From: Oscillospiraceae bacterium
GTDB lineage: Bacteria; Bacillota; Clostridia; Oscillospirales; UBA929
DNA: 41,685 nt
Assembly (NCBI GenBank): GCA_031271665.1
Contig: JAISVI010000060.1
Coordinates: 1 to 41,685 of the forward strand
Reading direction: 5' to 3'
Part shown: piece by piece, positions 1 through 41,685 of the stretch
Position numbering within the stretch: the stretch's first letter is position 1
Layout of the letters: each line of letters begins with the position of its first letter
Notes under the pieces: generated by a model
Told to the model about the DNA's origin: nothing
The model's input: the letters and a program-made list of their open reading frames with translations, nothing else
The model's database searches: none
Program-made: the position numbers and the translations under genes

Positions 1-210
1 GACCTGATCGCGTTCGGTGAAGCCGGTCTTGCGGGGGAACTGCGGAGCGTCCCGTTTATCGAGCGAAGACTGTCGGAGGCGTACCGCCTCGGGTTCCATA
101 CGGCGGTCATCCCCGCGCAGGGGACGAAGAACATCGCCATACCCGACGGGATGCGGGTGTCTCGGGTCAAGGCGCTGAAAGAGGCGTGTGCCACGGCGTT
201 CAGGGGATGA
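1..210 (+). CDS. radA: DNA repair protein RadA/Sms, C-terminal end (5' part outside window)
   Basis: Frame 1 reads DLIAFGEAGLAGELRSVPFIERRLSEAYRLGFHTAVIP...*, matching the RadA Lon-like C-terminal motif (FGE.GL.GE.R.V...RL.EA...GF). Stop TGA at 208-210. Not in the ORF track. Confidence 0.9.
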   Translation, partial: DLIAFGEAGLAGELRSVPFIERRLSEAYRLGFHTAVIPAQGTKNIAIPDGMRVSRVKALKEACATAFRG

Positions 211-216
211 GGGTGC

Positions 217-540
217 TCAATTTTGATTGTTTAGAAAAGCAAGCAACCGATGCTTGTCATTCTCTGTAAGGGTTCCGATTGGGGTGTTGTTTTTGAAGGT
301 TGCCATTGACAGGGTAATCAATGTACCGGTGTCAATGTAGGATTGCATGTCAAGCCCAGCTTGCTTCCAATCGTTAATCGTAAAATATTGAGAACGTATT
401 GCTTCGCTTTTTCCTTCATACTTCGATGTAATTTGGTATATATCTACTGTGTTATCACCGAGAATAAACGCTAAAACGGGGCGGTTTTTACCGCCGCCGT
501 CCCATGATATATATGCAATAAAAATATCGAAGGGCTTCAT
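217..540 (-). CDS. PemK/MazF-like toxin
   Basis: MKPFDIFIAYISWDGGGKNRPVL...ITS...DWKQAGLDMQSYID matches the PemK/MazF K.RP.L and ITS pattern. ATG overlaps the upstream stop (TGATG). AT-rich. Confidence 0.7.
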   Translation of the reverse strand: MKPFDIFIAYISWDGGGKNRPVLAFILGDNTVDIYQITSKYEGKSEAIRSQYFTINDWKQAGLDMQSYIDTGTLITLSMATFKNNTPIGTLTENDKHRLLAFLNNQN

Positions 541-845
541 CAGCCGTTTACCGCCCAATTATAAATATCCGGGTGTTTTTCCTTATCGATAATCACATTG
601 CCGTTCTCATCGGAGGGAAGTGTGACGCGTTTTGGGTTACGCCTTAAAGCCGCCGCCACAATTTGTTCGTCTAATGACAGAGCCACAGCAGGTTGAAACG
701 GTAACCGGCGCTCCGCTATGATTTGCCGGTAAAACATATTGATTGCTGTTGTCTGGTCTAGACCCATACGCGCCAATAGCTGTGACGCCATTTCTTTAAC
801 GTCGGGATCAATTTTAATATTTACATTTGCTTTTGCGGCTTCCAT
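540..845 (-). CDS. RelB/DinJ-family antitoxin
   Basis: NVNIKIDPDVKEMASQLLARMGLDQTTAINMFYRQIIAERRLPF is a typical RelB/DinJ ribbon-helix-helix sequence. Start at ATG 845 (alternative GTG 854). Confidence 0.85.
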   Translation of the reverse strand: MEAAKANVNIKIDPDVKEMASQLLARMGLDQTTAINMFYRQIIAERRLPFQPAVALSLDEQIVAAALRRNPKRVTLPSDENGNVIIDKEKHPDIYNWAVNG

Positions 846-863
846 TTTGATCACCCCAACAAT

Positions 864-892
864 AATGTAACATATTATAACGATATTGTCAA
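864..892 (-). promoter_or_regulatory. Putative sigma-A promoter of the TA operon
   Basis: Minus strand TTGACA-N17-TACATT. An imperfect palindrome (ATGTAACAT) overlaps the -10, as expected for an autorepression operator. Confidence 0.55.
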
Positions 893-1539
893 CACGTTGG
901 ATTGAAATTCCGATGCGTTACCCGTGCTCGCAGCGCCGCCGCTTCCGCCGCGAGGCGTTCAATCGCCGCAAAGTCCCCCGCGTCGATCAGCGATTCGGGC
1001 GCCATCCAGCTGCCGCCTACCGCCAGCACCTGCGGGATCTTCCAATACTCTTCCGCGTTCCGCGCGTCGATGCCGCCGGTCGGGACGAACCGCACACCGC
1101 CGAACGGGGCGGCGAGCGCTTTGACGGTAGCCGCGCCGCCGTAATTGGCGGCGGGGAAGAACTTAACCGCCGTCAGCCCCAGATTGAGCGCCGCGCAAAT
1201 TTCGGAGGGTGTCACAACACCGGGGATTACCGGCAACCGGTACGCCTGCGCTTGCCGCACAATCCCGGCGTCCAGGCCGGGGGAGACGATGAAGCGCGCG
1301 CCCGCGTCTTTCGCGTCTTTGAGCTGCTCTTGCGTCAGCACGGTGCCCGCGCCGACCAGCATGTCGGGAACCTCTTTTGCAATCGCCGCAATCGCGTCCG
1401 GCGCGGCGGCAGTGCGGAAGGTGATCTCGACGACGCCGACGCCGCCGTTTTTGAGCGCGAGCGCCAGCGGCGCCGCTTTCGCGGCGTCTTTGATTTTGAT
1501 GACCGGTACAATGCCGCAGCGTTCGATTTGTGTGAACAC
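889..1539 (-). CDS. eda: KDPG/KHG aldolase
   Basis: GGVGVVEITFRT, VGAGTVLT, FIVSPG, VKFFPA and FVPTGG motifs; 216 aa. Confidence 0.93.
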   Translation of the reverse strand: MFTQIERCGIVPVIKIKDAAKAAPLALALKNGGVGVVEITFRTAAAPDAIAAIAKEVPDMLVGAGTVLTQEQLKDAKDAGARFIVSPGLDAGIVRQAQAYRLPVIPGVVTPSEICAALNLGLTAVKFFPAANYGGAATVKALAAPFGGVRFVPTGGIDARNAEEYWKIPQVLAVGGSWMAPESLIDAGDFAAIERLAAEAAALRARVTHRNFNPTC

Positions 1540-2262
1540 TTACTTTGCCTCCGCCGCCTTCAGATCGTTGATGGCGTCGTCGGCCGCGTCTTTTTGAACG
1601 CGTGTGCTGTTGACATCCACCTTTACCTTATACAGGAAATCCCGCGCGGTACGCAAGTCCCCGATTTTTACGCTGAGCATCCCTGCCCGCAAGCAAAGCG
1701 ACGGGTTTTTCTGCGGCGGGATACGGACTGTTTGGAACGCGGTTATGTATGTCTTCTGCGCTTCGGCGGCGGCGTACTGCTCCATCTCGCGGTCTTCCGC
1801 GTCGGCGTAGATGTTGCTCAGTTTCAGCCATAAGCCGGCTTCCACAAGCGCGTGATCGGAAAACCCCACCGCGGCGCATTGCAGGGCAAGGTAATACCGC
1901 TCGAACACCGCGTCGCTGTTTGGGGTTTCGAGCCACGGCGAAAGCGACGGCAGAAACGGCGCGAGCCGTTCCAGAATCATTTTCCGGTGGGAGAAGATGA
2001 TCTTGTCGAACAGAATCGTCTGCGCCGAATAAAAACACTTCGGGCAGGTGGTAATCTCGTAATACAATGGTTCTACATCCTTAAACGCCGTCCGCAATTC
2101 GCCGATCCGCAGCGGAATCAGCTTGACGTCGCGTATTTTGAGCGCTTTGAAATCGGCTTTGCAGACGGGGCATTGGAACGCCCCCACAGACATATAGGCT
2201 TTGTCTTCTTTCATCGGAAGCCGGTAGCCGCCCTTGTGGCCGTCCGGGTACAGATTCGACAT
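1540..2262 (-). CDS. DUF2225-family Zn-binding/TPR-like protein
   Basis: CPVC...EPLYYEITTCPKCFYS followed by a helical TPR-like C-terminus. Start taken at MSNLYP. Confidence 0.7.
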   Translation of the reverse strand: MSNLYPDGHKGGYRLPMKEDKAYMSVGAFQCPVCKADFKALKIRDVKLIPLRIGELRTAFKDVEPLYYEITTCPKCFYSAQTILFDKIIFSHRKMILERLAPFLPSLSPWLETPNSDAVFERYYLALQCAAVGFSDHALVEAGLWLKLSNIYADAEDREMEQYAAAEAQKTYITAFQTVRIPPQKNPSLCLRAGMLSVKIGDLRTARDFLYKVKVDVNSTRVQKDAADDAINDLKAAEAK

Positions 2263-2311
2263 CGGTTCGCCCGCTTTCCTTTGTTTTTCGTTGTCCGGTT
2301 TATTATCGAAG

Positions 2312-2467
2312 TGTTGAAAATTGCGTGTTGACCTGAAAGGTGAACGAGCGCGGCGCTTGCGAGCAGGCACCTATGGCGCGGTATCGCAAAAGCGCCTGCT
2401 GCGAAGAGCGAGCTTGCTCGCTTGACAGCCGCGAAGCGGTAAAGCCGGAGCGGGCAATTTTTCAACA
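2312..2467. repeat. MITE-like structured element, copy 1
   Basis: Terminal inverted repeats TGTTGAAAATTGC / GCAATTTTTCAACA, internal hairpins, and a core shared with the element at 3926-4024. Confidence 0.65.
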
Positions 2468-2472
2468 TGCCC

Positions 2473-2501
2473 ATTATACCTTTTTTTTACGGGTCTGTAA
2501 A
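2473..2501 (-). promoter_or_regulatory. Putative sigma-A promoter for DUF2225-eda
   Basis: Minus strand TTTACA-N17-TATAAT; the spacer contains an A8 tract. Confidence 0.6.
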
Positions 2502-2614
2502 GCCAGCATTTACAAAATCGTAAAAAATGCTTCATGGCGAAGACATAATTACCGCTTATTATGGAACCATAGAATCGCCGGGTTAAAGCTGGCAAGAGAA
2601 AGGACGGTTCAATC

Positions 2615-3865
2615 ATGGAACCTAATCAGCACTTCGAGTTTCAAATTGAGCGGCCTGCCGCTCCCGCAGCGAAGAGGCGCCGGTTTATGCCGATGTACAT
2701 CGCGCTCTTTCTGGCGTTTACCCTGCTTGTTGGCGGCGCGGGCGGCGCAGTCGGCTACTACATGAGCGAAAACGGCGAACCGGAGCCTTTGCAGCAGCAA
2801 CAACCTGACAACACCGATCCTGCCAATACCGGGAAAACGCCGGACAAGACGGCGGTTCCTGCGGCGGCTCTGCCTTCGGCGCAAGGCGGGAGCGCACTGA
2901 GTATCCAAGAGATATTCGAATTCGGCGACCGCTCCACCGTGGCCATCTCGACGATGACCGACAGCGTCAACGTTTTCGGGCAGCCGGTTTCGCAGGCGTC
3001 GGCCGGTTCGGGATTTGTGCTGACGGCGGACGGGTATATCTTAACAAACCATCACGTGATTGACGGCGCTTCCGACATCGCCGTATTGCTGTACGACGGA
3101 TCGGAATACCCCGCCGAAATCATCGGCGGCGACATGAAAACCGACATTGCCGTGCTCAAGATAGACGCGGAGGGCTTAATTCCGGTGCAGATCGGCGACT
3201 CCGACAGCTTAAAGGTCGGCGATCAGGTCGTGGGGATCGGCAATCCGCTGGGGGAACTGGCGAACTCGCTCACCGTCGGACACCTGAGCGCGAAAAAACG
3301 CATCATCTCGATTGACGACACCCCGCGTCAGATGCTCCAGATTGTCGCGTCGGTTTCGCCGGGCAACTCCGGCGGTCCGCTGTTCAACATCAGCGGGCAG
3401 GTCATCGGCGTGGTGTCGGCGAAGACGGTGGCGGACGGCGTAGAGGGGATCGGGTTCGCCATCCCGATCAATCTTGCGGCCGACATCGCAAACGAATTGA
3501 TTCAGAACGGCAAAGTTACAGGCCGTCCGCTATTGGGGATTTCCTACCAAGAACTGGCCGTTTTGGATAACGCGGACGATTATCCGAAGGGCGTGTATGT
3601 AGCGCAGGTAAACCCCGGCAGCGCCGCGGAGACAGCGGGTCTCAAAGATGGCGACGTGATTACCGCTTTTGAAGGCGAACGCATCACTTCCGGTTCCGGG
3701 CTGCTGATCGCGAAAGATTTATGCCGCGTAGGCGACACGGTCACGGTCACAGTCTGGCGGAGCGGGCAGGAGATCGACCTTTTGGTGACCTTTACCGAGG
3801 AAGCCGAGGAGGTAACAGAACAGCCAACCAACCAGAATCCGTATTTCAACCCTTGGGGAAGATAA
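2615..3865 (+). CDS. htrA: HtrA/DegP-family serine protease (TM, trypsin domain, one PDZ)
   Basis: GSGFV, TNHHVI, DIAVLKI and SPGNSGGPL catalytic motifs; N-terminal TM segment; C-terminal PDZ. Confidence 0.93.
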   Translation: MEPNQHFEFQIERPAAPAAKRRRFMPMYIALFLAFTLLVGGAGGAVGYYMSENGEPEPLQQQQPDNTDPANTGKTPDKTAVPAAALPSAQGGSALSIQEIFEFGDRSTVAISTMTDSVNVFGQPVSQASAGSGFVLTADGYILTNHHVIDGASDIAVLLYDGSEYPAEIIGGDMKTDIAVLKIDAEGLIPVQIGDSDSLKVGDQVVGIGNPLGELANSLTVGHLSAKKRIISIDDTPRQMLQIVASVSPGNSGGPLFNISGQVIGVVSAKTVADGVEGIGFAIPINLAADIANELIQNGKVTGRPLLGISYQELAVLDNADDYPKGVYVAQVNPGSAAETAGLKDGDVITAFEGERITSGSGLLIAKDLCRVGDTVTVTVWRSGQEIDLLVTFTEEAEEVTEQPTNQNPYFNPWGR

Positions 3866-3925
3866 TTGGGGAGGTTGCAGACAAAGCCGTTTTGCTCCGA
3901 GCGAAGCGGATTGTCAAATGAGAAG

Positions 3926-4024
3926 CTCTAAAAACCTCATGTTCGCCGTTAGGCGAACGAGCGGAGCGCTTGCGAACAGGCGCTTTAGCGCGGCATCGCA
4001 AGCCGGAGCGGGAGGTTTTTAGAG
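3926..4024. repeat. MITE-like structured element, copy 2
   Basis: Perfect 13-bp terminal IR CTCTAAAAACCTC / GAGGTTTTTAGAG. Core matches copy 1 at 40 of 48 aligned columns, plus shared AAGCCGGAGCGGG. Confidence 0.65.
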
Positions 4025-4119
4025 TGCCATAAGTGAGGAAACTGGAGCAAAATCACAGTTTTGTGAAGTTTTACGAACTTGCCGGGCAAAACGGCGCATG
4101 GCTGCGCTACTACGTGTCT

Positions 4120-4872
4120 TCAGCCGGGCATCTGCCTGCCCGCGCTGTCAACGCTGTACTCGCCATAATGAAGCATTTCGCTTACCGCGCACAAATCAAA
4201 GCCGTCGCGCTGAAGGGTCTGGATAACGCCCGGAAGCGCGGCGGCTGTGTGCGTTGCGCCAAGGTTGAACAGAATTATGGAACCCGGCCCGGTTTCCTTA
4301 ATGACGCGCTTTTGAATGTCCGCCGCATCCGCGCCCTTCCAGTCAAGGCTGTCCACATCCCACTGAATCGCGGTCATTCCGGCGCTGTTCACGGCCGTGA
4401 TGACTTTGTCGTCATATTCGCCGTACGGGATACGGAAAAGCGCCGGGGTGACGCCGGTCGCGGCGGCTATCGCCTCGCCGGCGCGGCGCACGTCGGACTC
4501 TATTTCACTTGAACTCATTCTTGTCATATGCGCGTGGGCGTCCGAATGGCTCATGACCTCGTGTCCCGCCTGGGCAAGGGCGCTTGCGGAATCGGGGTAC
4601 GCGCGCGCCCATTCGCCGGTGACAAAGAACGTGGCGCGTACGCCATGCCGCGCCAGAACGTCGATAATAACCTCGACATCCGCGCTGTTTTCCGAAACGT
4701 CAAAGGTAAGCGCGGCGGTGTTATACTCCCGGCTTACGCTCATAACGGGCATAAGCCGGGCGGCGGGCGCGCCGAATAGGCCGGGGCTTATCCAATAGGC
4801 AAGCCCCGTGCCGATGCCCACCGCAAGCAAAAGAAGAATAAGCACACGCAGACGCACAAATATCACCTTCAT
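4120..4872 (-). CDS. Polysaccharide deacetylase (CE4), sporulation PdaB-like
   Basis: ALTFD, ATFFVTG, HSDAH, FRIPYG and WDVDSLDW motifs; N-terminal TM; GGAGG RBS. Confidence 0.85.
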   Translation of the reverse strand: MKVIFVRLRVLILLLLAVGIGTGLAYWISPGLFGAPAARLMPVMSVSREYNTAALTFDVSENSADVEVIIDVLARHGVRATFFVTGEWARAYPDSASALAQAGHEVMSHSDAHAHMTRMSSSEIESDVRRAGEAIAAATGVTPALFRIPYGEYDDKVITAVNSAGMTAIQWDVDSLDWKGADAADIQKRVIKETGPGSIILFNLGATHTAAALPGVIQTLQRDGFDLCAVSEMLHYGEYSVDSAGRQMPG

Positions 4873-4890
4873 AATACACACCTCCCGGAC

Positions 4891-4925
4891 ATGTATATGC
4901 GGACATGACGCAAGTCATGTCCGCA
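4891..4925 (-). promoter_or_regulatory. 12-bp hairpin overlapping a possible sigma-E-type promoter of the deacetylase
   Basis: TGCGGACATGAC-GCAA-GTCATGTCCGCA perfect stem. The minus strand reads ACATGAC-N14-CATATACAT, sigma-E-like spacing with a weak -35. Confidence 0.4.
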
Positions 4926-4939
4926 CAGGCACGTATGTT

Positions 4940-6688
4940 TTAAACGGCGGGTAAAACCGGCGGCGCGGCAGAGAGGCTCTTTTCCTCAAGCTGCGCCTTC
5001 GTGGCGGCCGCGCCGGGGTAGTGAAGCAGTTCAAGCTTGTGCCAGTACAGTATAAGCGTTTCCGGCAGAGCCGGGTCGCCGAAGGCCCCGGACTGGAAGT
5101 TGCGGGTCGTCTCGCGCCAAAGCGCCTCGCGGTTTTGGGCAAGCGGGGCGGAGATGTCGGTGGAAAAAAGGAAGTCGTCGTTCCAGTACCATTTGCCGTT
5201 CTCGTCCCGCGCAAGGAAGTCATAGCGGCTGAACTCCCTGTAGACGCGCCCGCCGCCCGCGCCGGAGCTTACAACGGGCGTATGCTCATCGGCATAGGCA
5301 AGTTTGAATTTAAACATAAGCTCGAAAAGCGCGGCGTACGCGGCGTTCTTCATAACTCGCTTGGACTCGAACCTGCCCGCGGACTGCGCGGCGGCGAACT
5401 CCTTGGCCGCGCCGCTTGTGGCGGTGGGGTCGCGGCGGCCAAGGAACGAGTCGGTGATGCCGATTGCCTGCCGCGCCTCTTCATAGACATGGTTTTGATA
5501 GGTAAGGTCGCCGGAGATATTGGGTTGGACGTTCACAACGTCTATCATCTGCTTCTGGGCGGGGTTATCAAGGTAAATTATCTTCAGCTCGCCGTCGGTC
5601 TTGTCAACGCTTACCCCGGCGGGCAGGGTGACGTAACTGCCGCCCTTCAGAAGCTTTTCTCCGATTTTGGTGGAAAGCTTTTTCACGGTGTTCTGCTGGT
5701 CGCGTATCTTGTCCGCGTCCGAATCGCCCAAAAGCTTCCCGTAAGAGGAGACGTTCTTGCGGATAATTATCGGATAGCGTCCGGGCTTATAGTACGGTAT
5801 AAGCGTCGGAATGCCGTTTTCAACGGCCGGAATGACGCTTGCGTCACTGCGCACAATGTCGCGCCGAAGCATTTCGTATTCGTCCTCGCGGGACGAAAAT
5901 TTCTCCCCTCCGCAGTTTTCGCACACGCCGTACCCCGGCGCGCCGCAACTTTCACAGGTATAGCTCTGCCGCGCCTGATAGTCCTCCATGTCGCAAAGCA
6001 CCGTGTCGCCCGCCCAAGAGAAAAGGCCGACGCCGCCGCCTTCGCCGCGGTAATAGGCAAAGCACTGGGTCACAAGCTCGCTTTCCGCGTCTGCGGCGTC
6101 ATCCCACCCGTTATTCCCGTCCGCTCCGTCAACTTTTTTGCCGTATCTGCGGTAGATTGACTGGCGGGTCTGGGGCAGGGTGAAGATAAAATAGTCCATG
6201 CTCTCCACGCCCTCGGTAACGCCGGGCTGGGGAAGAATCCTGCTTGGGTGCAGAAGCCTTACGGAAAGCTTACCCGCGGACTCCTTCCCGCCGCTTCCCG
6301 CGGGTTTGCTGTCCCACTCGCAAAGGAACAGCCCCGCGCCCTGGATAAGCGCCGTGCGCTCCTGCATATCGTTCATGGTTTCAAAGTCCATGCGGTCAAG
6401 CTCGTTGCGAAGCATGTCCTCGATAAGCGCGGCAAGACCCTCGTCCTGCTTCCTGCGCGCCGTGACTTTGGGCTGCGGAACGGCGCTGTCAATTTGCGCG
6501 TCGATAAGCTCGGCGATTATATTGCGCACATGGGTGGCGGATTTCGCGCGTCCGCGCCCGTCCGCCGCCGTGATGGCGCTTTCCCCGGCATACAACCTCT
6601 CGCGCTCGTCCATAAGCGCAAGTTCGCCCGCGAAGGCCGCCTCGGCCTTCGCGTACCTCTCGCGCCAAAGCTCTAATTTTGCGTTCAT
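4940..6688 (-). CDS. Phage portal protein (P22-like/podoviral type) with Zn-ribbon insertion
   Basis: Directly downstream of terL; 582 aa. RNIIAELIDAQIDSAVPQPKV...GAGLFLCEWD and LGRRDPTATSGAAKEFAAAQ resemble portal motifs. Contains CESC...CENC. Confidence 0.75.
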   Translation of the reverse strand: MNAKLELWRERYAKAEAAFAGELALMDERERLYAGESAITAADGRGRAKSATHVRNIIAELIDAQIDSAVPQPKVTARRKQDEGLAALIEDMLRNELDRMDFETMNDMQERTALIQGAGLFLCEWDSKPAGSGGKESAGKLSVRLLHPSRILPQPGVTEGVESMDYFIFTLPQTRQSIYRRYGKKVDGADGNNGWDDAADAESELVTQCFAYYRGEGGGVGLFSWAGDTVLCDMEDYQARQSYTCESCGAPGYGVCENCGGEKFSSREDEYEMLRRDIVRSDASVIPAVENGIPTLIPYYKPGRYPIIIRKNVSSYGKLLGDSDADKIRDQQNTVKKLSTKIGEKLLKGGSYVTLPAGVSVDKTDGELKIIYLDNPAQKQMIDVVNVQPNISGDLTYQNHVYEEARQAIGITDSFLGRRDPTATSGAAKEFAAAQSAGRFESKRVMKNAAYAALFELMFKFKLAYADEHTPVVSSGAGGGRVYREFSRYDFLARDENGKWYWNDDFLFSTDISAPLAQNREALWRETTRNFQSGAFGDPALPETLILYWHKLELLHYPGAAATKAQLEEKSLSAAPPVLPAV

Positions 6689-6722
6689 TTTGTCTCTCCT
6701 TTGATTTTATTCGCAGGGGCGC

Positions 6723-8210
6723 TCAAGCGCCTGCATGCCCCCATTTGGCGCTTAGGTACGCCTTCCCCTCCGCGCTGGCGCGGCGGTAGTCCTCCCACAT
6801 GTCCTCGGTCCAAAGCCTGCGCGCCTCGGGGGGCGGCTCGACGCTCATGCGCATCTGCGGGCGTATGTAATGCGCTATGGCAAGCGCCATTACGCAGTCG
6901 TCGTGCGCGCCGCGCTCGGCTTCCGGGCGCAGGTTCTCGTTTCGCACAAAGGTAAGCATTTCAAGAAGCGTTGTCTCATCCTGAACAAGCGCCATATCCT
7001 CCCGCAGGGCGGCGATAAGCCCCGACAGCATAACGGGGCGCGTAAGCGAGGTTGTGCGCACGCCATAGCTGTTTTTCGCGCGGCGGGTGATGCTGTCCTC
7101 CTCTTCGCGCACGTAAAGCCTTGGATAGCCAAGGCGCTCGAGTTCCCGTATGGGGTACGTCGAAAAATTCGTCTCCACACCGATAAGGGCGTTATTGTAA
7201 AACCGCCCCAGCGCGTCAAGCTGTCCGGCGAAAACATCCTCGTCAAAGCGGTGTCGCAGGACGGCGACCTGACTTCCCGTGACATTGTCAATCACCTGAC
7301 CCACAAAGCAGTCCGAGCCGCCGCCCGCCGTGTCGCCGCCGATGACATACGGCCTTCCCGGCTGCGGCGGGACGTATATCTTTATAAAGCCGTCCGCGTC
7401 GTCCGTAAACTCCGCGCCTCGCGCCCTTTCGCCGCGCAAGGCGAACATCCCGGTTCTAAGGGGGCGAATGCCAAGGGCAAGCCGCGCGCGTACGCTTTTT
7501 GCGTTAAACACGCTTTTCCCCGCGCAGCCCCACTGGCCAAGGCAGTATACGTCATAGTAATATTCGTCCGTTTCCTTAAAACCCTCCAGAACGCGCTTAT
7601 ACTCCGCGTCAAGGAAACGGTTGTCCCTATAGGTGCTGTGGTGAAGCCTTGTATTTGGGCGCTTAATGTCAAAGAACCGCTTTTTAAGCCAGTGGGTGAC
7701 AGAAACGGGGTTAAAGCTTAGGATAATCTGCTTATAGTAAACGGTCTTGCCGCGAAGGCGCAGGTCAAGCTGGTCAAAGTCGCCTTCGCAGAGTTCGCTT
7801 GCCTCTTCTATCCATATCCCGGTAATATTATAGACGCTTTTAAGCTTCTCCGCGTCGTCAAGCCCGGCAAACAGTATTTCCGAACCGTTCTTAAACGATA
7901 TTCTCATATCGCCGCTTCTTATCTGAGAAACCTTTCCGGGGTAGTGAAGGGACGCCTGCTCGCAAAGCTGTTTGAAACAGCTTTCGCGCAGGGTGCGCGC
8001 GACCTTGCGGCACACAAGAAGCCGATGCCCCTTCTCAAGCGCGGCCCGTTCAAGAATCTTGCGCCCCGCGAAAACGCTTTTGCCCGAGCCGCCGCCGCCC
8101 ATAAGCACAAGATAGCGCGACTCGTCAAAGAAAAGCGGCATAAATGAAGGGTTTGTGGTTTCGCGCAGCCGCCTGTACCACCCCGCCACACGCCCGATCT
8201 TGCTTTGCAT
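6723..8210 (-). CDS. Phage terminase large subunit (PBSX-family)
   Basis: Walker A GGGGSGKS, Walker B IWIEEASE, SFNP coupling motif, nuclease motifs IGGDTAGGGSD and HDDCVMALA; AAAGGAGG RBS. Confidence 0.92.
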   Translation of the reverse strand: MQSKIGRVAGWYRRLRETTNPSFMPLFFDESRYLVLMGGGGSGKSVFAGRKILERAALEKGHRLLVCRKVARTLRESCFKQLCEQASLHYPGKVSQIRSGDMRISFKNGSEILFAGLDDAEKLKSVYNITGIWIEEASELCEGDFDQLDLRLRGKTVYYKQIILSFNPVSVTHWLKKRFFDIKRPNTRLHHSTYRDNRFLDAEYKRVLEGFKETDEYYYDVYCLGQWGCAGKSVFNAKSVRARLALGIRPLRTGMFALRGERARGAEFTDDADGFIKIYVPPQPGRPYVIGGDTAGGGSDCFVGQVIDNVTGSQVAVLRHRFDEDVFAGQLDALGRFYNNALIGVETNFSTYPIRELERLGYPRLYVREEEDSITRRAKNSYGVRTTSLTRPVMLSGLIAALREDMALVQDETTLLEMLTFVRNENLRPEAERGAHDDCVMALAIAHYIRPQMRMSVEPPPEARRLWTEDMWEDYRRASAEGKAYLSAKWGHAGA

Positions 8211-8223
8211 AAAAACCTCCTTT

Positions 8224-8354
8224 TGATAATTGACAATGAACAATTGACAATTATTAGTATTCGGGGCTTTGAGAAATGTTTGATTCCGAGTTCAATCTTG
8301 AAACTAGTCCTAATTGTCAATTGTCAATTGTTAATTGTTAATTGTTAATTGTCA
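8224..8354. repeat. Heptamer tandem repeats (TGACAAT/ATTGTYA) in two inverted arms
   Basis: Four TGAYAAT/GAACAAT units at 8224-8251 and six ATTGTCA/ATTGTTA units at 8313-8354. Confidence 0.9.
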
Positions 8355-8721
8355 ACTCCGCCGCGGCTTTGCGGATAATTTCAAGCGCTTCGGACGGGGA
8401 AATGGGTTCGTCCTCTTTTGGCGGTTCGGGGTCTTCCGGGGTAAAGACCCCCGCGCCGCGCCCAAGCAGTTCAAGCGCCTTCATCTTGTCGTAAAGTTTG
8501 AATTTAAGGCTGCCGTCCTTCGATACCGTGATCTCCGAAATGGGGCCGCCGTCCACTTTGCGCGAGTCTTTAAGGATGTACTCCTGCCTTGGCGGTTCTT
8601 CTCCGTCTTTGACCGTGCGGTATTCAAGATAGTCGGTGACGTCGGCAAAGGCGATGCGGCGAAGCTGGTCAAGCACCGCTTCCCCGACCGGCTTTTCCGA
8701 ATTTTCCGGTTTCCGTCTCAT
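8338..8721 (-). CDS. Terminase small subunit (short)
   Basis: VLDQLRRIAFADVTDY...ISEITVSKDGSLKFKLYDKMKALELLG matches the C-terminal signature of Firmicutes phage TerS. ATGA overlap with the upstream gene; lies upstream of terL. Confidence 0.8.
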   Translation of the reverse strand: MRRKPENSEKPVGEAVLDQLRRIAFADVTDYLEYRTVKDGEEPPRQEYILKDSRKVDGGPISEITVSKDGSLKFKLYDKMKALELLGRGAGVFTPEDPEPPKEDEPISPSEALEIIRKAAAELTINN

Positions 8722-9140
8722 GCCGCGTCCCTCCCGTACCCGGCCGCCATCAGGCAAAGCGCCTGGGCATGAAGCCGATGGACATGGCGCACCGAAAACG
8801 AACACTGCTCGGCAACGGCCTCCCACGTGGAAAACCCAAGGTAATGCGCCTCCATAACGGCGCGGTGACGGGGGTCGGGAAGCGTTCTTTCAATAAGTTC
8901 CTGCACACTTCGGATAAGTACGCCGTAGTCAAGCACGTCCGCGACAAGCGCCTCGCGCAGTCTCTCCAGCTCGGCGCGCGCCGCGTCAAGCCGCGCGGAG
9001 CCGGGAAGCGCGCAAAGACTTTTCGCAAGCGCCTCCAAGCGGGTAATGCGGGTCTTCTTTTCGTTAAGAGAGCGCGCCGCCCCCCGCGGCATGTTAAGCG
9101 CGCGCCTGACGGCCCAGACGGACGGGTCATTTTTGTTCAT
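8718..9140 (-). CDS. Phage late-transcription regulator-like protein (DUF1492/ArpU-like sigma-region-4 HTH)
   Basis: Coiled N-terminus, then LPDPRHRAVMEAHYLGFSTWEAVAEQCSFSVRHVHRLHAQAL. Canonical position immediately upstream of terS. Confidence 0.75.
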   Translation of the reverse strand: MNKNDPSVWAVRRALNMPRGAARSLNEKKTRITRLEALAKSLCALPGSARLDAARAELERLREALVADVLDYGVLIRSVQELIERTLPDPRHRAVMEAHYLGFSTWEAVAEQCSFSVRHVHRLHAQALCLMAAGYGRDAA

Positions 9141-9424
9141 GCCGCGCCGCCCCCCGCTCGCAGATTCCGCGTGTCGCTCATAAACCGTATAAATTCCGGC
9201 GTGACAGTCTCGGCAAATTCCAAAAGTTCCTCGCGAGTGGCGTCGGTGAAAATATATTCCGCCACGCAAGCCCCGTGCAAAAGACCGTCCGGGCAGGAAA
9301 CAACCTCGTCATCCGGCCACAGCGGCCCGCCGCACTGCACACAGTATTCCGGTTCATTCAGACGCGTATCCTCAAAGGGTTCACCGCCCGCACATTGCGG
9401 GCAGCCGCACAAATAATTGTTCAT
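9137..9424 (-). CDS. Small Cys/His-rich phage-type zinc-finger protein
   Basis: CGCPQC...CVQC...C...HGAC; AAGGAG RBS; ATGA overlap with the next gene. Confidence 0.7.
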   Translation of the reverse strand: MNNYLCGCPQCAGGEPFEDTRLNEPEYCVQCGGPLWPDDEVVSCPDGLLHGACVAEYIFTDATREELLEFAETVTPEFIRFMSDTRNLRAGGGAA

Positions 9425-9530
9425 GGCTCTCCTTCTTCTATTATTGTCAAGCAGTCTGTATACTGCGCTTGTACGCGCTGTTATGACATGCGCGGTAATT
9501 TGTTATAAAAATATTTGTCCATGTTATTCT

Positions 9531-9566
9531 TTTTCTGTTGACAATTGTCAAAGAAAATGTAATAAT
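9531..9566 (+). promoter_or_regulatory. Palindromic operator / candidate repressor-gene promoter
   Basis: Perfect 14-bp palindrome TTGACAATTGTCAA (9538-9551) flanked by TTTTCT/AGAAAA. On the plus strand it reads TTGACA-N17-AATAAT. Confidence 0.5.
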
Positions 9567-9609
9567 TATGAATGGTATGTGGCCCGTACCCAGACAAGCC
9601 ATCGTTGAG

Positions 9610-9638
9610 ATTATAGCACAAACGTTTGGTTTTGTCAA
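9610..9638 (-). promoter_or_regulatory. Consensus sigma-A promoter pointing into the packaging operon
   Basis: Minus strand TTGACA-aaaccaaacgtttgtgc(17)-TATAAT with an extended -10 TG. Confidence 0.8.
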
Positions 9639-9684
9639 CCCAGTGTTTCCCATACTTAATTATTTTACAAGGGGGATTATATCA

Positions 9685-10044
9685 ATGCTTCCCGAACAAC
9701 TAAAACTGCTTCCCGAAAGAGTCAAAAATCTTCGCGAAAGCCGCGGCTACAGCCAGCGCGTTCTTGCCGGAATGCTCGGCGTGTCCCAACAGACGATTGC
9801 CGGTTGGGAAAGGTCGCGGACAAGCCCCGACAGACGAATGGTTTCAAAAATGGTCGGCATCTTCGGTGTCACCTCGGACTATCTGCTTGGTATAAGCGAT
9901 TCCCGCCACGGCGAAGCCAGCGAAAAAGACCGCGCATATCTGGAAATGGCCAGAACCCTTCGTGAATACGGCATTACGCCCGAAGAGCTTGAGGTTATTA
10001 TGGGCGCGCACAAAAAGTTTATGGAGCTTACAAGCAAGCACTAA
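9685..10044 (+). CDS. XRE-family HTH repressor
   Basis: RVKNLRESRGYSQRVLAGMLGVSQQTIAGWERSRTSP...FGVTSDYLLG; divergent from the phage-like operon. Confidence 0.88.
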   Translation: MLPEQLKLLPERVKNLRESRGYSQRVLAGMLGVSQQTIAGWERSRTSPDRRMVSKMVGIFGVTSDYLLGISDSRHGEASEKDRAYLEMARTLREYGITPEELEVIMGAHKKFMELTSKH

Positions 10045-10098
10045 GGGTTACGATTTTCACGGGCCGTGCGGGTTTTCCTAAAAACCTTGCAAAAAATT

Positions 10099-10135
10099 AA
10101 ACCCGCCCCGGCATTGGCCGCAGGCGGGTTTTTTC
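10099..10135. terminator. Probable bidirectional intrinsic terminator between xre and ftsH
   Basis: AAACCCGCC...GGCGGGTTT stem flanked by A-rich and T-rich tracts, between convergent genes. Confidence 0.7.
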
Positions 10136-10156
10136 TTGGTTTCACAGTATTGCGTT

Positions 10157-12022
10157 CTATGTCGGGACTTCGACCTCATAGCCGTCCGTACCCTCGTCGG
10201 GCATACGCCCGGTTTTGAAGTAACGCTCGAACTCAACCGAGTCCATCGTTTCGTGTTCAAGGAGATAGTCGGCCACCGCGCGAAGCTTATCCATATGCGC
10301 GGACAGAATCGACTCGCAGCGTTCATAGGCGTTGTCCACAAGGCTTTTTATCTCGCGGTCGATCTGCGCGGTGCTTTCTTCCGAGAACGCGCGGGTGTGG
10401 CCGTAATCGCGTCCGAGGAAAACCTCTTCGTTGTCGGTGCCGTAGTTAATCGGCCCGAGGATATCGCTCATGCCGTATTTTGTGACCATGCTGCGGGCGA
10501 TGCTTGTAACCTTTCTTATATCGCTTGACGCGCCGGTGGATATGTCGCCAAGCACAAGCTTCTCCGCCACACGCCCCCCCAGAAGGCCGACCATGCGGTC
10601 AAGCATCTCGTTCTTGCTTACAAAGTCCTTATCCTCTTCGGGAAGGGTTATCGTCATGCCGCCGGCCATGCCGCGCGGGATTATCGAAATCTGGTGAACG
10701 GGGTCGGAATGTTCAAGACTGCGGATTGCCACGGCGTGTCCCGCCTCGTGATAGGCGGTAAGCTTCCGGGACTTTTCCGTGACGACACGGCTTCTCTTCT
10801 CCGGTCCGGCGATAACCTTTATCATGGCCTCTTCAAGCTCGCTCATGCCAATCGCGCGCTTAGAGCGCCGGGCGGCCAGAAGCGCCGCCTCGTTAAGAAG
10901 GTTTTCCAGATCCGCGCCGGTAAAGCCGGGCGTAGTCTTCGCGACTATGTTAAGGTCAACGCCCTCGTCAAGCGGCTTATTCTTTGCGTGAAGCTTAAGA
11001 ATAGCCTCGCGTCCCCGGATGTCCGGGATGCCGACATAAACCTGGCGGTCAAAGCGGCCCGGGCGCAGAAGCGCGGGGTCAAGGATGTCAACGCGGTTTG
11101 TCGCGGCGAGTATAATAACGCCCTCGTTCGCGGAAAACCCGTCCATTTCGACAAGAAGCTGGTTAAGCGTCTGCTCGCGCTCATCGTGTCCGCCGCCCAT
11201 GCCCGCGCCGCGGTGACGACCCACGGCGTCGATTTCGTCGATAAAGATTATCGACGGCGATACCTTCTTTGCCTCTCCGAACAAGTCGCGCACGCGCGAC
11301 GCACCCACGCCGACATAAAGCTCTACAAAGTCCGAGCCGGAGATTGAAAGGAACTGCACGCCGGCCTCGCCCGCGACGGCTTTCGCCAGAAGCGTCTTGC
11401 CGGTACCCGGCGGGCCGACAAGCAAAACGCCCTTCGGTATCCTCGCCCCAATCTCAACAAAGCGCTTGGGCGACTTCAGAAATTCGACGATCTCGTGAAG
11501 CTCTTCCTTTTCCTCTTCCGCGCCTTGGACGTCGTTAAAGGTGTATTTCTTCTTCTCGTCGCTTACAAGGCGGGGATTGGCGCGCTTAAAGGTCATGGCG
11601 CGGCTTTCGCCGCCGCCGGTGCGGTTCATCATAAAGAACCAAAGCGCGATAAACACCACGATTATAAGCACGTACGGGATGAACATGACCCACCACGGCG
11701 GTTCCCACCCGGGCTTATAGTCATATTCCGTAAGCTTGCCCTGCGCCGTCTGCGCCTCGATCTCCGCGCCCAGATCCTGACGGAAAAACTCAATGCTTAG
11801 AAGCTTATAGGACTTTCTCGTCTTATCCTTCATATACATCGTCATCTGGCCATTTGCCTCGATCACAAAGCTTTCGACCTGTTCCTGACGGAAGTCCCGC
11901 AAAACCTCGGAATACTTCATCGGTTCGGGTTTGTTCGCATCGTAAAGAACGCTGACCACCACCACGAGAATGATGATGATCACCAGATAAAACAGAATGT
12001 CCTTCGGGTCGGCTTTTTTCAT
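10157..12022 (-). CDS. ftsH: ATP-dependent zinc metalloprotease FtsH
   Basis: Two TM segments; [24 protein letters not shown] and HEAGH motifs. Confidence 0.98.
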
Positions 12023-12130
12023 AACACCCTCCCGTGGTTTTCTTTGTTAAAAAGAAAATCACGCAAAAGAAAATTATCTCAGACTGACGTCATAGTCGTG
12101 CATCCATGCGCCATGTTGCCCGCAACCTGA

Positions 12131-12679
12131 CTATCTAATGGCTTTTTTGGAGATTACGGCCACATAGGGAAGATACCTGAAGCGCTCGGCATAGTCAAGG
12201 CCGTATCCGACGACGAACTCGTCCGGAATGGAAAAGCCCCGGTAATTGGGCGTTACGGGCATTCTTCTGCGTTCGGGCTTGTCAAGAAGCGCGCACAGCC
12301 GGACAGAAGCGATTTTCTTGCCCGCCATCAAGTTCATAATATAACTTAAAGTAACCCCGCTGTCAAGGATATCCTCGATAATAAGCACATGGCGGTTTTC
12401 AACCGGCATATCAAGGTCTTTTATCACCTTGACGTCGCCCGTAGTCTGCGCCCCCATAGCGTAGGAGGACACCGCGAGAAAGTCCGCCGTACAGGGAACC
12501 GTAATCCGGCGCATAAGGTCGGCCATAAAGACAAACGACCCCTTCAAAACACCCACTATCACAAGCTCTTTACCCGCGTAATCCCGGCTTATTTCCGCCC
12601 CAAGCTCACTAACCCTCTGCGCAAGTTCCTCCTCGGAGATAAGCACCCTCTCCAAATCCTCGTGCAAACAAACCCCCAC
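12131..12679 (-). CDS. hpt: Hypoxanthine phosphoribosyltransferase
   Basis: VLKGSFVFMADL, IIEDILDSGVTL and FVVGYGLDY motifs; tilS-hpt-ftsH synteny. Start may be TTG at 12667. Confidence 0.96.
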   Translation of the reverse strand: MGVCLHEDLERVLISEEELAQRVSELGAEISRDYAGKELVIVGVLKGSFVFMADLMRRITVPCTADFLAVSSYAMGAQTTGDVKVIKDLDMPVENRHVLIIEDILDSGVTLSYIMNLMAGKKIASVRLCALLDKPERRRMPVTPNYRGFSIPDEFVVGYGLDYAERFRYLPYVAVISKKAIR

Positions 12680-12698
12680 CGAATCTCCCCCTTAAAAA

Positions 12699-12751
12699 AC
12701 TGTTCGTTGTTAACTGTTAACTGTTCGTTGTCAATTGTTCATTGTCAATTG
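12699..12751. repeat. Heptamer tandem repeats at the tilS/hpt junction
   Basis: ACTGTTC GTTGTTA ACTGTTA ACTGTTC GTTGTCA ATTGTTC ATTGTCA ATTG. Confidence 0.88.
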
Positions 12752-14020
12752 AATACAAACCGTCCGCTTCCCCTCCCGCGGGGCGCGCGCGCGGTCAACG
12801 CCGAAGCCGGAAACCGCGATGACCCCCGCGTCGTCTGCGACCACCGGGATTGCGCCACGCCTTTCAAGCGGGATTTTCTCGTCGATAAACAGTTTTTTAA
12901 GCGTTTTTGTCCCGCCGCGCCCCGGAAAGGCGGCTTTGTCGCCGCTTTGCCTGCTTCGTACGCGGACAGCGCCCCTTATTGTATCACCGCAGACATAAAA
13001 TGTATTGAACGAATTGTTAACAACGCCGGGCTGCGCCTCGCCTACGTTTACGCTGATGCCGCTTGGAAGTCCGCTTGGCTGCGCTTTGCCGACAATAAGC
13101 GCGCCGTACACCCGCCGCGCGCGCAAATTGCCCGGCAAGTCGGCCGCGGCGTGGGGCGACTTGCTTGCGCAAAGCGCTAGCAGCGCGTTTATATGCGCGC
13201 TGTTCGGGGCGGCAAGACCCGCCGCGCGGCACATCTCCCTAAGCACGCGCGAAGAAAGCGAGGGGTGCAGTTCCAAAAGGCGCGATACCGGAAAAGAACC
13301 GTCGCCTTCGCGGCGAGAGGCAAGTTCCTGCCCGGCAAGGCCGCTTAAAAACTCTTCGTCCCCGGCGAGAAGGCTTGCCGCGCGTCCGGCGGCGGCCTCG
13401 GCGTTCGGGTTTATCCCGCGCAGCACGGGAAGCACTTCGCGCCGCAGCAGATTGCGCCGGAACGCGGGGTCGGAGTTGCTTTCGTCCTCGCGGTATGAAA
13501 GCTTATGCGCAAGCGCGTACTTTAGAATCTCTTCGCGCGTTACCGAAAGCAGCGGGCGAAGCACGGTGACGCCGCCCGTCTCCCTTCGCTGCGGTATGCC
13601 GCGCAGTCCCTCCGGCCCGGTTCCGCGCGTAAGGTTAAGCAGCATCGTTTCCAGATTGTCGTTCGCGTTATGCGCCGTAAGCAGGGTGTCATAGCCGGAT
13701 TCGCGCGCCGCGCCAAGCAGAAAGTCATAGCGCAGGGCGCGCCCCGCCTCCTCTATGCCCATACCGCGTTCCCGCGCCGCCGCTTTGGCGTCGCCGCGCC
13801 CCACGGCGCAGGGGATGCCGTATCCGCCGCAAAGCGCGCGGACAAACGTCTCGTCCCCGTCGGCGGCGGGCCGCAGTCCGTGGTGGAAATGCGCCGCGCC
13901 AAGCGCCGCAAGCCCGCCGCTTCTCCAAAGAAGAACGCACATATGCAAAAGCGCGGACGAATCCGCGCCGCCGGACACGGCGCACAGCACGCGGCTTTCC
14001 GGCGCAAGGCCAAGGGTCAT
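12731..14020 (-). CDS. tilS: tRNA(Ile)-lysidine synthetase
   Basis: AVSGGADS PP-loop, HHGLR, RYDFL, TAHNANDNLET, RPLL, EDESN and RNLLR motifs. Start MTLG after GGAGG. Confidence 0.95.
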   Translation of the reverse strand: MTLGLAPESRVLCAVSGGADSSALLHMCVLLWRSGGLAALGAAHFHHGLRPAADGDETFVRALCGGYGIPCAVGRGDAKAAARERGMGIEEAGRALRYDFLLGAARESGYDTLLTAHNANDNLETMLLNLTRGTGPEGLRGIPQRRETGGVTVLRPLLSVTREEILKYALAHKLSYREDESNSDPAFRRNLLRREVLPVLRGINPNAEAAAGRAASLLAGDEEFLSGLAGQELASRREGDGSFPVSRLLELHPSLSSRVLREMCRAAGLAAPNSAHINALLALCASKSPHAAADLPGNLRARRVYGALIVGKAQPSGLPSGISVNVGEAQPGVVNNSFNTFYVCGDTIRGAVRVRSRQSGDKAAFPGRGGTKTLKKLFIDEKIPLERRGAIPVVADDAGVIAVSGFGVDRARAPREGKRTVCIQLTMNN

Positions 14021-14122
14021 CGGGGATACCTCCGCATACTGCTTTAAAAATGCCGCGGCAGAGCCGCCGATCCGCAAGCGCGGAATGGTATATCTTCGGA
14101 AGATAATACCCGCTGCGGGGTT

Positions 14123-14151
14123 ATTATAGCACAGCCGCCGCGCCCGTTCAA
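14123..14151 (-). promoter_or_regulatory. Putative sigma-A promoter of tilS-hpt-ftsH
   Basis: Minus strand TTGAAC-N17-TATAAT with extended TG. Confidence 0.65.
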
Positions 14152-14159
14152 GCCGCTTG

Positions 14160-14206
14160 AAATTATGAAGGGAAAATAACTTGTAAATTATGAAGGGAAA
14201 ATAACT
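14160..14206. repeat. Perfect 22-bp direct repeat
   Basis: AAATTATGAAGGGAAAATAACT at 14160-14181 and 14185-14206. Confidence 0.9.
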
Positions 14207-14237
14207 GCATAAAATCCCCCCGCCTGCCGCCATACTA
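14207..14237 (+). promoter_or_regulatory. Putative sigma-G promoter of spoVAC
   Basis: GCATAA-N18-CATACTA matches the sigma-G consensus; spoVA is sigma-G controlled in Bacillus subtilis. Confidence 0.6.
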
Positions 14238-14259
14238 AGGCAAAAGGGGGGGATTATCG

Positions 14260-14709
14260 GTGAAAATGACAAACGCGCAGTATGCCGAGCATGTGAAGAA
14301 GGTGTCGCCGAACAGCGCCCTTGGGATGGACATGCTAAGGGCGTTTTTAGTCGGCGGGAGCATATGCGCGCTTGGCGAGGCGTTCAGGCAGCTTTACCTT
14401 TCGCTTGGGCTTGGGGAAAAGGACGCCGGGCTTTTAACCTCGGTGTCGCTTATGTTCATAGCGGCCGCGCTGACGGCGCTTCACCTTTACGAGAAGTTTG
14501 CCAAAGCGGGCGGGGCGGGGATGCTTGTGCCGATTACGGGGTTTGCAAACTCTATGGCCTCGGCGGCGATAGAGTTCAGAAGCGAGGGGCTTATAACCGG
14601 AACGGCGGTGAAAATGTTCAGCATCTGCGGCCCGGTGCTTGTGTTCGGAACCGCCGCGAGTACGCTTTACGGCCTTATATCGTGGGCGGTGCAGCGCATT
14701 TTCGGCTAA
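14260..14709 (+). CDS. spoVAC: Stage V sporulation protein AC
   Basis: AFLVGGSIC, GGAGMLVPITGFANSMASAAIEFRSEG and MFSICGPVLVFG motifs. Confidence 0.92.
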   Translation: MKMTNAQYAEHVKKVSPNSALGMDMLRAFLVGGSICALGEAFRQLYLSLGLGEKDAGLLTSVSLMFIAAALTALHLYEKFAKAGGAGMLVPITGFANSMASAAIEFRSEGLITGTAVKMFSICGPVLVFGTAASTLYGLISWAVQRIFG

Positions 14710-15479
14710 ACAACCCCGCCGAACAGCAATCGCGTATATTCGGTCTTGGGGTTTTCACATATCTCCCGCGCCGTACCCTGCTCGATTATCCCGCCCCCGC
14801 GCATCACCGCGATGCGGTCGCACAGGTAGTAAATAACGCCCGGGTTATGCGAGATGAAAACGGTGCTTAGGCCCATTCGCGTGTGCAGGTCGCGCAGAAG
14901 GTTAAGTATCTGCGCGCCGACAGACACGTCAAGTGCGGAAACAGCCTCGTCCGCGATAAGCAGCTTGGGCTTCAGCATAAGCGCGCAGGCGATGCACACG
15001 CGCTGTTTCTGCCCGCCGGAAAGTTCGCTTGGCCTTCTGCCGCGATAGGACGCGTCAAGGCCGACAAGCTCAAGGCTTTCGTCCGCAAGCCGCGCCCTCT
15101 CGCGCGCGTCGCGCATACCGGACGCGCGAAGCGGCTCTTCCAAAAGCCAGCCAACGCGCTTCACGGGGTTAAGCGCGCCGGCGGGGTCCTGAAATACGCT
15201 TTGGACAAGCCGCGCCATTTCGCGCCTGTTTTTCCCGGTCTGCTTTACCCCGTTTACCGTGATTTCGCCGCTGTAGTCTATAAGCCCCAAAATCGCGCGG
15301 CCAAGGGTGGTCTTCCCGCAGCCGGACTCTCCCACAAGCCCGAATATCTCGCCGTTTGCCACGTTAAGGCTTACGTTTTTCAGCACTTCAAGCCCCTTCG
15401 CCCTTCCGAACAGTCCGAAGGAACGCGATATATAGGTGTTTGACACGTTTTTAACTTCAAGTACGCTGCCGCCGTTCAT
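14706..15479 (-). CDS. Peptide/nickel ABC transporter ATPase (OppF/DppF-like)
   Basis: GESGCGKTT, FQDP, LSGGQKQR and ADEAVSALD motifs. Confidence 0.9.
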   Translation of the reverse strand: MNGGSVLEVKNVSNTYISRSFGLFGRAKGLEVLKNVSLNVANGEIFGLVGESGCGKTTLGRAILGLIDYSGEITVNGVKQTGKNRREMARLVQSVFQDPAGALNPVKRVGWLLEEPLRASGMRDARERARLADESLELVGLDASYRGRRPSELSGGQKQRVCIACALMLKPKLLIADEAVSALDVSVGAQILNLLRDLHTRMGLSTVFISHNPGVIYYLCDRIAVMRGGGIIEQGTAREICENPKTEYTRLLFGGVV

Positions 15480-16453
15480 AAGCCGCGCACCCCCTCCGCG
15501 TCCGGGAAATGACACCATACGCCGCGCTTCCCGGCGGCCACGCGCGGCGGCGGCATTTCGGCGCATATCTTCCCCCTTGACGGACAGCGCGGCATAAACG
15601 GACACGCCGCCTTCGCGTCGGTCACGGCGGGGACTTTCCCGGGGATATTGGCAAGGGGTTTCCCCTTGCCGTCTTTGGTCGGAACCGCGCCCAAAAGCCC
15701 CTTGGTATATTCATGCGCGGGGTGAGTAAGCACGCTTTCCGCCGGGCCTTCCTCTACAAAGCGTCCGGCGTACATAATAAGAACGCGCCCGCGAAGGCGG
15801 CGTATAAGCCCAAGGTCATGCGAGATGTAAAGCACCGACATGCCCGTATCGCCGCTTAACTCCCCCAAAAGCCGCAGTACCTGCCCCTCGGACACGGCGT
15901 CAAGGGCGGTTGTAGGCTCGTCCGCGATAAGCAGTTTCGGGCGCGTTATAAAGGCCATGGCGATCATCACGCGCTGACGCATTCCGCCGGAAAGCTGGTG
16001 CGGGTACATCGACCAAAGCTTTTCCGGTTCGGGCAGTCCGGCCGCCGCCATTGCCTGAAGCCCGGCGCGGCGGTTTTCCCGCGCGTCACGCCTTCCGTGC
16101 AGGAAAAGCGGCTCGGTCACCTGCCGCCCGATTTTCATAAGCGGGTTAAGCGAGGTCATGGGTTCCTGAAAGATCATCGCCGCCCGCTCGCCCCGGACAC
16201 GGCGCATCTCCGCCTGCGGAAGCGAAAGCAGGTCTTCGCCCCCAAGTATCGCCTGTCCGCCCGTAACACGCGCCGCCTCCGGCAGAAGCCCCATTATGCC
16301 AAGCGCCGTAAGGCTTTTGCCGCAGCCGGACTCCCCGGCGATGCAAACGGTCTCGCCGGGTTCGATATCAAAGCTTACCGCGTCCACCGCGGGGAAGCTG
16401 TCCGCCCCGCGCGTTATGGCGACGGATAAGTCTTTTACAGAAAGCAGCGGCAC
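15476..16453 (-). CDS. Peptide/nickel ABC transporter ATPase (OppD/DppD-like)
   Basis: GESGCGKS, FQEPMTSLNP, YPHQLSGGMRQR and DEPTTALD motifs; C-terminal CPFMPRC...C...CH. Confidence 0.92.
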   Translation of the reverse strand: MPLLSVKDLSVAITRGADSFPAVDAVSFDIEPGETVCIAGESGCGKSLTALGIMGLLPEAARVTGGQAILGGEDLLSLPQAEMRRVRGERAAMIFQEPMTSLNPLMKIGRQVTEPLFLHGRRDARENRRAGLQAMAAAGLPEPEKLWSMYPHQLSGGMRQRVMIAMAFITRPKLLIADEPTTALDAVSEGQVLRLLGELSGDTGMSVLYISHDLGLIRRLRGRVLIMYAGRFVEEGPAESVLTHPAHEYTKGLLGAVPTKDGKGKPLANIPGKVPAVTDAKAACPFMPRCPSRGKICAEMPPPRVAAGKRGVWCHFPDAEGVRGL

Positions 16454-16575
16454 GGGCTATCCCCCAAATACTTTTCTAAGGTAAATTACACAACCGGGGA
16501 GAACCCCGACAGAAGCCTTGCCGGTTTCCCCGTATGTCGCCATTTTTCCGTCTTTATCATTAAGAGGAGTTACGC

Positions 16576-17106
16576 TTACTTAAATGCGAAGCCTAAGCCT
16601 CTCATCATATCATACAAACTCCCATATCTTACGTCAAACGCAGATGCTACATCCGGGATTTTCGGATGCGCCGACGTTGATGTTCCAAGCGAACTGTTCG
16701 GACGCTCAAAGGTTATCAGTGTATATCCCTTGGCTTTTGCCACGGCAACAAGCCAAGCGTCAGCACGACTGTTGTCAGCCCACTCATTCAGTGCTTTATC
16801 GCTATACAGTCTTACTCCGGTTGGAGATTCACTGTTTTGAATATACGACATCACCTGCGCGTATACTCTAAGAACATCAGGTGTTCGGTGGTCAACGCGT
16901 GTAAACTCTATGTCTTTAAACCATTTACATAAATCGTCAGTCCCTTTAATAACTTCATCATACACCTTGCTCATCACGGCAATATTGCCCTTTTTTATGT
17001 GCATTTGCAAGAACCCCCAAAACGATGGGGCCATGTCAAATGGATAGTAAGTCTTATATGGCGTAATAAACGTATTCGCGTCCACCAAGAAAACTTCTCT
17101 GCTCAT
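16576..17106 (-). CDS. DUF4411-family PIN-like protein
   Basis: FLVDANTFI...YYPFDMAPSFW...ADAWLVAVA...LITFE...KIPDV; AT-rich; ATGA overlap with the upstream peptidase. Confidence 0.82.
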   Translation of the reverse strand: MSREVFLVDANTFITPYKTYYPFDMAPSFWGFLQMHIKKGNIAVMSKVYDEVIKGTDDLCKWFKDIEFTRVDHRTPDVLRVYAQVMSYIQNSESPTGVRLYSDKALNEWADNSRADAWLVAVAKAKGYTLITFERPNSSLGTSTSAHPKIPDVASAFDVRYGSLYDMMRGLGFAFK

Positions 17107-18245
17107 CTCCGCTCGCCTCTTGCCTCGTTGATTAGCCCGTCAAACGTCGAGCTGTTCGTGTTAGTTAAGCGGAATGCCTCGGTGTGCAAAGTCCTTCCTT
17201 CATGCAGGCTTGCGTGCAGCGCAAACAAAAACTTATGGTCAATTCGGCTTGCTTGCGTTTTGTAATAATCACCGCCACTAGACGCCTGCTGATTTTTAAC
17301 CGCGATTCTTACAAGAGAGATGAACTGGTTATATTCATTTAGCGATATAAAACCACTGTCAAGCGCTCTGCGAGCGATGACGGTTTTACTGCATTTGAAG
17401 GACATGGAAACAGAGTTGATTTTCTCAATCGCTTCACCGTCTGCTTTCTCCCATTTTCCCCTAAATACCGCTATTGGCACGAGGAGTTCAGCGGTTACGG
17501 CATTGCATAAAGTTTCATGTGGATTTATAAAGTGGGAGTCTCCTGCACTCGCATTGAATAAACTACTCGTGCCAATGCCGATATGCGCAAACTCGTGAAA
17601 CAACGAAAATAGCATTCCACCCCGTGAATCGGCGGCGTTTATGAAAATTAAAGGAGCGTATTCGTCAACGAGTGTGAACGCCCGAAATTCATCAACGTTC
17701 AATGCCCTATGAGTGTTCGAGCCAACAATACCGTTCATCATAACGAGAACGCCGGTATTGCTTATGGCTTTACGAACATGCTTGAAAGCGTCTTCAACAT
17801 TCTTAACGTTCTCGTACCAATTCACTGGAAGCGATAAAATCTTTCGTATGGCCACAGCAACACTAAGGGCATCTCTATTCGACGGCAAAGAGCCGACAAA
17901 GGATACCTTTTCGCCGTTGGAGCCAATGACATATTCGCGCATCCACTCCTGCACATTCTCCATTTGCCTCACCGTGTCCATAAGATCGCGACTTGGGTTT
18001 TGCAGGCTAATGCTGTCAACGGTGCGAAATTCCAGTATCTTAAACTTCTCGGTCGGTGGCGTACTTAAGAAAAAGTAACCGAACGGAATGCGTGTCTTTT
18101 GACTGAAGTCTTCAAGCTGATTGAACGTGGGCTGCTTCTCACCGCTTCTCCACAAATCAAGATAAGCTTGATTGTTGCTGTTCAAATGAACAGCCGAACT
18201 TATCCAATTCCATATATTGTTTGACACTTGCACATAATTTGGCAT
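17103..18245 (-). CDS. ImmA/IrrE-family (DUF955) metallopeptidase with N-terminal HTH remnant
   Basis: WRSGEKQPTFNQL HTH end, FRAFTL...PLIFIN, HEXXH motif LFHEFAHI, ETLCNAVTAELL. Confidence 0.87.
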   Translation of the reverse strand: MPNYVQVSNNIWNWISSAVHLNSNNQAYLDLWRSGEKQPTFNQLEDFSQKTRIPFGYFFLSTPPTEKFKILEFRTVDSISLQNPSRDLMDTVRQMENVQEWMREYVIGSNGEKVSFVGSLPSNRDALSVAVAIRKILSLPVNWYENVKNVEDAFKHVRKAISNTGVLVMMNGIVGSNTHRALNVDEFRAFTLVDEYAPLIFINAADSRGGMLFSLFHEFAHIGIGTSSLFNASAGDSHFINPHETLCNAVTAELLVPIAVFRGKWEKADGEAIEKINSVSMSFKCSKTVIARRALDSGFISLNEYNQFISLVRIAVKNQQASSGGDYYKTQASRIDHKFLFALHASLHEGRTLHTEAFRLTNTNSSTFDGLINEARGERR

Positions 18246-18311
18246 CACGCCCACCTCCCTCAATCACGCCCATTCTATTATACAGCATTTGTTCCCGATT
18301 TTCAAAAGAAA

Positions 18312-19481
18312 TTAATTGCCGCGCCCCGCCAGACGCCGCGTCTTCTCCGTCATGGCGGTCATCACGCCGGCGAGGATAAGCAGAACCAAGGGATAAAGCC
18401 ATATGCCGATATGGTTTGCCAAAAGGCCGAACAGCGGGGGCATAAAGGTCGCGCCGATATAGGCGCTTGCCATCTGCACGCCTATGACCGCCTGGGAGTT
18501 TCCTTCCCCGAAATTGGCCGGGGTGGAGTGTATTATTGACGGATATACGGGCGCGCAGCCAAGCCCCGTCACGACAAGGCCGCACAGGCACACGGCGTCC
18601 GTCCCCAAAGGCAGCCAAACCATCGCAAGCCCCGCAAGCGTAACGACGCATCCAATGCGCATCATTGCCGAGTCCCCGGCTCTGTCGGCGGCGAAACCGC
18701 AGACAAAACGCCCCGCCGTAATGCCAAGATAGAACATCGAGGCAAACCTTGCCGCCGCGTCCGCGTCCATACCCCTGTCCAGCACAAGGTAGCTGCTTGC
18801 CCAAAGCCCCGCAGTCGCCTCCAGCGCGCAGTATGCGAAGAAGGCGGCGAGAACATACCCAACGCCTTTTATGCGCAGAATCCGCGAAAGGCTAAGCGCC
18901 TTAGTCCGCGCCCGCGTCCCGTCGGTGCCGCCCTCTTTTCTTTTCCACAGCGGAAGGCTTGCAAACATCGCGGCGGCCAGAACGGCCTGGATGGCCGCCA
19001 CAGCCGCATAGCCGCCGGACCAGCCCGCGCCGGACGCAATGGCAAAGCCCATGATGTACGGGCTTACCGCCGCGCCGACGCCCCAACAGCAGTGAAGCCA
19101 GCTCATATGGCGCGAGGAATAGTGAAGCGCGACGAAGTTGTTAAGCGCCGCGTCAATCGCGCCCGCCCCAAGTCCGTAAGGCACCGCCCAAACGCAAAGC
19201 ATCCAGAAGCTCCCCGATACAGAAAAGCCGAACAGCGCCCCGGCGGTCGCAAGAACGCTTGCCGCCGTGACAAGCCCCGCGCCGAACTTTTTTGTAAGTC
19301 TTTCCGACATAAGGCTTGAAAAAATCGTCCCGCAGGAAATGATCATAGTCACGATTCCCGCGAATGAAACGGGCGAATCCGTCTCAAGACGCATGACCGG
19401 CCAAGCCGCCCCCAGAAGCGAGTCGGGCAGTCCAAGGCTTATAAACGCCGCGTATATAAAAGCAAGCAGTAACGAAAGCAT
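18312..19481 (-). CDS. MFS transporter
   Basis: About 12 hydrophobic segments; AFISLGLPDSLLGAAWP and GAGAIDAALNN motifs. Confidence 0.9.
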   Translation of the reverse strand: MLSLLLAFIYAAFISLGLPDSLLGAAWPVMRLETDSPVSFAGIVTMIISCGTIFSSLMSERLTKKFGAGLVTAASVLATAGALFGFSVSGSFWMLCVWAVPYGLGAGAIDAALNNFVALHYSSRHMSWLHCCWGVGAAVSPYIMGFAIASGAGWSGGYAAVAAIQAVLAAAMFASLPLWKRKEGGTDGTRARTKALSLSRILRIKGVGYVLAAFFAYCALEATAGLWASSYLVLDRGMDADAAARFASMFYLGITAGRFVCGFAADRAGDSAMMRIGCVVTLAGLAMVWLPLGTDAVCLCGLVVTGLGCAPVYPSIIHSTPANFGEGNSQAVIGVQMASAYIGATFMPPLFGLLANHIGIWLYPLVLLILAGVMTAMTEKTRRLAGRGN

Positions 19482-19562
19482 AAATCACCCCGTAAAGAAC
19501 CCTGTCCGGCGGATTCCGCCGCGCCCGCGAAGAGCGGCCGCCATGCCCGCGAAGAGCCGCTG

Positions 19563-19591
19563 TGGACATAATGTCCGGGCTGTGCTATGAT
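19563..19591 (+). promoter_or_regulatory. Putative sigma-A promoter of holA-rnmV
   Basis: TGGACA-N17-TATGAT with extended TG; palindrome GGACAT-A-ATGTCC over the -35. Confidence 0.55.
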
Positions 19592-19612
19592 TGCTTTATT
19601 GAGGTGAACGCG

Positions 19613-20635
19613 GTGGAAGACGCCCTTGATATCCTTAAAGGCCAAATTAAAGAAAACCGGATCGGAAGGCTTTATGTGTTCCACGGCCCGGAGAGTTTTC
19701 TGCGCGAGCATTACCTGCGCCAAATACGCCAAAAGCTTGTAAGCCCGGAACTGGAGGGGTTCGACTTGGAAACCCTTAACGGTTCCGGCCTTGATTTCCC
19801 CGCGCTGCGCGACGCGGTCGAGTGTGTGCCTATGTCGGGCGGGCGGCGGGTCGTCATTGTCTCGGACTATGCGCTGTTTGCGCTTAACGCGGAAACGTCC
19901 GGGCATATGGCGGGGCTTATAGAAGACCTTCCGGAAAGCGTGTGCCTTGTGTTCCATTACGATACGCTTGCGTATAAGGCCGACGGGCGCAGCAAGCTTA
20001 CCCAAGCGGTTAAAAAGTACGGCCTTATCGTGGAGTTCGCGCTTCAAAAAGAGGATCAGCTTATCCGCTGGGCGCACCGCCATTTTGCCGCCGAGGGCAA
20101 GGAAATAGGACGCGAGGAGCTTAGTAAGCTTATTTTCCTTTGCGGCGCGGATATGCACAACCTTAGAAACGAGATAGGCAAGCTTGCCTGCGGCGTCGGG
20201 GGCGCGTCCGTCACGAAGGACGATATAGACAAATTCGTCATACCCACCGCCGAGGCGGGCGTCTTCGCCCTTACCAACGCCATCGCGGCGGGCAGACAGA
20301 AAAAGGCCGCGCAGATACTGCGCGATTTGACCGTGTCGGGGGCCGAGCCGCCGGTGAAGATTTTAAGCGTTGTCACAAGGCAGATGCTTAATCTTTACGC
20401 GGCGCGTCTTTTGCTTGAAAACAAAAAAGGCGGCCAGGCGCTTCAAACGATGTGCGGCATGAACAGCAGCTATCAGGCCAAGATAACCCTTGAAGCGGCG
20501 CGTACGCGCAGACTTCCGTGGTTCAGGCGCGCGCTTGGCTTTTGCTTCGACGCGGACATCACCCTTAAAGGCGGCGCGGGCCGCGAGCGCGCGCTTGAAC
20601 TTTTGCTTGGCCGGCTTTTCGCCTATGAAGAATAG
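19613..20635 (+). CDS. holA: DNA polymerase III delta subunit
   Basis: LYVFHGPESFL, PM...RRVVIV, NEIGKL and VFALTNAI motifs; GTG start after GAGGTG. Confidence 0.88.
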   Translation: MEDALDILKGQIKENRIGRLYVFHGPESFLREHYLRQIRQKLVSPELEGFDLETLNGSGLDFPALRDAVECVPMSGGRRVVIVSDYALFALNAETSGHMAGLIEDLPESVCLVFHYDTLAYKADGRSKLTQAVKKYGLIVEFALQKEDQLIRWAHRHFAAEGKEIGREELSKLIFLCGADMHNLRNEIGKLACGVGGASVTKDDIDKFVIPTAEAGVFALTNAIAAGRQKKAAQILRDLTVSGAEPPVKILSVVTRQMLNLYAARLLLENKKGGQALQTMCGMNSSYQAKITLEAARTRRLPWFRRALGFCFDADITLKGGAGRERALELLLGRLFAYEE

Positions 20636-20638
20636 CGC

Positions 20639-21229
20639 ATGATACGGATAAACGAGGTTATTTTGGTCGAGGGGCGCTATGACAAAAACGCCCTTAAACA
20701 GGCGGTTGACGCGGTCGTCCTTGAAACGCGCGGCTTCGGCGTGTTCCGCGACGAAGAACTGCGCGCGCTTCTAAGGCGGCTTGCCGATAAGCGCGGCATT
20801 ATAGTTTTAACCGACAGCGACAGCGCCGGTTTCTTAATACGCAACCACCTTAAAGGCATTCTGCCGCCGGGGCGCGTAAAGCACGCCTTTATCCCGGACA
20901 TCCCCGGGAAAGAGCGCCGCAAACGCGCCGGAAGCGCCGAGGGGAAACTTGGCGTAGAGGGAATGTCCCCGGAAGCGCTTATAAAAGCCCTTTTGGACGC
21001 GGGCGCGACGGTCGCGGGCGAACATTGCGAAGAAACGCCGCGCGGCGGCATAACCAAGGCGGACATGTTCGCCTTGGGACTAAGCGGAAGCCCCGACAGC
21101 GCCCAAAGACGCGCCAAGCTTCTTAAAAAGCTTGCCCTCCCCGAGCACATGACCGCCAACGCCCTTCTGGAAACGCTTAACCTTCTGTACACAAAAGAAG
21201 AAGCCAGTCAATTGACAATTGATAATTGA
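20639..21229 (+). CDS. rnmV: Ribonuclease M5-like (Toprim + DUF4093)
   Basis: ILVEGRYDK, GIIVLTDSDSAGFLIR, LGVEG and RRAKLLKKL motifs. Confidence 0.8.
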   Translation: MIRINEVILVEGRYDKNALKQAVDAVVLETRGFGVFRDEELRALLRRLADKRGIIVLTDSDSAGFLIRNHLKGILPPGRVKHAFIPDIPGKERRKRAGSAEGKLGVEGMSPEALIKALLDAGATVAGEHCEETPRGGITKADMFALGLSGSPDSAQRRAKLLKKLALPEHMTANALLETLNLLYTKEEASQLTIDN

Positions 21230-21311
21230 CATTTGACAATGAATATAACAGTGAACGGCCGCCAAAGGCATGGCCGTTCACTGTTAACTGTTCGTTGTTA
21301 ACCGTTAACTG
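21209..21311. repeat. Heptamer repeat arms forming a hairpin between convergent genes (probable terminator)
   Basis: CAAT TGACAAT TGATAAT TGACATT TGACAAT, then TAACAGTGAACGGCC...GGCCGTTCACTGTTA ACTGTTC GTTGTTA ACCGTTA. Confidence 0.85.
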
Positions 21312-21313
21312 AT

Positions 21314-22537
21314 CTAAATCCAGCCAAGCGCCTTTCCGACGCTTAAAAGGAAGCCCGCCGCGACAGCCGAGCCGATAACGCCGGCCACGTTCGGACCCAT
21401 GGCGTGCATCAGAAGATAGTTGCTTGGGTTATACTTCGAGCCGACGTTCTGCGACACGCGCGCCGCCATCGGGACGGCGGACACCCCGGCCGAGCCGATA
21501 AGGGGGTTTACCTTGCCGCCGGTAACGGCGTACATAATCTTTCCGAACAGTACGCCGCCCGCCGTTGAAAACGAGAACGCAAGCAGGCCAAGCCCGATAA
21601 TAAGAAGGGTGCTTACCGACAAGAAGCCGACGTTCTTGCCGTCCTCACCGGCAATATAGCCCACCGAGGTCGCGCCCACCGTGGTGCTTAGGAAGATCGT
21701 AACGATGTTAAGAAGCGCGTTCTGCGCCGTGTCGCTTAAACGCTCGACAACGCCGGACTCGCGGAACAGATTGCCAAGCATAAAGCACCCGATAAGCGGG
21801 GCAACGTCCGGAAGAAGAAGTACGCAGAAAATCGTCACCGCGATGGGGAATATAATCTTGGTTGACTTCGACACGGGCTTTGCCTGGGTCATAACGGTCA
21901 TGCGCTCTTTATTCGTGGTCATCGCCTTCATAATTGGCGGCTGGATAAGTGGGATAAGCGCCATGTACGAATACGCCGCGATGGCAATCGGCCCAAGCAG
22001 GTGCGGGGCAAGCTTTGAGGTAAGGAATATGGCCGTCGGGCCGTCCGCGCCGCCGATAATGCCGATAGAGGCCGCCTCCGGGCCAAGAAACCCGACAAGG
22101 ATGGCAAGGATAAACGCGCAGTAAACGCCAAGCTGCGCCGCCGCGCCGAGAACCATTGACGACGGGCGCGCCAGCATCGGGCCGAAGTCGGTCATCGCGC
22201 CGATACCCATAAAGATAAGGCAGGGGTAGATATTAAGCTTCACGCCCAGATAAAGCACGTCAAGCAGTCCGCCCTCGTGCAGAACCTGGCTGAAACTTAT
22301 CTCCGCCATGGATTTCCCGGCAAAAAGCTCCATATGCATCATTCCGCTTAACGGAAGGTTTGCAAGAAGCATACCGAAGGCGATACCCATAAGAAGAAGC
22401 GGCTCGAACCCCTTGACAATCGCGAGGTACAGAAGCACGCAGGCGATAACGACCATCACCGCGTTTTCCCAGTGGTCAAAGATGCGCACAAAGCCGGAGT
22501 CGGTCCAAAGGCGCTGAAGGATTTCCCCGATATTCAT
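21314..22537 (-). CDS. oadB: Na+-translocating decarboxylase beta subunit
   Basis: FEPLLL, GAMTDFGP, IGIIGGADGPT, GVSAVPMAARV and HAMGPNVAGVIGSA motifs. Confidence 0.95.
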   Translation of the reverse strand: MNIGEILQRLWTDSGFVRIFDHWENAVMVVIACVLLYLAIVKGFEPLLLMGIAFGMLLANLPLSGMMHMELFAGKSMAEISFSQVLHEGGLLDVLYLGVKLNIYPCLIFMGIGAMTDFGPMLARPSSMVLGAAAQLGVYCAFILAILVGFLGPEAASIGIIGGADGPTAIFLTSKLAPHLLGPIAIAAYSYMALIPLIQPPIMKAMTTNKERMTVMTQAKPVSKSTKIIFPIAVTIFCVLLLPDVAPLIGCFMLGNLFRESGVVERLSDTAQNALLNIVTIFLSTTVGATSVGYIAGEDGKNVGFLSVSTLLIIGLGLLAFSFSTAGGVLFGKIMYAVTGGKVNPLIGSAGVSAVPMAARVSQNVGSKYNPSNYLLMHAMGPNVAGVIGSAVAAGFLLSVGKALGWI

Positions 22538-22551
22538 TTGGCCACTCCCCT

Positions 22552-22947
22552 TTATTGAAGCATAAGCAGCGGCGCGCCGGTTTCCACCACCGAGCCCTTA
22601 GAGGTTATTACCTGCGTCACCACGCCGTCGCGGGGAGCCAAGACCTCGTTCTCCATTTTCATGGCCTCGATAAGCACAAGCACCTGACCCTTTTTAACGC
22701 TTTCGCCCGCGGCGACCTTGATGCCAAGGATATTGCCGGGCAGCGGCGACGGTACAACCTCGCCCGCGCCGACGGGCGCGGCGGGTGCCGCGGCGGGGGC
22801 AGGCGACGGGGCAGCGGCGGCGGGTGCCGGGGCGGCAGCCGAAGCCGGTACGGCGGCGTCGGCAACGCTTACGAGTATGGCCTCGCCCTGTTCGACCTCT
22901 ACCTCGTATACCTTTTTATTAAGAGTGACTTTATACTTCATTTTCAC
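22552..22947 (-). CDS. Biotin carboxyl carrier subunit of the decarboxylase
   Basis: Ala/Pro-rich linker and EAMKMENE biotinylation motif. Confidence 0.93.
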   Translation of the reverse strand: MKMKYKVTLNKKVYEVEVEQGEAILVSVADAAVPASAAAPAPAAAAPSPAPAAAPAAPVGAGEVVPSPLPGNILGIKVAAGESVKKGQVLVLIEAMKMENEVLAPRDGVVTQVITSKGSVVETGAPLLMLQ

Positions 22948-22955
22948 TTATCCTC

Positions 22956-23339
22956 CTATATTTCGCGGATTGAGGTAAAGCGCAGGGTGTTAAGCGGGAC
23001 TTTAAGGTCGTCGGCGACGATCGCCATAAGAAGCGCGGCGGTTTGGTCGTCAACGGTGTGCAGGTCAATTTCCCCAAGGCTTCCCTGTGCGGGAATCATT
23101 CCGCTTGTGTCGCGCGCGGGTTGCGCGGCGGCGGTGCCGCCGGACGGAGAAGCGGCGGCGGGGGCTTCCGCCCCTGCGGGGGTCTGCGCGCCTTGCTTGC
23201 GGGCCGTAGACGCGGAGATTATCTTTATTACCACCACAAGCGCGATAAGCGCGAAGAATACCACGGCAAACCCGATAATACTAAGCAGAAGCGCGTCCGA
23301 GATACCAACCTCGCCCTTTGTTCCGGTGAGAAACAGCAT
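22956..23339 (-). CDS. OadG-family (gamma/delta) subunit
   Basis: Single TM (IIGFAVVFFALIAL), Ala/Pro linker, AALLMAIVA...LRFTSIREI. Confidence 0.85.
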   Translation of the reverse strand: MLFLTGTKGEVGISDALLLSIIGFAVVFFALIALVVVIKIISASTARKQGAQTPAGAEAPAAASPSGGTAAAQPARDTSGMIPAQGSLGEIDLHTVDDQTAALLMAIVADDLKVPLNTLRFTSIREI

Positions 23340-23353
23340 CGTTCCTTCCCCCT

Positions 23354-24733
23354 TTATGCTTTGACGATGGAATAGCTTACGCGGTTGCGCTCGATTACCT
23401 CGCGCCTTTCCGCGAATTTCTCGAAGACCTGCGGGAACACGATATAGCTAAGCACGTCTTCGTCATTGCGGGCCTTTTCGCCGATCTCGGCCTTGCCCGC
23501 CGCGAAGCCCGGGGCAAGCGTTTCGGCATAGCGCCCCGTGTAGGGCTTTTCTTCCCCAAGCACTTTCTTTATAAGCGCGGCGCTTACCGTTCCCGGCGGT
23601 GTGCCGTACTCGCCGCGCAGATAGGCCGTAACCTCTTTGGACACGTTCTTATACCTCTCGCCGACAAGGACGTTTGTCGCGGCCTGGACGCCGACGATCT
23701 GGCTTGTCGGGGTGACAAGCGGCGGATAGCCCATATCCTCGCGCACACGCGGAACCTCGGCAAGCACGTCGGGGAATTTGTCCATGGAGTTGGCGGCCTT
23801 AAGCTGTGAGATAAGGTTTGAAAGCATCCCGCCCGGCACTTGGTAGTTAAGGGCGTCCGTGTCCGTCATAAGGACTTTGGGGTCAAGCGTGCCGTCCTTG
23901 ACATAGGATTCCTGAATCGGGCGGAAATAGTCGTTGATTTTCTGAAGCACCGGGTAATCAATGCCGGTGTCAAAGCCCATTTCTTTAAGCGCGAAGGCAA
24001 GCGTTTCTGTCGCGGGCTGGCTTGTGCCGCCGGACATGCAGGAAATGGCGGTGTCGATAACGTCCGCGCCCGCCTCGATGCCCTTCAGATAAGTCATAAA
24101 GGCAAGCCCCGTCGTACAGTGCGTGTGCAGATGCAGCGTAAGCTTGGAGTTCTCTTTGATGGCCTTTACAAGGTCAAAGCATTCCTGCGGGTTCATAATG
24201 CCCGCCATGTCCTTGATGCAAAGGCTTGACGCGCCCATTTCCTCAATGCGCTTTATAAGCCCGACATAGTTTTCAAGGGTATGTACGGGGCTTGTGGTAT
24301 AGGAAATGGCCACCTGGGCTATACCGCCGTGCTTAATCGTCTCTTTGACCGACACTTCCAGGTTGCGAAGGTCGTTAAGCGCGTCGAATATGCGGATAAC
24401 GTCGATGCCGTTCTTAATCGAAAGCTCGACGAATTTGCGCACAACGTCGTCGGGGTAGTGCTTGTAGCCAAGCAGGTTCTGTCCGCGCAGAAGCATCTGA
24501 AGCTTTGTTTTGGTAACGCGCTTTTTAATGTCACGCAGACGAACCCACGGATCTTCGTCCAGATAGCGCAGACAGGTGTCGAAGGTCGCGCCCCCCCAGC
24601 ACTCGAGAGAGTAATAACCGGCCTTATCCATCGTTTCAAGGATATCCTTGAATTTGGAATACGGAAGGCGCGTGGCAATAAGCGATTGCCCCGCGTCGCG
24701 CAGGACTGTTTCCGTGAACTGCACCTTCTTCAT
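23354..24733 (-). CDS. oadA: Oxaloacetate decarboxylase alpha-type carboxyltransferase
   Basis: LRDAGQSL, ECWGGATFD, MLLRGQN, IKDMAG, HTHCT and GYPPLVTPTSQIVG motifs. No fused biotin domain. Confidence 0.88.
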   Translation of the reverse strand: MKKVQFTETVLRDAGQSLIATRLPYSKFKDILETMDKAGYYSLECWGGATFDTCLRYLDEDPWVRLRDIKKRVTKTKLQMLLRGQNLLGYKHYPDDVVRKFVELSIKNGIDVIRIFDALNDLRNLEVSVKETIKHGGIAQVAISYTTSPVHTLENYVGLIKRIEEMGASSLCIKDMAGIMNPQECFDLVKAIKENSKLTLHLHTHCTTGLAFMTYLKGIEAGADVIDTAISCMSGGTSQPATETLAFALKEMGFDTGIDYPVLQKINDYFRPIQESYVKDGTLDPKVLMTDTDALNYQVPGGMLSNLISQLKAANSMDKFPDVLAEVPRVREDMGYPPLVTPTSQIVGVQAATNVLVGERYKNVSKEVTAYLRGEYGTPPGTVSAALIKKVLGEEKPYTGRYAETLAPGFAAGKAEIGEKARNDEDVLSYIVFPQVFEKFAERREVIERNRVSYSIVKA

Positions 24734-24790
24734 ACTATATCCCCCTGTAGTAGTATTCGGGCAAAGCCCGGTATGTCCGTAACGGGAAAG

Positions 24791-24819
24791 ACTATATCAC
24801 AGATAAGTCTGAATGGCAA
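24791..24819 (-). promoter_or_regulatory. Putative sigma-A promoter of the decarboxylase operon
   Basis: Minus strand TTGCCA-N17-TATAGT with extended TG. Confidence 0.6.
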
Positions 24820-25096
24820 TAAAATTGTCAGGCTTTTTTATCGCTGAGTCAGGCTTTTTTATCGCTGCTTTTTTATCGCTGCCGCCGGCCAGTGAATCAA
24901 TATCGGACGCGGCGGGCAGCGCCTCCCCGCGTTCAAGCACCTCTTCAATGCGTCTTTCAAGCACGTCCTTTGCCATAATAACCGCTTCCTCAAGCGTTGC
25001 TCCTTCGGTGTAGCATGGCTGAATATCCGGAAACTTTACAAAGAACCCGCGTTCCTCTCTGGTGAACACGGCAGGATACACGTATTTCATTTTCAT
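24797..25096 (-). CDS. hicB: HicB-family antitoxin, N-terminal domain only (probably truncated)
   Basis: MKYVYPAVF...FFVKFPDIQPCYTEGATLEEAVIMAKDVL...LPAAS. The C-terminus runs through a tandem repeat; no hicA nearby. Confidence 0.75.
   Translation of the reverse strand: MKMKYVYPAVFTREERGFFVKFPDIQPCYTEGATLEEAVIMAKDVLERRIEEVLERGEALPAASDIDSLAGGSDKKAAIKKPDSAIKKPDNFIAIQTYL
24827..24881. repeat. Short direct repeats
   Basis: GTCAGGCTTTTTTATCGCTG twice (24827-24846, 24848-24867) plus CTTTTTTATCGCTG. Confidence 0.9.
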
Positions 25097-25137
25097 GGCA
25101 GAACCCCCTTGGTTATTTCAATTTTGCATCTGTCAAT

Positions 25138-25569
25138 CTATATACAATCATTCATCGGAGAACTGCCAAATTTCCTTTTATGTCCACCGGCTTTCCAGTC
25201 TCTCAATCGTTTTCCGCGTAATGTCGCCTTTGTTGTTGCGGTATTAAGGACTAAGCAAAAATAACAAGTTGCGCCATGCAGTTCGGGTTGCAACATGCGA
25301 TATGACTGCTGCAATTGATCGATAGCATGCTTGATTTTTTTGTAACTTGATAATTCTATGAAGTAAGCAGCGTTTTTGTCGTCATTAATTACCAGAAAAT
25401 CACACCGTATAGGCTGAGTATTTGGAGGGAAAATATCCCCATCCAGTTTATACTGCCGAACGTGATTTTTATCGCAATTGTATGCATTGTGTACGATCTT
25501 GTTTTCTGACGAGATTATATGTTCCTCTTGTGGCGAACAACGAGATTTGGCATTTCTAAGATATTCCAT
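25138..25569 (-). CDS. Hypothetical PD-(D/E)XK-like partner of the AAA ATPase
   Basis: RCDFLV...AYFIELS...HAIDQL; overlaps the ATPase 3' end; AT-rich. Confidence 0.55.
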   Translation of the reverse strand: MEYLRNAKSRCSPQEEHIISSENKIVHNAYNCDKNHVRQYKLDGDIFPPNTQPIRCDFLVINDDKNAAYFIELSSYKKIKHAIDQLQQSYRMLQPELHGATCYFCLVLNTATTKATLRGKRLRDWKAGGHKRKFGSSPMNDCI

Positions 25570-26830
25570 CAAGTTGTGTCTCCTTTTGATGAATGTACTT
25601 ATCGAATAACCAGTCAAAGCTATCATTTATATCTCCGGACACACCATCAATAAGTTCGTTAATAATCAATCCGTCTGTGTCAGACAACGCAACTTTCACT
25701 TGCCTTTCATCTATGTGAAAAGCACCAAATTGTTTAGGTAACAGCCATTTCCGCTTATGAATTCTGCTCTTTACATCTTCGTCTAAGAGCTTGCCACACA
25801 AAAGCAATACATTAAACTGCGCGAGTATATACGGGCTATGCGTTGTTACCATAACCGAGTTTTTCGCGTGCGCAAATCCATTTCTGGCAAATATGCTTAG
25901 AAGCTCAACAATTTTCGCCTGTGCGTCAGGATATAGATGGGCTTCAGGTTCTTCAACTATAAACAGAACATTTCTATTGTGATAAGTCAAATACTGCATA
26001 ATATTCAGAACCCACAGGGCTTCCTGTTGTCCTGATGAAGCAAAGTTGATTTTTACATATTTAGATTTGCCATAATAAAGGCGCTCTTGATAATCCTCAT
26101 ATTTATAAACTCCACCCAAAAGTTTTTCACTCTCACTATGAAGCAAGTTAAATACACGCATCATTTCATCATCCTCTTTATTCGGCGAGGGTGCTGCCTC
26201 CGCAAAGAAGGGCCGTGCCTTAATAATAAGTCTTAGGAATTCACGTGTACTATAGTCAATTTTCTCAGAAAACTCTTTGTCCGCTTGCAACATAAAATAG
26301 TTAAGCACATCTGTAAGCAAAGTAATCATACTTCTGCCAGCAGGAACGAACACAACATCCGCATTATCATCAAAAACTTCAAAAACGCGCTGACTAATGC
26401 GCTCGAAATCTCTTGTGGATATTTGCGTTGTCATCATTTTACCTATATCATACATTTTATCTTCCAGTGAATGACTGAATTCCACGTTGTAATACTTATC
26501 GCTGCTAAGAGTTATGGTAGTTTGCACTTTATCCGAGAAGAAGTATTCCACTTTCATTGTCGAAGGCATAATAAAAGATGGCCCAAATAACAGTTTGAGC
26601 TTTTCTTTCAAAACATGTTGTAGTTCATGTTTGATACTTACACTCTTTCCTTGTATTTCATCTTTTGAAATTAAATCAATCAGCTCGTTTTTAATCGTAC
26701 GAAAAAAATACACTAATCTTACAATCGTGCTTTTACCACTGGCTTGTGATCCCGTGAAAACTAAAAACTCATTCATTTCTATTTCGCATTTAGTTAAGGG
26801 TCCAAAATTGTTGATTGTAATTTTATGCAT
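25556..26830 (-). CDS. ABC-type AAA ATPase (AAA_15/AAA_21, AbiEii/OLD-like)
   Basis: ITINNFGP, GSQASGKST, FVPAGRS, ASSGQQ, IVEEPEAHLYP and VTTHSPY motifs. Confidence 0.88.
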   Translation of the reverse strand: MHKITINNFGPLTKCEIEMNEFLVFTGSQASGKSTIVRLVYFFRTIKNELIDLISKDEIQGKSVSIKHELQHVLKEKLKLLFGPSFIMPSTMKVEYFFSDKVQTTITLSSDKYYNVEFSHSLEDKMYDIGKMMTTQISTRDFERISQRVFEVFDDNADVVFVPAGRSMITLLTDVLNYFMLQADKEFSEKIDYSTREFLRLIIKARPFFAEAAPSPNKEDDEMMRVFNLLHSESEKLLGGVYKYEDYQERLYYGKSKYVKINFASSGQQEALWVLNIMQYLTYHNRNVLFIVEEPEAHLYPDAQAKIVELLSIFARNGFAHAKNSVMVTTHSPYILAQFNVLLLCGKLLDEDVKSRIHKRKWLLPKQFGAFHIDERQVKVALSDTDGLIINELIDGVSGDINDSFDWLFDKYIHQKETQLDGIS

Positions 26831-26862
26831 AACTGCTCCTCTTCATAACAGATTGTGGAAAG

Positions 26863-26892
26863 ATAATATCATAGACTTTCTTGAACTGTCAA
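26863..26892 (-). promoter_or_regulatory. Putative sigma-A promoter of the ATPase island
   Basis: Minus strand TTGACA-N18-TATTAT. Confidence 0.5.
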
Positions 26893-26923
26893 GTTTGAAT
26901 TGATTCAAACGAAACCGCCGACG

Positions 26924-27523
26924 CTACATCTTCCCCCTTACCCGCAGAGGCAGTCCAAGGCGGCGGGCAAGGTTTTCACAGGCGGGCGCGTCGGCTTCGC
27001 CCTCTACAATACTCAAAACAACCTCGGGGATATGGGCTTTCGCTTTAGCGGCAAAATCAAGCACCGCGTCAAACGCGCCCTCGCCGTGTTCGGGGCGGCA
27101 GACGCGCGCGTAGTCCCGCGCGTTCGCGGCGTTAAGGGACACGGACGCGCAGTCGATAAGCCCGTTAAACTCCGGGGTTATGTCGCGCCCCGCGATAAGA
27201 CTTCCCTGTCCGTTTGTGTTAAGGCGCACGCGCATACCCGGCCATTCGCTTTTTATCTGTCTCGCGACACCGGTAAGCGCGTCAAGGCGCTCGGTCGGCT
27301 CGCCAAAGCCGCAGAAAACAATCTCGCCGCAGTCTGCCGCGCCCATCCGGCGCAGCGCGGCAAGCACCTCTTCCTCCTGCGGCTCGCGGTCAAGCCAAAG
27401 GCTTTCCGCCTCGCCCACCGCGCTTTGCCCCTCGCGCACGCAGAAGGCACAGCGGTTTGAACAGCGGTTTGTAAGATTGATATAAAGGTTTTTACCTACC
27501 CTGTACACCGGTTGGAATGCCAA
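26924..27523 (-). CDS. TatD-associated radical SAM protein
   Basis: NLYINLTNRCSNRCAFCVR (CxxxCxxC), LWLDREP, EIVFCGFGEP and RLNTNG motifs. Start uncertain (TTG 27523 or GTG 27508). Confidence 0.88.
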   Translation of the reverse strand: MAFQPVYRVGKNLYINLTNRCSNRCAFCVREGQSAVGEAESLWLDREPQEEEVLAALRRMGAADCGEIVFCGFGEPTERLDALTGVARQIKSEWPGMRVRLNTNGQGSLIAGRDITPEFNGLIDCASVSLNAANARDYARVCRPEHGEGAFDAVLDFAAKAKAHIPEVVLSIVEGEADAPACENLARRLGLPLRVRGKM

Positions 27524-28274
27524 AAAAACCGACCCCGTTTTGAAAAGTAATTTCCGCCGCCTCGTCCGCGCCGACTCCCCAAATCCCCGCAAGCGTTTCC
27601 GTCACGGCGGTAAGCATGGTCGAGTCGCTGCGCGCCCCGCGCCACGGCTGCGGCGCGAGATAGGGCGCGTCCGTCTCGATCATCACGCGCCCGCGCGGCA
27701 CCGCCGTTGCCGCCTCGCGCACCCGACGGGCGTTCGGAAAGGTGATTACGCCGGTAAAGCTTATATACCAGCCCTTTTTGACAAGCTCCCGCGCCATCTC
27801 GGCGCTTCCCGAAAAGCAGTGGAAAACACCGCGCAGCCCCGGAAAGTCGTCTATCGCGCGAAGCGAGTCCGCGTGGGCGTCGCGGTCATGGAAGATCACC
27901 GGGACGTTATGGGCCGCCGCAAGCTGTAACTGCGCGTACAGCGCCCTTTTCTGAACGTCGCGTCCCGGGGTGTCGTAATGGTAGTCAAATCCGACCTCGC
28001 CCAGCGCGACGCATTTTTTGTCTTTAAGCATGGCGGAAAGCATATCGGCGGCGTTTGCGTCAAGGGTGTCGGCGCTTCCGGGATGGACGCCGCAGGCGGC
28101 CCAGACATGGGCAAACTCCCCCGCAAGGGCAACCGCCCTGCGCGAGGAGTCTATGTCGCTGCCGGGATTAAGCACAAGCTCTACCCCCTTAGAGGGCAGC
28201 GAAAGGAGAATCTCCTTCCTGTCGGCGTCAAAGCGCGCGTCGTCGTAATGGGCGTGCGTGTCAAAGAAGCGCAT
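27492..28274 (-). CDS. tatD: TatD-family deoxyribonuclease
   Basis: DTHAH, GVHP, GEVGFDY, HDRDAH, HCFSG and ETDAPYLAP motifs. Confidence 0.95.
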   Translation of the reverse strand: MRFFDTHAHYDDARFDADRKEILLSLPSKGVELVLNPGSDIDSSRRAVALAGEFAHVWAACGVHPGSADTLDANAADMLSAMLKDKKCVALGEVGFDYHYDTPGRDVQKRALYAQLQLAAAHNVPVIFHDRDAHADSLRAIDDFPGLRGVFHCFSGSAEMARELVKKGWYISFTGVITFPNARRVREAATAVPRGRVMIETDAPYLAPQPWRGARSDSTMLTAVTETLAGIWGVGADEAAEITFQNGVGFFGIPTGVQGR

Positions 28275-29127
28275 CGCCGCCCTCGCTTTCGGCGTCCGCC
28301 CTGCCTTGCTTCGCCGCGCCCTTCAGAACCGTCACTTCGCTTTTATGAAAGGTTTTTACCGGCATGTCCGGCGCGGCGTCAAGCCGTACGCTTAACTGCC
28401 CGCGCAGAAGCGATACCCCGGTCACAGTCCCCTTCCCCTGCGGTGTGCGCACAACGGAGTCCGCGCGCGGGGTGTTGGCAAGCAGATCCTCATACGCGTC
28501 CTGCTCGTATTTAAGACAGCACATAAGCCTTCCGCAGGTGCCGGAAATCTTGGTGGGGTTAAGGGAAAGGCTTTGCTCCTTGGCCATTTTAATGGATACG
28601 GGCTGGAACTCGTCAAGGAAGCTTGCGCAGCAGAAGGGTCTTCCGCATACGCCAAGACCGCCAAGCAGCTTGGCCTCGTCGCGTACGCCCACCTGCCTAA
28701 GCTCTATGCGCGTACGGAACACCTGGGCCAAATCCCGCACAAGATCGCGGAAATCAACGCGCCCGTCTGCGGTAAAGAAGAACACTATCTTAGAGCTGTC
28801 AAAGGTGTATTCCACCGTGACAAGCTTCATCTGAAGGCCGTGTTCGCCAATCTTTTTAAGGAATATTCCGGCGGCCTGCTCTTCCTTCTGCTCGTTTTTG
28901 CGCAGAGTTTCCATGTCTTCGGGCGTGGCGATGCGGATTATCTTTCTAAGCGGCGGCACGATTTTCTCGTCCTCGACTTCCCGGCGGGTCATAACGCATT
29001 CGCCGAACTCAAGGCCGCGCTGGGTGTCGGCGATAACTTCCGTACCCTTGCGCAGATCATGTTTTCCCGGGTCAAAGTAATATACGCGCCCGACCTTGCG
29101 GAACCGGACGCCGACAACGGTGGTCAA
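28261..29127 (-). CDS. yaaT: PSP1-domain stage 0 sporulation protein YaaT/RicT
   Basis: FTADGRVDFRDLV, RIELRQVGVRDEA, CGRPFCC and ISGTCGRLMCCLKYE motifs. Confidence 0.95.
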   Translation of the reverse strand: MTTVVGVRFRKVGRVYYFDPGKHDLRKGTEVIADTQRGLEFGECVMTRREVEDEKIVPPLRKIIRIATPEDMETLRKNEQKEEQAAGIFLKKIGEHGLQMKLVTVEYTFDSSKIVFFFTADGRVDFRDLVRDLAQVFRTRIELRQVGVRDEAKLLGGLGVCGRPFCCASFLDEFQPVSIKMAKEQSLSLNPTKISGTCGRLMCCLKYEQDAYEDLLANTPRADSVVRTPQGKGTVTGVSLLRGQLSVRLDAAPDMPVKTFHKSEVTVLKGAAKQGRADAESEGGDALL

Positions 29128-29143
29128 CAGTTTTCCCCCTTAG

Positions 29144-29214
29144 GGATAATTGACAATTGACAATTGTTTCTGCCAACTATTAATCGTCCATTGTCAATTG
29201 TCCATTGTCAATTG
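29144..29214. repeat. Heptamer repeats in two inverted arms at the holB/yaaT junction
   Basis: GGATAAT TGACAAT TGACAAT ... ATCGTCC ATTGTCA ATTGTCC ATTGTCA ATTG. Confidence 0.88.
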
Positions 29215-29931
29215 ACTTAACAGGTGTGCGCAGGCGGCGGGAACGGCGACATTGCGTTCCTGCTCGTCAAGAAGCTTTGTTACGGTATCCGCGAGTGTGT
29301 CCAGAATGGCGGAAGGGGTCTGCGCCAACGCCTTGGCGGTGTGGGTCAGAAGGCTTTCCAAAAAAAGCGCGAACTCCTCGCGGGAGAGCCTTGTAAGCCC
29401 CATGACCGCGGCGCAGACAGCAAGCTCACCCGGCGCGCCCGGCATTTGGTTAAGCGCCGAGATAAGCTCCTTTGCCTGCTTGTCCGTTTCGGGATTTATG
29501 CCCGCCGCCGCCCCGGAGGGCGGCATACGGTGCAGGGCGCAGCGGCTTCGCACCGTGGGCAGAAGCCCCTCGGCCTTTGAGGCAAGAAGGATAAAAAGCA
29601 CGTACGGCGGCGGCTCTTCGATGATTTTCAAAAGCGCGTTCTGCGATATTTCGCTAAGGCCGTCCGCACTTTTGATAAGGAATACGCGCCACGGCGTTAA
29701 AAGCGGGCGGGTAAACGCCTGGGCGCGCATGTGACGTACGCGCTCGGCCTGATCCTTCGTGTCCGCGCCGTCAAGCTCGTACAAATCCGGATGCCCTGTC
29801 TCCGTTAAGAGCGCGATGTCAACTCCAAGCCGCTTCGCGGCAAGCTTCCGCCCGTCTTCCGGAAGCCCGCCCTCAAGGATAAGCGCCTGTACGTCAATAA
29901 GGGCGCTAGAATTTATGGAAGCCTTCGACAT
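29194..29931 (-). CDS. holB: DNA polymerase III delta-prime subunit (short, divergent)
   Basis: HPDL, SQNALLKIIEEPP and LLPTVRSRC motifs; darA-holB-yaaT synteny. Start uncertain. Confidence 0.82.
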   Translation of the reverse strand: MSKASINSSALIDVQALILEGGLPEDGRKLAAKRLGVDIALLTETGHPDLYELDGADTKDQAERVRHMRAQAFTRPLLTPWRVFLIKSADGLSEISQNALLKIIEEPPPYVLFILLASKAEGLLPTVRSRCALHRMPPSGAAAGINPETDKQAKELISALNQMPGAPGELAVCAAVMGLTRLSREEFALFLESLLTHTAKALAQTPSAILDTLADTVTKLLDEQERNVAVPAACAHLLSQLTMDN

Positions 29932-30229
29932 TAAGGACAAAGACGGTCGCGCCGCCGACGGTGATTTCCACGGGCATGGCGGAGTAATAGCCAAGGCCCA
30001 TCTCGCTTGTTGTCGGAACGACCTGACGGCGGGAATTGCTGTATTTTTCGATGCACTCCAGCGCGCCCTTCAGCTTGTCGTCCTCAAGGCCAAGGATCAC
30101 CGTGACGTTGCCGGACTGAAGAAACCCGCCGGTAGTGGCAAGCTTCGTAACGGGGTATCCGCCCTCGGTAAGCTTCTTTATAACGGTGTGCGCGTCGTCA
30201 TGGTTAAGTATCGCAAGCAGCAGCTTCAC
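29906..30229 (-). CDS. darA: c-di-AMP receptor DarA/PstA (PII-like, YaaQ)
   Basis: MKLLLAIL...D, TKLATTGGFLQSGNVT and VGGATVFVLNVE motifs. Confidence 0.93.
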   Translation of the reverse strand: MKLLLAILNHDDAHTVIKKLTEGGYPVTKLATTGGFLQSGNVTVILGLEDDKLKGALECIEKYSNSRRQVVPTTSEMGLGYYSAMPVEITVGGATVFVLNVEGFHKF

Positions 30230-31575
30230 AGAATCTCCTCCTTAATTACGCTTATAGAGAAATCCGCCTCTCCCCCATCATAACACAGTTCACGAAGGAT
30301 TGCGATATGTTTTTTGTCGATTTTTTCTCCCGGCGCGACAAGGGGAACGCCGGGAGGGTACGGTGCAAGCGGCTCGGCCGCTACGCGCCCCGCCGCCTTT
30401 TCAAGCCTTATCTGCTCGCGGGGGGCGAAAAACGCCTCGCGCGGGCAAAGAACAGTTTCGGGCAGCGGAAGGGGCGCAAGAGTCCCCGTGCCGCCCAAAC
30501 TGCCCGGCGATACCGCGCCTATGGCGGCGCGCAGAGCTTTCCGGCTTTCCGGCGTGTCGTTTGGACTAAGTATAAAAACGATGTTCTTATCGTCCGCCAT
30601 CTCGCACATAACGCCGAAATCTTCCGCGATCCTAAGCGCGTCGCGGTATCCGCAGCCCGTATACAGGCAAAGCCGCGCCGCGTCAATCTTGATGCTCGCT
30701 TTTGGTTGCGCGTTGTGAGTTAAAGACAAAACCGACCCAAATTCCCGCCGCAGGCTTTCCGCGAAGCCGCCAACCTCCGCCCAGCGCTCTTTGCCGTCCC
30801 GCTCAAGCGCCGAAAAAGCGCCGTCCATAGAGGCAAGCATCGGGTATGACGGCGAGGATGTGCCGAACACCGAGGTCATATAACGCGCGCGCGGCGCGTC
30901 ACGGGCGTCCGACAAAAGCATAAAGGCCGCCTGCCCCAGCGCGGGCAGCGTCTTATGCGCCGAGCATACGGCAATCCGCGCGCCGTGAAGCGGGCTTTGC
31001 CCGCCCGGCAGGAACATAAGGTGCGCGCCGTGCGCCGCGTCAGCGATAACCGGGATTTCACGCCCGCTCTCCGTGCGCCACGCGCGGTCTTCCGAAAGCA
31101 CACCGTAGTATGTCGGACAGGTGAGAAAGACGCAGGCAATGTCCTCCGGCAGGGGGCGGGGCGTAAGCGCCGCGCTTATGCCGAACGGAGCAAGCCGTTC
31201 GCGCGTAAGGTAAAGCGGACGAAGGCCGAGCATGGCCAGCGCGTGAAGCGCGCTTTTGTGGCAGTTCCTGTCAAGCGCGACCGTGTCCCCGGGTTTAGTA
31301 AGCGCCGCAAGCGCGGCGAAAACCCCTTGGGTCGCGCCGCCCGTAAGGAAAAGCGCGGCCTGCGCGCCGTAAAGCCGGGCGCACCGCGCCTCGGCCATAC
31401 GGATATGGCCGTTTTGCTCGGTGTAAAGGCTCCCAGTTTCCCCAAGCTCGGTGAAGTCTATGCGCGCCGCGCCGTCAAACGGCGGCGGAAGGACGCCCTT
31501 ATGCCCCGGCATGTGGAACCGGTGCGTCCCCCGCGCCGCCAGTTCCCCAAGCGCGGCGGCAAGCGAATGCGTCAT
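30226..31575 (-). CDS. Orn/Lys/Arg decarboxylase (YaaO/SpeA-like)
   Basis: FHMPGHKG, RNCHKS, PTYYG, DAAHGAH, SAHKTL (PLP Lys), TSSPSY and PYPPGVP motifs. Confidence 0.9.
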   Translation of the reverse strand: MTHSLAAALGELAARGTHRFHMPGHKGVLPPPFDGAARIDFTELGETGSLYTEQNGHIRMAEARCARLYGAQAALFLTGGATQGVFAALAALTKPGDTVALDRNCHKSALHALAMLGLRPLYLTRERLAPFGISAALTPRPLPEDIACVFLTCPTYYGVLSEDRAWRTESGREIPVIADAAHGAHLMFLPGGQSPLHGARIAVCSAHKTLPALGQAAFMLLSDARDAPRARYMTSVFGTSSPSYPMLASMDGAFSALERDGKERWAEVGGFAESLRREFGSVLSLTHNAQPKASIKIDAARLCLYTGCGYRDALRIAEDFGVMCEMADDKNIVFILSPNDTPESRKALRAAIGAVSPGSLGGTGTLAPLPLPETVLCPREAFFAPREQIRLEKAAGRVAAEPLAPYPPGVPLVAPGEKIDKKHIAILRELCYDGGEADFSISVIKEEIL

Positions 31576-32636
31576 ATATGCCTTACGCTTGCGCAGACGC
31601 ACACAAGCGGGTCGATGTCGGCGTATACGTCCGCGCCGACCGCGATATCCGAAGAGCCAAGATTCACCGCGACAGCGTCAATGCCCGCCCGCCCCAATAC
31701 TTTAAGCTTTTTGCCGTCCGCAAGGCGCAGAACGGGCGCGCTTTCCCCGCGTATAAGCCGCGCAAGCGCTTTGGCGAACGTTGGCGGGCGTGTCTGCGCG
31801 GTTCTTCCCAGTCCGTCGGCAGTACCCATCGGGACAATTCCGGCGCGTGCCGCCTTTTTAATCGCCTTTCCGCCCAGAACCGCCCCGGCGGGCTTATGCC
31901 CCGTGTCGGTAAGACTTGCGCGCAGTTTTGCCGCCGGAACAAGCCCGGCTCTTCGCCACTCCGGCGCGCCGCCAAGGGCAACGCCGACGCGCAAGGCGTC
32001 GTACGGCTCGGTCTTAGGTTCGCTTAAAAGCGCGCCGACCCCCGCCGCGTGTATCAAGCCCGTTTCAATCTTCGCCGCGCGCAGCCCCTCGACCACGCCG
32101 CCGAACGACTGCGACTGCGCGAGAAGCGCCTTGCGCGCGCCGTACGGGGCGTACTGCGTGTAAAGGCCGGTGAACGCGATACTTCCCATATAGCGGTATA
32201 CGGAGAGGATTTTATCGGGTTCGGTGTGCGAAAACCCGTAATGCCCGAACCCCGTGTCCACGCGCACATGCGCCTCGGCAACCGTTCCGCGCCGCTCGGC
32301 AAGGCCGGAAAGCGCCATTGCGGAATCCTGCCCGCCCACCGTGGCGATAACCCCAAGGTCTATTATGCGCTCTACCTCCGCGGGGTCGCAGGTCGGGCGC
32401 AGCATAAGGATGTCGATGTCCGCGAATTCCCCGGCGCGCAGCTTCTCCGCCTCGGCCGTATCGCCGACCGCGAAGAACCGTACCCCCTCTTCGTAAAGGA
32501 ACTTCGCCGTCGGCACAAGCCCCAGACCGTACGCGTTATGCGCAAGCACGCCGATCAGGGCGCGCCCCCCGGCCCTTTCCCGGATAATCCCAAGATTATT
32601 TTTAAGCGCGGCCCTTGACACAACCAATTCCGTCAT
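31572..32636 (-). CDS. Alanine racemase-fold protein lacking the canonical catalytic residues
   Basis: ALKNN, NAYGLG, HVRVDTG, G.ADG and VLGR give the Alr fold, but VVKANAY reads VLAHNAY. Confidence 0.8.
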   Translation of the reverse strand: MTELVVSRAALKNNLGIIRERAGGRALIGVLAHNAYGLGLVPTAKFLYEEGVRFFAVGDTAEAEKLRAGEFADIDILMLRPTCDPAEVERIIDLGVIATVGGQDSAMALSGLAERRGTVAEAHVRVDTGFGHYGFSHTEPDKILSVYRYMGSIAFTGLYTQYAPYGARKALLAQSQSFGGVVEGLRAAKIETGLIHAAGVGALLSEPKTEPYDALRVGVALGGAPEWRRAGLVPAAKLRASLTDTGHKPAGAVLGGKAIKKAARAGIVPMGTADGLGRTAQTRPPTFAKALARLIRGESAPVLRLADGKKLKVLGRAGIDAVAVNLGSSDIAVGADVYADIDPLVCVCASVRHI

Positions 32637-33229
32637 TCAAGACACCCTCCTTTCGCGGCGTAATAACAATCCTTCTGCCATTCTTCAGGATTTTTGGCGA
32701 TATACTCGCAGATTCTTCTATATACGGATTTGTTTCTGACAACGTAATCATGGTAAGCTCTTTGGAACAATTTAAATCCGCATTCTTTATGTATATAGCG
32801 TTTCAATGTGGATACAAACGCGGGAATTGTATCGTTTGCGCGGGAACGCGTCCACGCTGCCTCATTTATAGGCCTTAAATCTTCTTTATTGTTGGCAAGA
32901 TGTACGCGAAGTAAGATGTGGAGGTGATTGGGCATAACAACATACTTCTTAATAACAATATTCGCATAATGACTTCCGACAATCGCGATGTATTTATCGG
33001 CAATACGACCATACTCAGACAAACGAACATACGGGGCTTCTTTGGGAAACGGCGGGACGTCGAGGACGCCTTGAGTGGGCGGGACGTCGAGGACGCCGTC
33101 CCCTACAACTTCGCCCAACATCTCATGTCTTCCTTCGACGCAGATCGTAATGAAGTAGACACCGGTATTTGAGTAACAGAAATCTTCTAACCGTATTTGT
33201 TTCCTGACGGGCAGTTCCTTCATCGACAA
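32633..33229 (-). CDS. REP-associated tyrosine transposase (RAYT, HUH/Y1)
   Basis: RKQIRL...YSNTGVYFITIC, YVVMPNHLH, FQRAYHDYVVRN and YIAKNP..W motifs; GTAG REPs inside and upstream. Confidence 0.9.
   Translation of the reverse strand: MSMKELPVRKQIRLEDFCYSNTGVYFITICVEGRHEMLGEVVGDGVLDVPPTQGVLDVPPFPKEAPYVRLSEYGRIADKYIAIVGSHYANIVIKKYVVMPNHLHILLRVHLANNKEDLRPINEAAWTRSRANDTIPAFVSTLKRYIHKECGFKLFQRAYHDYVVRNKSVYRRICEYIAKNPEEWQKDCYYAAKGGCLE
33045..33109 (-). repeat. GTAG-family REP (one full and one partial copy) inside the RAYT ORF
   Basis: GTAGGGGACGGCGTCCTCGACGTCCCG on the minus strand at 33080-33106, plus a partial copy at 33045-33070. Confidence 0.9.
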
Positions 33230-33280
33230 CTATAGTCCCTCCCGCGTGAACGCGCCTCTTTTTTGCAGACCTTTGGGATC

Positions 33281-33318
33281 GTTGTAGGGGACGGCGTCCT
33301 CGACGTCCCGCCGTTTCC
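33281..33318 (+). repeat. GTAG-family REP upstream of the RAYT
   Basis: 33281-33312 is a perfect 32-bp inverted copy of 33078-33109. Confidence 0.9.
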
Positions 33319-33343
33319 TCTACGCCTCCGCTACACTGCCTTC

Positions 33344-34327
33344 TTACCCCTTTGCCGTGAAGTCAAACGGCGGTCTGATTATCCCGCGCTCGGTGACAAG
33401 CGCGGTGATAAGCGCCGCGTCCGTGACGTCGAAGGCGGGGTTTCTTACCTTCACGCCCTCCGGGGCAAGGCGCGAAGAATACATAAGCGTGGTCACCTCA
33501 TCCGCGCCGCGCTCTTCTATTACGATGTCAGACCCGGACGCGCAGTCCGCGTCAATGCTTGAAAACGGCGCGCAGACATAGAAAGGTATGCCGAAATGTT
33601 TGGCAAGCACCGCAAGGGTAAGCGTGCCGATTTTGTTTGCCGTGTCGCCGTTGGCGGCAACGCGGTCCGCGCCGGTGAACACCGCGCCGACGCGCCCCTC
33701 TTTCATCATCGCCCCGGCCATGCCGTCGCATATAAGCGTCACGTCCGCGCCGCTTCGCATAAGCTCGAAAGCGGTAAGCCGCGCGCCCTGAAGCAGGGGG
33801 CGCGTTTCGTCACAGTAGATTTTAAGGCCGTAGCCCCGGCTGTTGGCAAGGTAAATCGGCGCGAGCGCCGTGCCGTACTCCGCCGCCGCCAGCGCGCCCG
33901 CGTTGCAGTGCGTAAGCACGCCCATGCCGGGAGAAAGCAGGGAAACGCCGTGTTCGCCTATGGCGCGGCAGGCCGCGCGGTCCTCTTCCTCTATGGCGCG
34001 CGCCTCGCAAAGCAGTTCCCGCGCGCCGCCGCCGTTTTTCCATACGGAAAGCATACGTTTAAGCGCCGCGCGCAGATTGACCGCCGTGGGGCGCGCCGAA
34101 TCCAGATACGCGGCGACCTCCCCGGCCTTGTCGGGCGAAGCCTTCGCGCCCATATAAAACCCATAGGCCGCCGCCGCGCCGATGGCGGGCGCGCCGCGAA
34201 CGCTAAGGGTTTTGATCGCCCCGTAAACATCCTCGGGCGTCCTTAGCGTAAGATACACTTCCTCGCCGGGCAGGCGCGTCTGGTCAAGTATGGTAAGCGC
34301 GCCGTCCTGAAAGCGGTATGTGAACAT
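33344..34327 (-). CDS. mtnA: Methylthioribose-1-phosphate isomerase
   Basis: LDQTRLP, VRGAPAIG, RPTAVNL, LTHCNAG, ETRPLLQGARLT, ANKIGT and NPAFDVT motifs. Confidence 0.95.
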   Translation of the reverse strand: MFTYRFQDGALTILDQTRLPGEEVYLTLRTPEDVYGAIKTLSVRGAPAIGAAAAYGFYMGAKASPDKAGEVAAYLDSARPTAVNLRAALKRMLSVWKNGGGARELLCEARAIEEEDRAACRAIGEHGVSLLSPGMGVLTHCNAGALAAAEYGTALAPIYLANSRGYGLKIYCDETRPLLQGARLTAFELMRSGADVTLICDGMAGAMMKEGRVGAVFTGADRVAANGDTANKIGTLTLAVLAKHFGIPFYVCAPFSSIDADCASGSDIVIEERGADEVTTLMYSSRLAPEGVKVRNPAFDVTDAALITALVTERGIIRPPFDFTAKG

Positions 34328-35707
34328 CTATTTCCCCGCGAGGTAGGCGATCATGCTCTCCGCCGCGATCTTGCCCGCGCCCATCGCCTTTATAACCGTG
34401 GCCGCGCCGGTGGAGATGTCGCCGCCGGCATACACGCCGGGGCGGCTTGTCTCGCCCGTGTCCGGGTTTGTCACCACACAGCCCCAGCGGTCGAATTCAA
34501 GTCCCCGCTCGGTCTGGCGCAGAAGCGGGTTGGGAGATGTGCCGATTGCGGAAATAACGCAGTCGCACTCGACGGTGAAGCGGCTTCCCGGTTTCGGGAC
34601 GGGGCGGCGGCGTCCGGAGGCGTCCGGCTCGCCAAGTTCCATTTCCTCGCAGACCATGCCCGACACCCGGAAATCGTCCCCGCCCAGTATCTCCACGGGG
34701 GCGGTAAGGAATTTGAAGACGATGCCCTCTTCCATGGCGTGGTGTATCTCTTCCTTGCGGGCGGGCAGTTCGGCCTCGCCCCTGCGGTAGACGACCGTCA
34801 CGTTGCCGCCGCTTAAACGCTTGGCGCAGCGGGCGGCGTCCATGGCCACGTTGCCGCCGCCGACGACCGCCGCGTTTTTGAATACGGGCGCGGGCGTTTC
34901 CGCATCCGGCTCGTACGCCTTCATAAGGTTAATTCGTGTAAGGAATTCGTTGGCGGAGTATACGCCGATAAGGCTTTCTCCCGGGACTTTCATAAATGTG
35001 GGAAGCCCCGCGCCAACGCCGATAAACACCGCGCCGAAGCCGCGCGCGAACAAGTCGTCTATTGAAAGAACGCGCCCGACGACCATATTCGTCTCGATCT
35101 TCACGCCCATGTCTTTAAGGCTTTCTATCTCGCGCCCCGCCACGGCCTTCGGAAGACGGAACTCGGGTATGCCGTAGATAAGCACCCCGCCCGGCGTGTG
35201 GAACGCCTCGAACATAGTGACCTCCACCCCGGCGGCGGCAAGTACGCCCGCGCAGGTAAGCCCCGCCGGGCCGGTCCCGATAACCGCGGCGCGATGCCCC
35301 GTAGGCGCGGCGCCGGACAATGCCTTTGGCACGGCGCTGTCCGCCGCGTAGCGCTCAAGCCGCCCGATGGCCACCGGCTCGCCCTTCAGTCCCCGGACGC
35401 AAAGCTCTTCGCACTGGGTCTCCTGCGGGCAGACGCGCCCGCATATGGCGGGCAGCGCGTTTGTCCTTCGCAGAATCTCAAGCGCCGTATCCGCGTCGCC
35501 GCTTTTAAGCGGCGTTATAAAGGCGGGGATGTCAACCCCGACGGGACAGCCCTTTACACAGGGCTTATGCTTGCAGCCAAGGCAGCGCTCGGCCTCGCTT
35601 TTCGCCTGTTCGGCGGTATAGCCAAGGGCGACCTCGGTGAAATTGGTATTGCGCGTGTCCGGGCTTTGCTCGGGCATCGGCGTTTTGTTAAGCTGCATAT
35701 TAGGCAT
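34328..35707 (-). CDS. GltD-like flavoprotein, large subunit of an NfnAB/SudAB-type transhydrogenase
   Basis: RCLGC...CVKGCP, CGRVCPQETQCE, GTGPAG, YGIPEFRLP and GGGNVAMD motifs; paired with the small subunit. Confidence 0.92.
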   Translation of the reverse strand: MPNMQLNKTPMPEQSPDTRNTNFTEVALGYTAEQAKSEAERCLGCKHKPCVKGCPVGVDIPAFITPLKSGDADTALEILRRTNALPAICGRVCPQETQCEELCVRGLKGEPVAIGRLERYAADSAVPKALSGAAPTGHRAAVIGTGPAGLTCAGVLAAAGVEVTMFEAFHTPGGVLIYGIPEFRLPKAVAGREIESLKDMGVKIETNMVVGRVLSIDDLFARGFGAVFIGVGAGLPTFMKVPGESLIGVYSANEFLTRINLMKAYEPDAETPAPVFKNAAVVGGGNVAMDAARCAKRLSGGNVTVVYRRGEAELPARKEEIHHAMEEGIVFKFLTAPVEILGGDDFRVSGMVCEEMELGEPDASGRRRPVPKPGSRFTVECDCVISAIGTSPNPLLRQTERGLEFDRWGCVVTNPDTGETSRPGVYAGGDISTGAATVIKAMGAGKIAAESMIAYLAGK

Positions 35708-36554
35708 GTTCTGCACCCCTGCTTTCCCCGGTCAGTCTGCAAATATGCTCGTCCATTCGCGCCTTCTCGAAGGCCGCGTACGCGGTGTTGCGGCGCATTG
35801 TCTCGTCAAAGTCCACCAGATGCCCGTCGAAGTCCGGGCCGTCCACACAGGCGAAGAAAACCTTGCCGTCCACGGTGACGCGGCAGCATCCGCACATTCC
35901 GGTGCCGTCCACCATAAGGGGGTTCATGCTTACGACGGTCGGAATGCCATACTCTTTGGTAAGCCGGCTTACGAATTTCATCATAACAAGCGGCCCGATG
36001 GCGTACACGCGGTCAAACGAAACGCCGCCGGTTATAAGCCCTTTGAGCTTGTCCGTCACAAACCCCTTAAAGCCGTAGCTGCCGTCGTCGGTGCAGATGT
36101 GCAGGGCGCTTGAGTCTTCGCGCATCTCCTCTTCCAGGATAACGATGTCCTTTGTGCGGAAACCGGCAATCATATGTACCTCGGCGCCTTCGCGCTTCAG
36201 CGCGGCGGCTATCGGCCACGCGATGGCGCAGCCAAGCCCCCCGCCGACAACGGCGCATCTGCCGCTTTGAAGGTGCGTCGGCGTTCCAAGCGGCCCGGCA
36301 ACGTCAAGGATTATGTCCCCGGTTTTCATGTCCGACAGAATCGCGGTTGACTTTCCGACGCGCTGGACAACGACGGTGACGACGCCGCTTTGCGCGTCCG
36401 CGCGCGCGATGGTAAGCGGGATTCTCTCGCCCCGCGCGTCGACGCGAAGGACGACGAACTGACCCGGCAGCGCCTTGGCCGCGATATGCGGCGCGTCCAG
36501 GTCGATGCGCGTAACGTCCGCGTTAAGACGGCGCGCGTTTGCAATGACTGCCAA
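35700..36554 (-). CDS. Ferredoxin-NADP+ reductase-like small subunit of NfnAB/SudAB
   Basis: PGQFV, GERIPLTI, GPLG, TDDGS and MVDGTGMCGCCRV...CVDGPDF motifs; TTG start after AAAGGAGG. Confidence 0.92.
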   Translation of the reverse strand: MAVIANARRLNADVTRIDLDAPHIAAKALPGQFVVLRVDARGERIPLTIARADAQSGVVTVVVQRVGKSTAILSDMKTGDIILDVAGPLGTPTHLQSGRCAVVGGGLGCAIAWPIAAALKREGAEVHMIAGFRTKDIVILEEEMREDSSALHICTDDGSYGFKGFVTDKLKGLITGGVSFDRVYAIGPLVMMKFVSRLTKEYGIPTVVSMNPLMVDGTGMCGCCRVTVDGKVFFACVDGPDFDGHLVDFDETMRRNTAYAAFEKARMDEHICRLTGESRGAEHA

Positions 36555-36591
36555 AGAATTTCCTCCTTTTTTACTGTCTAATATAACAAAT

Positions 36592-37638
36592 CTAAGGTAA
36601 CAAATTGTCACAATATCCGCAACGCCCGTTTTCGGAAAGCGCGGGCAGGTAAGTCTCGCGCTTTGTGATGCACCGCCCGTTTTCACAGCGCGGCTTGTCC
36701 GCGCCGGACGCGTAAGACGGGTATTCCTTGGGTTTCTTCGCGAGCGTAAGGAGAAGAGCCATGCGCACCGTCATGCCGATCTCGGCCTGTTTGAAATACG
36801 CGGCGCGGGGGTCTGTGTCCACGTCCGCGTGTATCTCGTCCACGCGCGGCAGAGGGTGGAGTATAAGAAGATCCTTTTTCGCGGCTTTAAGCTTCTGCGC
36901 CGTAAGCACGTACACGCCCTTAAGCCGTTCGTACTCAAGGGGGTCAAGGAACCGCTCGCGCTGGATGCGCGTCATATACAAAACGTCAAGCTGGGCAAGG
37001 GATGCCTCTAACCGCGTGGACTCGACAAAGCGTATGGCGTTTTCCGACATGTACCCGCGCAGATACTGCGGGACGGAAAGCTCTCTCGGAGAGATAAGCG
37101 ACAGCCGCGCGGAGGGAAAATGTTTAAGCGCCCGTATAAGCGAATGCACCGTGCGCCCGTTTTTCAAGTCCCCGCATATGCCGATATGAAGCCCGTCAAC
37201 GCCGCCGCGAAGCCGCGTTATCGTCGCGAGGTCGGTAAGCGTCTGCGTGGGGTGGAAATGCCCGCCGTCCCCGGCGTTTATAACCGGAACCGAGCTGTAC
37301 ATCGATCCCGCGAGCGCCGCGCCCTCGCACGGGTGGCGCGTCACGATTACGTCGGCGTACCCGGAAACCATGATGAACGTGTCTTTAAGCGTTTCGCCCT
37401 TGGCCGCGCTTGACGCGTTGGGGTCGTTAAAGCCGAACACCCCGCCGCCCAAACGCTGCATAGCCGCCTGGAAAGAAAAATTGGTGCGCGTTGACGGTTC
37501 ATAGAAAAGCGAGGCCATGACGTGTCCGCGAAGCGTGTCCCGGAACGCGCCGGGGTCTTTCCATATTTCCTGCGTAAGCGCGTACAGTTCCCGCCACTGC
37601 CCAAGGCTGACGTCCGCGAAATCGATTAAGTGCCGCAA
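36592..37638 (-). CDS. pyrB: Aspartate carbamoyltransferase with C-terminal PyrI-like Zn ribbon
   Basis: FYEPSTRT, INAGDG.HFHPTQ, TRIQRER and HPLPR motifs; tail CENGRCIT...CGYCD. Confidence 0.95.
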   Translation of the reverse strand: MRHLIDFADVSLGQWRELYALTQEIWKDPGAFRDTLRGHVMASLFYEPSTRTNFSFQAAMQRLGGGVFGFNDPNASSAAKGETLKDTFIMVSGYADVIVTRHPCEGAALAGSMYSSVPVINAGDGGHFHPTQTLTDLATITRLRGGVDGLHIGICGDLKNGRTVHSLIRALKHFPSARLSLISPRELSVPQYLRGYMSENAIRFVESTRLEASLAQLDVLYMTRIQRERFLDPLEYERLKGVYVLTAQKLKAAKKDLLILHPLPRVDEIHADVDTDPRAAYFKQAEIGMTVRMALLLTLAKKPKEYPSYASGADKPRCENGRCITKRETYLPALSENGRCGYCDNLLP

Positions 37639-37662
37639 TGCCGCTCACCCACTTCGGGCAAA

Positions 37663-37691
37663 AGTATATCATATCGGGCGGGAGTTGACAA
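37663..37691 (-). promoter_or_regulatory. Putative sigma-A promoter of pyrB
   Basis: Minus strand TTGTCA-N17-TATACT with extended TG. Confidence 0.7.
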
Positions 37692-37708
37692 TAGAGTCCT
37701 CCGTCTGC

Positions 37709-39488
37709 GTCAGTGTCAAGTAAACGTGGGCAAGACTTAGAGGCGAAAAAACACACACGAAAAATAATCTGAAACTAGCGTGAGATCGTGGGATGAGTTT
37801 ATCGCATTGGTTTTCCGGGGCGGTAAAAGGGAAACGGCAAAGCTTTGTAAAGCCTCACCGCCCCGCAAAAACTCACGAACCGCTCAGGTCGCTCTCCAGC
37901 GTCGCCCTATCCTGAACGTGAGTAAAAGCAAGGTTAGTATAGACGGAAACGGGGTCAAACAAGCGGCATTGGAGAAAAGATTTCTTTCATAAAGGGCAGA
38001 CCGACGGGAATAGCGGCATGGCGAAAGCCATTGTAGCCTTTACCGACACGCTGGGGGCATTTCGCGGCGGACAGAACATTGACAGCGACAGGCCGAGCGT
38101 ATTTTTCGGGCAGCCACATAAGTGAGAAAACGGACAAAGCGCGCCGCAGACGGTCCGTAGACTTCAACGTGAGCATCCGTGCCATGTTGTTGCCGCCGTT
38201 TATGCTCCAATTGGCGCGGCGGCGTTTCATCCGCCGGCCGATCAGCGAAAACACATTGCTTTCCATCGCGCCGCAGCCTCGGTACGCCAAACCGTCCGGC
38301 GGCGCGGGCAATTCCAGTCCCCGGCGTTTGTACGAAACCAGACCGTCCCGGTTGTTCTTGAAATAGGTTTCCAACACACGGTAATGCGCGGCTTCCCGTT
38401 CATCGCCGGTGCTGTTGGCATAGGCGTCAATGACATCGAACATGGTGTCAATCTGCTTGGAGTACAGAAGTTTGAAAATAAGTTTCCGGGCGTCCGGGTT
38501 GCTGACATGCTCAAGCACGGCCTTATTGCGGTGATAGGGGTCGAGTTGAAAGCATACGGTTTCATCGGTAACGCTTCGCCTTACCCAATTCGCTCCGTCG
38601 CCGTTTACAACGCGCTGTTCAACTTCGTCCACATTGTAACAGGATGCAATTACGCCTTCCTTACGCTCCACAAAACTGTCAATCCCTTCAAAATTGGCGC
38701 AGGCTACCTTGTTAGCCAGATTGAAGCGCCCTTTCCCCGTCTGTTTCGCTCCGTCATAGGCAATGGCAACCTTCATCTCGGCGGACGACCCCAATCTCTT
38801 GCGGTCTCGCCCCTGTAGGTTAAGCCAAACCCCGTCCTGCTCCTCAAACAAAAGTTTGACCTCTCGCTTGCCTCGACCCTGATGAAGCTTGTTAAGACGT
38901 GCGTCCTCTTTCTCCTGCTTGTCCGCACGCTCACCAAGCGCCTGAATCACATTCCACACACCGCCGTGGCTGATTGTCTGCCCCGTCATGGCGCTGACCG
39001 CTTCCGCCGTCTTCCGGTATGACATCTCACAGACCGTCTCGGCTATCTTCTCCGCCAATAACGGACTTATTTGGCCGCTAACGCTTTCCCCTACCGCTTC
39101 GTCTAACAGATATACTCCTGCCGTGACTCCATTCTCGTCGGTAAAACGATACAGCGCGCGTTCGTACACTACTTCACCCATCACTGTCTTCAGTGTGGTC
39201 TGCTTCTTCCCTTTGTTCCGGTACTTTTCATGGTCGCGGCTTCGCATAAGTTCCGCATCGTACTGTTCCAGATACTCCCGGAACATCTGACGCCCAATCT
39301 CGCAGACCACTCGGTAAATATATCTCTCAATTTGCGTTATATCGACGCGCTCTTCGGGTATAATCATTTCGCATACACTCCTCAATAATGGTTCTTTCTA
39401 AACTCATTATTCCCGTGTATGCCCCCCCGGTATAAGGCTTACGCCTTTCCCGGGGGGTTACTTTTGCACATGTTTATTTTACACTAAG
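37709..39488 (-). mobile_element. Complete ISLre2-family insertion sequence
   Basis: Imperfect TIRs TCAGTGTCAAGTAAACGTG / CATGTTTATTTTACACTAA. Target-site duplication TCCGTCTGC at 37700-37708 and 39489-39497 (9 bp, or 10 with the next G). Confidence 0.88.
37955..39385 (-). CDS. ISLre2-family (UPF0236) DDE transposase
   Basis: TVMGEVVYER..Y, SYRKTA, EEQDGVW, NGDGANW, LDPYH, GAMES and RMKRRRANWS motifs. Confidence 0.9.
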   Translation of the reverse strand: MRSVCEMIIPEERVDITQIERYIYRVVCEIGRQMFREYLEQYDAELMRSRDHEKYRNKGKKQTTLKTVMGEVVYERALYRFTDENGVTAGVYLLDEAVGESVSGQISPLLAEKIAETVCEMSYRKTAEAVSAMTGQTISHGGVWNVIQALGERADKQEKEDARLNKLHQGRGKREVKLLFEEQDGVWLNLQGRDRKRLGSSAEMKVAIAYDGAKQTGKGRFNLANKVACANFEGIDSFVERKEGVIASCYNVDEVEQRVVNGDGANWVRRSVTDETVCFQLDPYHRNKAVLEHVSNPDARKLIFKLLYSKQIDTMFDVIDAYANSTGDEREAAHYRVLETYFKNNRDGLVSYKRRGLELPAPPDGLAYRGCGAMESNVFSLIGRRMKRRRANWSINGGNNMARMLTLKSTDRLRRALSVFSLMWLPEKYARPVAVNVLSAAKCPQRVGKGYNGFRHAAIPVGLPFMKEIFSPMPLV

Positions 39489-39535
39489 TCCGTCTGCGGG
39501 CGGCAAACGCATGAGCATGCAAAACCGGCATCCTC

Positions 39536-39617
39536 ATGTAGGGGCGACCGTCCTCGGTCGCCCGCACCCGCAGGATTTTACAGGGTTGCGGGCGGTCGGG
39601 GACGACCGCCCCTACAT
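39536..39617. repeat. REP doublet (REPIN-like)
   Basis: GTAGGGGCGACCGTCCTCGGTCGCCCG and, inverted, GTAGGGGCGGTCGTCCCCGACCGCCCG. Confidence 0.88.
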
Positions 39618-39746
39618 TTAGTCTGTGCAACTTGCCCCTTCATGCGTCGCCGTGCAACCTGCGGCGACACTCACCCCGCACACAGAAAAACATAAACTGC
39701 CTTATAGGGGCGCTTACCGCCAAACTGCCTGTAAGGAGTACACGCC

Positions 39747-40232
39747 ATGCCGTATGACCGCGCGAAGGCCGTTGAATACGCCCACCTGTGGGCCTTGGGC
39801 AGGAATCCGAAATACTATGACTTCGCCGCAATCGGCGGGGACTGCACAAACTTTATCTCGCAGTGTATCCTCGCGGGATGCGGCAAAATGAATTACACGC
39901 CGGTAACGGGCTGGTACTATAACAGCCTGTCCTCGCGCAGCGCGGCTTGGGCGGGGGTGCAGTTCCTTTATAACTTCCTGACCGCCAACAAGGGCGCGGG
40001 TCCATATGGATACGATGCGCCGCTTGCCAAGGCAAGACTAGGCGACGTTATACAGCTTTGCTTTGACGCGCAGGCTTTTACGCACTCCGTTTTCGTCGTT
40101 TCCGCGCCGGAACTGCCCGCGCCGGACAGCATACTGGTAGCCTCGCATAACCACGACTGCGACAGCCGCCCGCTTGACACATATTCCTATGCCAGATACC
40201 GCCTGATTCACATCGAGGGCGCGCGGGGCTAA
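39747..40232 (+). CDS. Amidase_6-domain protein
   Basis: YDRAKAVEYAH.WA..RNP.Y...GGDCTNFISQC, GDVIQL, HS and ASH motifs. Confidence 0.87.
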   Translation: MPYDRAKAVEYAHLWALGRNPKYYDFAAIGGDCTNFISQCILAGCGKMNYTPVTGWYYNSLSSRSAAWAGVQFLYNFLTANKGAGPYGYDAPLAKARLGDVIQLCFDAQAFTHSVFVVSAPELPAPDSILVASHNHDCDSRPLDTYSYARYRLIHIEGARG

Positions 40233-41236
40233 CGGGCGAAAACCTCCATCGCCCTGTCATAGCGCGCTAACAGGGAGTCCTCAAGCGCGTCAAGCTCCGG
40301 GTTTACCTTCCTTGCCTCTGCGTCGGACTCGTACCACGCGGCTATTTCGCGCAGCATCCCTTCCAAGGTATATTCACAGCGGAATTCCGGCACGTCGGTC
40401 TTAATGGCGGTGTTGTCGAAAATGCCGGGGAACATTTTTTCCTGATATACGTGAAGGAAGGTATCCGGCGCGGCGGCCATAAGCATCTCGGTGGAAATAT
40501 GTACAAGCTTCGGCTCGATTCCCACAATCTTTCCGAAGGCAAGGTAAAGGTCGTCCCAGATGTGATGGTCGTCGCTTGTGGCGTGATAGAATTTGCCGAA
40601 GCATTTTTTCCGTCCAAGCATCCCGGCATAGGCGCGCGCGATGTCGGGGGCGAACGTCCACGCCCAGGGGTTCGTCCCGTCGCCGAACTGGATAATGCGC
40701 TTGCCCTTCTTTAATCGGTCTATAATGCCGTAGTTGTTGCGCATGACCCCTATATTCCTGCACCCGATTCCATAGGTTAAAGACGGGCGTATCACGCTTA
40801 TCGGCATGTTTTCGTCCATGCGCGTTTGTATGTACGCCTCCATCTTCGCCTTTTCAAAGCCGTAGGGGAACACGGGGGTGTCGTAAAGCGCGAAATCCTC
40901 GCGTATAGGCACGGAAGCGAACGGGCGCTTATACGCCGCCACTGTCGAAGTGAACACGATATGCCCGGTGTTCGCCCCAAGCGCCCTAAGCGTGGACTTC
41001 GCGTCCTCGGCGTTATAGGCGATCATGTCTATCGCCGCGTCGAAGCTTCTTTTTTGCAGAAGCCCCTCAAACCTCTCGCGGTCGGCGCGGTCGGCGACAA
41101 TCGTCTCGACCTCGCCGCCATAGCGCGCGGGGCGCAGTCCCCTGTTAAGCGCGGTCACGCAGTGCCCGTCCGCGAGAAGACGCGACACAATGGCCGAGCT
41201 TATATTGCCCGTTCCGCCGATTACAAGCACCTTCAT
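40229..41236 (-). CDS. NAD-dependent epimerase/dehydratase family protein
   Basis: MKVLVIGGTGNISS, FTSTVAAY, YGFEK and IRPSLTYG motifs. Confidence 0.88.
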   Translation of the reverse strand: MKVLVIGGTGNISSAIVSRLLADGHCVTALNRGLRPARYGGEVETIVADRADRERFEGLLQKRSFDAAIDMIAYNAEDAKSTLRALGANTGHIVFTSTVAAYKRPFASVPIREDFALYDTPVFPYGFEKAKMEAYIQTRMDENMPISVIRPSLTYGIGCRNIGVMRNNYGIIDRLKKGKRIIQFGDGTNPWAWTFAPDIARAYAGMLGRKKCFGKFYHATSDDHHIWDDLYLAFGKIVGIEPKLVHISTEMLMAAAPDTFLHVYQEKMFPGIFDNTAIKTDVPEFRCEYTLEGMLREIAAWYESDAEARKVNPELDALEDSLLARYDRAMEVFAR

Positions 41237-41332
41237 AAAAAGCACCGTCCTTCCAAACTTTTCTTGGGGACAGTATACATTAAAAGCGCCGGGCGGTCAA
41301 TCGGGCGGACGGAGACGCCCTTACTTTTGTGC

Positions 41333-41361
41333 TTGAATAAAAGACGCGCCTGATGTATACT
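41333..41361 (+). promoter_or_regulatory. Putative sigma-A promoter
   Basis: TTGAAT-N17-TATACT upstream of the PH-domain gene. Confidence 0.55.
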
Positions 41362-41386
41362 TTGTGCTGAAAGGGGTTTGAGGAAG

Positions 41387-41685
41387 ATGGCAAAGAGACC
41401 GGAAGTGGAAAGGCCCGAGGTTCTTTGGAAGGATCGCAAACGTATACTTGGAATGCCGATAAGCTTCACCCGCTACGAGGTGTGCGAAGACGCCCTTACG
41501 ATGCGCAAGGGTCTTCTGAAGACGGTGACGGACGAAATACTGCTTTACCGCATAATGGACGTCCGCCTTGTCCGAACCCTTGGCCAGAAGATACTGGGCG
41601 TTGGTACCGTCACGCTTATAAGCACCGATAAGTCCCACGGCGAACTGGAGCTTAAAAACATAAAGCATCCCGACGACGTGCGCCG
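41387..41685 (+). CDS. Bacterial PH-domain (bPH_2-like) protein, runs off the window end
   Basis: My translation: MAKRPEVERPEVLWKDRKRILGMPISFTRYEV...RKGLLKTVTDEILLYRIMDVRLVRTLGQKILGVGTVTLISTDKS...LKNIK; GAGGA RBS. Not in the ORF track. Confidence 0.8.
   Translation, partial: MAKRPEVERPEVLWKDRKRILGMPISFTRYEVCEDALTMRKGLLKTVTDEILLYRIMDVRLVRTLGQKILGVGTVTLISTDKSHGELELKNIKHPDDVR

Follow-up and report, generated by a model that had tools for sequence, protein, structure and literature searches.

The phage DNA-packaging cassette at positions 4940-10044 of the window (the whole stretch of Oscillospiraceae DNA analysed, 41,685 nt, contig C141) is probably the control, packaging and portal locus, here Locus A, of a multi-locus system that derives from podovirus-type temperate phages of the Oscillospiraceae. 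It appears to be one of at least three scattered and co-regulated loci of a tamed short-tailed phage, which makes it part of a candidate gene transfer agent (GTA). Judged from its genes, we favour a multi-locus domesticated podovirus-type element, similar to a GTA or to PBSX, which would be a candidate particle system whose capsid is absent from the assembly. A sequence-only reading of the window had listed a split GTA among its options and this is the one that fits best, given a further locus on contig C65, a signal on C101, conservation in the genus, conserved regulatory DNA and the loss of a domain from the small terminase (TerS). The same reading took the cassette for a stand-alone, minimal set, which has to be given up, the cassette being a single transcription unit within a wider regulon that also takes in loci on C65 and C101. 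Nothing points to its further suggestions of a repurposed translocase or an interference module, a PADLOC defence search giving no match except generic HTH matches for the XRE protein.

In 2026, GTA-like packaging of host DNA was described for gut Ruminococcaceae and Oscillospiraceae, with candidate genes named only for Faecalibacterium and those responsible in Oscillospiraceae left unnamed, as far as the portion of the account used here goes (PMC12946183). The element is a concrete candidate gene set in the Oscillospiraceae with a readable circuit of repressor operator, activator and late promoter, and if active it would let genes move between members of termite-gut communities and would add an independent instance of a domesticated phage. 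The genome that carries the window, G000, is a metagenome-assembled genome (MAG) of 168 contigs, and all genomes compared with it are MAGs.

The packaging cassette and its switch

As the earlier reading had described, six intact genes lie between a deacetylase gene and ftsH, with the XRE gene divergent from those for a Zn-ribbon protein, a sigma-region-4-like activator, TerS, the large terminase (TerL) and the portal (Table 1). The two ATGA overlaps it noted are at 9140-9137 and 8721-8718; its distance of about 70 bp from the portal stop to the next gene was too long, the deacetylase start being 58 nt away.

Table 1. Features of the packaging cassette and its borders, in window coordinates
Feature	Position	Strand	Basis
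Flanking Polysacc_deac_1 gene (deacetylase)	4120-4881	-	profile
Imperfect hairpin, 21-nt arms, directly 3' of portal stop, without U-tract	4889..4934	.	
Portal, 582 aa, P22-like, CxxC...CxxC zinc-ribbon insertion	4940..6688	-	profile matches
TerL, PBSX/Terminase_3 ATPase and gp17-like nuclease	6723..8210 (ORF open to 8243)	-	profiles
Heptamer arrays (ACAATTR)n, terS-terL gap, overlapping terS 3' end	8223..8356	.	
TerS, 127 aa; oligomerisation core and C-terminal tail only	8338..8721	-	Terminase_2 34.9 bits (cut-off 26.1)
Putative late activator act, sigma region-4 / RinA(DUF1492)-like	8718..9140	-	weak profile matches
CxxC-rich 95-aa protein, first gene of leftward operon	9137..9424	-	no family
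Rightward xre promoter, TTGACA-17-AATAAT, 11/12	9538..9566	+	sequence
Leftward promoter P_L, TTGACA-17-TATAAT, 12/12, TG extension	9610..9638	-	sequence
XRE-family repressor, 119 aa	9685..10044 (ORF 9538-10044, likely start 9685)	+	HTH_3 at 8e-15
GC-rich hairpin, A/T runs both sides, between convergent xre and ftsH	10090..10134	.	
Flanking ftsH	10157-12022	-	

The portal matches phrog_156 at 6.8e-36 and, at its N-terminus, P22_portal with 32.2 bits (cut-off 26.1); its core is complete when set against relatives, and it has two lone deviations at invariant columns (range over 22 sequences 0 to 10). TerL, whose likely start is the ATG at 8210 after AAAGGAGG, matches Terminase_3 at 1.3e-48 and, over its N-terminal domain, the TIGR01547 PBSX family with 162.7 bits (cut-off 105). 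The ATPase and nuclease had been called intact from their motifs and indeed both domains are present, the former matching Sf6 gp2 and the latter T4 gp17, with 98 of 98 columns that are invariant across 24 homologues kept and no lone deviation. The TerS of G000 and that of its congener G001 cover only positions 64/65 to 130/131 of Terminase_2 and lack the N-terminal HTH DNA-binding domain, whereas the TerS of a third species, G002, covers positions 1-130, the domain having been lost within the genus. Such a loss has been put forward as the hallmark of GTA-type TerS, according to the part of that work drawn on here (PMC6854486). The match of act to Sigma70_r4 is 18.3 bits, under the cut-off of 24.1, and its G002 orthologue reaches 28.3 bits, above it; act also matches phrog_36 at 2.6e-7 and is confined to the three species of the genus. 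For the 95-aa CxxC-rich protein there is no family match, and no homologue among the relatives' loci retrieved.

The hairpin behind the portal is the likely end of the leftward operon, and the one between xre and ftsH reads by eye as a bidirectional terminator. The heptamer in the terS-terL gap, which had been taken for a host repeat, is genome-wide (95 arrays on 63 contigs); here it forms inverted 31-nt arms that are 57 nt apart and includes a 6-unit array at 8311-8352. In an independent Logan assembly of the run that is probably the source, the two junctions of Locus A are bridged at flank-like depth, and the assembly breaks within these arrays. No direct repeats were found bracketing the cassette, in keeping with the earlier failure to see an att-like repeat, and tyrosine recombinase matches are absent from C141, the genome having them only on C149 and C30. 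Integrase or replication genes were found in none of the loci examined, and the cassette neither contains nor adjoins a satellite-type integrase, a replication/primase module or att repeats, which sets it apart from a PICI or other phage satellite. Codon usage and GC3 of the cassette do resemble those of host genes, as had been argued from its codon style, but this is not diagnostic as related viral contigs of other hosts score alike under a host-trained model.

Within the spacer of P_L lies the palindrome CAAACGTTTG (9619-9628), the putative XRE operator, and both the promoter and this palindrome are conserved between G000 and G002. The rightward xre promoter stands face-to-face with P_L and is overlapped by a further palindrome, TTGACAATTGTCAA. 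In each of the three species a tail and lysis operon is headed by a late-type promoter motif, CNTTGNATGTCAY-N13-TANNNT, which in G002 also precedes the head unit (small protein, scaffold and major capsid protein, MCP). Full sites number two in G000 (C65:9012 and C101:81-111), two in G002 (head unit and Locus B, the tail and lysis operon) and one in G001 (Locus B), with none in G006, G014 or G019 and none for reversed-pattern controls; the link between act and this motif is their co-occurrence in three related genomes. The switch and the late promoters are conserved in non-coding DNA, and co-regulation of the scattered loci (on C141, on C65 and at the edge of C101, with C124 as cargo) is indicated by a common late motif and a common operator. 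The late promoter, at 26-32 nt, can be used as a search handle, having led to the other loci and pointing to the place of the missing head genes.

Dispersed loci and the missing head genes

Locus B, on contig C65 of G000 (9087-14549, 5.46 kb), is a six-gene operon that encodes an SU10-adaptor-like protein, a 615-aa virion protein, a fibre-like protein, an endolysin, a holin and a 353-aa protein. It is flanked by host genes, with a 2-oxoacid-dehydrogenase-like gene at one end and nrdG/nrdD at the opposite end, and the same six genes are found in G001 between other host genes. The earlier statement that integrase, replication, capsid, tail and lysis genes are lacking holds within the cassette, but not for tail and lysis genes beyond it; the search for orphan capsid and tail clusters that it proposed has yielded this operon but no capsid. 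Neither scaffold nor capsid was found in the G000 assembly (94% complete) by tblastn, a 7-sequence MCP profile, PF05065 or phrog_371, nor was a capsid found by the MCP profile in G001 (82% complete), and as assembled G000 therefore cannot build a capsid.

At the edge of C101 the late motif is followed by an RBS (GGAGGTGA) and by seven codons that begin with ATG (MSKQTIK), where the contig ends. The small head-unit proteins of G006 and G002 begin with MSKATYAG and MKTTLAGK respectively, and the gene at the C101 edge looks like the start of a head unit. As it begins under the motif that heads the head unit in G002, the head genes of G000 have probably fallen into a gap of the assembly. No contig in it is shorter than 2516 bp, which suggests that shorter ones were excluded and that a head unit of 1.6-2.3 kb could be missing. 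The lead at C101 consists of one promoter and seven codons.

Among the 32 GTDB loci with TerL relatives, 22 have a same-strand order that includes MCP, and apart from L074 the order in all of these is TerL, portal, small protein, scaffold, p136, MCP, as is also seen in G029, G006, G008 and IMG/VR contigs; on this basis Locus A is the 5' portion of such an operon. Directly after MCP, G006 and L079-L082 have the adaptor and a 617-aa protein.

Three traits of GTAs are found together: structural genes of phage origin that come without modules for replication or integration (Loci A and B), co-regulated genes spread over several host loci, and a TerS without a sequence-specific DNA-binding domain. 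In the scheme we propose, XRE bound at the P_L palindrome would hold the operon off, and derepression would yield the Zn-ribbon protein, the activator, TerS, TerL and portal. The activator would then act in trans to activate the late promoters that belong to the head unit and to the tail and lysis unit, procapsids would assemble on the portal, and a TerS without its DNA-binding domain would let TerL begin headful packaging without sequence preference, so that mostly host DNA would be packaged; holin and endolysin would free the particles. G000 could still make particles only with the head genes that are absent from the assembly.

Conservation in the genus and alternative readings

All three species of the termite-gut genus carry the element, the portal not being found in G002, and they group together in the TerL tree (support 100/99) and in that of the 615-aa protein (100/100, with {G006, G014} at 89/95). 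Between G000 and G001 dN/dS is 0.14 for TerL, 0.14 for the portal and 0.19 for the 615-aa protein, as compared with 0.11 for ftsH and 0.19 for hpt. The dS of the three phage-derived genes is 1.3-1.4 against 0.9-1.8 for host genes, an equality that is weak evidence as dS is saturated. TerL and portal are 74-75% identical between the two genomes, the median of 18 host best hits being ~66%. The TerL tree and dN/dS, both of which the sequence-only reading had put forward as checks, therefore came out as it anticipated, with the genus recovered and values far below 1; as a test of vertical inheritance, a genus clade in two genes and low dN/dS come from three species only, with dS saturated and synteny absent. 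Its expectation of the same neighbourhood in relatives fared less well, the loci not being syntenic across the three species and TerL orthologues (E<=1e-80) occurring patchily, in 4 of 30 genomes of the family, although the genes themselves are in every species of the genus. MCP was found in 5 of 41 relatives. G000 and G001 differ in the catalytic domain of the endolysin and in the C-terminus of the fibre, which points to exchange with other phages. The same trees and dS could come from phage lineages that are each specific to a host and diverge along with it.

Whilst we favour a domesticated element, Loci A and B might instead be inert fragments of one prophage of this family, broken by deletion and rearrangement, as yet free of disabling mutations and with the capsid genes truly lost, a reading that is unlikely but has to be taken seriously. 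The failure to find MCP and scaffold in G000 or G001 would suit it, as would the lack of synteny and the patchiness, and partial sets do occur elsewhere, as an orphan XRE gene with a small gene and TerL (L075, L091) or as TerL alone (G006). No congener has a full prophage at this site, which had been named as a sign of a deletion remnant, but most relatives are either full late operons or viral contigs of 41-46 kb, the more distant ones being ordinary phages of that size. It would be harder for decay to explain why G001 too has both units intact, with host-like dS and low dN/dS, why two unlinked genes recover the genus, why non-coding promoters and an operator have stayed conserved between species with saturated synonymous sites, why TerL has no signal of relaxed constraint, and why a second full late promoter is directed off the end of a contig.

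The missing capsid genes in two congeneric MAGs that conserve the other structural genes, together with the element's own repressor and activator, might also suggest a capsid-less parasite or interference module that acts on the procapsids of a related incoming phage, either stealing shells or blocking the phage. This is improbable, as in G002, of the same clade, that late promoter still heads a unit with scaffold and MCP, the gene at the C101 edge resembles a head-unit start, a short head unit could be missing with the contigs below 2516 bp, and neither a defence-family match nor a satellite-type integrase or replication gene is present. It is quite improbable that G000 and G001 are truly free of capsid and scaffold, with a selected set of motor, portal, adaptor, tail and lysis genes completed by the procapsids of a related phage; if true, this would be the converse of satellites that form capsids and take nothing but tails. 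Least of all would we expect the split to be an artefact of assembly or binning, in which one contiguous infectious prophage was broken up or loci of different organisms were brought together. The MAG is fragmented and relatives' loci lie on short contigs, but Loci A and B are embedded in long contigs (41.7 kb and 30.0 kb, respectively), each flanked on either side by core host genes, the two junctions of Locus A are also spanned at host depth in the output of a second assembler, Locus B lies between host genes in G001 as well, and four contigs (C141, C65, C101 and C124) have genome-wide repeats and regulatory motifs in common.

Comparison with phages and known gene transfer agents

The domesticated element that we favour shares its TerL (57-66% identity) and portal (51-60%) families with Oscillospiraceae gut phages and prophages of ~41-46 kb in IMG/VR and GTDB, as well as scaffold, MCP and adaptor families and late-gene order. 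Those phages are contiguous with long early regions, whereas the element of the genus has regulators, structural and lysis genes only, ~12-13 kb in all and dispersed. A contiguous set of integrase, replication, head, tail and lysis genes, as in an intact temperate prophage, is not present.

PBSX, a defective prophage of Bacillus subtilis, has an xre repressor and, after it, a sigma-like positive factor directly upstream of terS, terL and portal; it is kept by its host and packages host DNA from one contiguous cluster of ~28 kb with a contractile tail. The element is like PBSX in that its TerL belongs to the TIGR01547 family and that xre and a sigma-like activator lie upstream of terS, and unlike it in being scattered and podovirus-type, with an adaptor of SU10 type and a portal like that of P22. 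In RcGTA and other alphaproteobacterial GTAs the "genome" is dispersed among several loci, with vertical inheritance and purifying selection; RcGTA is siphovirus-type with an HK97 head and is controlled by the host regulators CtrA and GafA. The structural genes of the element are unrelated to these, and its control is by a phage-type XRE switch rather than by CtrA or GafA. It does share with RcGTA the use of several loci and, by the account of RcGTA in the part of the source drawn on, a TerS that has no DNA-binding domain at its N-terminus (PMC6854486).

The closest description is that of FpGTA from Faecalibacterium prausnitzii (Borodovich et al., Nat Commun 2026, PMC12946183; RCH50849.1, RCH50851.1, CP030777 loci), which in the portion of that paper drawn on is podovirus-type without replication genes. 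Its first operon encodes a TerS without obvious DNA-binding domain, TerL, portal, scaffold and capsid, and its second, of 5.5 kb, tail and receptor-binding proteins, holin and endolysin. Going by that description, the element differs in that its head genes are apart from TerS, TerL and portal (a unit of their own in G002, not found in G000), in having an XRE switch and sigma-like activator inside the packaging locus, and in comprising at least three units with a common late promoter; it is known here from its genes alone. By the same description the two are alike in belonging to the same bacterial order, in being podovirus-type, in their separate operons and lack of replication genes, and in a second operon of the same gene kinds and of 5.5 kb in FpGTA against 5.46 kb in Locus B.

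Locus A and its phage relatives

The window makes up contig C141 in a metagenome-assembled genome (G000; 2.03 Mb in 168 contigs, 94% complete) whose nearest relative is an Oscillospiraceae MAG from termite gut. The sequence-only reading had described a six-gene cassette, Locus A, between a deacetylase gene and ftsH, and this observation is borne out by the gene calls, the protein families and both junctions; the two ATGA overlaps it reported are real, and TerL has both the ATPase (Sf6-gp2-like) and the nuclease (gp17-like) that it saw. Logan contigs, from a second assembler and the probable source run, cover 4078-8252 and 8326-11182 at a depth of 14.6-17.6, which is that of the flanks; this confirms the two junctions with host genes and shows that the element is present in a single copy. 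Among sequencing runs, one DNA run matches, probably the source, and no RNA run is listed. Scans of the window with Rfam (at gathering thresholds) and for tRNAs gave no match, and a PDB search with TerS returned only spurious ubiquitin-repeat matches.

Features of Locus A with its flanks (contig C141) and of the two operons on other contigs of G000
Feature	Position	Strand	Families and remarks
Polysaccharide-deacetylase gene	4120-4881	-	one flank of Locus A
Portal	4940-6688	-	phrog_156 and P22_portal N-terminus
TerL	6723-8243 (likely start ATG 8210)	-	Terminase_3; TIGR01547, PBSX family
TerS	8338-8721	-	Terminase_2
Sigma-region-4-like protein	8718-9140	-	
95-aa CxxC-rich protein (Zn-ribbon)	9137-9424	-	
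xre promoter, 11/12 consensus	9538-9566	+	xre/Zn-ribbon intergenic region, face to face with P_L
P_L, consensus promoter, 12/12	9638-9610	-	xre/Zn-ribbon intergenic region
XRE repressor	likely 9685-10044	+	opposite to the other five genes
ftsH	10157-12022	-	other flank of Locus A
Locus B	C65:9087-14549		SU10-adaptor-like, 615-aa virion structural (phrog_3287), 211-aa, M15/PG-binding endolysin, holin, 353-aa
C124 operon	C124:9539-13554		131-aa protein, two 288-aa paralogues (57% identical), 517-aa protein with internal duplication

Three smaller features of the window were seen in passing. An ATG lies 7 nt past the -10 of P_L, the leftward promoter, and may open a leaderless 51-codon ORF before the Zn-ribbon gene (9447-9602). 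A CxxC...CxxC zinc-ribbon is inserted in the portal at residues ~244-262 (5950-6010); five of six aligned homologues have the insertion (not G019), and its length varies widely, with ~100 additional residues in G029. At 25001-27000 there is an AT-rich island (GC 0.38-0.40 vs 0.56 for the genome) with a low-scoring 337-aa ORF inside.

Orthologues of TerL at 60-75% identity are found in G001 and G002, the congeners of G000, and in the relatives G006 and G029, with a partial one (53%) broken off by a contig end in G019; portal orthologues, 46-75% identical, are present in G001, G006, G008, G019 and G029. Gene calls made for the last four of these genomes with a host-trained caller place after the portal, in this order, a small protein, a scaffold-like protein (phrog_35275), a 136-aa protein (phrog_24113) and a major head protein (phrog_371); the order recurs on IMG/VR contigs of 41-43.5 kb. 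Because relatives share this late-gene order, Locus A is no exotic module; it is the stretch of regulator, packaging and portal genes from a podovirus-type phage family that is common in Oscillospiraceae. TerL relatives occur on 108 IMG/VR contigs of up to ~46 kb. In the protein collection the portal family counts at least 3499 members, and four portal relatives (P0002-P0005) are 72-75% identical. Among the 32 GTDB loci that contain a TerL relative, 22 have a late operon including the major capsid protein (MCP) on the same strand, three (L075, L084, L091) have no portal or capsid gene beside TerL, and the others are cut by contig ends or ambiguous. Among INPHARED phages the portal matches only two unannotated faecal contigs and no record covers at least 80% of TerL; in metagenome contigs, relatives of the portal reach at most 65% identity on any one segment (~50-60% across its full length).

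The relatives show some variation of their own. A RelB-antitoxin-like gene lies on the opposite strand between TerL and portal in G001 (L016, C154: 2567-2908), and in G019 (L017, C99: 569-3172) this place is taken by a 722-aa collagen-repeat protein and a tail-fibre assembly chaperone. Two MAGs of other genera share an orphan module of XRE (68% identical), small protein (51%) and TerL (62%) among unrelated flanking genes, with no adjoining portal or capsid gene (L075: 8299-11476; L091: 8399-11470); the L075 TerL has nine lone deviations at conserved columns. Furthermore, six loci (L062, L072, L069, L070, L076 and L078), one of them (L078) in the cultured Pseudoflavonifractor capillosus An386a, are compact late operons that lack an early region and begin right after host-like genes or after just XRE and three small genes, and these are possible further GTA-like elements. 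A compact operon is also present at L071, in the cultured strain An85.

Other loci and their probable shared control

The rest of the genome, searched for orphan capsid and tail genes, yielded a tail and lysis operon and no capsid or scaffold gene. Proteins that lie downstream of the MCP in relatives match contig C65, where Locus B is flanked by a 2-oxoacid-dehydrogenase-like gene on one side and nrdG and nrdD on the other; in G006 and L079-L082 the gene order goes straight from the MCP to the adaptor and a 617-aa protein. The closest species, G001, has the same six-gene Locus B between different host genes, with the 211-aa protein conserved only in its first ~60 residues and the endolysin only in its PG-binding part; tail fibres and lysins typically have conserved N-termini and variable C-termini. 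A pattern scan of IMG/VR gave no relative of the 615-aa protein. The 353-aa protein was considered as a hidden capsid and rejected, its Atlas matches being viral hypotheticals, its model poor and a capsid signal lacking.

In front of the adaptor gene, TGTC(A/C)TTG(T/A)ATGTCAC-N10-TGGTA(T/G)C(A/C)T is common to the three species of the genus. Searched as CNTTGNATGTCAY-N13-TANNNT (no hits for reversed-pattern controls), this late motif has exactly two sites in G002, before Locus B and before the head unit of small protein, scaffold and MCP, one in G001, before Locus B, and none in G006, G014 or G019. G000 also has exactly two: C65:9012, before Locus B, and C101:81-111, which is directed off the contig and followed by GGAGGTGA, an ATG, the residues MSKQTIK and the contig end; the first small protein of the head unit begins MSKATYAG in G006 and MKTTLAGK in G002. 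Given this motif with the opening codons of a gene at the C101 edge, and the G002 motif before its head unit, that edge is the most likely start of the G000 head unit, the rest of which would lie in an assembly gap; the lead consists of a promoter and seven codons. No scaffold or MCP homologue was detected in G000 by tblastn with proteins of five loci, a seven-sequence MCP profile, PF05065 or phrog_371; the same profile matches in G002, G006, G008, G019 and G029, and not in G001 (82% complete). The shortest contig of the assembly is 2516 bp, which suggests that shorter contigs were left out, and the G002 head unit takes only ~1.6 kb. No other G000 contig overlaps the C101 start, and IMG/VR has no exact match to its first 40 bases.

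A k-mer comparison of the regions upstream of Locus A and Locus B gave no common motif. The link between contigs is instead an operator common to Locus A and contig C124: the palindrome CAAACGTTTG, putatively bound by XRE, occurs twice in the whole genome, each time within the spacer of a promoter of the TTGACA...TATAAT type (P_L and C124:13477), and at C124 it is preceded by a weaker version of the late motif. The three larger proteins of the C124 operon have signal- or membrane-anchor-like N-termini, no Pfam or PHROG family matches any of the four, and the 517-aa protein has no homologue in the five relatives searched. We read them as putative species-specific cargo under the same repressor as Locus A; that the operon is a hidden head module was rejected on these same features.

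Genome-wide repeats are common to the four contigs (C141, C65, C101 and C124). A tandem heptamer, (ACAATTR)n, lies at 8223-8356 of the window and forms 95 arrays on 63 of the 168 contigs, with 186 occurrences of ACAATTGACAATT against ~0.06 expected and 11 adjoining pairs oppositely oriented less than 200 nt apart. A MITE-like repeat of ~110-170 nt with inverted GTTGAAAATTGC ends (the 12-mer has 65 copies on 37 contigs) is found at 2300-2478 and 3925-4025 of the window and at 8996 and 11558-11660 of C65; its sites have a Logan depth of 1266-4357 against ~15-18 in the flanks, and it is therefore very widely shared in the sample.

Maintenance or decay

Taken together, we favour on balance the view that the cassette belongs to a multi-locus particle system derived from phage, its units scattered over the genome, co-regulated and maintained in the genus; the system may be active, and its capsid genes are absent from the assembly. 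The earlier interpretation is borne out in part. Its split-GTA option is the one that corresponds to this view, and the label of a stand-alone cassette falls with Locus B on C65, the motif at the C101 edge and the operator at C124. A phage satellite was rejected, as the element was found to have no integrase, replication gene or att repeat, just as the sequence-only reading had stated. PADLOC matched no defence family for nine of ten element proteins and only generic HTH models for XRE.

That Locus A and Locus B are inert remnants would seem unlikely. TerL is present in all three species of the genus, which its tree recovers at 100/99, as does that of the 615-aa protein (100/100, with G006 and G014 of another genus at 89/95). 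Between G000 and G001, TerL and portal both have a dN/dS of 0.14 and the 615-aa protein one of 0.19, with host genes at 0.11-0.19; dS is 1.3-1.4 for these three vs 0.9-1.8 for host genes, a weak clock because it is saturated. Identity between the two species is 74-75% for TerL and portal, and host best hits have a median of ~66% (n=18; three hits at 34% or less left out as paralogues, ftsH counted as two fragments). The window TerL keeps all 98 columns invariant among 24 sequences with no lone deviations, the portal has two (range 0-10 across 22 sequences), and P_L, the palindrome-bearing spacer and the -35 of the xre promoter are conserved between G000 and G002. Also counted for keeping are the two host-wide repeat families in intergenic gaps of both loci; codon style, offered earlier as a mark of domestication, was dismissed as non-discriminating. 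Against keeping were counted the portal, which a search of G002 did not match, and the swapped lysin and fibre parts. On the same side stand the lack of synteny, as other genes follow ftsH in G001 and G002 and the Locus B flanks differ, and the sparse occurrence in the family, where a TerL orthologue at E<=1e-80 is limited to 4 of 30 genomes. Phage lineages specific to their hosts could also give an apparent co-divergence.

Comparison with known systems

The control logic of the G000 element resembles that of PBSX, in which xre and a sigma-like factor are followed by terS, terL and portal; PBSX differs from the G000 element in forming one contiguous cluster with a contractile tail.

The small terminase differs within the genus. 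That of G002 (173 aa) covers Terminase_2 profile positions 1-130, including the N-terminal helix-turn-helix, whereas those of G000 (127 aa) and G001 cover only 64/65 to 130/131 and, aligned with G002, begin right after that domain. Sherlock et al. (PMC6854486) proposed that GTA-type TerS is defined by the loss of this N-terminal DNA-binding domain, and the TerS of FpGTA, the gene transfer agent of Faecalibacterium prausnitzii, is described likewise (PMC12946183); the G000 and G001 proteins share the trait.

FpGTA is the closest published system to the G000 element. The same paper (PMC12946183) reports GTA-like packaging in Oscillospiraceae, there with no gene set, and describes for FpGTA (CP030777, 2536737-2546346 and 2672270-2677176; proteins RCH50849.1 and RCH50851.1) two operons ~125 kb apart, the first (10.5 kb) with TerS, TerL, portal, scaffold and MCP and the second (5.5 kb) with tail and receptor-binding proteins, holin and endolysin, and podovirus-like particles of ~40 nm that hold 8.4-8.9 kb of host DNA. 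The G000 element parallels FpGTA in architecture, the likeness being one of gene layout.

Follow-up and report, generated by a model that had tools for sequence, protein, structure and literature searches.

Shared C-terminal tails on unrelated proteins are very probably by-products of a stop-rich heptamer repeat at gene ends

Four genes in the window, the 41,685-nucleotide stretch of DNA that we analysed, encode unrelated proteins that finish in variants of one peptide, (Q/E)LT(I/M)(D/N)N. The question raised by this locus is whether the peptide is a feature of the proteins or a residue of the DNA that encodes it. The gene names given by the first-pass annotation were upheld by Pfam, with Terminase_2 in TerS, PP-loop, TilS and TilS_C domains in TilS, Toprim and DUF4093 in RnmV, and DNA_pol3_delta2 in HolB. 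The annotation had also claimed that each tail and its stop codon are written by a heptamer array lying in one orientation relative to the gene. Sequence reading and TRF bore this out for all four: a period-7 array in TTGACAA sense relative to the gene underlies each tail, and its heptads encode both tail and stop (Table 1). Direct reading likewise agreed that, in a pure array, the other two frames stop after 1 or 3 codons.

Table 1. Tailed genes, heptad arms and neighbouring features in the window
Feature	Position	Strand	Detail
TerS	8338-8826	minus	3' end GAG TTG ACA ATT AAC AAT TAA, ELTINN-stop
TerS heptad arm	8312..8355	minus	gene sense TTGACAA, TTAACAA x3, TTGACAA x2; right arm of convergent pair
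TerS arm contents	tail 8341-8358, stop 8338-8340	minus	ELTINN, TAA; stop offset 18
TerS/TerL junction spacer	8253..8311		59 nt, unique, loop between arms
TerS/TerL left arm	8223..8252	plus	same convergent pair as 8312..8355
TilS	12731-14272	minus	3' end CAA TTG ACA ATG AAC AAT TGA, QLTMNN-stop
TilS heptad arm	12728..12751	minus	TTGACAA TGAACAA TTGACAA
TilS arm contents	tail 12734-12751, stop 12731-12733	minus	QLTMNN, TGA; stop offset 21
Degenerate heptads beyond TilS arm	12698..12727	minus	CGAACAG/TTAACAG/TTAACAA type; TRF periods 7 and 21
RnmV	20639-21229	plus	ends QLTIDN-stop, stop TGA
RnmV heptad arm	21209..21240	plus	tail QLTIDN 21209-21226, TGA stop 21227-21229; stop offset 21
GC hairpin CAGTGAACGGCC...GGCCGTTCACTG	21249..21283		between convergent RnmV and OAD-beta (sequence reading)
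OAD-beta-side degenerate heptad array	21276..21311	minus, inverted sense	TRF consensus GTTAACT, 5.1 copies
HolB	29194-29994	minus	ends QLTMDN-stop, stop TGA
HolB heptad arm	29182..29214	minus	TTGACAA TGGACAA TTGACAA TGGACGA; right arm of convergent pair
HolB arm contents	tail 29197-29214, stop 29194-29196	minus	QLTMDN, TGA; stop offset 21
HolB/PSP1 junction left arm	29148..29166	plus	15-nt spacer to HolB arm

The arrays, which we call arms, occupy the junctions beyond these genes in several ways. At the TerS/TerL junction, the AAGGAGG Shine-Dalgarno (SD) sequence of TerL (minus strand) directly abuts the left arm, with 0 nt to the SD-like motif and 12 nt to the ATG, and the element from 8223 to 8355 folds (MFE -40.5, z -5.5) with 28 base pairs between its arms. 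The left arm of the HolB/PSP1 pair ends 7 nt from GGGGG, an SD-like motif belonging to PSP1, and this pair folds with 18 arm-arm base pairs (z -5.0). The TilS element has no inverted partner arm, and its arm is prolonged by degenerate heptads toward the SD of a downstream phosphoribosyltransferase gene. At the RnmV/OAD-beta junction, heptad arrays lie on both sides of the GC hairpin, and the degenerate one begins 2 nt after the OAD-beta TAG stop (21314-21316).

Across the genome of this gut bacterium, matches scoring at least 13 were counted as arms; the real sequence has 138 and a shuffled version 3. AATTGAC dominates the period-7 units: perfect 14-mers of it occupy 866 positions, and those of the runner-up 29. 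An arm holds about 3-7 TTGACAA heptads and has a median length of 33 nt; among 532 heptads, 354 are TTGACAA, 82 TGAACAA and 36 TTGATAA. The most frequent copy is the 33-mer CAATTGACAATGAACAATTGACAATTGACAATT, whose second unit is TGAACAA. Arms stand solo, in convergent inverted pairs, or beside GTAG-headed REP palindromes. In forward sense every canonical heptad holds a TGA (for example CAA TTG ACA ATT GAC AAT TGA), and since 7 and 3 share no common factor, each frame meets a stop every 21 nt. The reverse sense, TTGTCAA, is stop-free in all frames on direct reading. All three frames are stopped inside the arm in 69/138 and two of three in 66/138.

We found that these arms are strongly gene-end elements. 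A same-sense stop lies inside the arm or at most 19 nt upstream of it in 65/138 arms, compared with 15.7 +/- 3.7 (maximum 31) in 1000 random placements that were uniform per nucleotide; with a median tandem spacer of 18 nt, a null drawn per spacer would place more arms next to stops. When 61 classifiable elements were sorted by spacer, 48 were tandem, 13 convergent and 0 divergent, with divergent spacers making up 141/1522 spacers and 17% of spacer length. Adjacent arms pair as 26 convergent, 0 divergent, five minus-minus and one plus-plus, across spacers of 15-225 nt that are mostly unique sequence. At 16 operon junctions the median gap from the end of the distal arm to the SD-like motif that follows is 6 nt, and arms adjacent to start codons are all in reverse sense.

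The first-pass annotation held that the arrays are always entered in the same frame. This is true of 4/4 genes in the window, but genome-wide all frames are represented among the 46 arms in which a same-sense gene has its stop. The window is thus a local sample, noticed because its tails are identical. Counted as far as the stop, 11 arms contribute 1-7 nt to the gene (giving the tail N or no more than the stop), 14 contribute 8-15 nt (IDN, LDN), 16 contribute 18-23 nt (QLTxxN) and five contribute 30-35 nt. When frames are ranked by how far they reach into the arm, 12 of the 46 genes use the shortest, 18 the middle and 16 the longest; a hand count limited to strictly canonical CAATTGA boundaries gave 9:6:9. 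In 18 further arms the stop lies 0-19 nt upstream. The genome-wide frame comparison that had been set beforehand therefore divided, with frames used roughly equally and arrays yet enriched at stops. Read-through is rare: 66/138 arms keep one frame open, and just one called gene crosses an arm. This scarcity appears to be the sign of a filter, from which we infer selection against read-through arrangements.

The annotation had offered two explanations. In one, selection or tolerance maintains the tail as a tag, either degron or interaction motif; as a selected tag it would be shared by a regulon of proteins. The motif [QE]LT[IM][DN]N does end 16 of 1838 genes, called with a home-made codon and dicodon log-odds procedure that misses some genes and over-extends some starts, whereas composition predicts 0.0002, and it has 0 internal occurrences. 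QLT-type tails are also mildly in excess, at 21/46, where 14.8 would be expected if each arm's stopping frames were used equally (simulated one-sided p about 0.02, uncorrected), and a weak frame or tail preference may lie behind this. However, the same arms give other genes N-stop, IDN-stop or GDVN-stop, the tailed genes, some housekeeping and some phage, are unrelated, and the identical nucleotide arm lies mostly outside genes, with 92/138 arms holding no gene stop. Polar residues, DN or NN, close the tails, in contrast to the VLLAA at the end of the genome's tmRNA tag region (ARAGORN stretch, our translation). An ssrA-like degradation tag, for which a conserved, protease-recognised peptide with a non-polar C-terminal end is expected, is a poor match to these polar ends, and the tails vary with frame.

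Orthologues weigh against a tag as well. A TTGACAA array or the tail was found at 0/24 orthologous HolB, TilS and RnmV gene ends from nine relatives; the RnmV locus of a tenth relative runs off its contig and is left out of the 24. The orthologues stop at about the same point, and the tails stand where the orthologues' own last residues are. Five of the nine relatives carry TTGACAA arrays elsewhere in the genome, and in these five 0/15 orthologous gene ends bear arms. Likewise, arms are absent from all 80 loci of RnmV relatives taken from metagenomes (887 kb). As judged from these loci, arm positions are variable among relatives, without conservation. The proposed comparison of orthologue C-termini thus lends no support to a conserved tag, and we regard a selected tag as highly improbable.

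Farther afield, 40 of the listed sites in two genomes of other genera were read and gave 49 arms, 34 of which cap ORFs that are 100 amino acids long or longer. Ten caps are QLT-type, eight IDN-type and four N-type, and in 12 the stop lies just before the arm; the QLT-type share (10/22) shows a trend similar to that of the home genome. Two Crocosphaera copies have a core of about 95 nt in common.

The second explanation was a repeat that targets stop codons in a fixed register, as a mobile element would if its insertion machinery recognised them. The association with gene ends stood, and the enrichment and the empty divergent spacers fit this explanation, but the register is variable because all three frames are in use. 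The arm ends are sharp (91/138 begin (C)AATTGA, and many finish in GACAATT), and the identical 33-mer is present at 11 loci of other lineages, both of which are consistent with mobility. In contrast, the stop's position ranges from 0-19 nt ahead of the arm to 1-35 nt inside it, 18 arms come after an independent TAA, TAG or TGA stop, and no consistent target-site duplication is visible around arms; GGGGACGAT-type direct repeats flank the REP-linked arms only. Nor did a transposase co-distribute with arms among the relatives compared: RAYT-like genes occur in 4/8 arm-bearing and 10/23 arm-less relatives. We conclude that a mobile element of fixed register is very unlikely.

The home genome has six RAYT-like ORFs (NF047646 matches), all under the 80-bit cut-off, and 414 GTAGG-headed GC palindromes, and a GTAG-headed REP palindrome lies within 80 nt of 55/138 arms. 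The arms and the REP family are nevertheless distributed separately, since genome G001 has 36 REPs and 0 arms, and arms without any REP of this family occur in G003 and G017. No gene of this genome, which is 94% complete, matched PF05635 (23S-IVS four-helix-bundle).

TTGACA corresponds to the -35 hexamer recognised by sigma-70, and CAATTG reads as a palindrome, so arms might be read as promoters or protein-binding arrays. A consensus scan indeed found TTGACA-17-GACAAT-type matches inside arms at 9-10 of 12 positions, and we attribute these to the 7-nt period, as its by-product. Divergent spacers, which hold promoters only, contain none of the 61 classifiable elements, arms in convergent spacers would drive antisense transcription, and no conserved -10 element follows the arms. 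A promoter or binding role therefore seems very improbable.

It is possible, though we hold it the less probable case, that the arms are functional cis-elements selected at gene ends, with the tails still incidental. Paired hairpins in a 3' UTR or operon junction would then stabilise the upstream mRNA, or slow termination where the stop falls within the stem or close to it. Arm-on-arm folding occurs in 26/26 convergent pairs (median 27 bp; median z -6, range -2.8 to -15), elements are confined to tandem and convergent spacers, and the junction is filled from stop to SD. In E. coli, REPs less than 16 nt from a stop lower translation and stall ribosomes, according to the available text of PMC12306157. 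However, 86/112 elements are solo, without a detected partner, though 28 of these 86 lie at contig edges; positions differ among relatives, and no T-run or other terminator feature was found at arms.

Taken together, we conclude that the tails are very probably a passive by-product of a dispersed, non-coding, stop-rich repeat of gene ends. Because the repeat carries a stop in every frame, it leaves a few amino acids on many unrelated proteins, and these are best read as junk, without purposeful tagging. We propose that insertion or expansion brings an arm to the native stop of a gene, or to a position shortly upstream of it, and that the native last residues would be lost once the arm covers the gene end. 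Translation would run on to the earliest TGA or TAA that the arm offers in frame, so that frame alone would set the tail as N, IDN or QLT(I/M)(D/N)N, and arrangements without a quick stop would be purged. No empty, arm-free site was seen, identity in these proteins reaches no more than 50-66% even in the nearest genomes, and for that reason both insertion and growth in situ are offered as inference. The arms behave as REP/BIME elements do at gene 3' ends and operon junctions, and they may serve as an mRNA 3' hairpin or a brake on translation termination, or be purely selfish.

Among known systems, the STRR are cyanobacterial heptanucleotide tandem repeats. Mrazek 2007, as summarised in the available text of PMC4679880, described long period-7 SSRs as dominant in some genomes. 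The arms resemble these classes in being tandem, intergenic and sporadic in phylogeny, and differ in their units. The 26 convergent pairs recall the terminal inverted repeats of a MITE, yet their spacers are mostly unique.

GTAG-tagged REPs and their clusters (BIMEs), which go with RAYT transposases, are described, in the sections available of Di Nocera et al. 2013 (PMC3733652), as high-copy and extragenic, lying downstream of coding regions in unidirectional and convergent gaps. Together with the accessible part of RepRanger (PMC12306157), that source has REPs often near stop codons, occasional copies inside genes, inverted dimers that fold into larger hairpins, and dimers embedded in longer palindromes in A. 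variabilis. The arms are similar in their position downstream of genes, their spacer classes and the folding of inverted pairs. Unlike a REP, which is an imperfect palindrome of 20-40 bp with an unpaired tag, the arm is an AT-rich tandem direct repeat with no GTAG/CGTC tag and no internal palindrome; the tag and the palindrome belong to the neighbouring GC hairpins.

The closest known case is the TAACTGA heptamer repeats, direct repeats that lie between genes in marine Beggiatoaceae and in some Cyanobacteria and Bacteroidetes (MacGregor 2015, PMC4679880). As far as the available text of that paper goes, they form sets of 2-6 tandem heptamers, with more than 100 sets per genome and a patchy distribution across phyla, and 13-14 of about 169 sets overlap with where an upstream gene ends. 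Most of them immediately precede start codons, in the forward sense of the gene that follows, and the genome has one inverted repeat, whereas our arms face the end of the upstream gene, commonly form convergent hairpin pairs and adjoin GTAG palindromes. The arms also have their own unit, TTGACAA; TAACTGA in its best rotation, CTGATAA, differs from it by 2 bases of 7 and from the variant TTGATAA by 1. Within what the same text describes, both repeats occur as many dispersed sets of patchy distribution that are split by one variant heptamer (here TGAACAA), and both have stops in all three frames of the forward sense and are open in reverse; LITDN-stop there is the counterpart of LTIDN-stop here.

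The first-pass annotation had described four unrelated proteins ending in one shared peptide, and on direct reading of the sites the four claimed C-terminal tails are present, with period-7 arrays reported by TRF at 4/4 of them. It had also described the frame used as the longest of three, which holds for a pure array: CAA TTG ACA ATT GAC AAT TGA is six codons, and the remaining frames give one and three codons.

Arm-encoded protein ends in the window (sites read against the ORF list; names backed by Pfam)
Gene	Coordinates	Strand	Encoded end
TerS	8338-8826	-	ELTINN-TAA
TilS	12731-14272	-	QLTMNN-TGA
RnmV	20639-21229	+	QLTIDN-TGA
HolB	29194-29994	-	QLTMDN-TGA

The genome containing the window, which is its contig C141, spans 2.03 Mb in 168 contigs at 56% GC. 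Its top period-7 unit is AATTGAC, with 866 perfect 14-mer positions versus 29 for the runner-up. In a scoring scan 155 arrays emerged, of which 138 reached a score of at least 13, compared with 3 in a shuffled genome; TRF independently listed 123 arrays of AATTGAC and about 23 built on related units. The 138 arrays, hereafter arms, contain 532 heptads (TTGACAA 354, TGAACAA 82, TTGATAA 36), and the most frequent arm is one exact 33-mer. Contig edges hold 30 of 112 elements, beside clusters of GTAG-headed GC palindromes (REPs; for example at C2:99, C26:216, C68:196, C72:52, C120:124 and C161:4). The assembly seems to break in such repeat clusters, so the numbers given for arms and REPs are minimum values.

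Arms sit at gene 3' ends. Using 1838 genes called with a custom codon and dicodon model, we found a same-sense gene stop inside 46 of the 138 arms and 0-19 nt upstream of 18 further arms; for 12 the stop lay 20-200 nt upstream, and 62 had no such stop. A same-sense stop inside the arm or at most 19 nt upstream was counted for 65/138 arms versus 15.7 +/- 3.7 (maximum 31) when arms were placed at random 1000 times within non-coding DNA and gene termini, although a null drawn per spacer would give a milder contrast, the median tandem spacer being 18 nt. Called genes flank 61 elements on both sides: 48 of these occupy co-directional, 13 convergent and none divergent spacers; divergent spacers number 141 of 1522 and make up 17% of spacer length. 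This distribution led us to reject a promoter reading, for which the arms offered only period-derived 9-10/12 matches. At 9538-9551 in the window, a lone perfect 14-nt palindrome, TTGACAATTGTCAA, also serves as -35 hexamer in an 11/12 promoter-like match (TTGACA-17-AATAAT with TG), and a 12/12 match lies nearby on the opposite strand (9638-9610). The window gave no Rfam match at gathering score. A link to the four-helix-bundle cassettes of 23S intervening sequences was likewise dropped, as PF05635 had no match in the genome.

Of the solo arms beside a gene 3' end, 26 share the orientation of the gene and 3 oppose it. Adjacent arms form 26 convergent pairs and no divergent ones; arm-on-arm folding was found in 26/26 of these pairs (median 27 bp). 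At 16 operon junctions the distal arm's end leads into a Shine-Dalgarno-like motif (median gap 6 nt), and because it ends so close, the element fills the junction from stop to Shine-Dalgarno. The TerS/TerL and HolB/PSP1 junctions in the window are of this type. The TerS/TerL pair sits in a prophage-like stretch (6723-8826; terminase small and large subunits), so arms colonise phage DNA too.

The annotation had further proposed that arms are always entered in one frame. When the frames of the 46 stop-holding arms were ranked by reach into the arm, from shortest to longest, the counts were 12, 18 and 16, which contradicts a single fixed frame; a hand count of arms with a clean CAATTGA boundary gave 9:6:9. 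The arm-encoded stretch up to the stop was 1-7 nt in 11 of the 46 (stop alone or N*), 8-15 nt in 14 (tails LDN, IDN), 18-23 nt in 16 (QLTxxN) and 30-35 nt in 5 (...EQLTIDN). QLT-type tails were seen in 21/46 versus 14.8 expected under equal use of those frames that stop within each arm (one-sided p ~0.02, uncorrected). A proteome scan found 16 of 1838 gene ends matching [QE]LT[IM][DN]N, against 0.0002 expected, and no internal occurrence; the looser end motif L[TIA].[DN]N was found in 22 genes. Thus, the shared tail is real and common, yet only one of several frame-dependent outcomes.

The arm sequence halts translation within at most seven codons in most frames, and arm-capped genes use any frame. 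One frame is left open by 66/138 arms, but read-through of an arm occurs in just 1 gene, which suggests that arrangements lacking a prompt stop are purged. The arms themselves would have reached gene ends by insertion or expansion. In the open TTGTCAA sense, five arms seem to fall within called ORFs. Three of these reflect over-extended starts, upstream of an HtpG-like, a MutS-like and another gene. The other two fall within long open frames (C62:1764-1796 and C134:9644-9676) in this stop-free sense and are translated as NCQLSIVNCQ. They lie between apparently separate domains or gene pieces, one preceding a PP-loop-like SGGKDS and the other an E3-binding-like segment, and would represent in-frame insertions or, alternatively, gene calls that were fused.

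TTGACAA arrays occur in 8 of 31 related genomes, and among these 31 the two of the same genus have none. HolB, TilS and RnmV orthologues in four relatives (G001, G002, G004 and G005) end at about the same place with residues of their own, and in five arm-bearing genomes 0/15 such orthologue ends carried an arm, native residues standing there instead. The tails take the place of native protein ends, and arm positions are lineage-specific. These orthologue ends, together with the use of any frame, speak against the suggestion that the tail is a selected tag. The 80 metagenome loci with RnmV relatives (887 kb) contain no arms, and heptamer arrays, whatever their unit, number just 3 there. A search for empty sites yielded no filled/empty pair; the closest RnmV in the metagenome scan was 66% identical, and same-genus proteins are 43-66% identical. 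Different arrays were seen at related positions: at the HolB/PSP1 junction of G002 (locus L006, G002:C50), one of the two same-genus genomes that lack TTGACAA arrays, a (GTTAGTG/GTTAGTT)n array supplies the TAG stop of HolB from its first unit, and at locus L161 (AATGCAA)n and an inverted partner directly follow the RnmV gene. The only listed run covering the window is a DNA run, with no RNA run among the entries; its contigs showed no arm length variants and break at arms, with many loose ends from other arm copies. A contig of this run skips 57 nt (12075-12131) in the spacer between genes 10157-12022 and 12131-12679; this may be an indel polymorphism that has nothing to do with the heptads.

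In two related genomes of other genera (G017 and G003), 40 of the array sites listed were examined and hold 49 arms. An ORF of 100 aa or longer is capped by 34 of these; the tails are QLT-type in 10, IDN-type in 8 and N-type in 4, and in 12 the stop immediately precedes the arm. The exact 33-mer was found at 11 loci of other lineages, several adjoining GTAGGG palindromes; the hosts were Oscillospiraceae, other Clostridia, Tissierellaceae, Bacteroidales, Prevotella and a cyanobacterium, and the Crocosphaera copies lie as convergent arms on either side of a common core. Viral contigs gave no exact 33-mer; perfect 4-unit arrays occur on 17 viral stretches (L083-L099), again at gene ends. The identical 33-mer in distant lineages and these viral arrays support a reading that we nevertheless consider unlikely, namely that the arm spreads horizontally as a self-limiting gene-end module that caps ORFs and is mobilised by putative machinery of its own, which homes to DNA near stop codons. 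If so, the mild long-frame excess (21 versus 14.8) would be real, and would represent selection for a six-residue tail replacing the lost native C-terminus or register-biased insertion.

Arms are often coupled to REPs. A GTAGG-headed GC palindrome lies at most 80 nt downstream of 55/138 arms versus 8.2% of random intergenic positions, and many arms have ...GTAGGGG(A)CGATG(T/G) at one flank and TGGGGGACGGATTGTAGGGG... at the opposite flank. The genome has 414 REP-like GTAGG units versus 31 in a shuffle, and 17 of the 414 supply a gene stop through their TAG. Six ORFs match the REP-associated tyrosine transposase (RAYT) model, all under its cut-off. Two of these RAYT-like ORFs, at 32633-33229 (-) in the window and at C70:17767-18012, have an HUH motif and a Y motif (best NCBIfam match NF047646, under cut-off), and each contains in-frame GTAG-headed REP palindromes; REPs lie at 33081-33106 and at 33284-33309, just upstream of the window copy. 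A REPIN-like convergent doublet of GTAGGGGCGACCG-type REPs occupies 39538-39563 (+) and 39590-39615 (-), in the spacer that precedes the gene starting at 39747. Among the 31 relatives, arms and REPs of this type are distributed independently, and RAYT-like genes show no co-distribution with arms, which makes RAYT an unlikely arm mobiliser.

Taken together, we conclude that the TTGACAA repeat is a real, well-behaved family and that the peptide tail is incidental. About 2.5% of called genes (46/1838) draw their stop codon, and in many cases their final residues as well, from a non-coding repeat; annotators and users of shared C-terminal motifs as evidence of function should regard such tails as repeat debris. 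The repeat belongs with the poorly understood, phylogenetically scattered heptamer arrays, and has unusually clean rules: gene 3' ends, no divergent spacers, convergent pairs and frequent REP coupling. With such rules, functions in mRNA ends, translation termination or mobility become easier to test in this class.

A literal-sequence search of the literature outside subscription journals found no printed description of TTGACAA arrays, the sole match being a cloning primer. Among described systems, the TAACTGA heptamer repeat comes closest: it has stops in all frames, encodes a peptide LITDN and in places overlaps the ends of upstream genes (PMC4679880); TTGACAA arms differ from it in placement and pairing. 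REPs at most 15 nt from a stop reportedly slow translation in E. coli (PMC12306157). Compared with REP/BIME elements (PMC3733652), the arms follow the same placement rules but lack REP anatomy.
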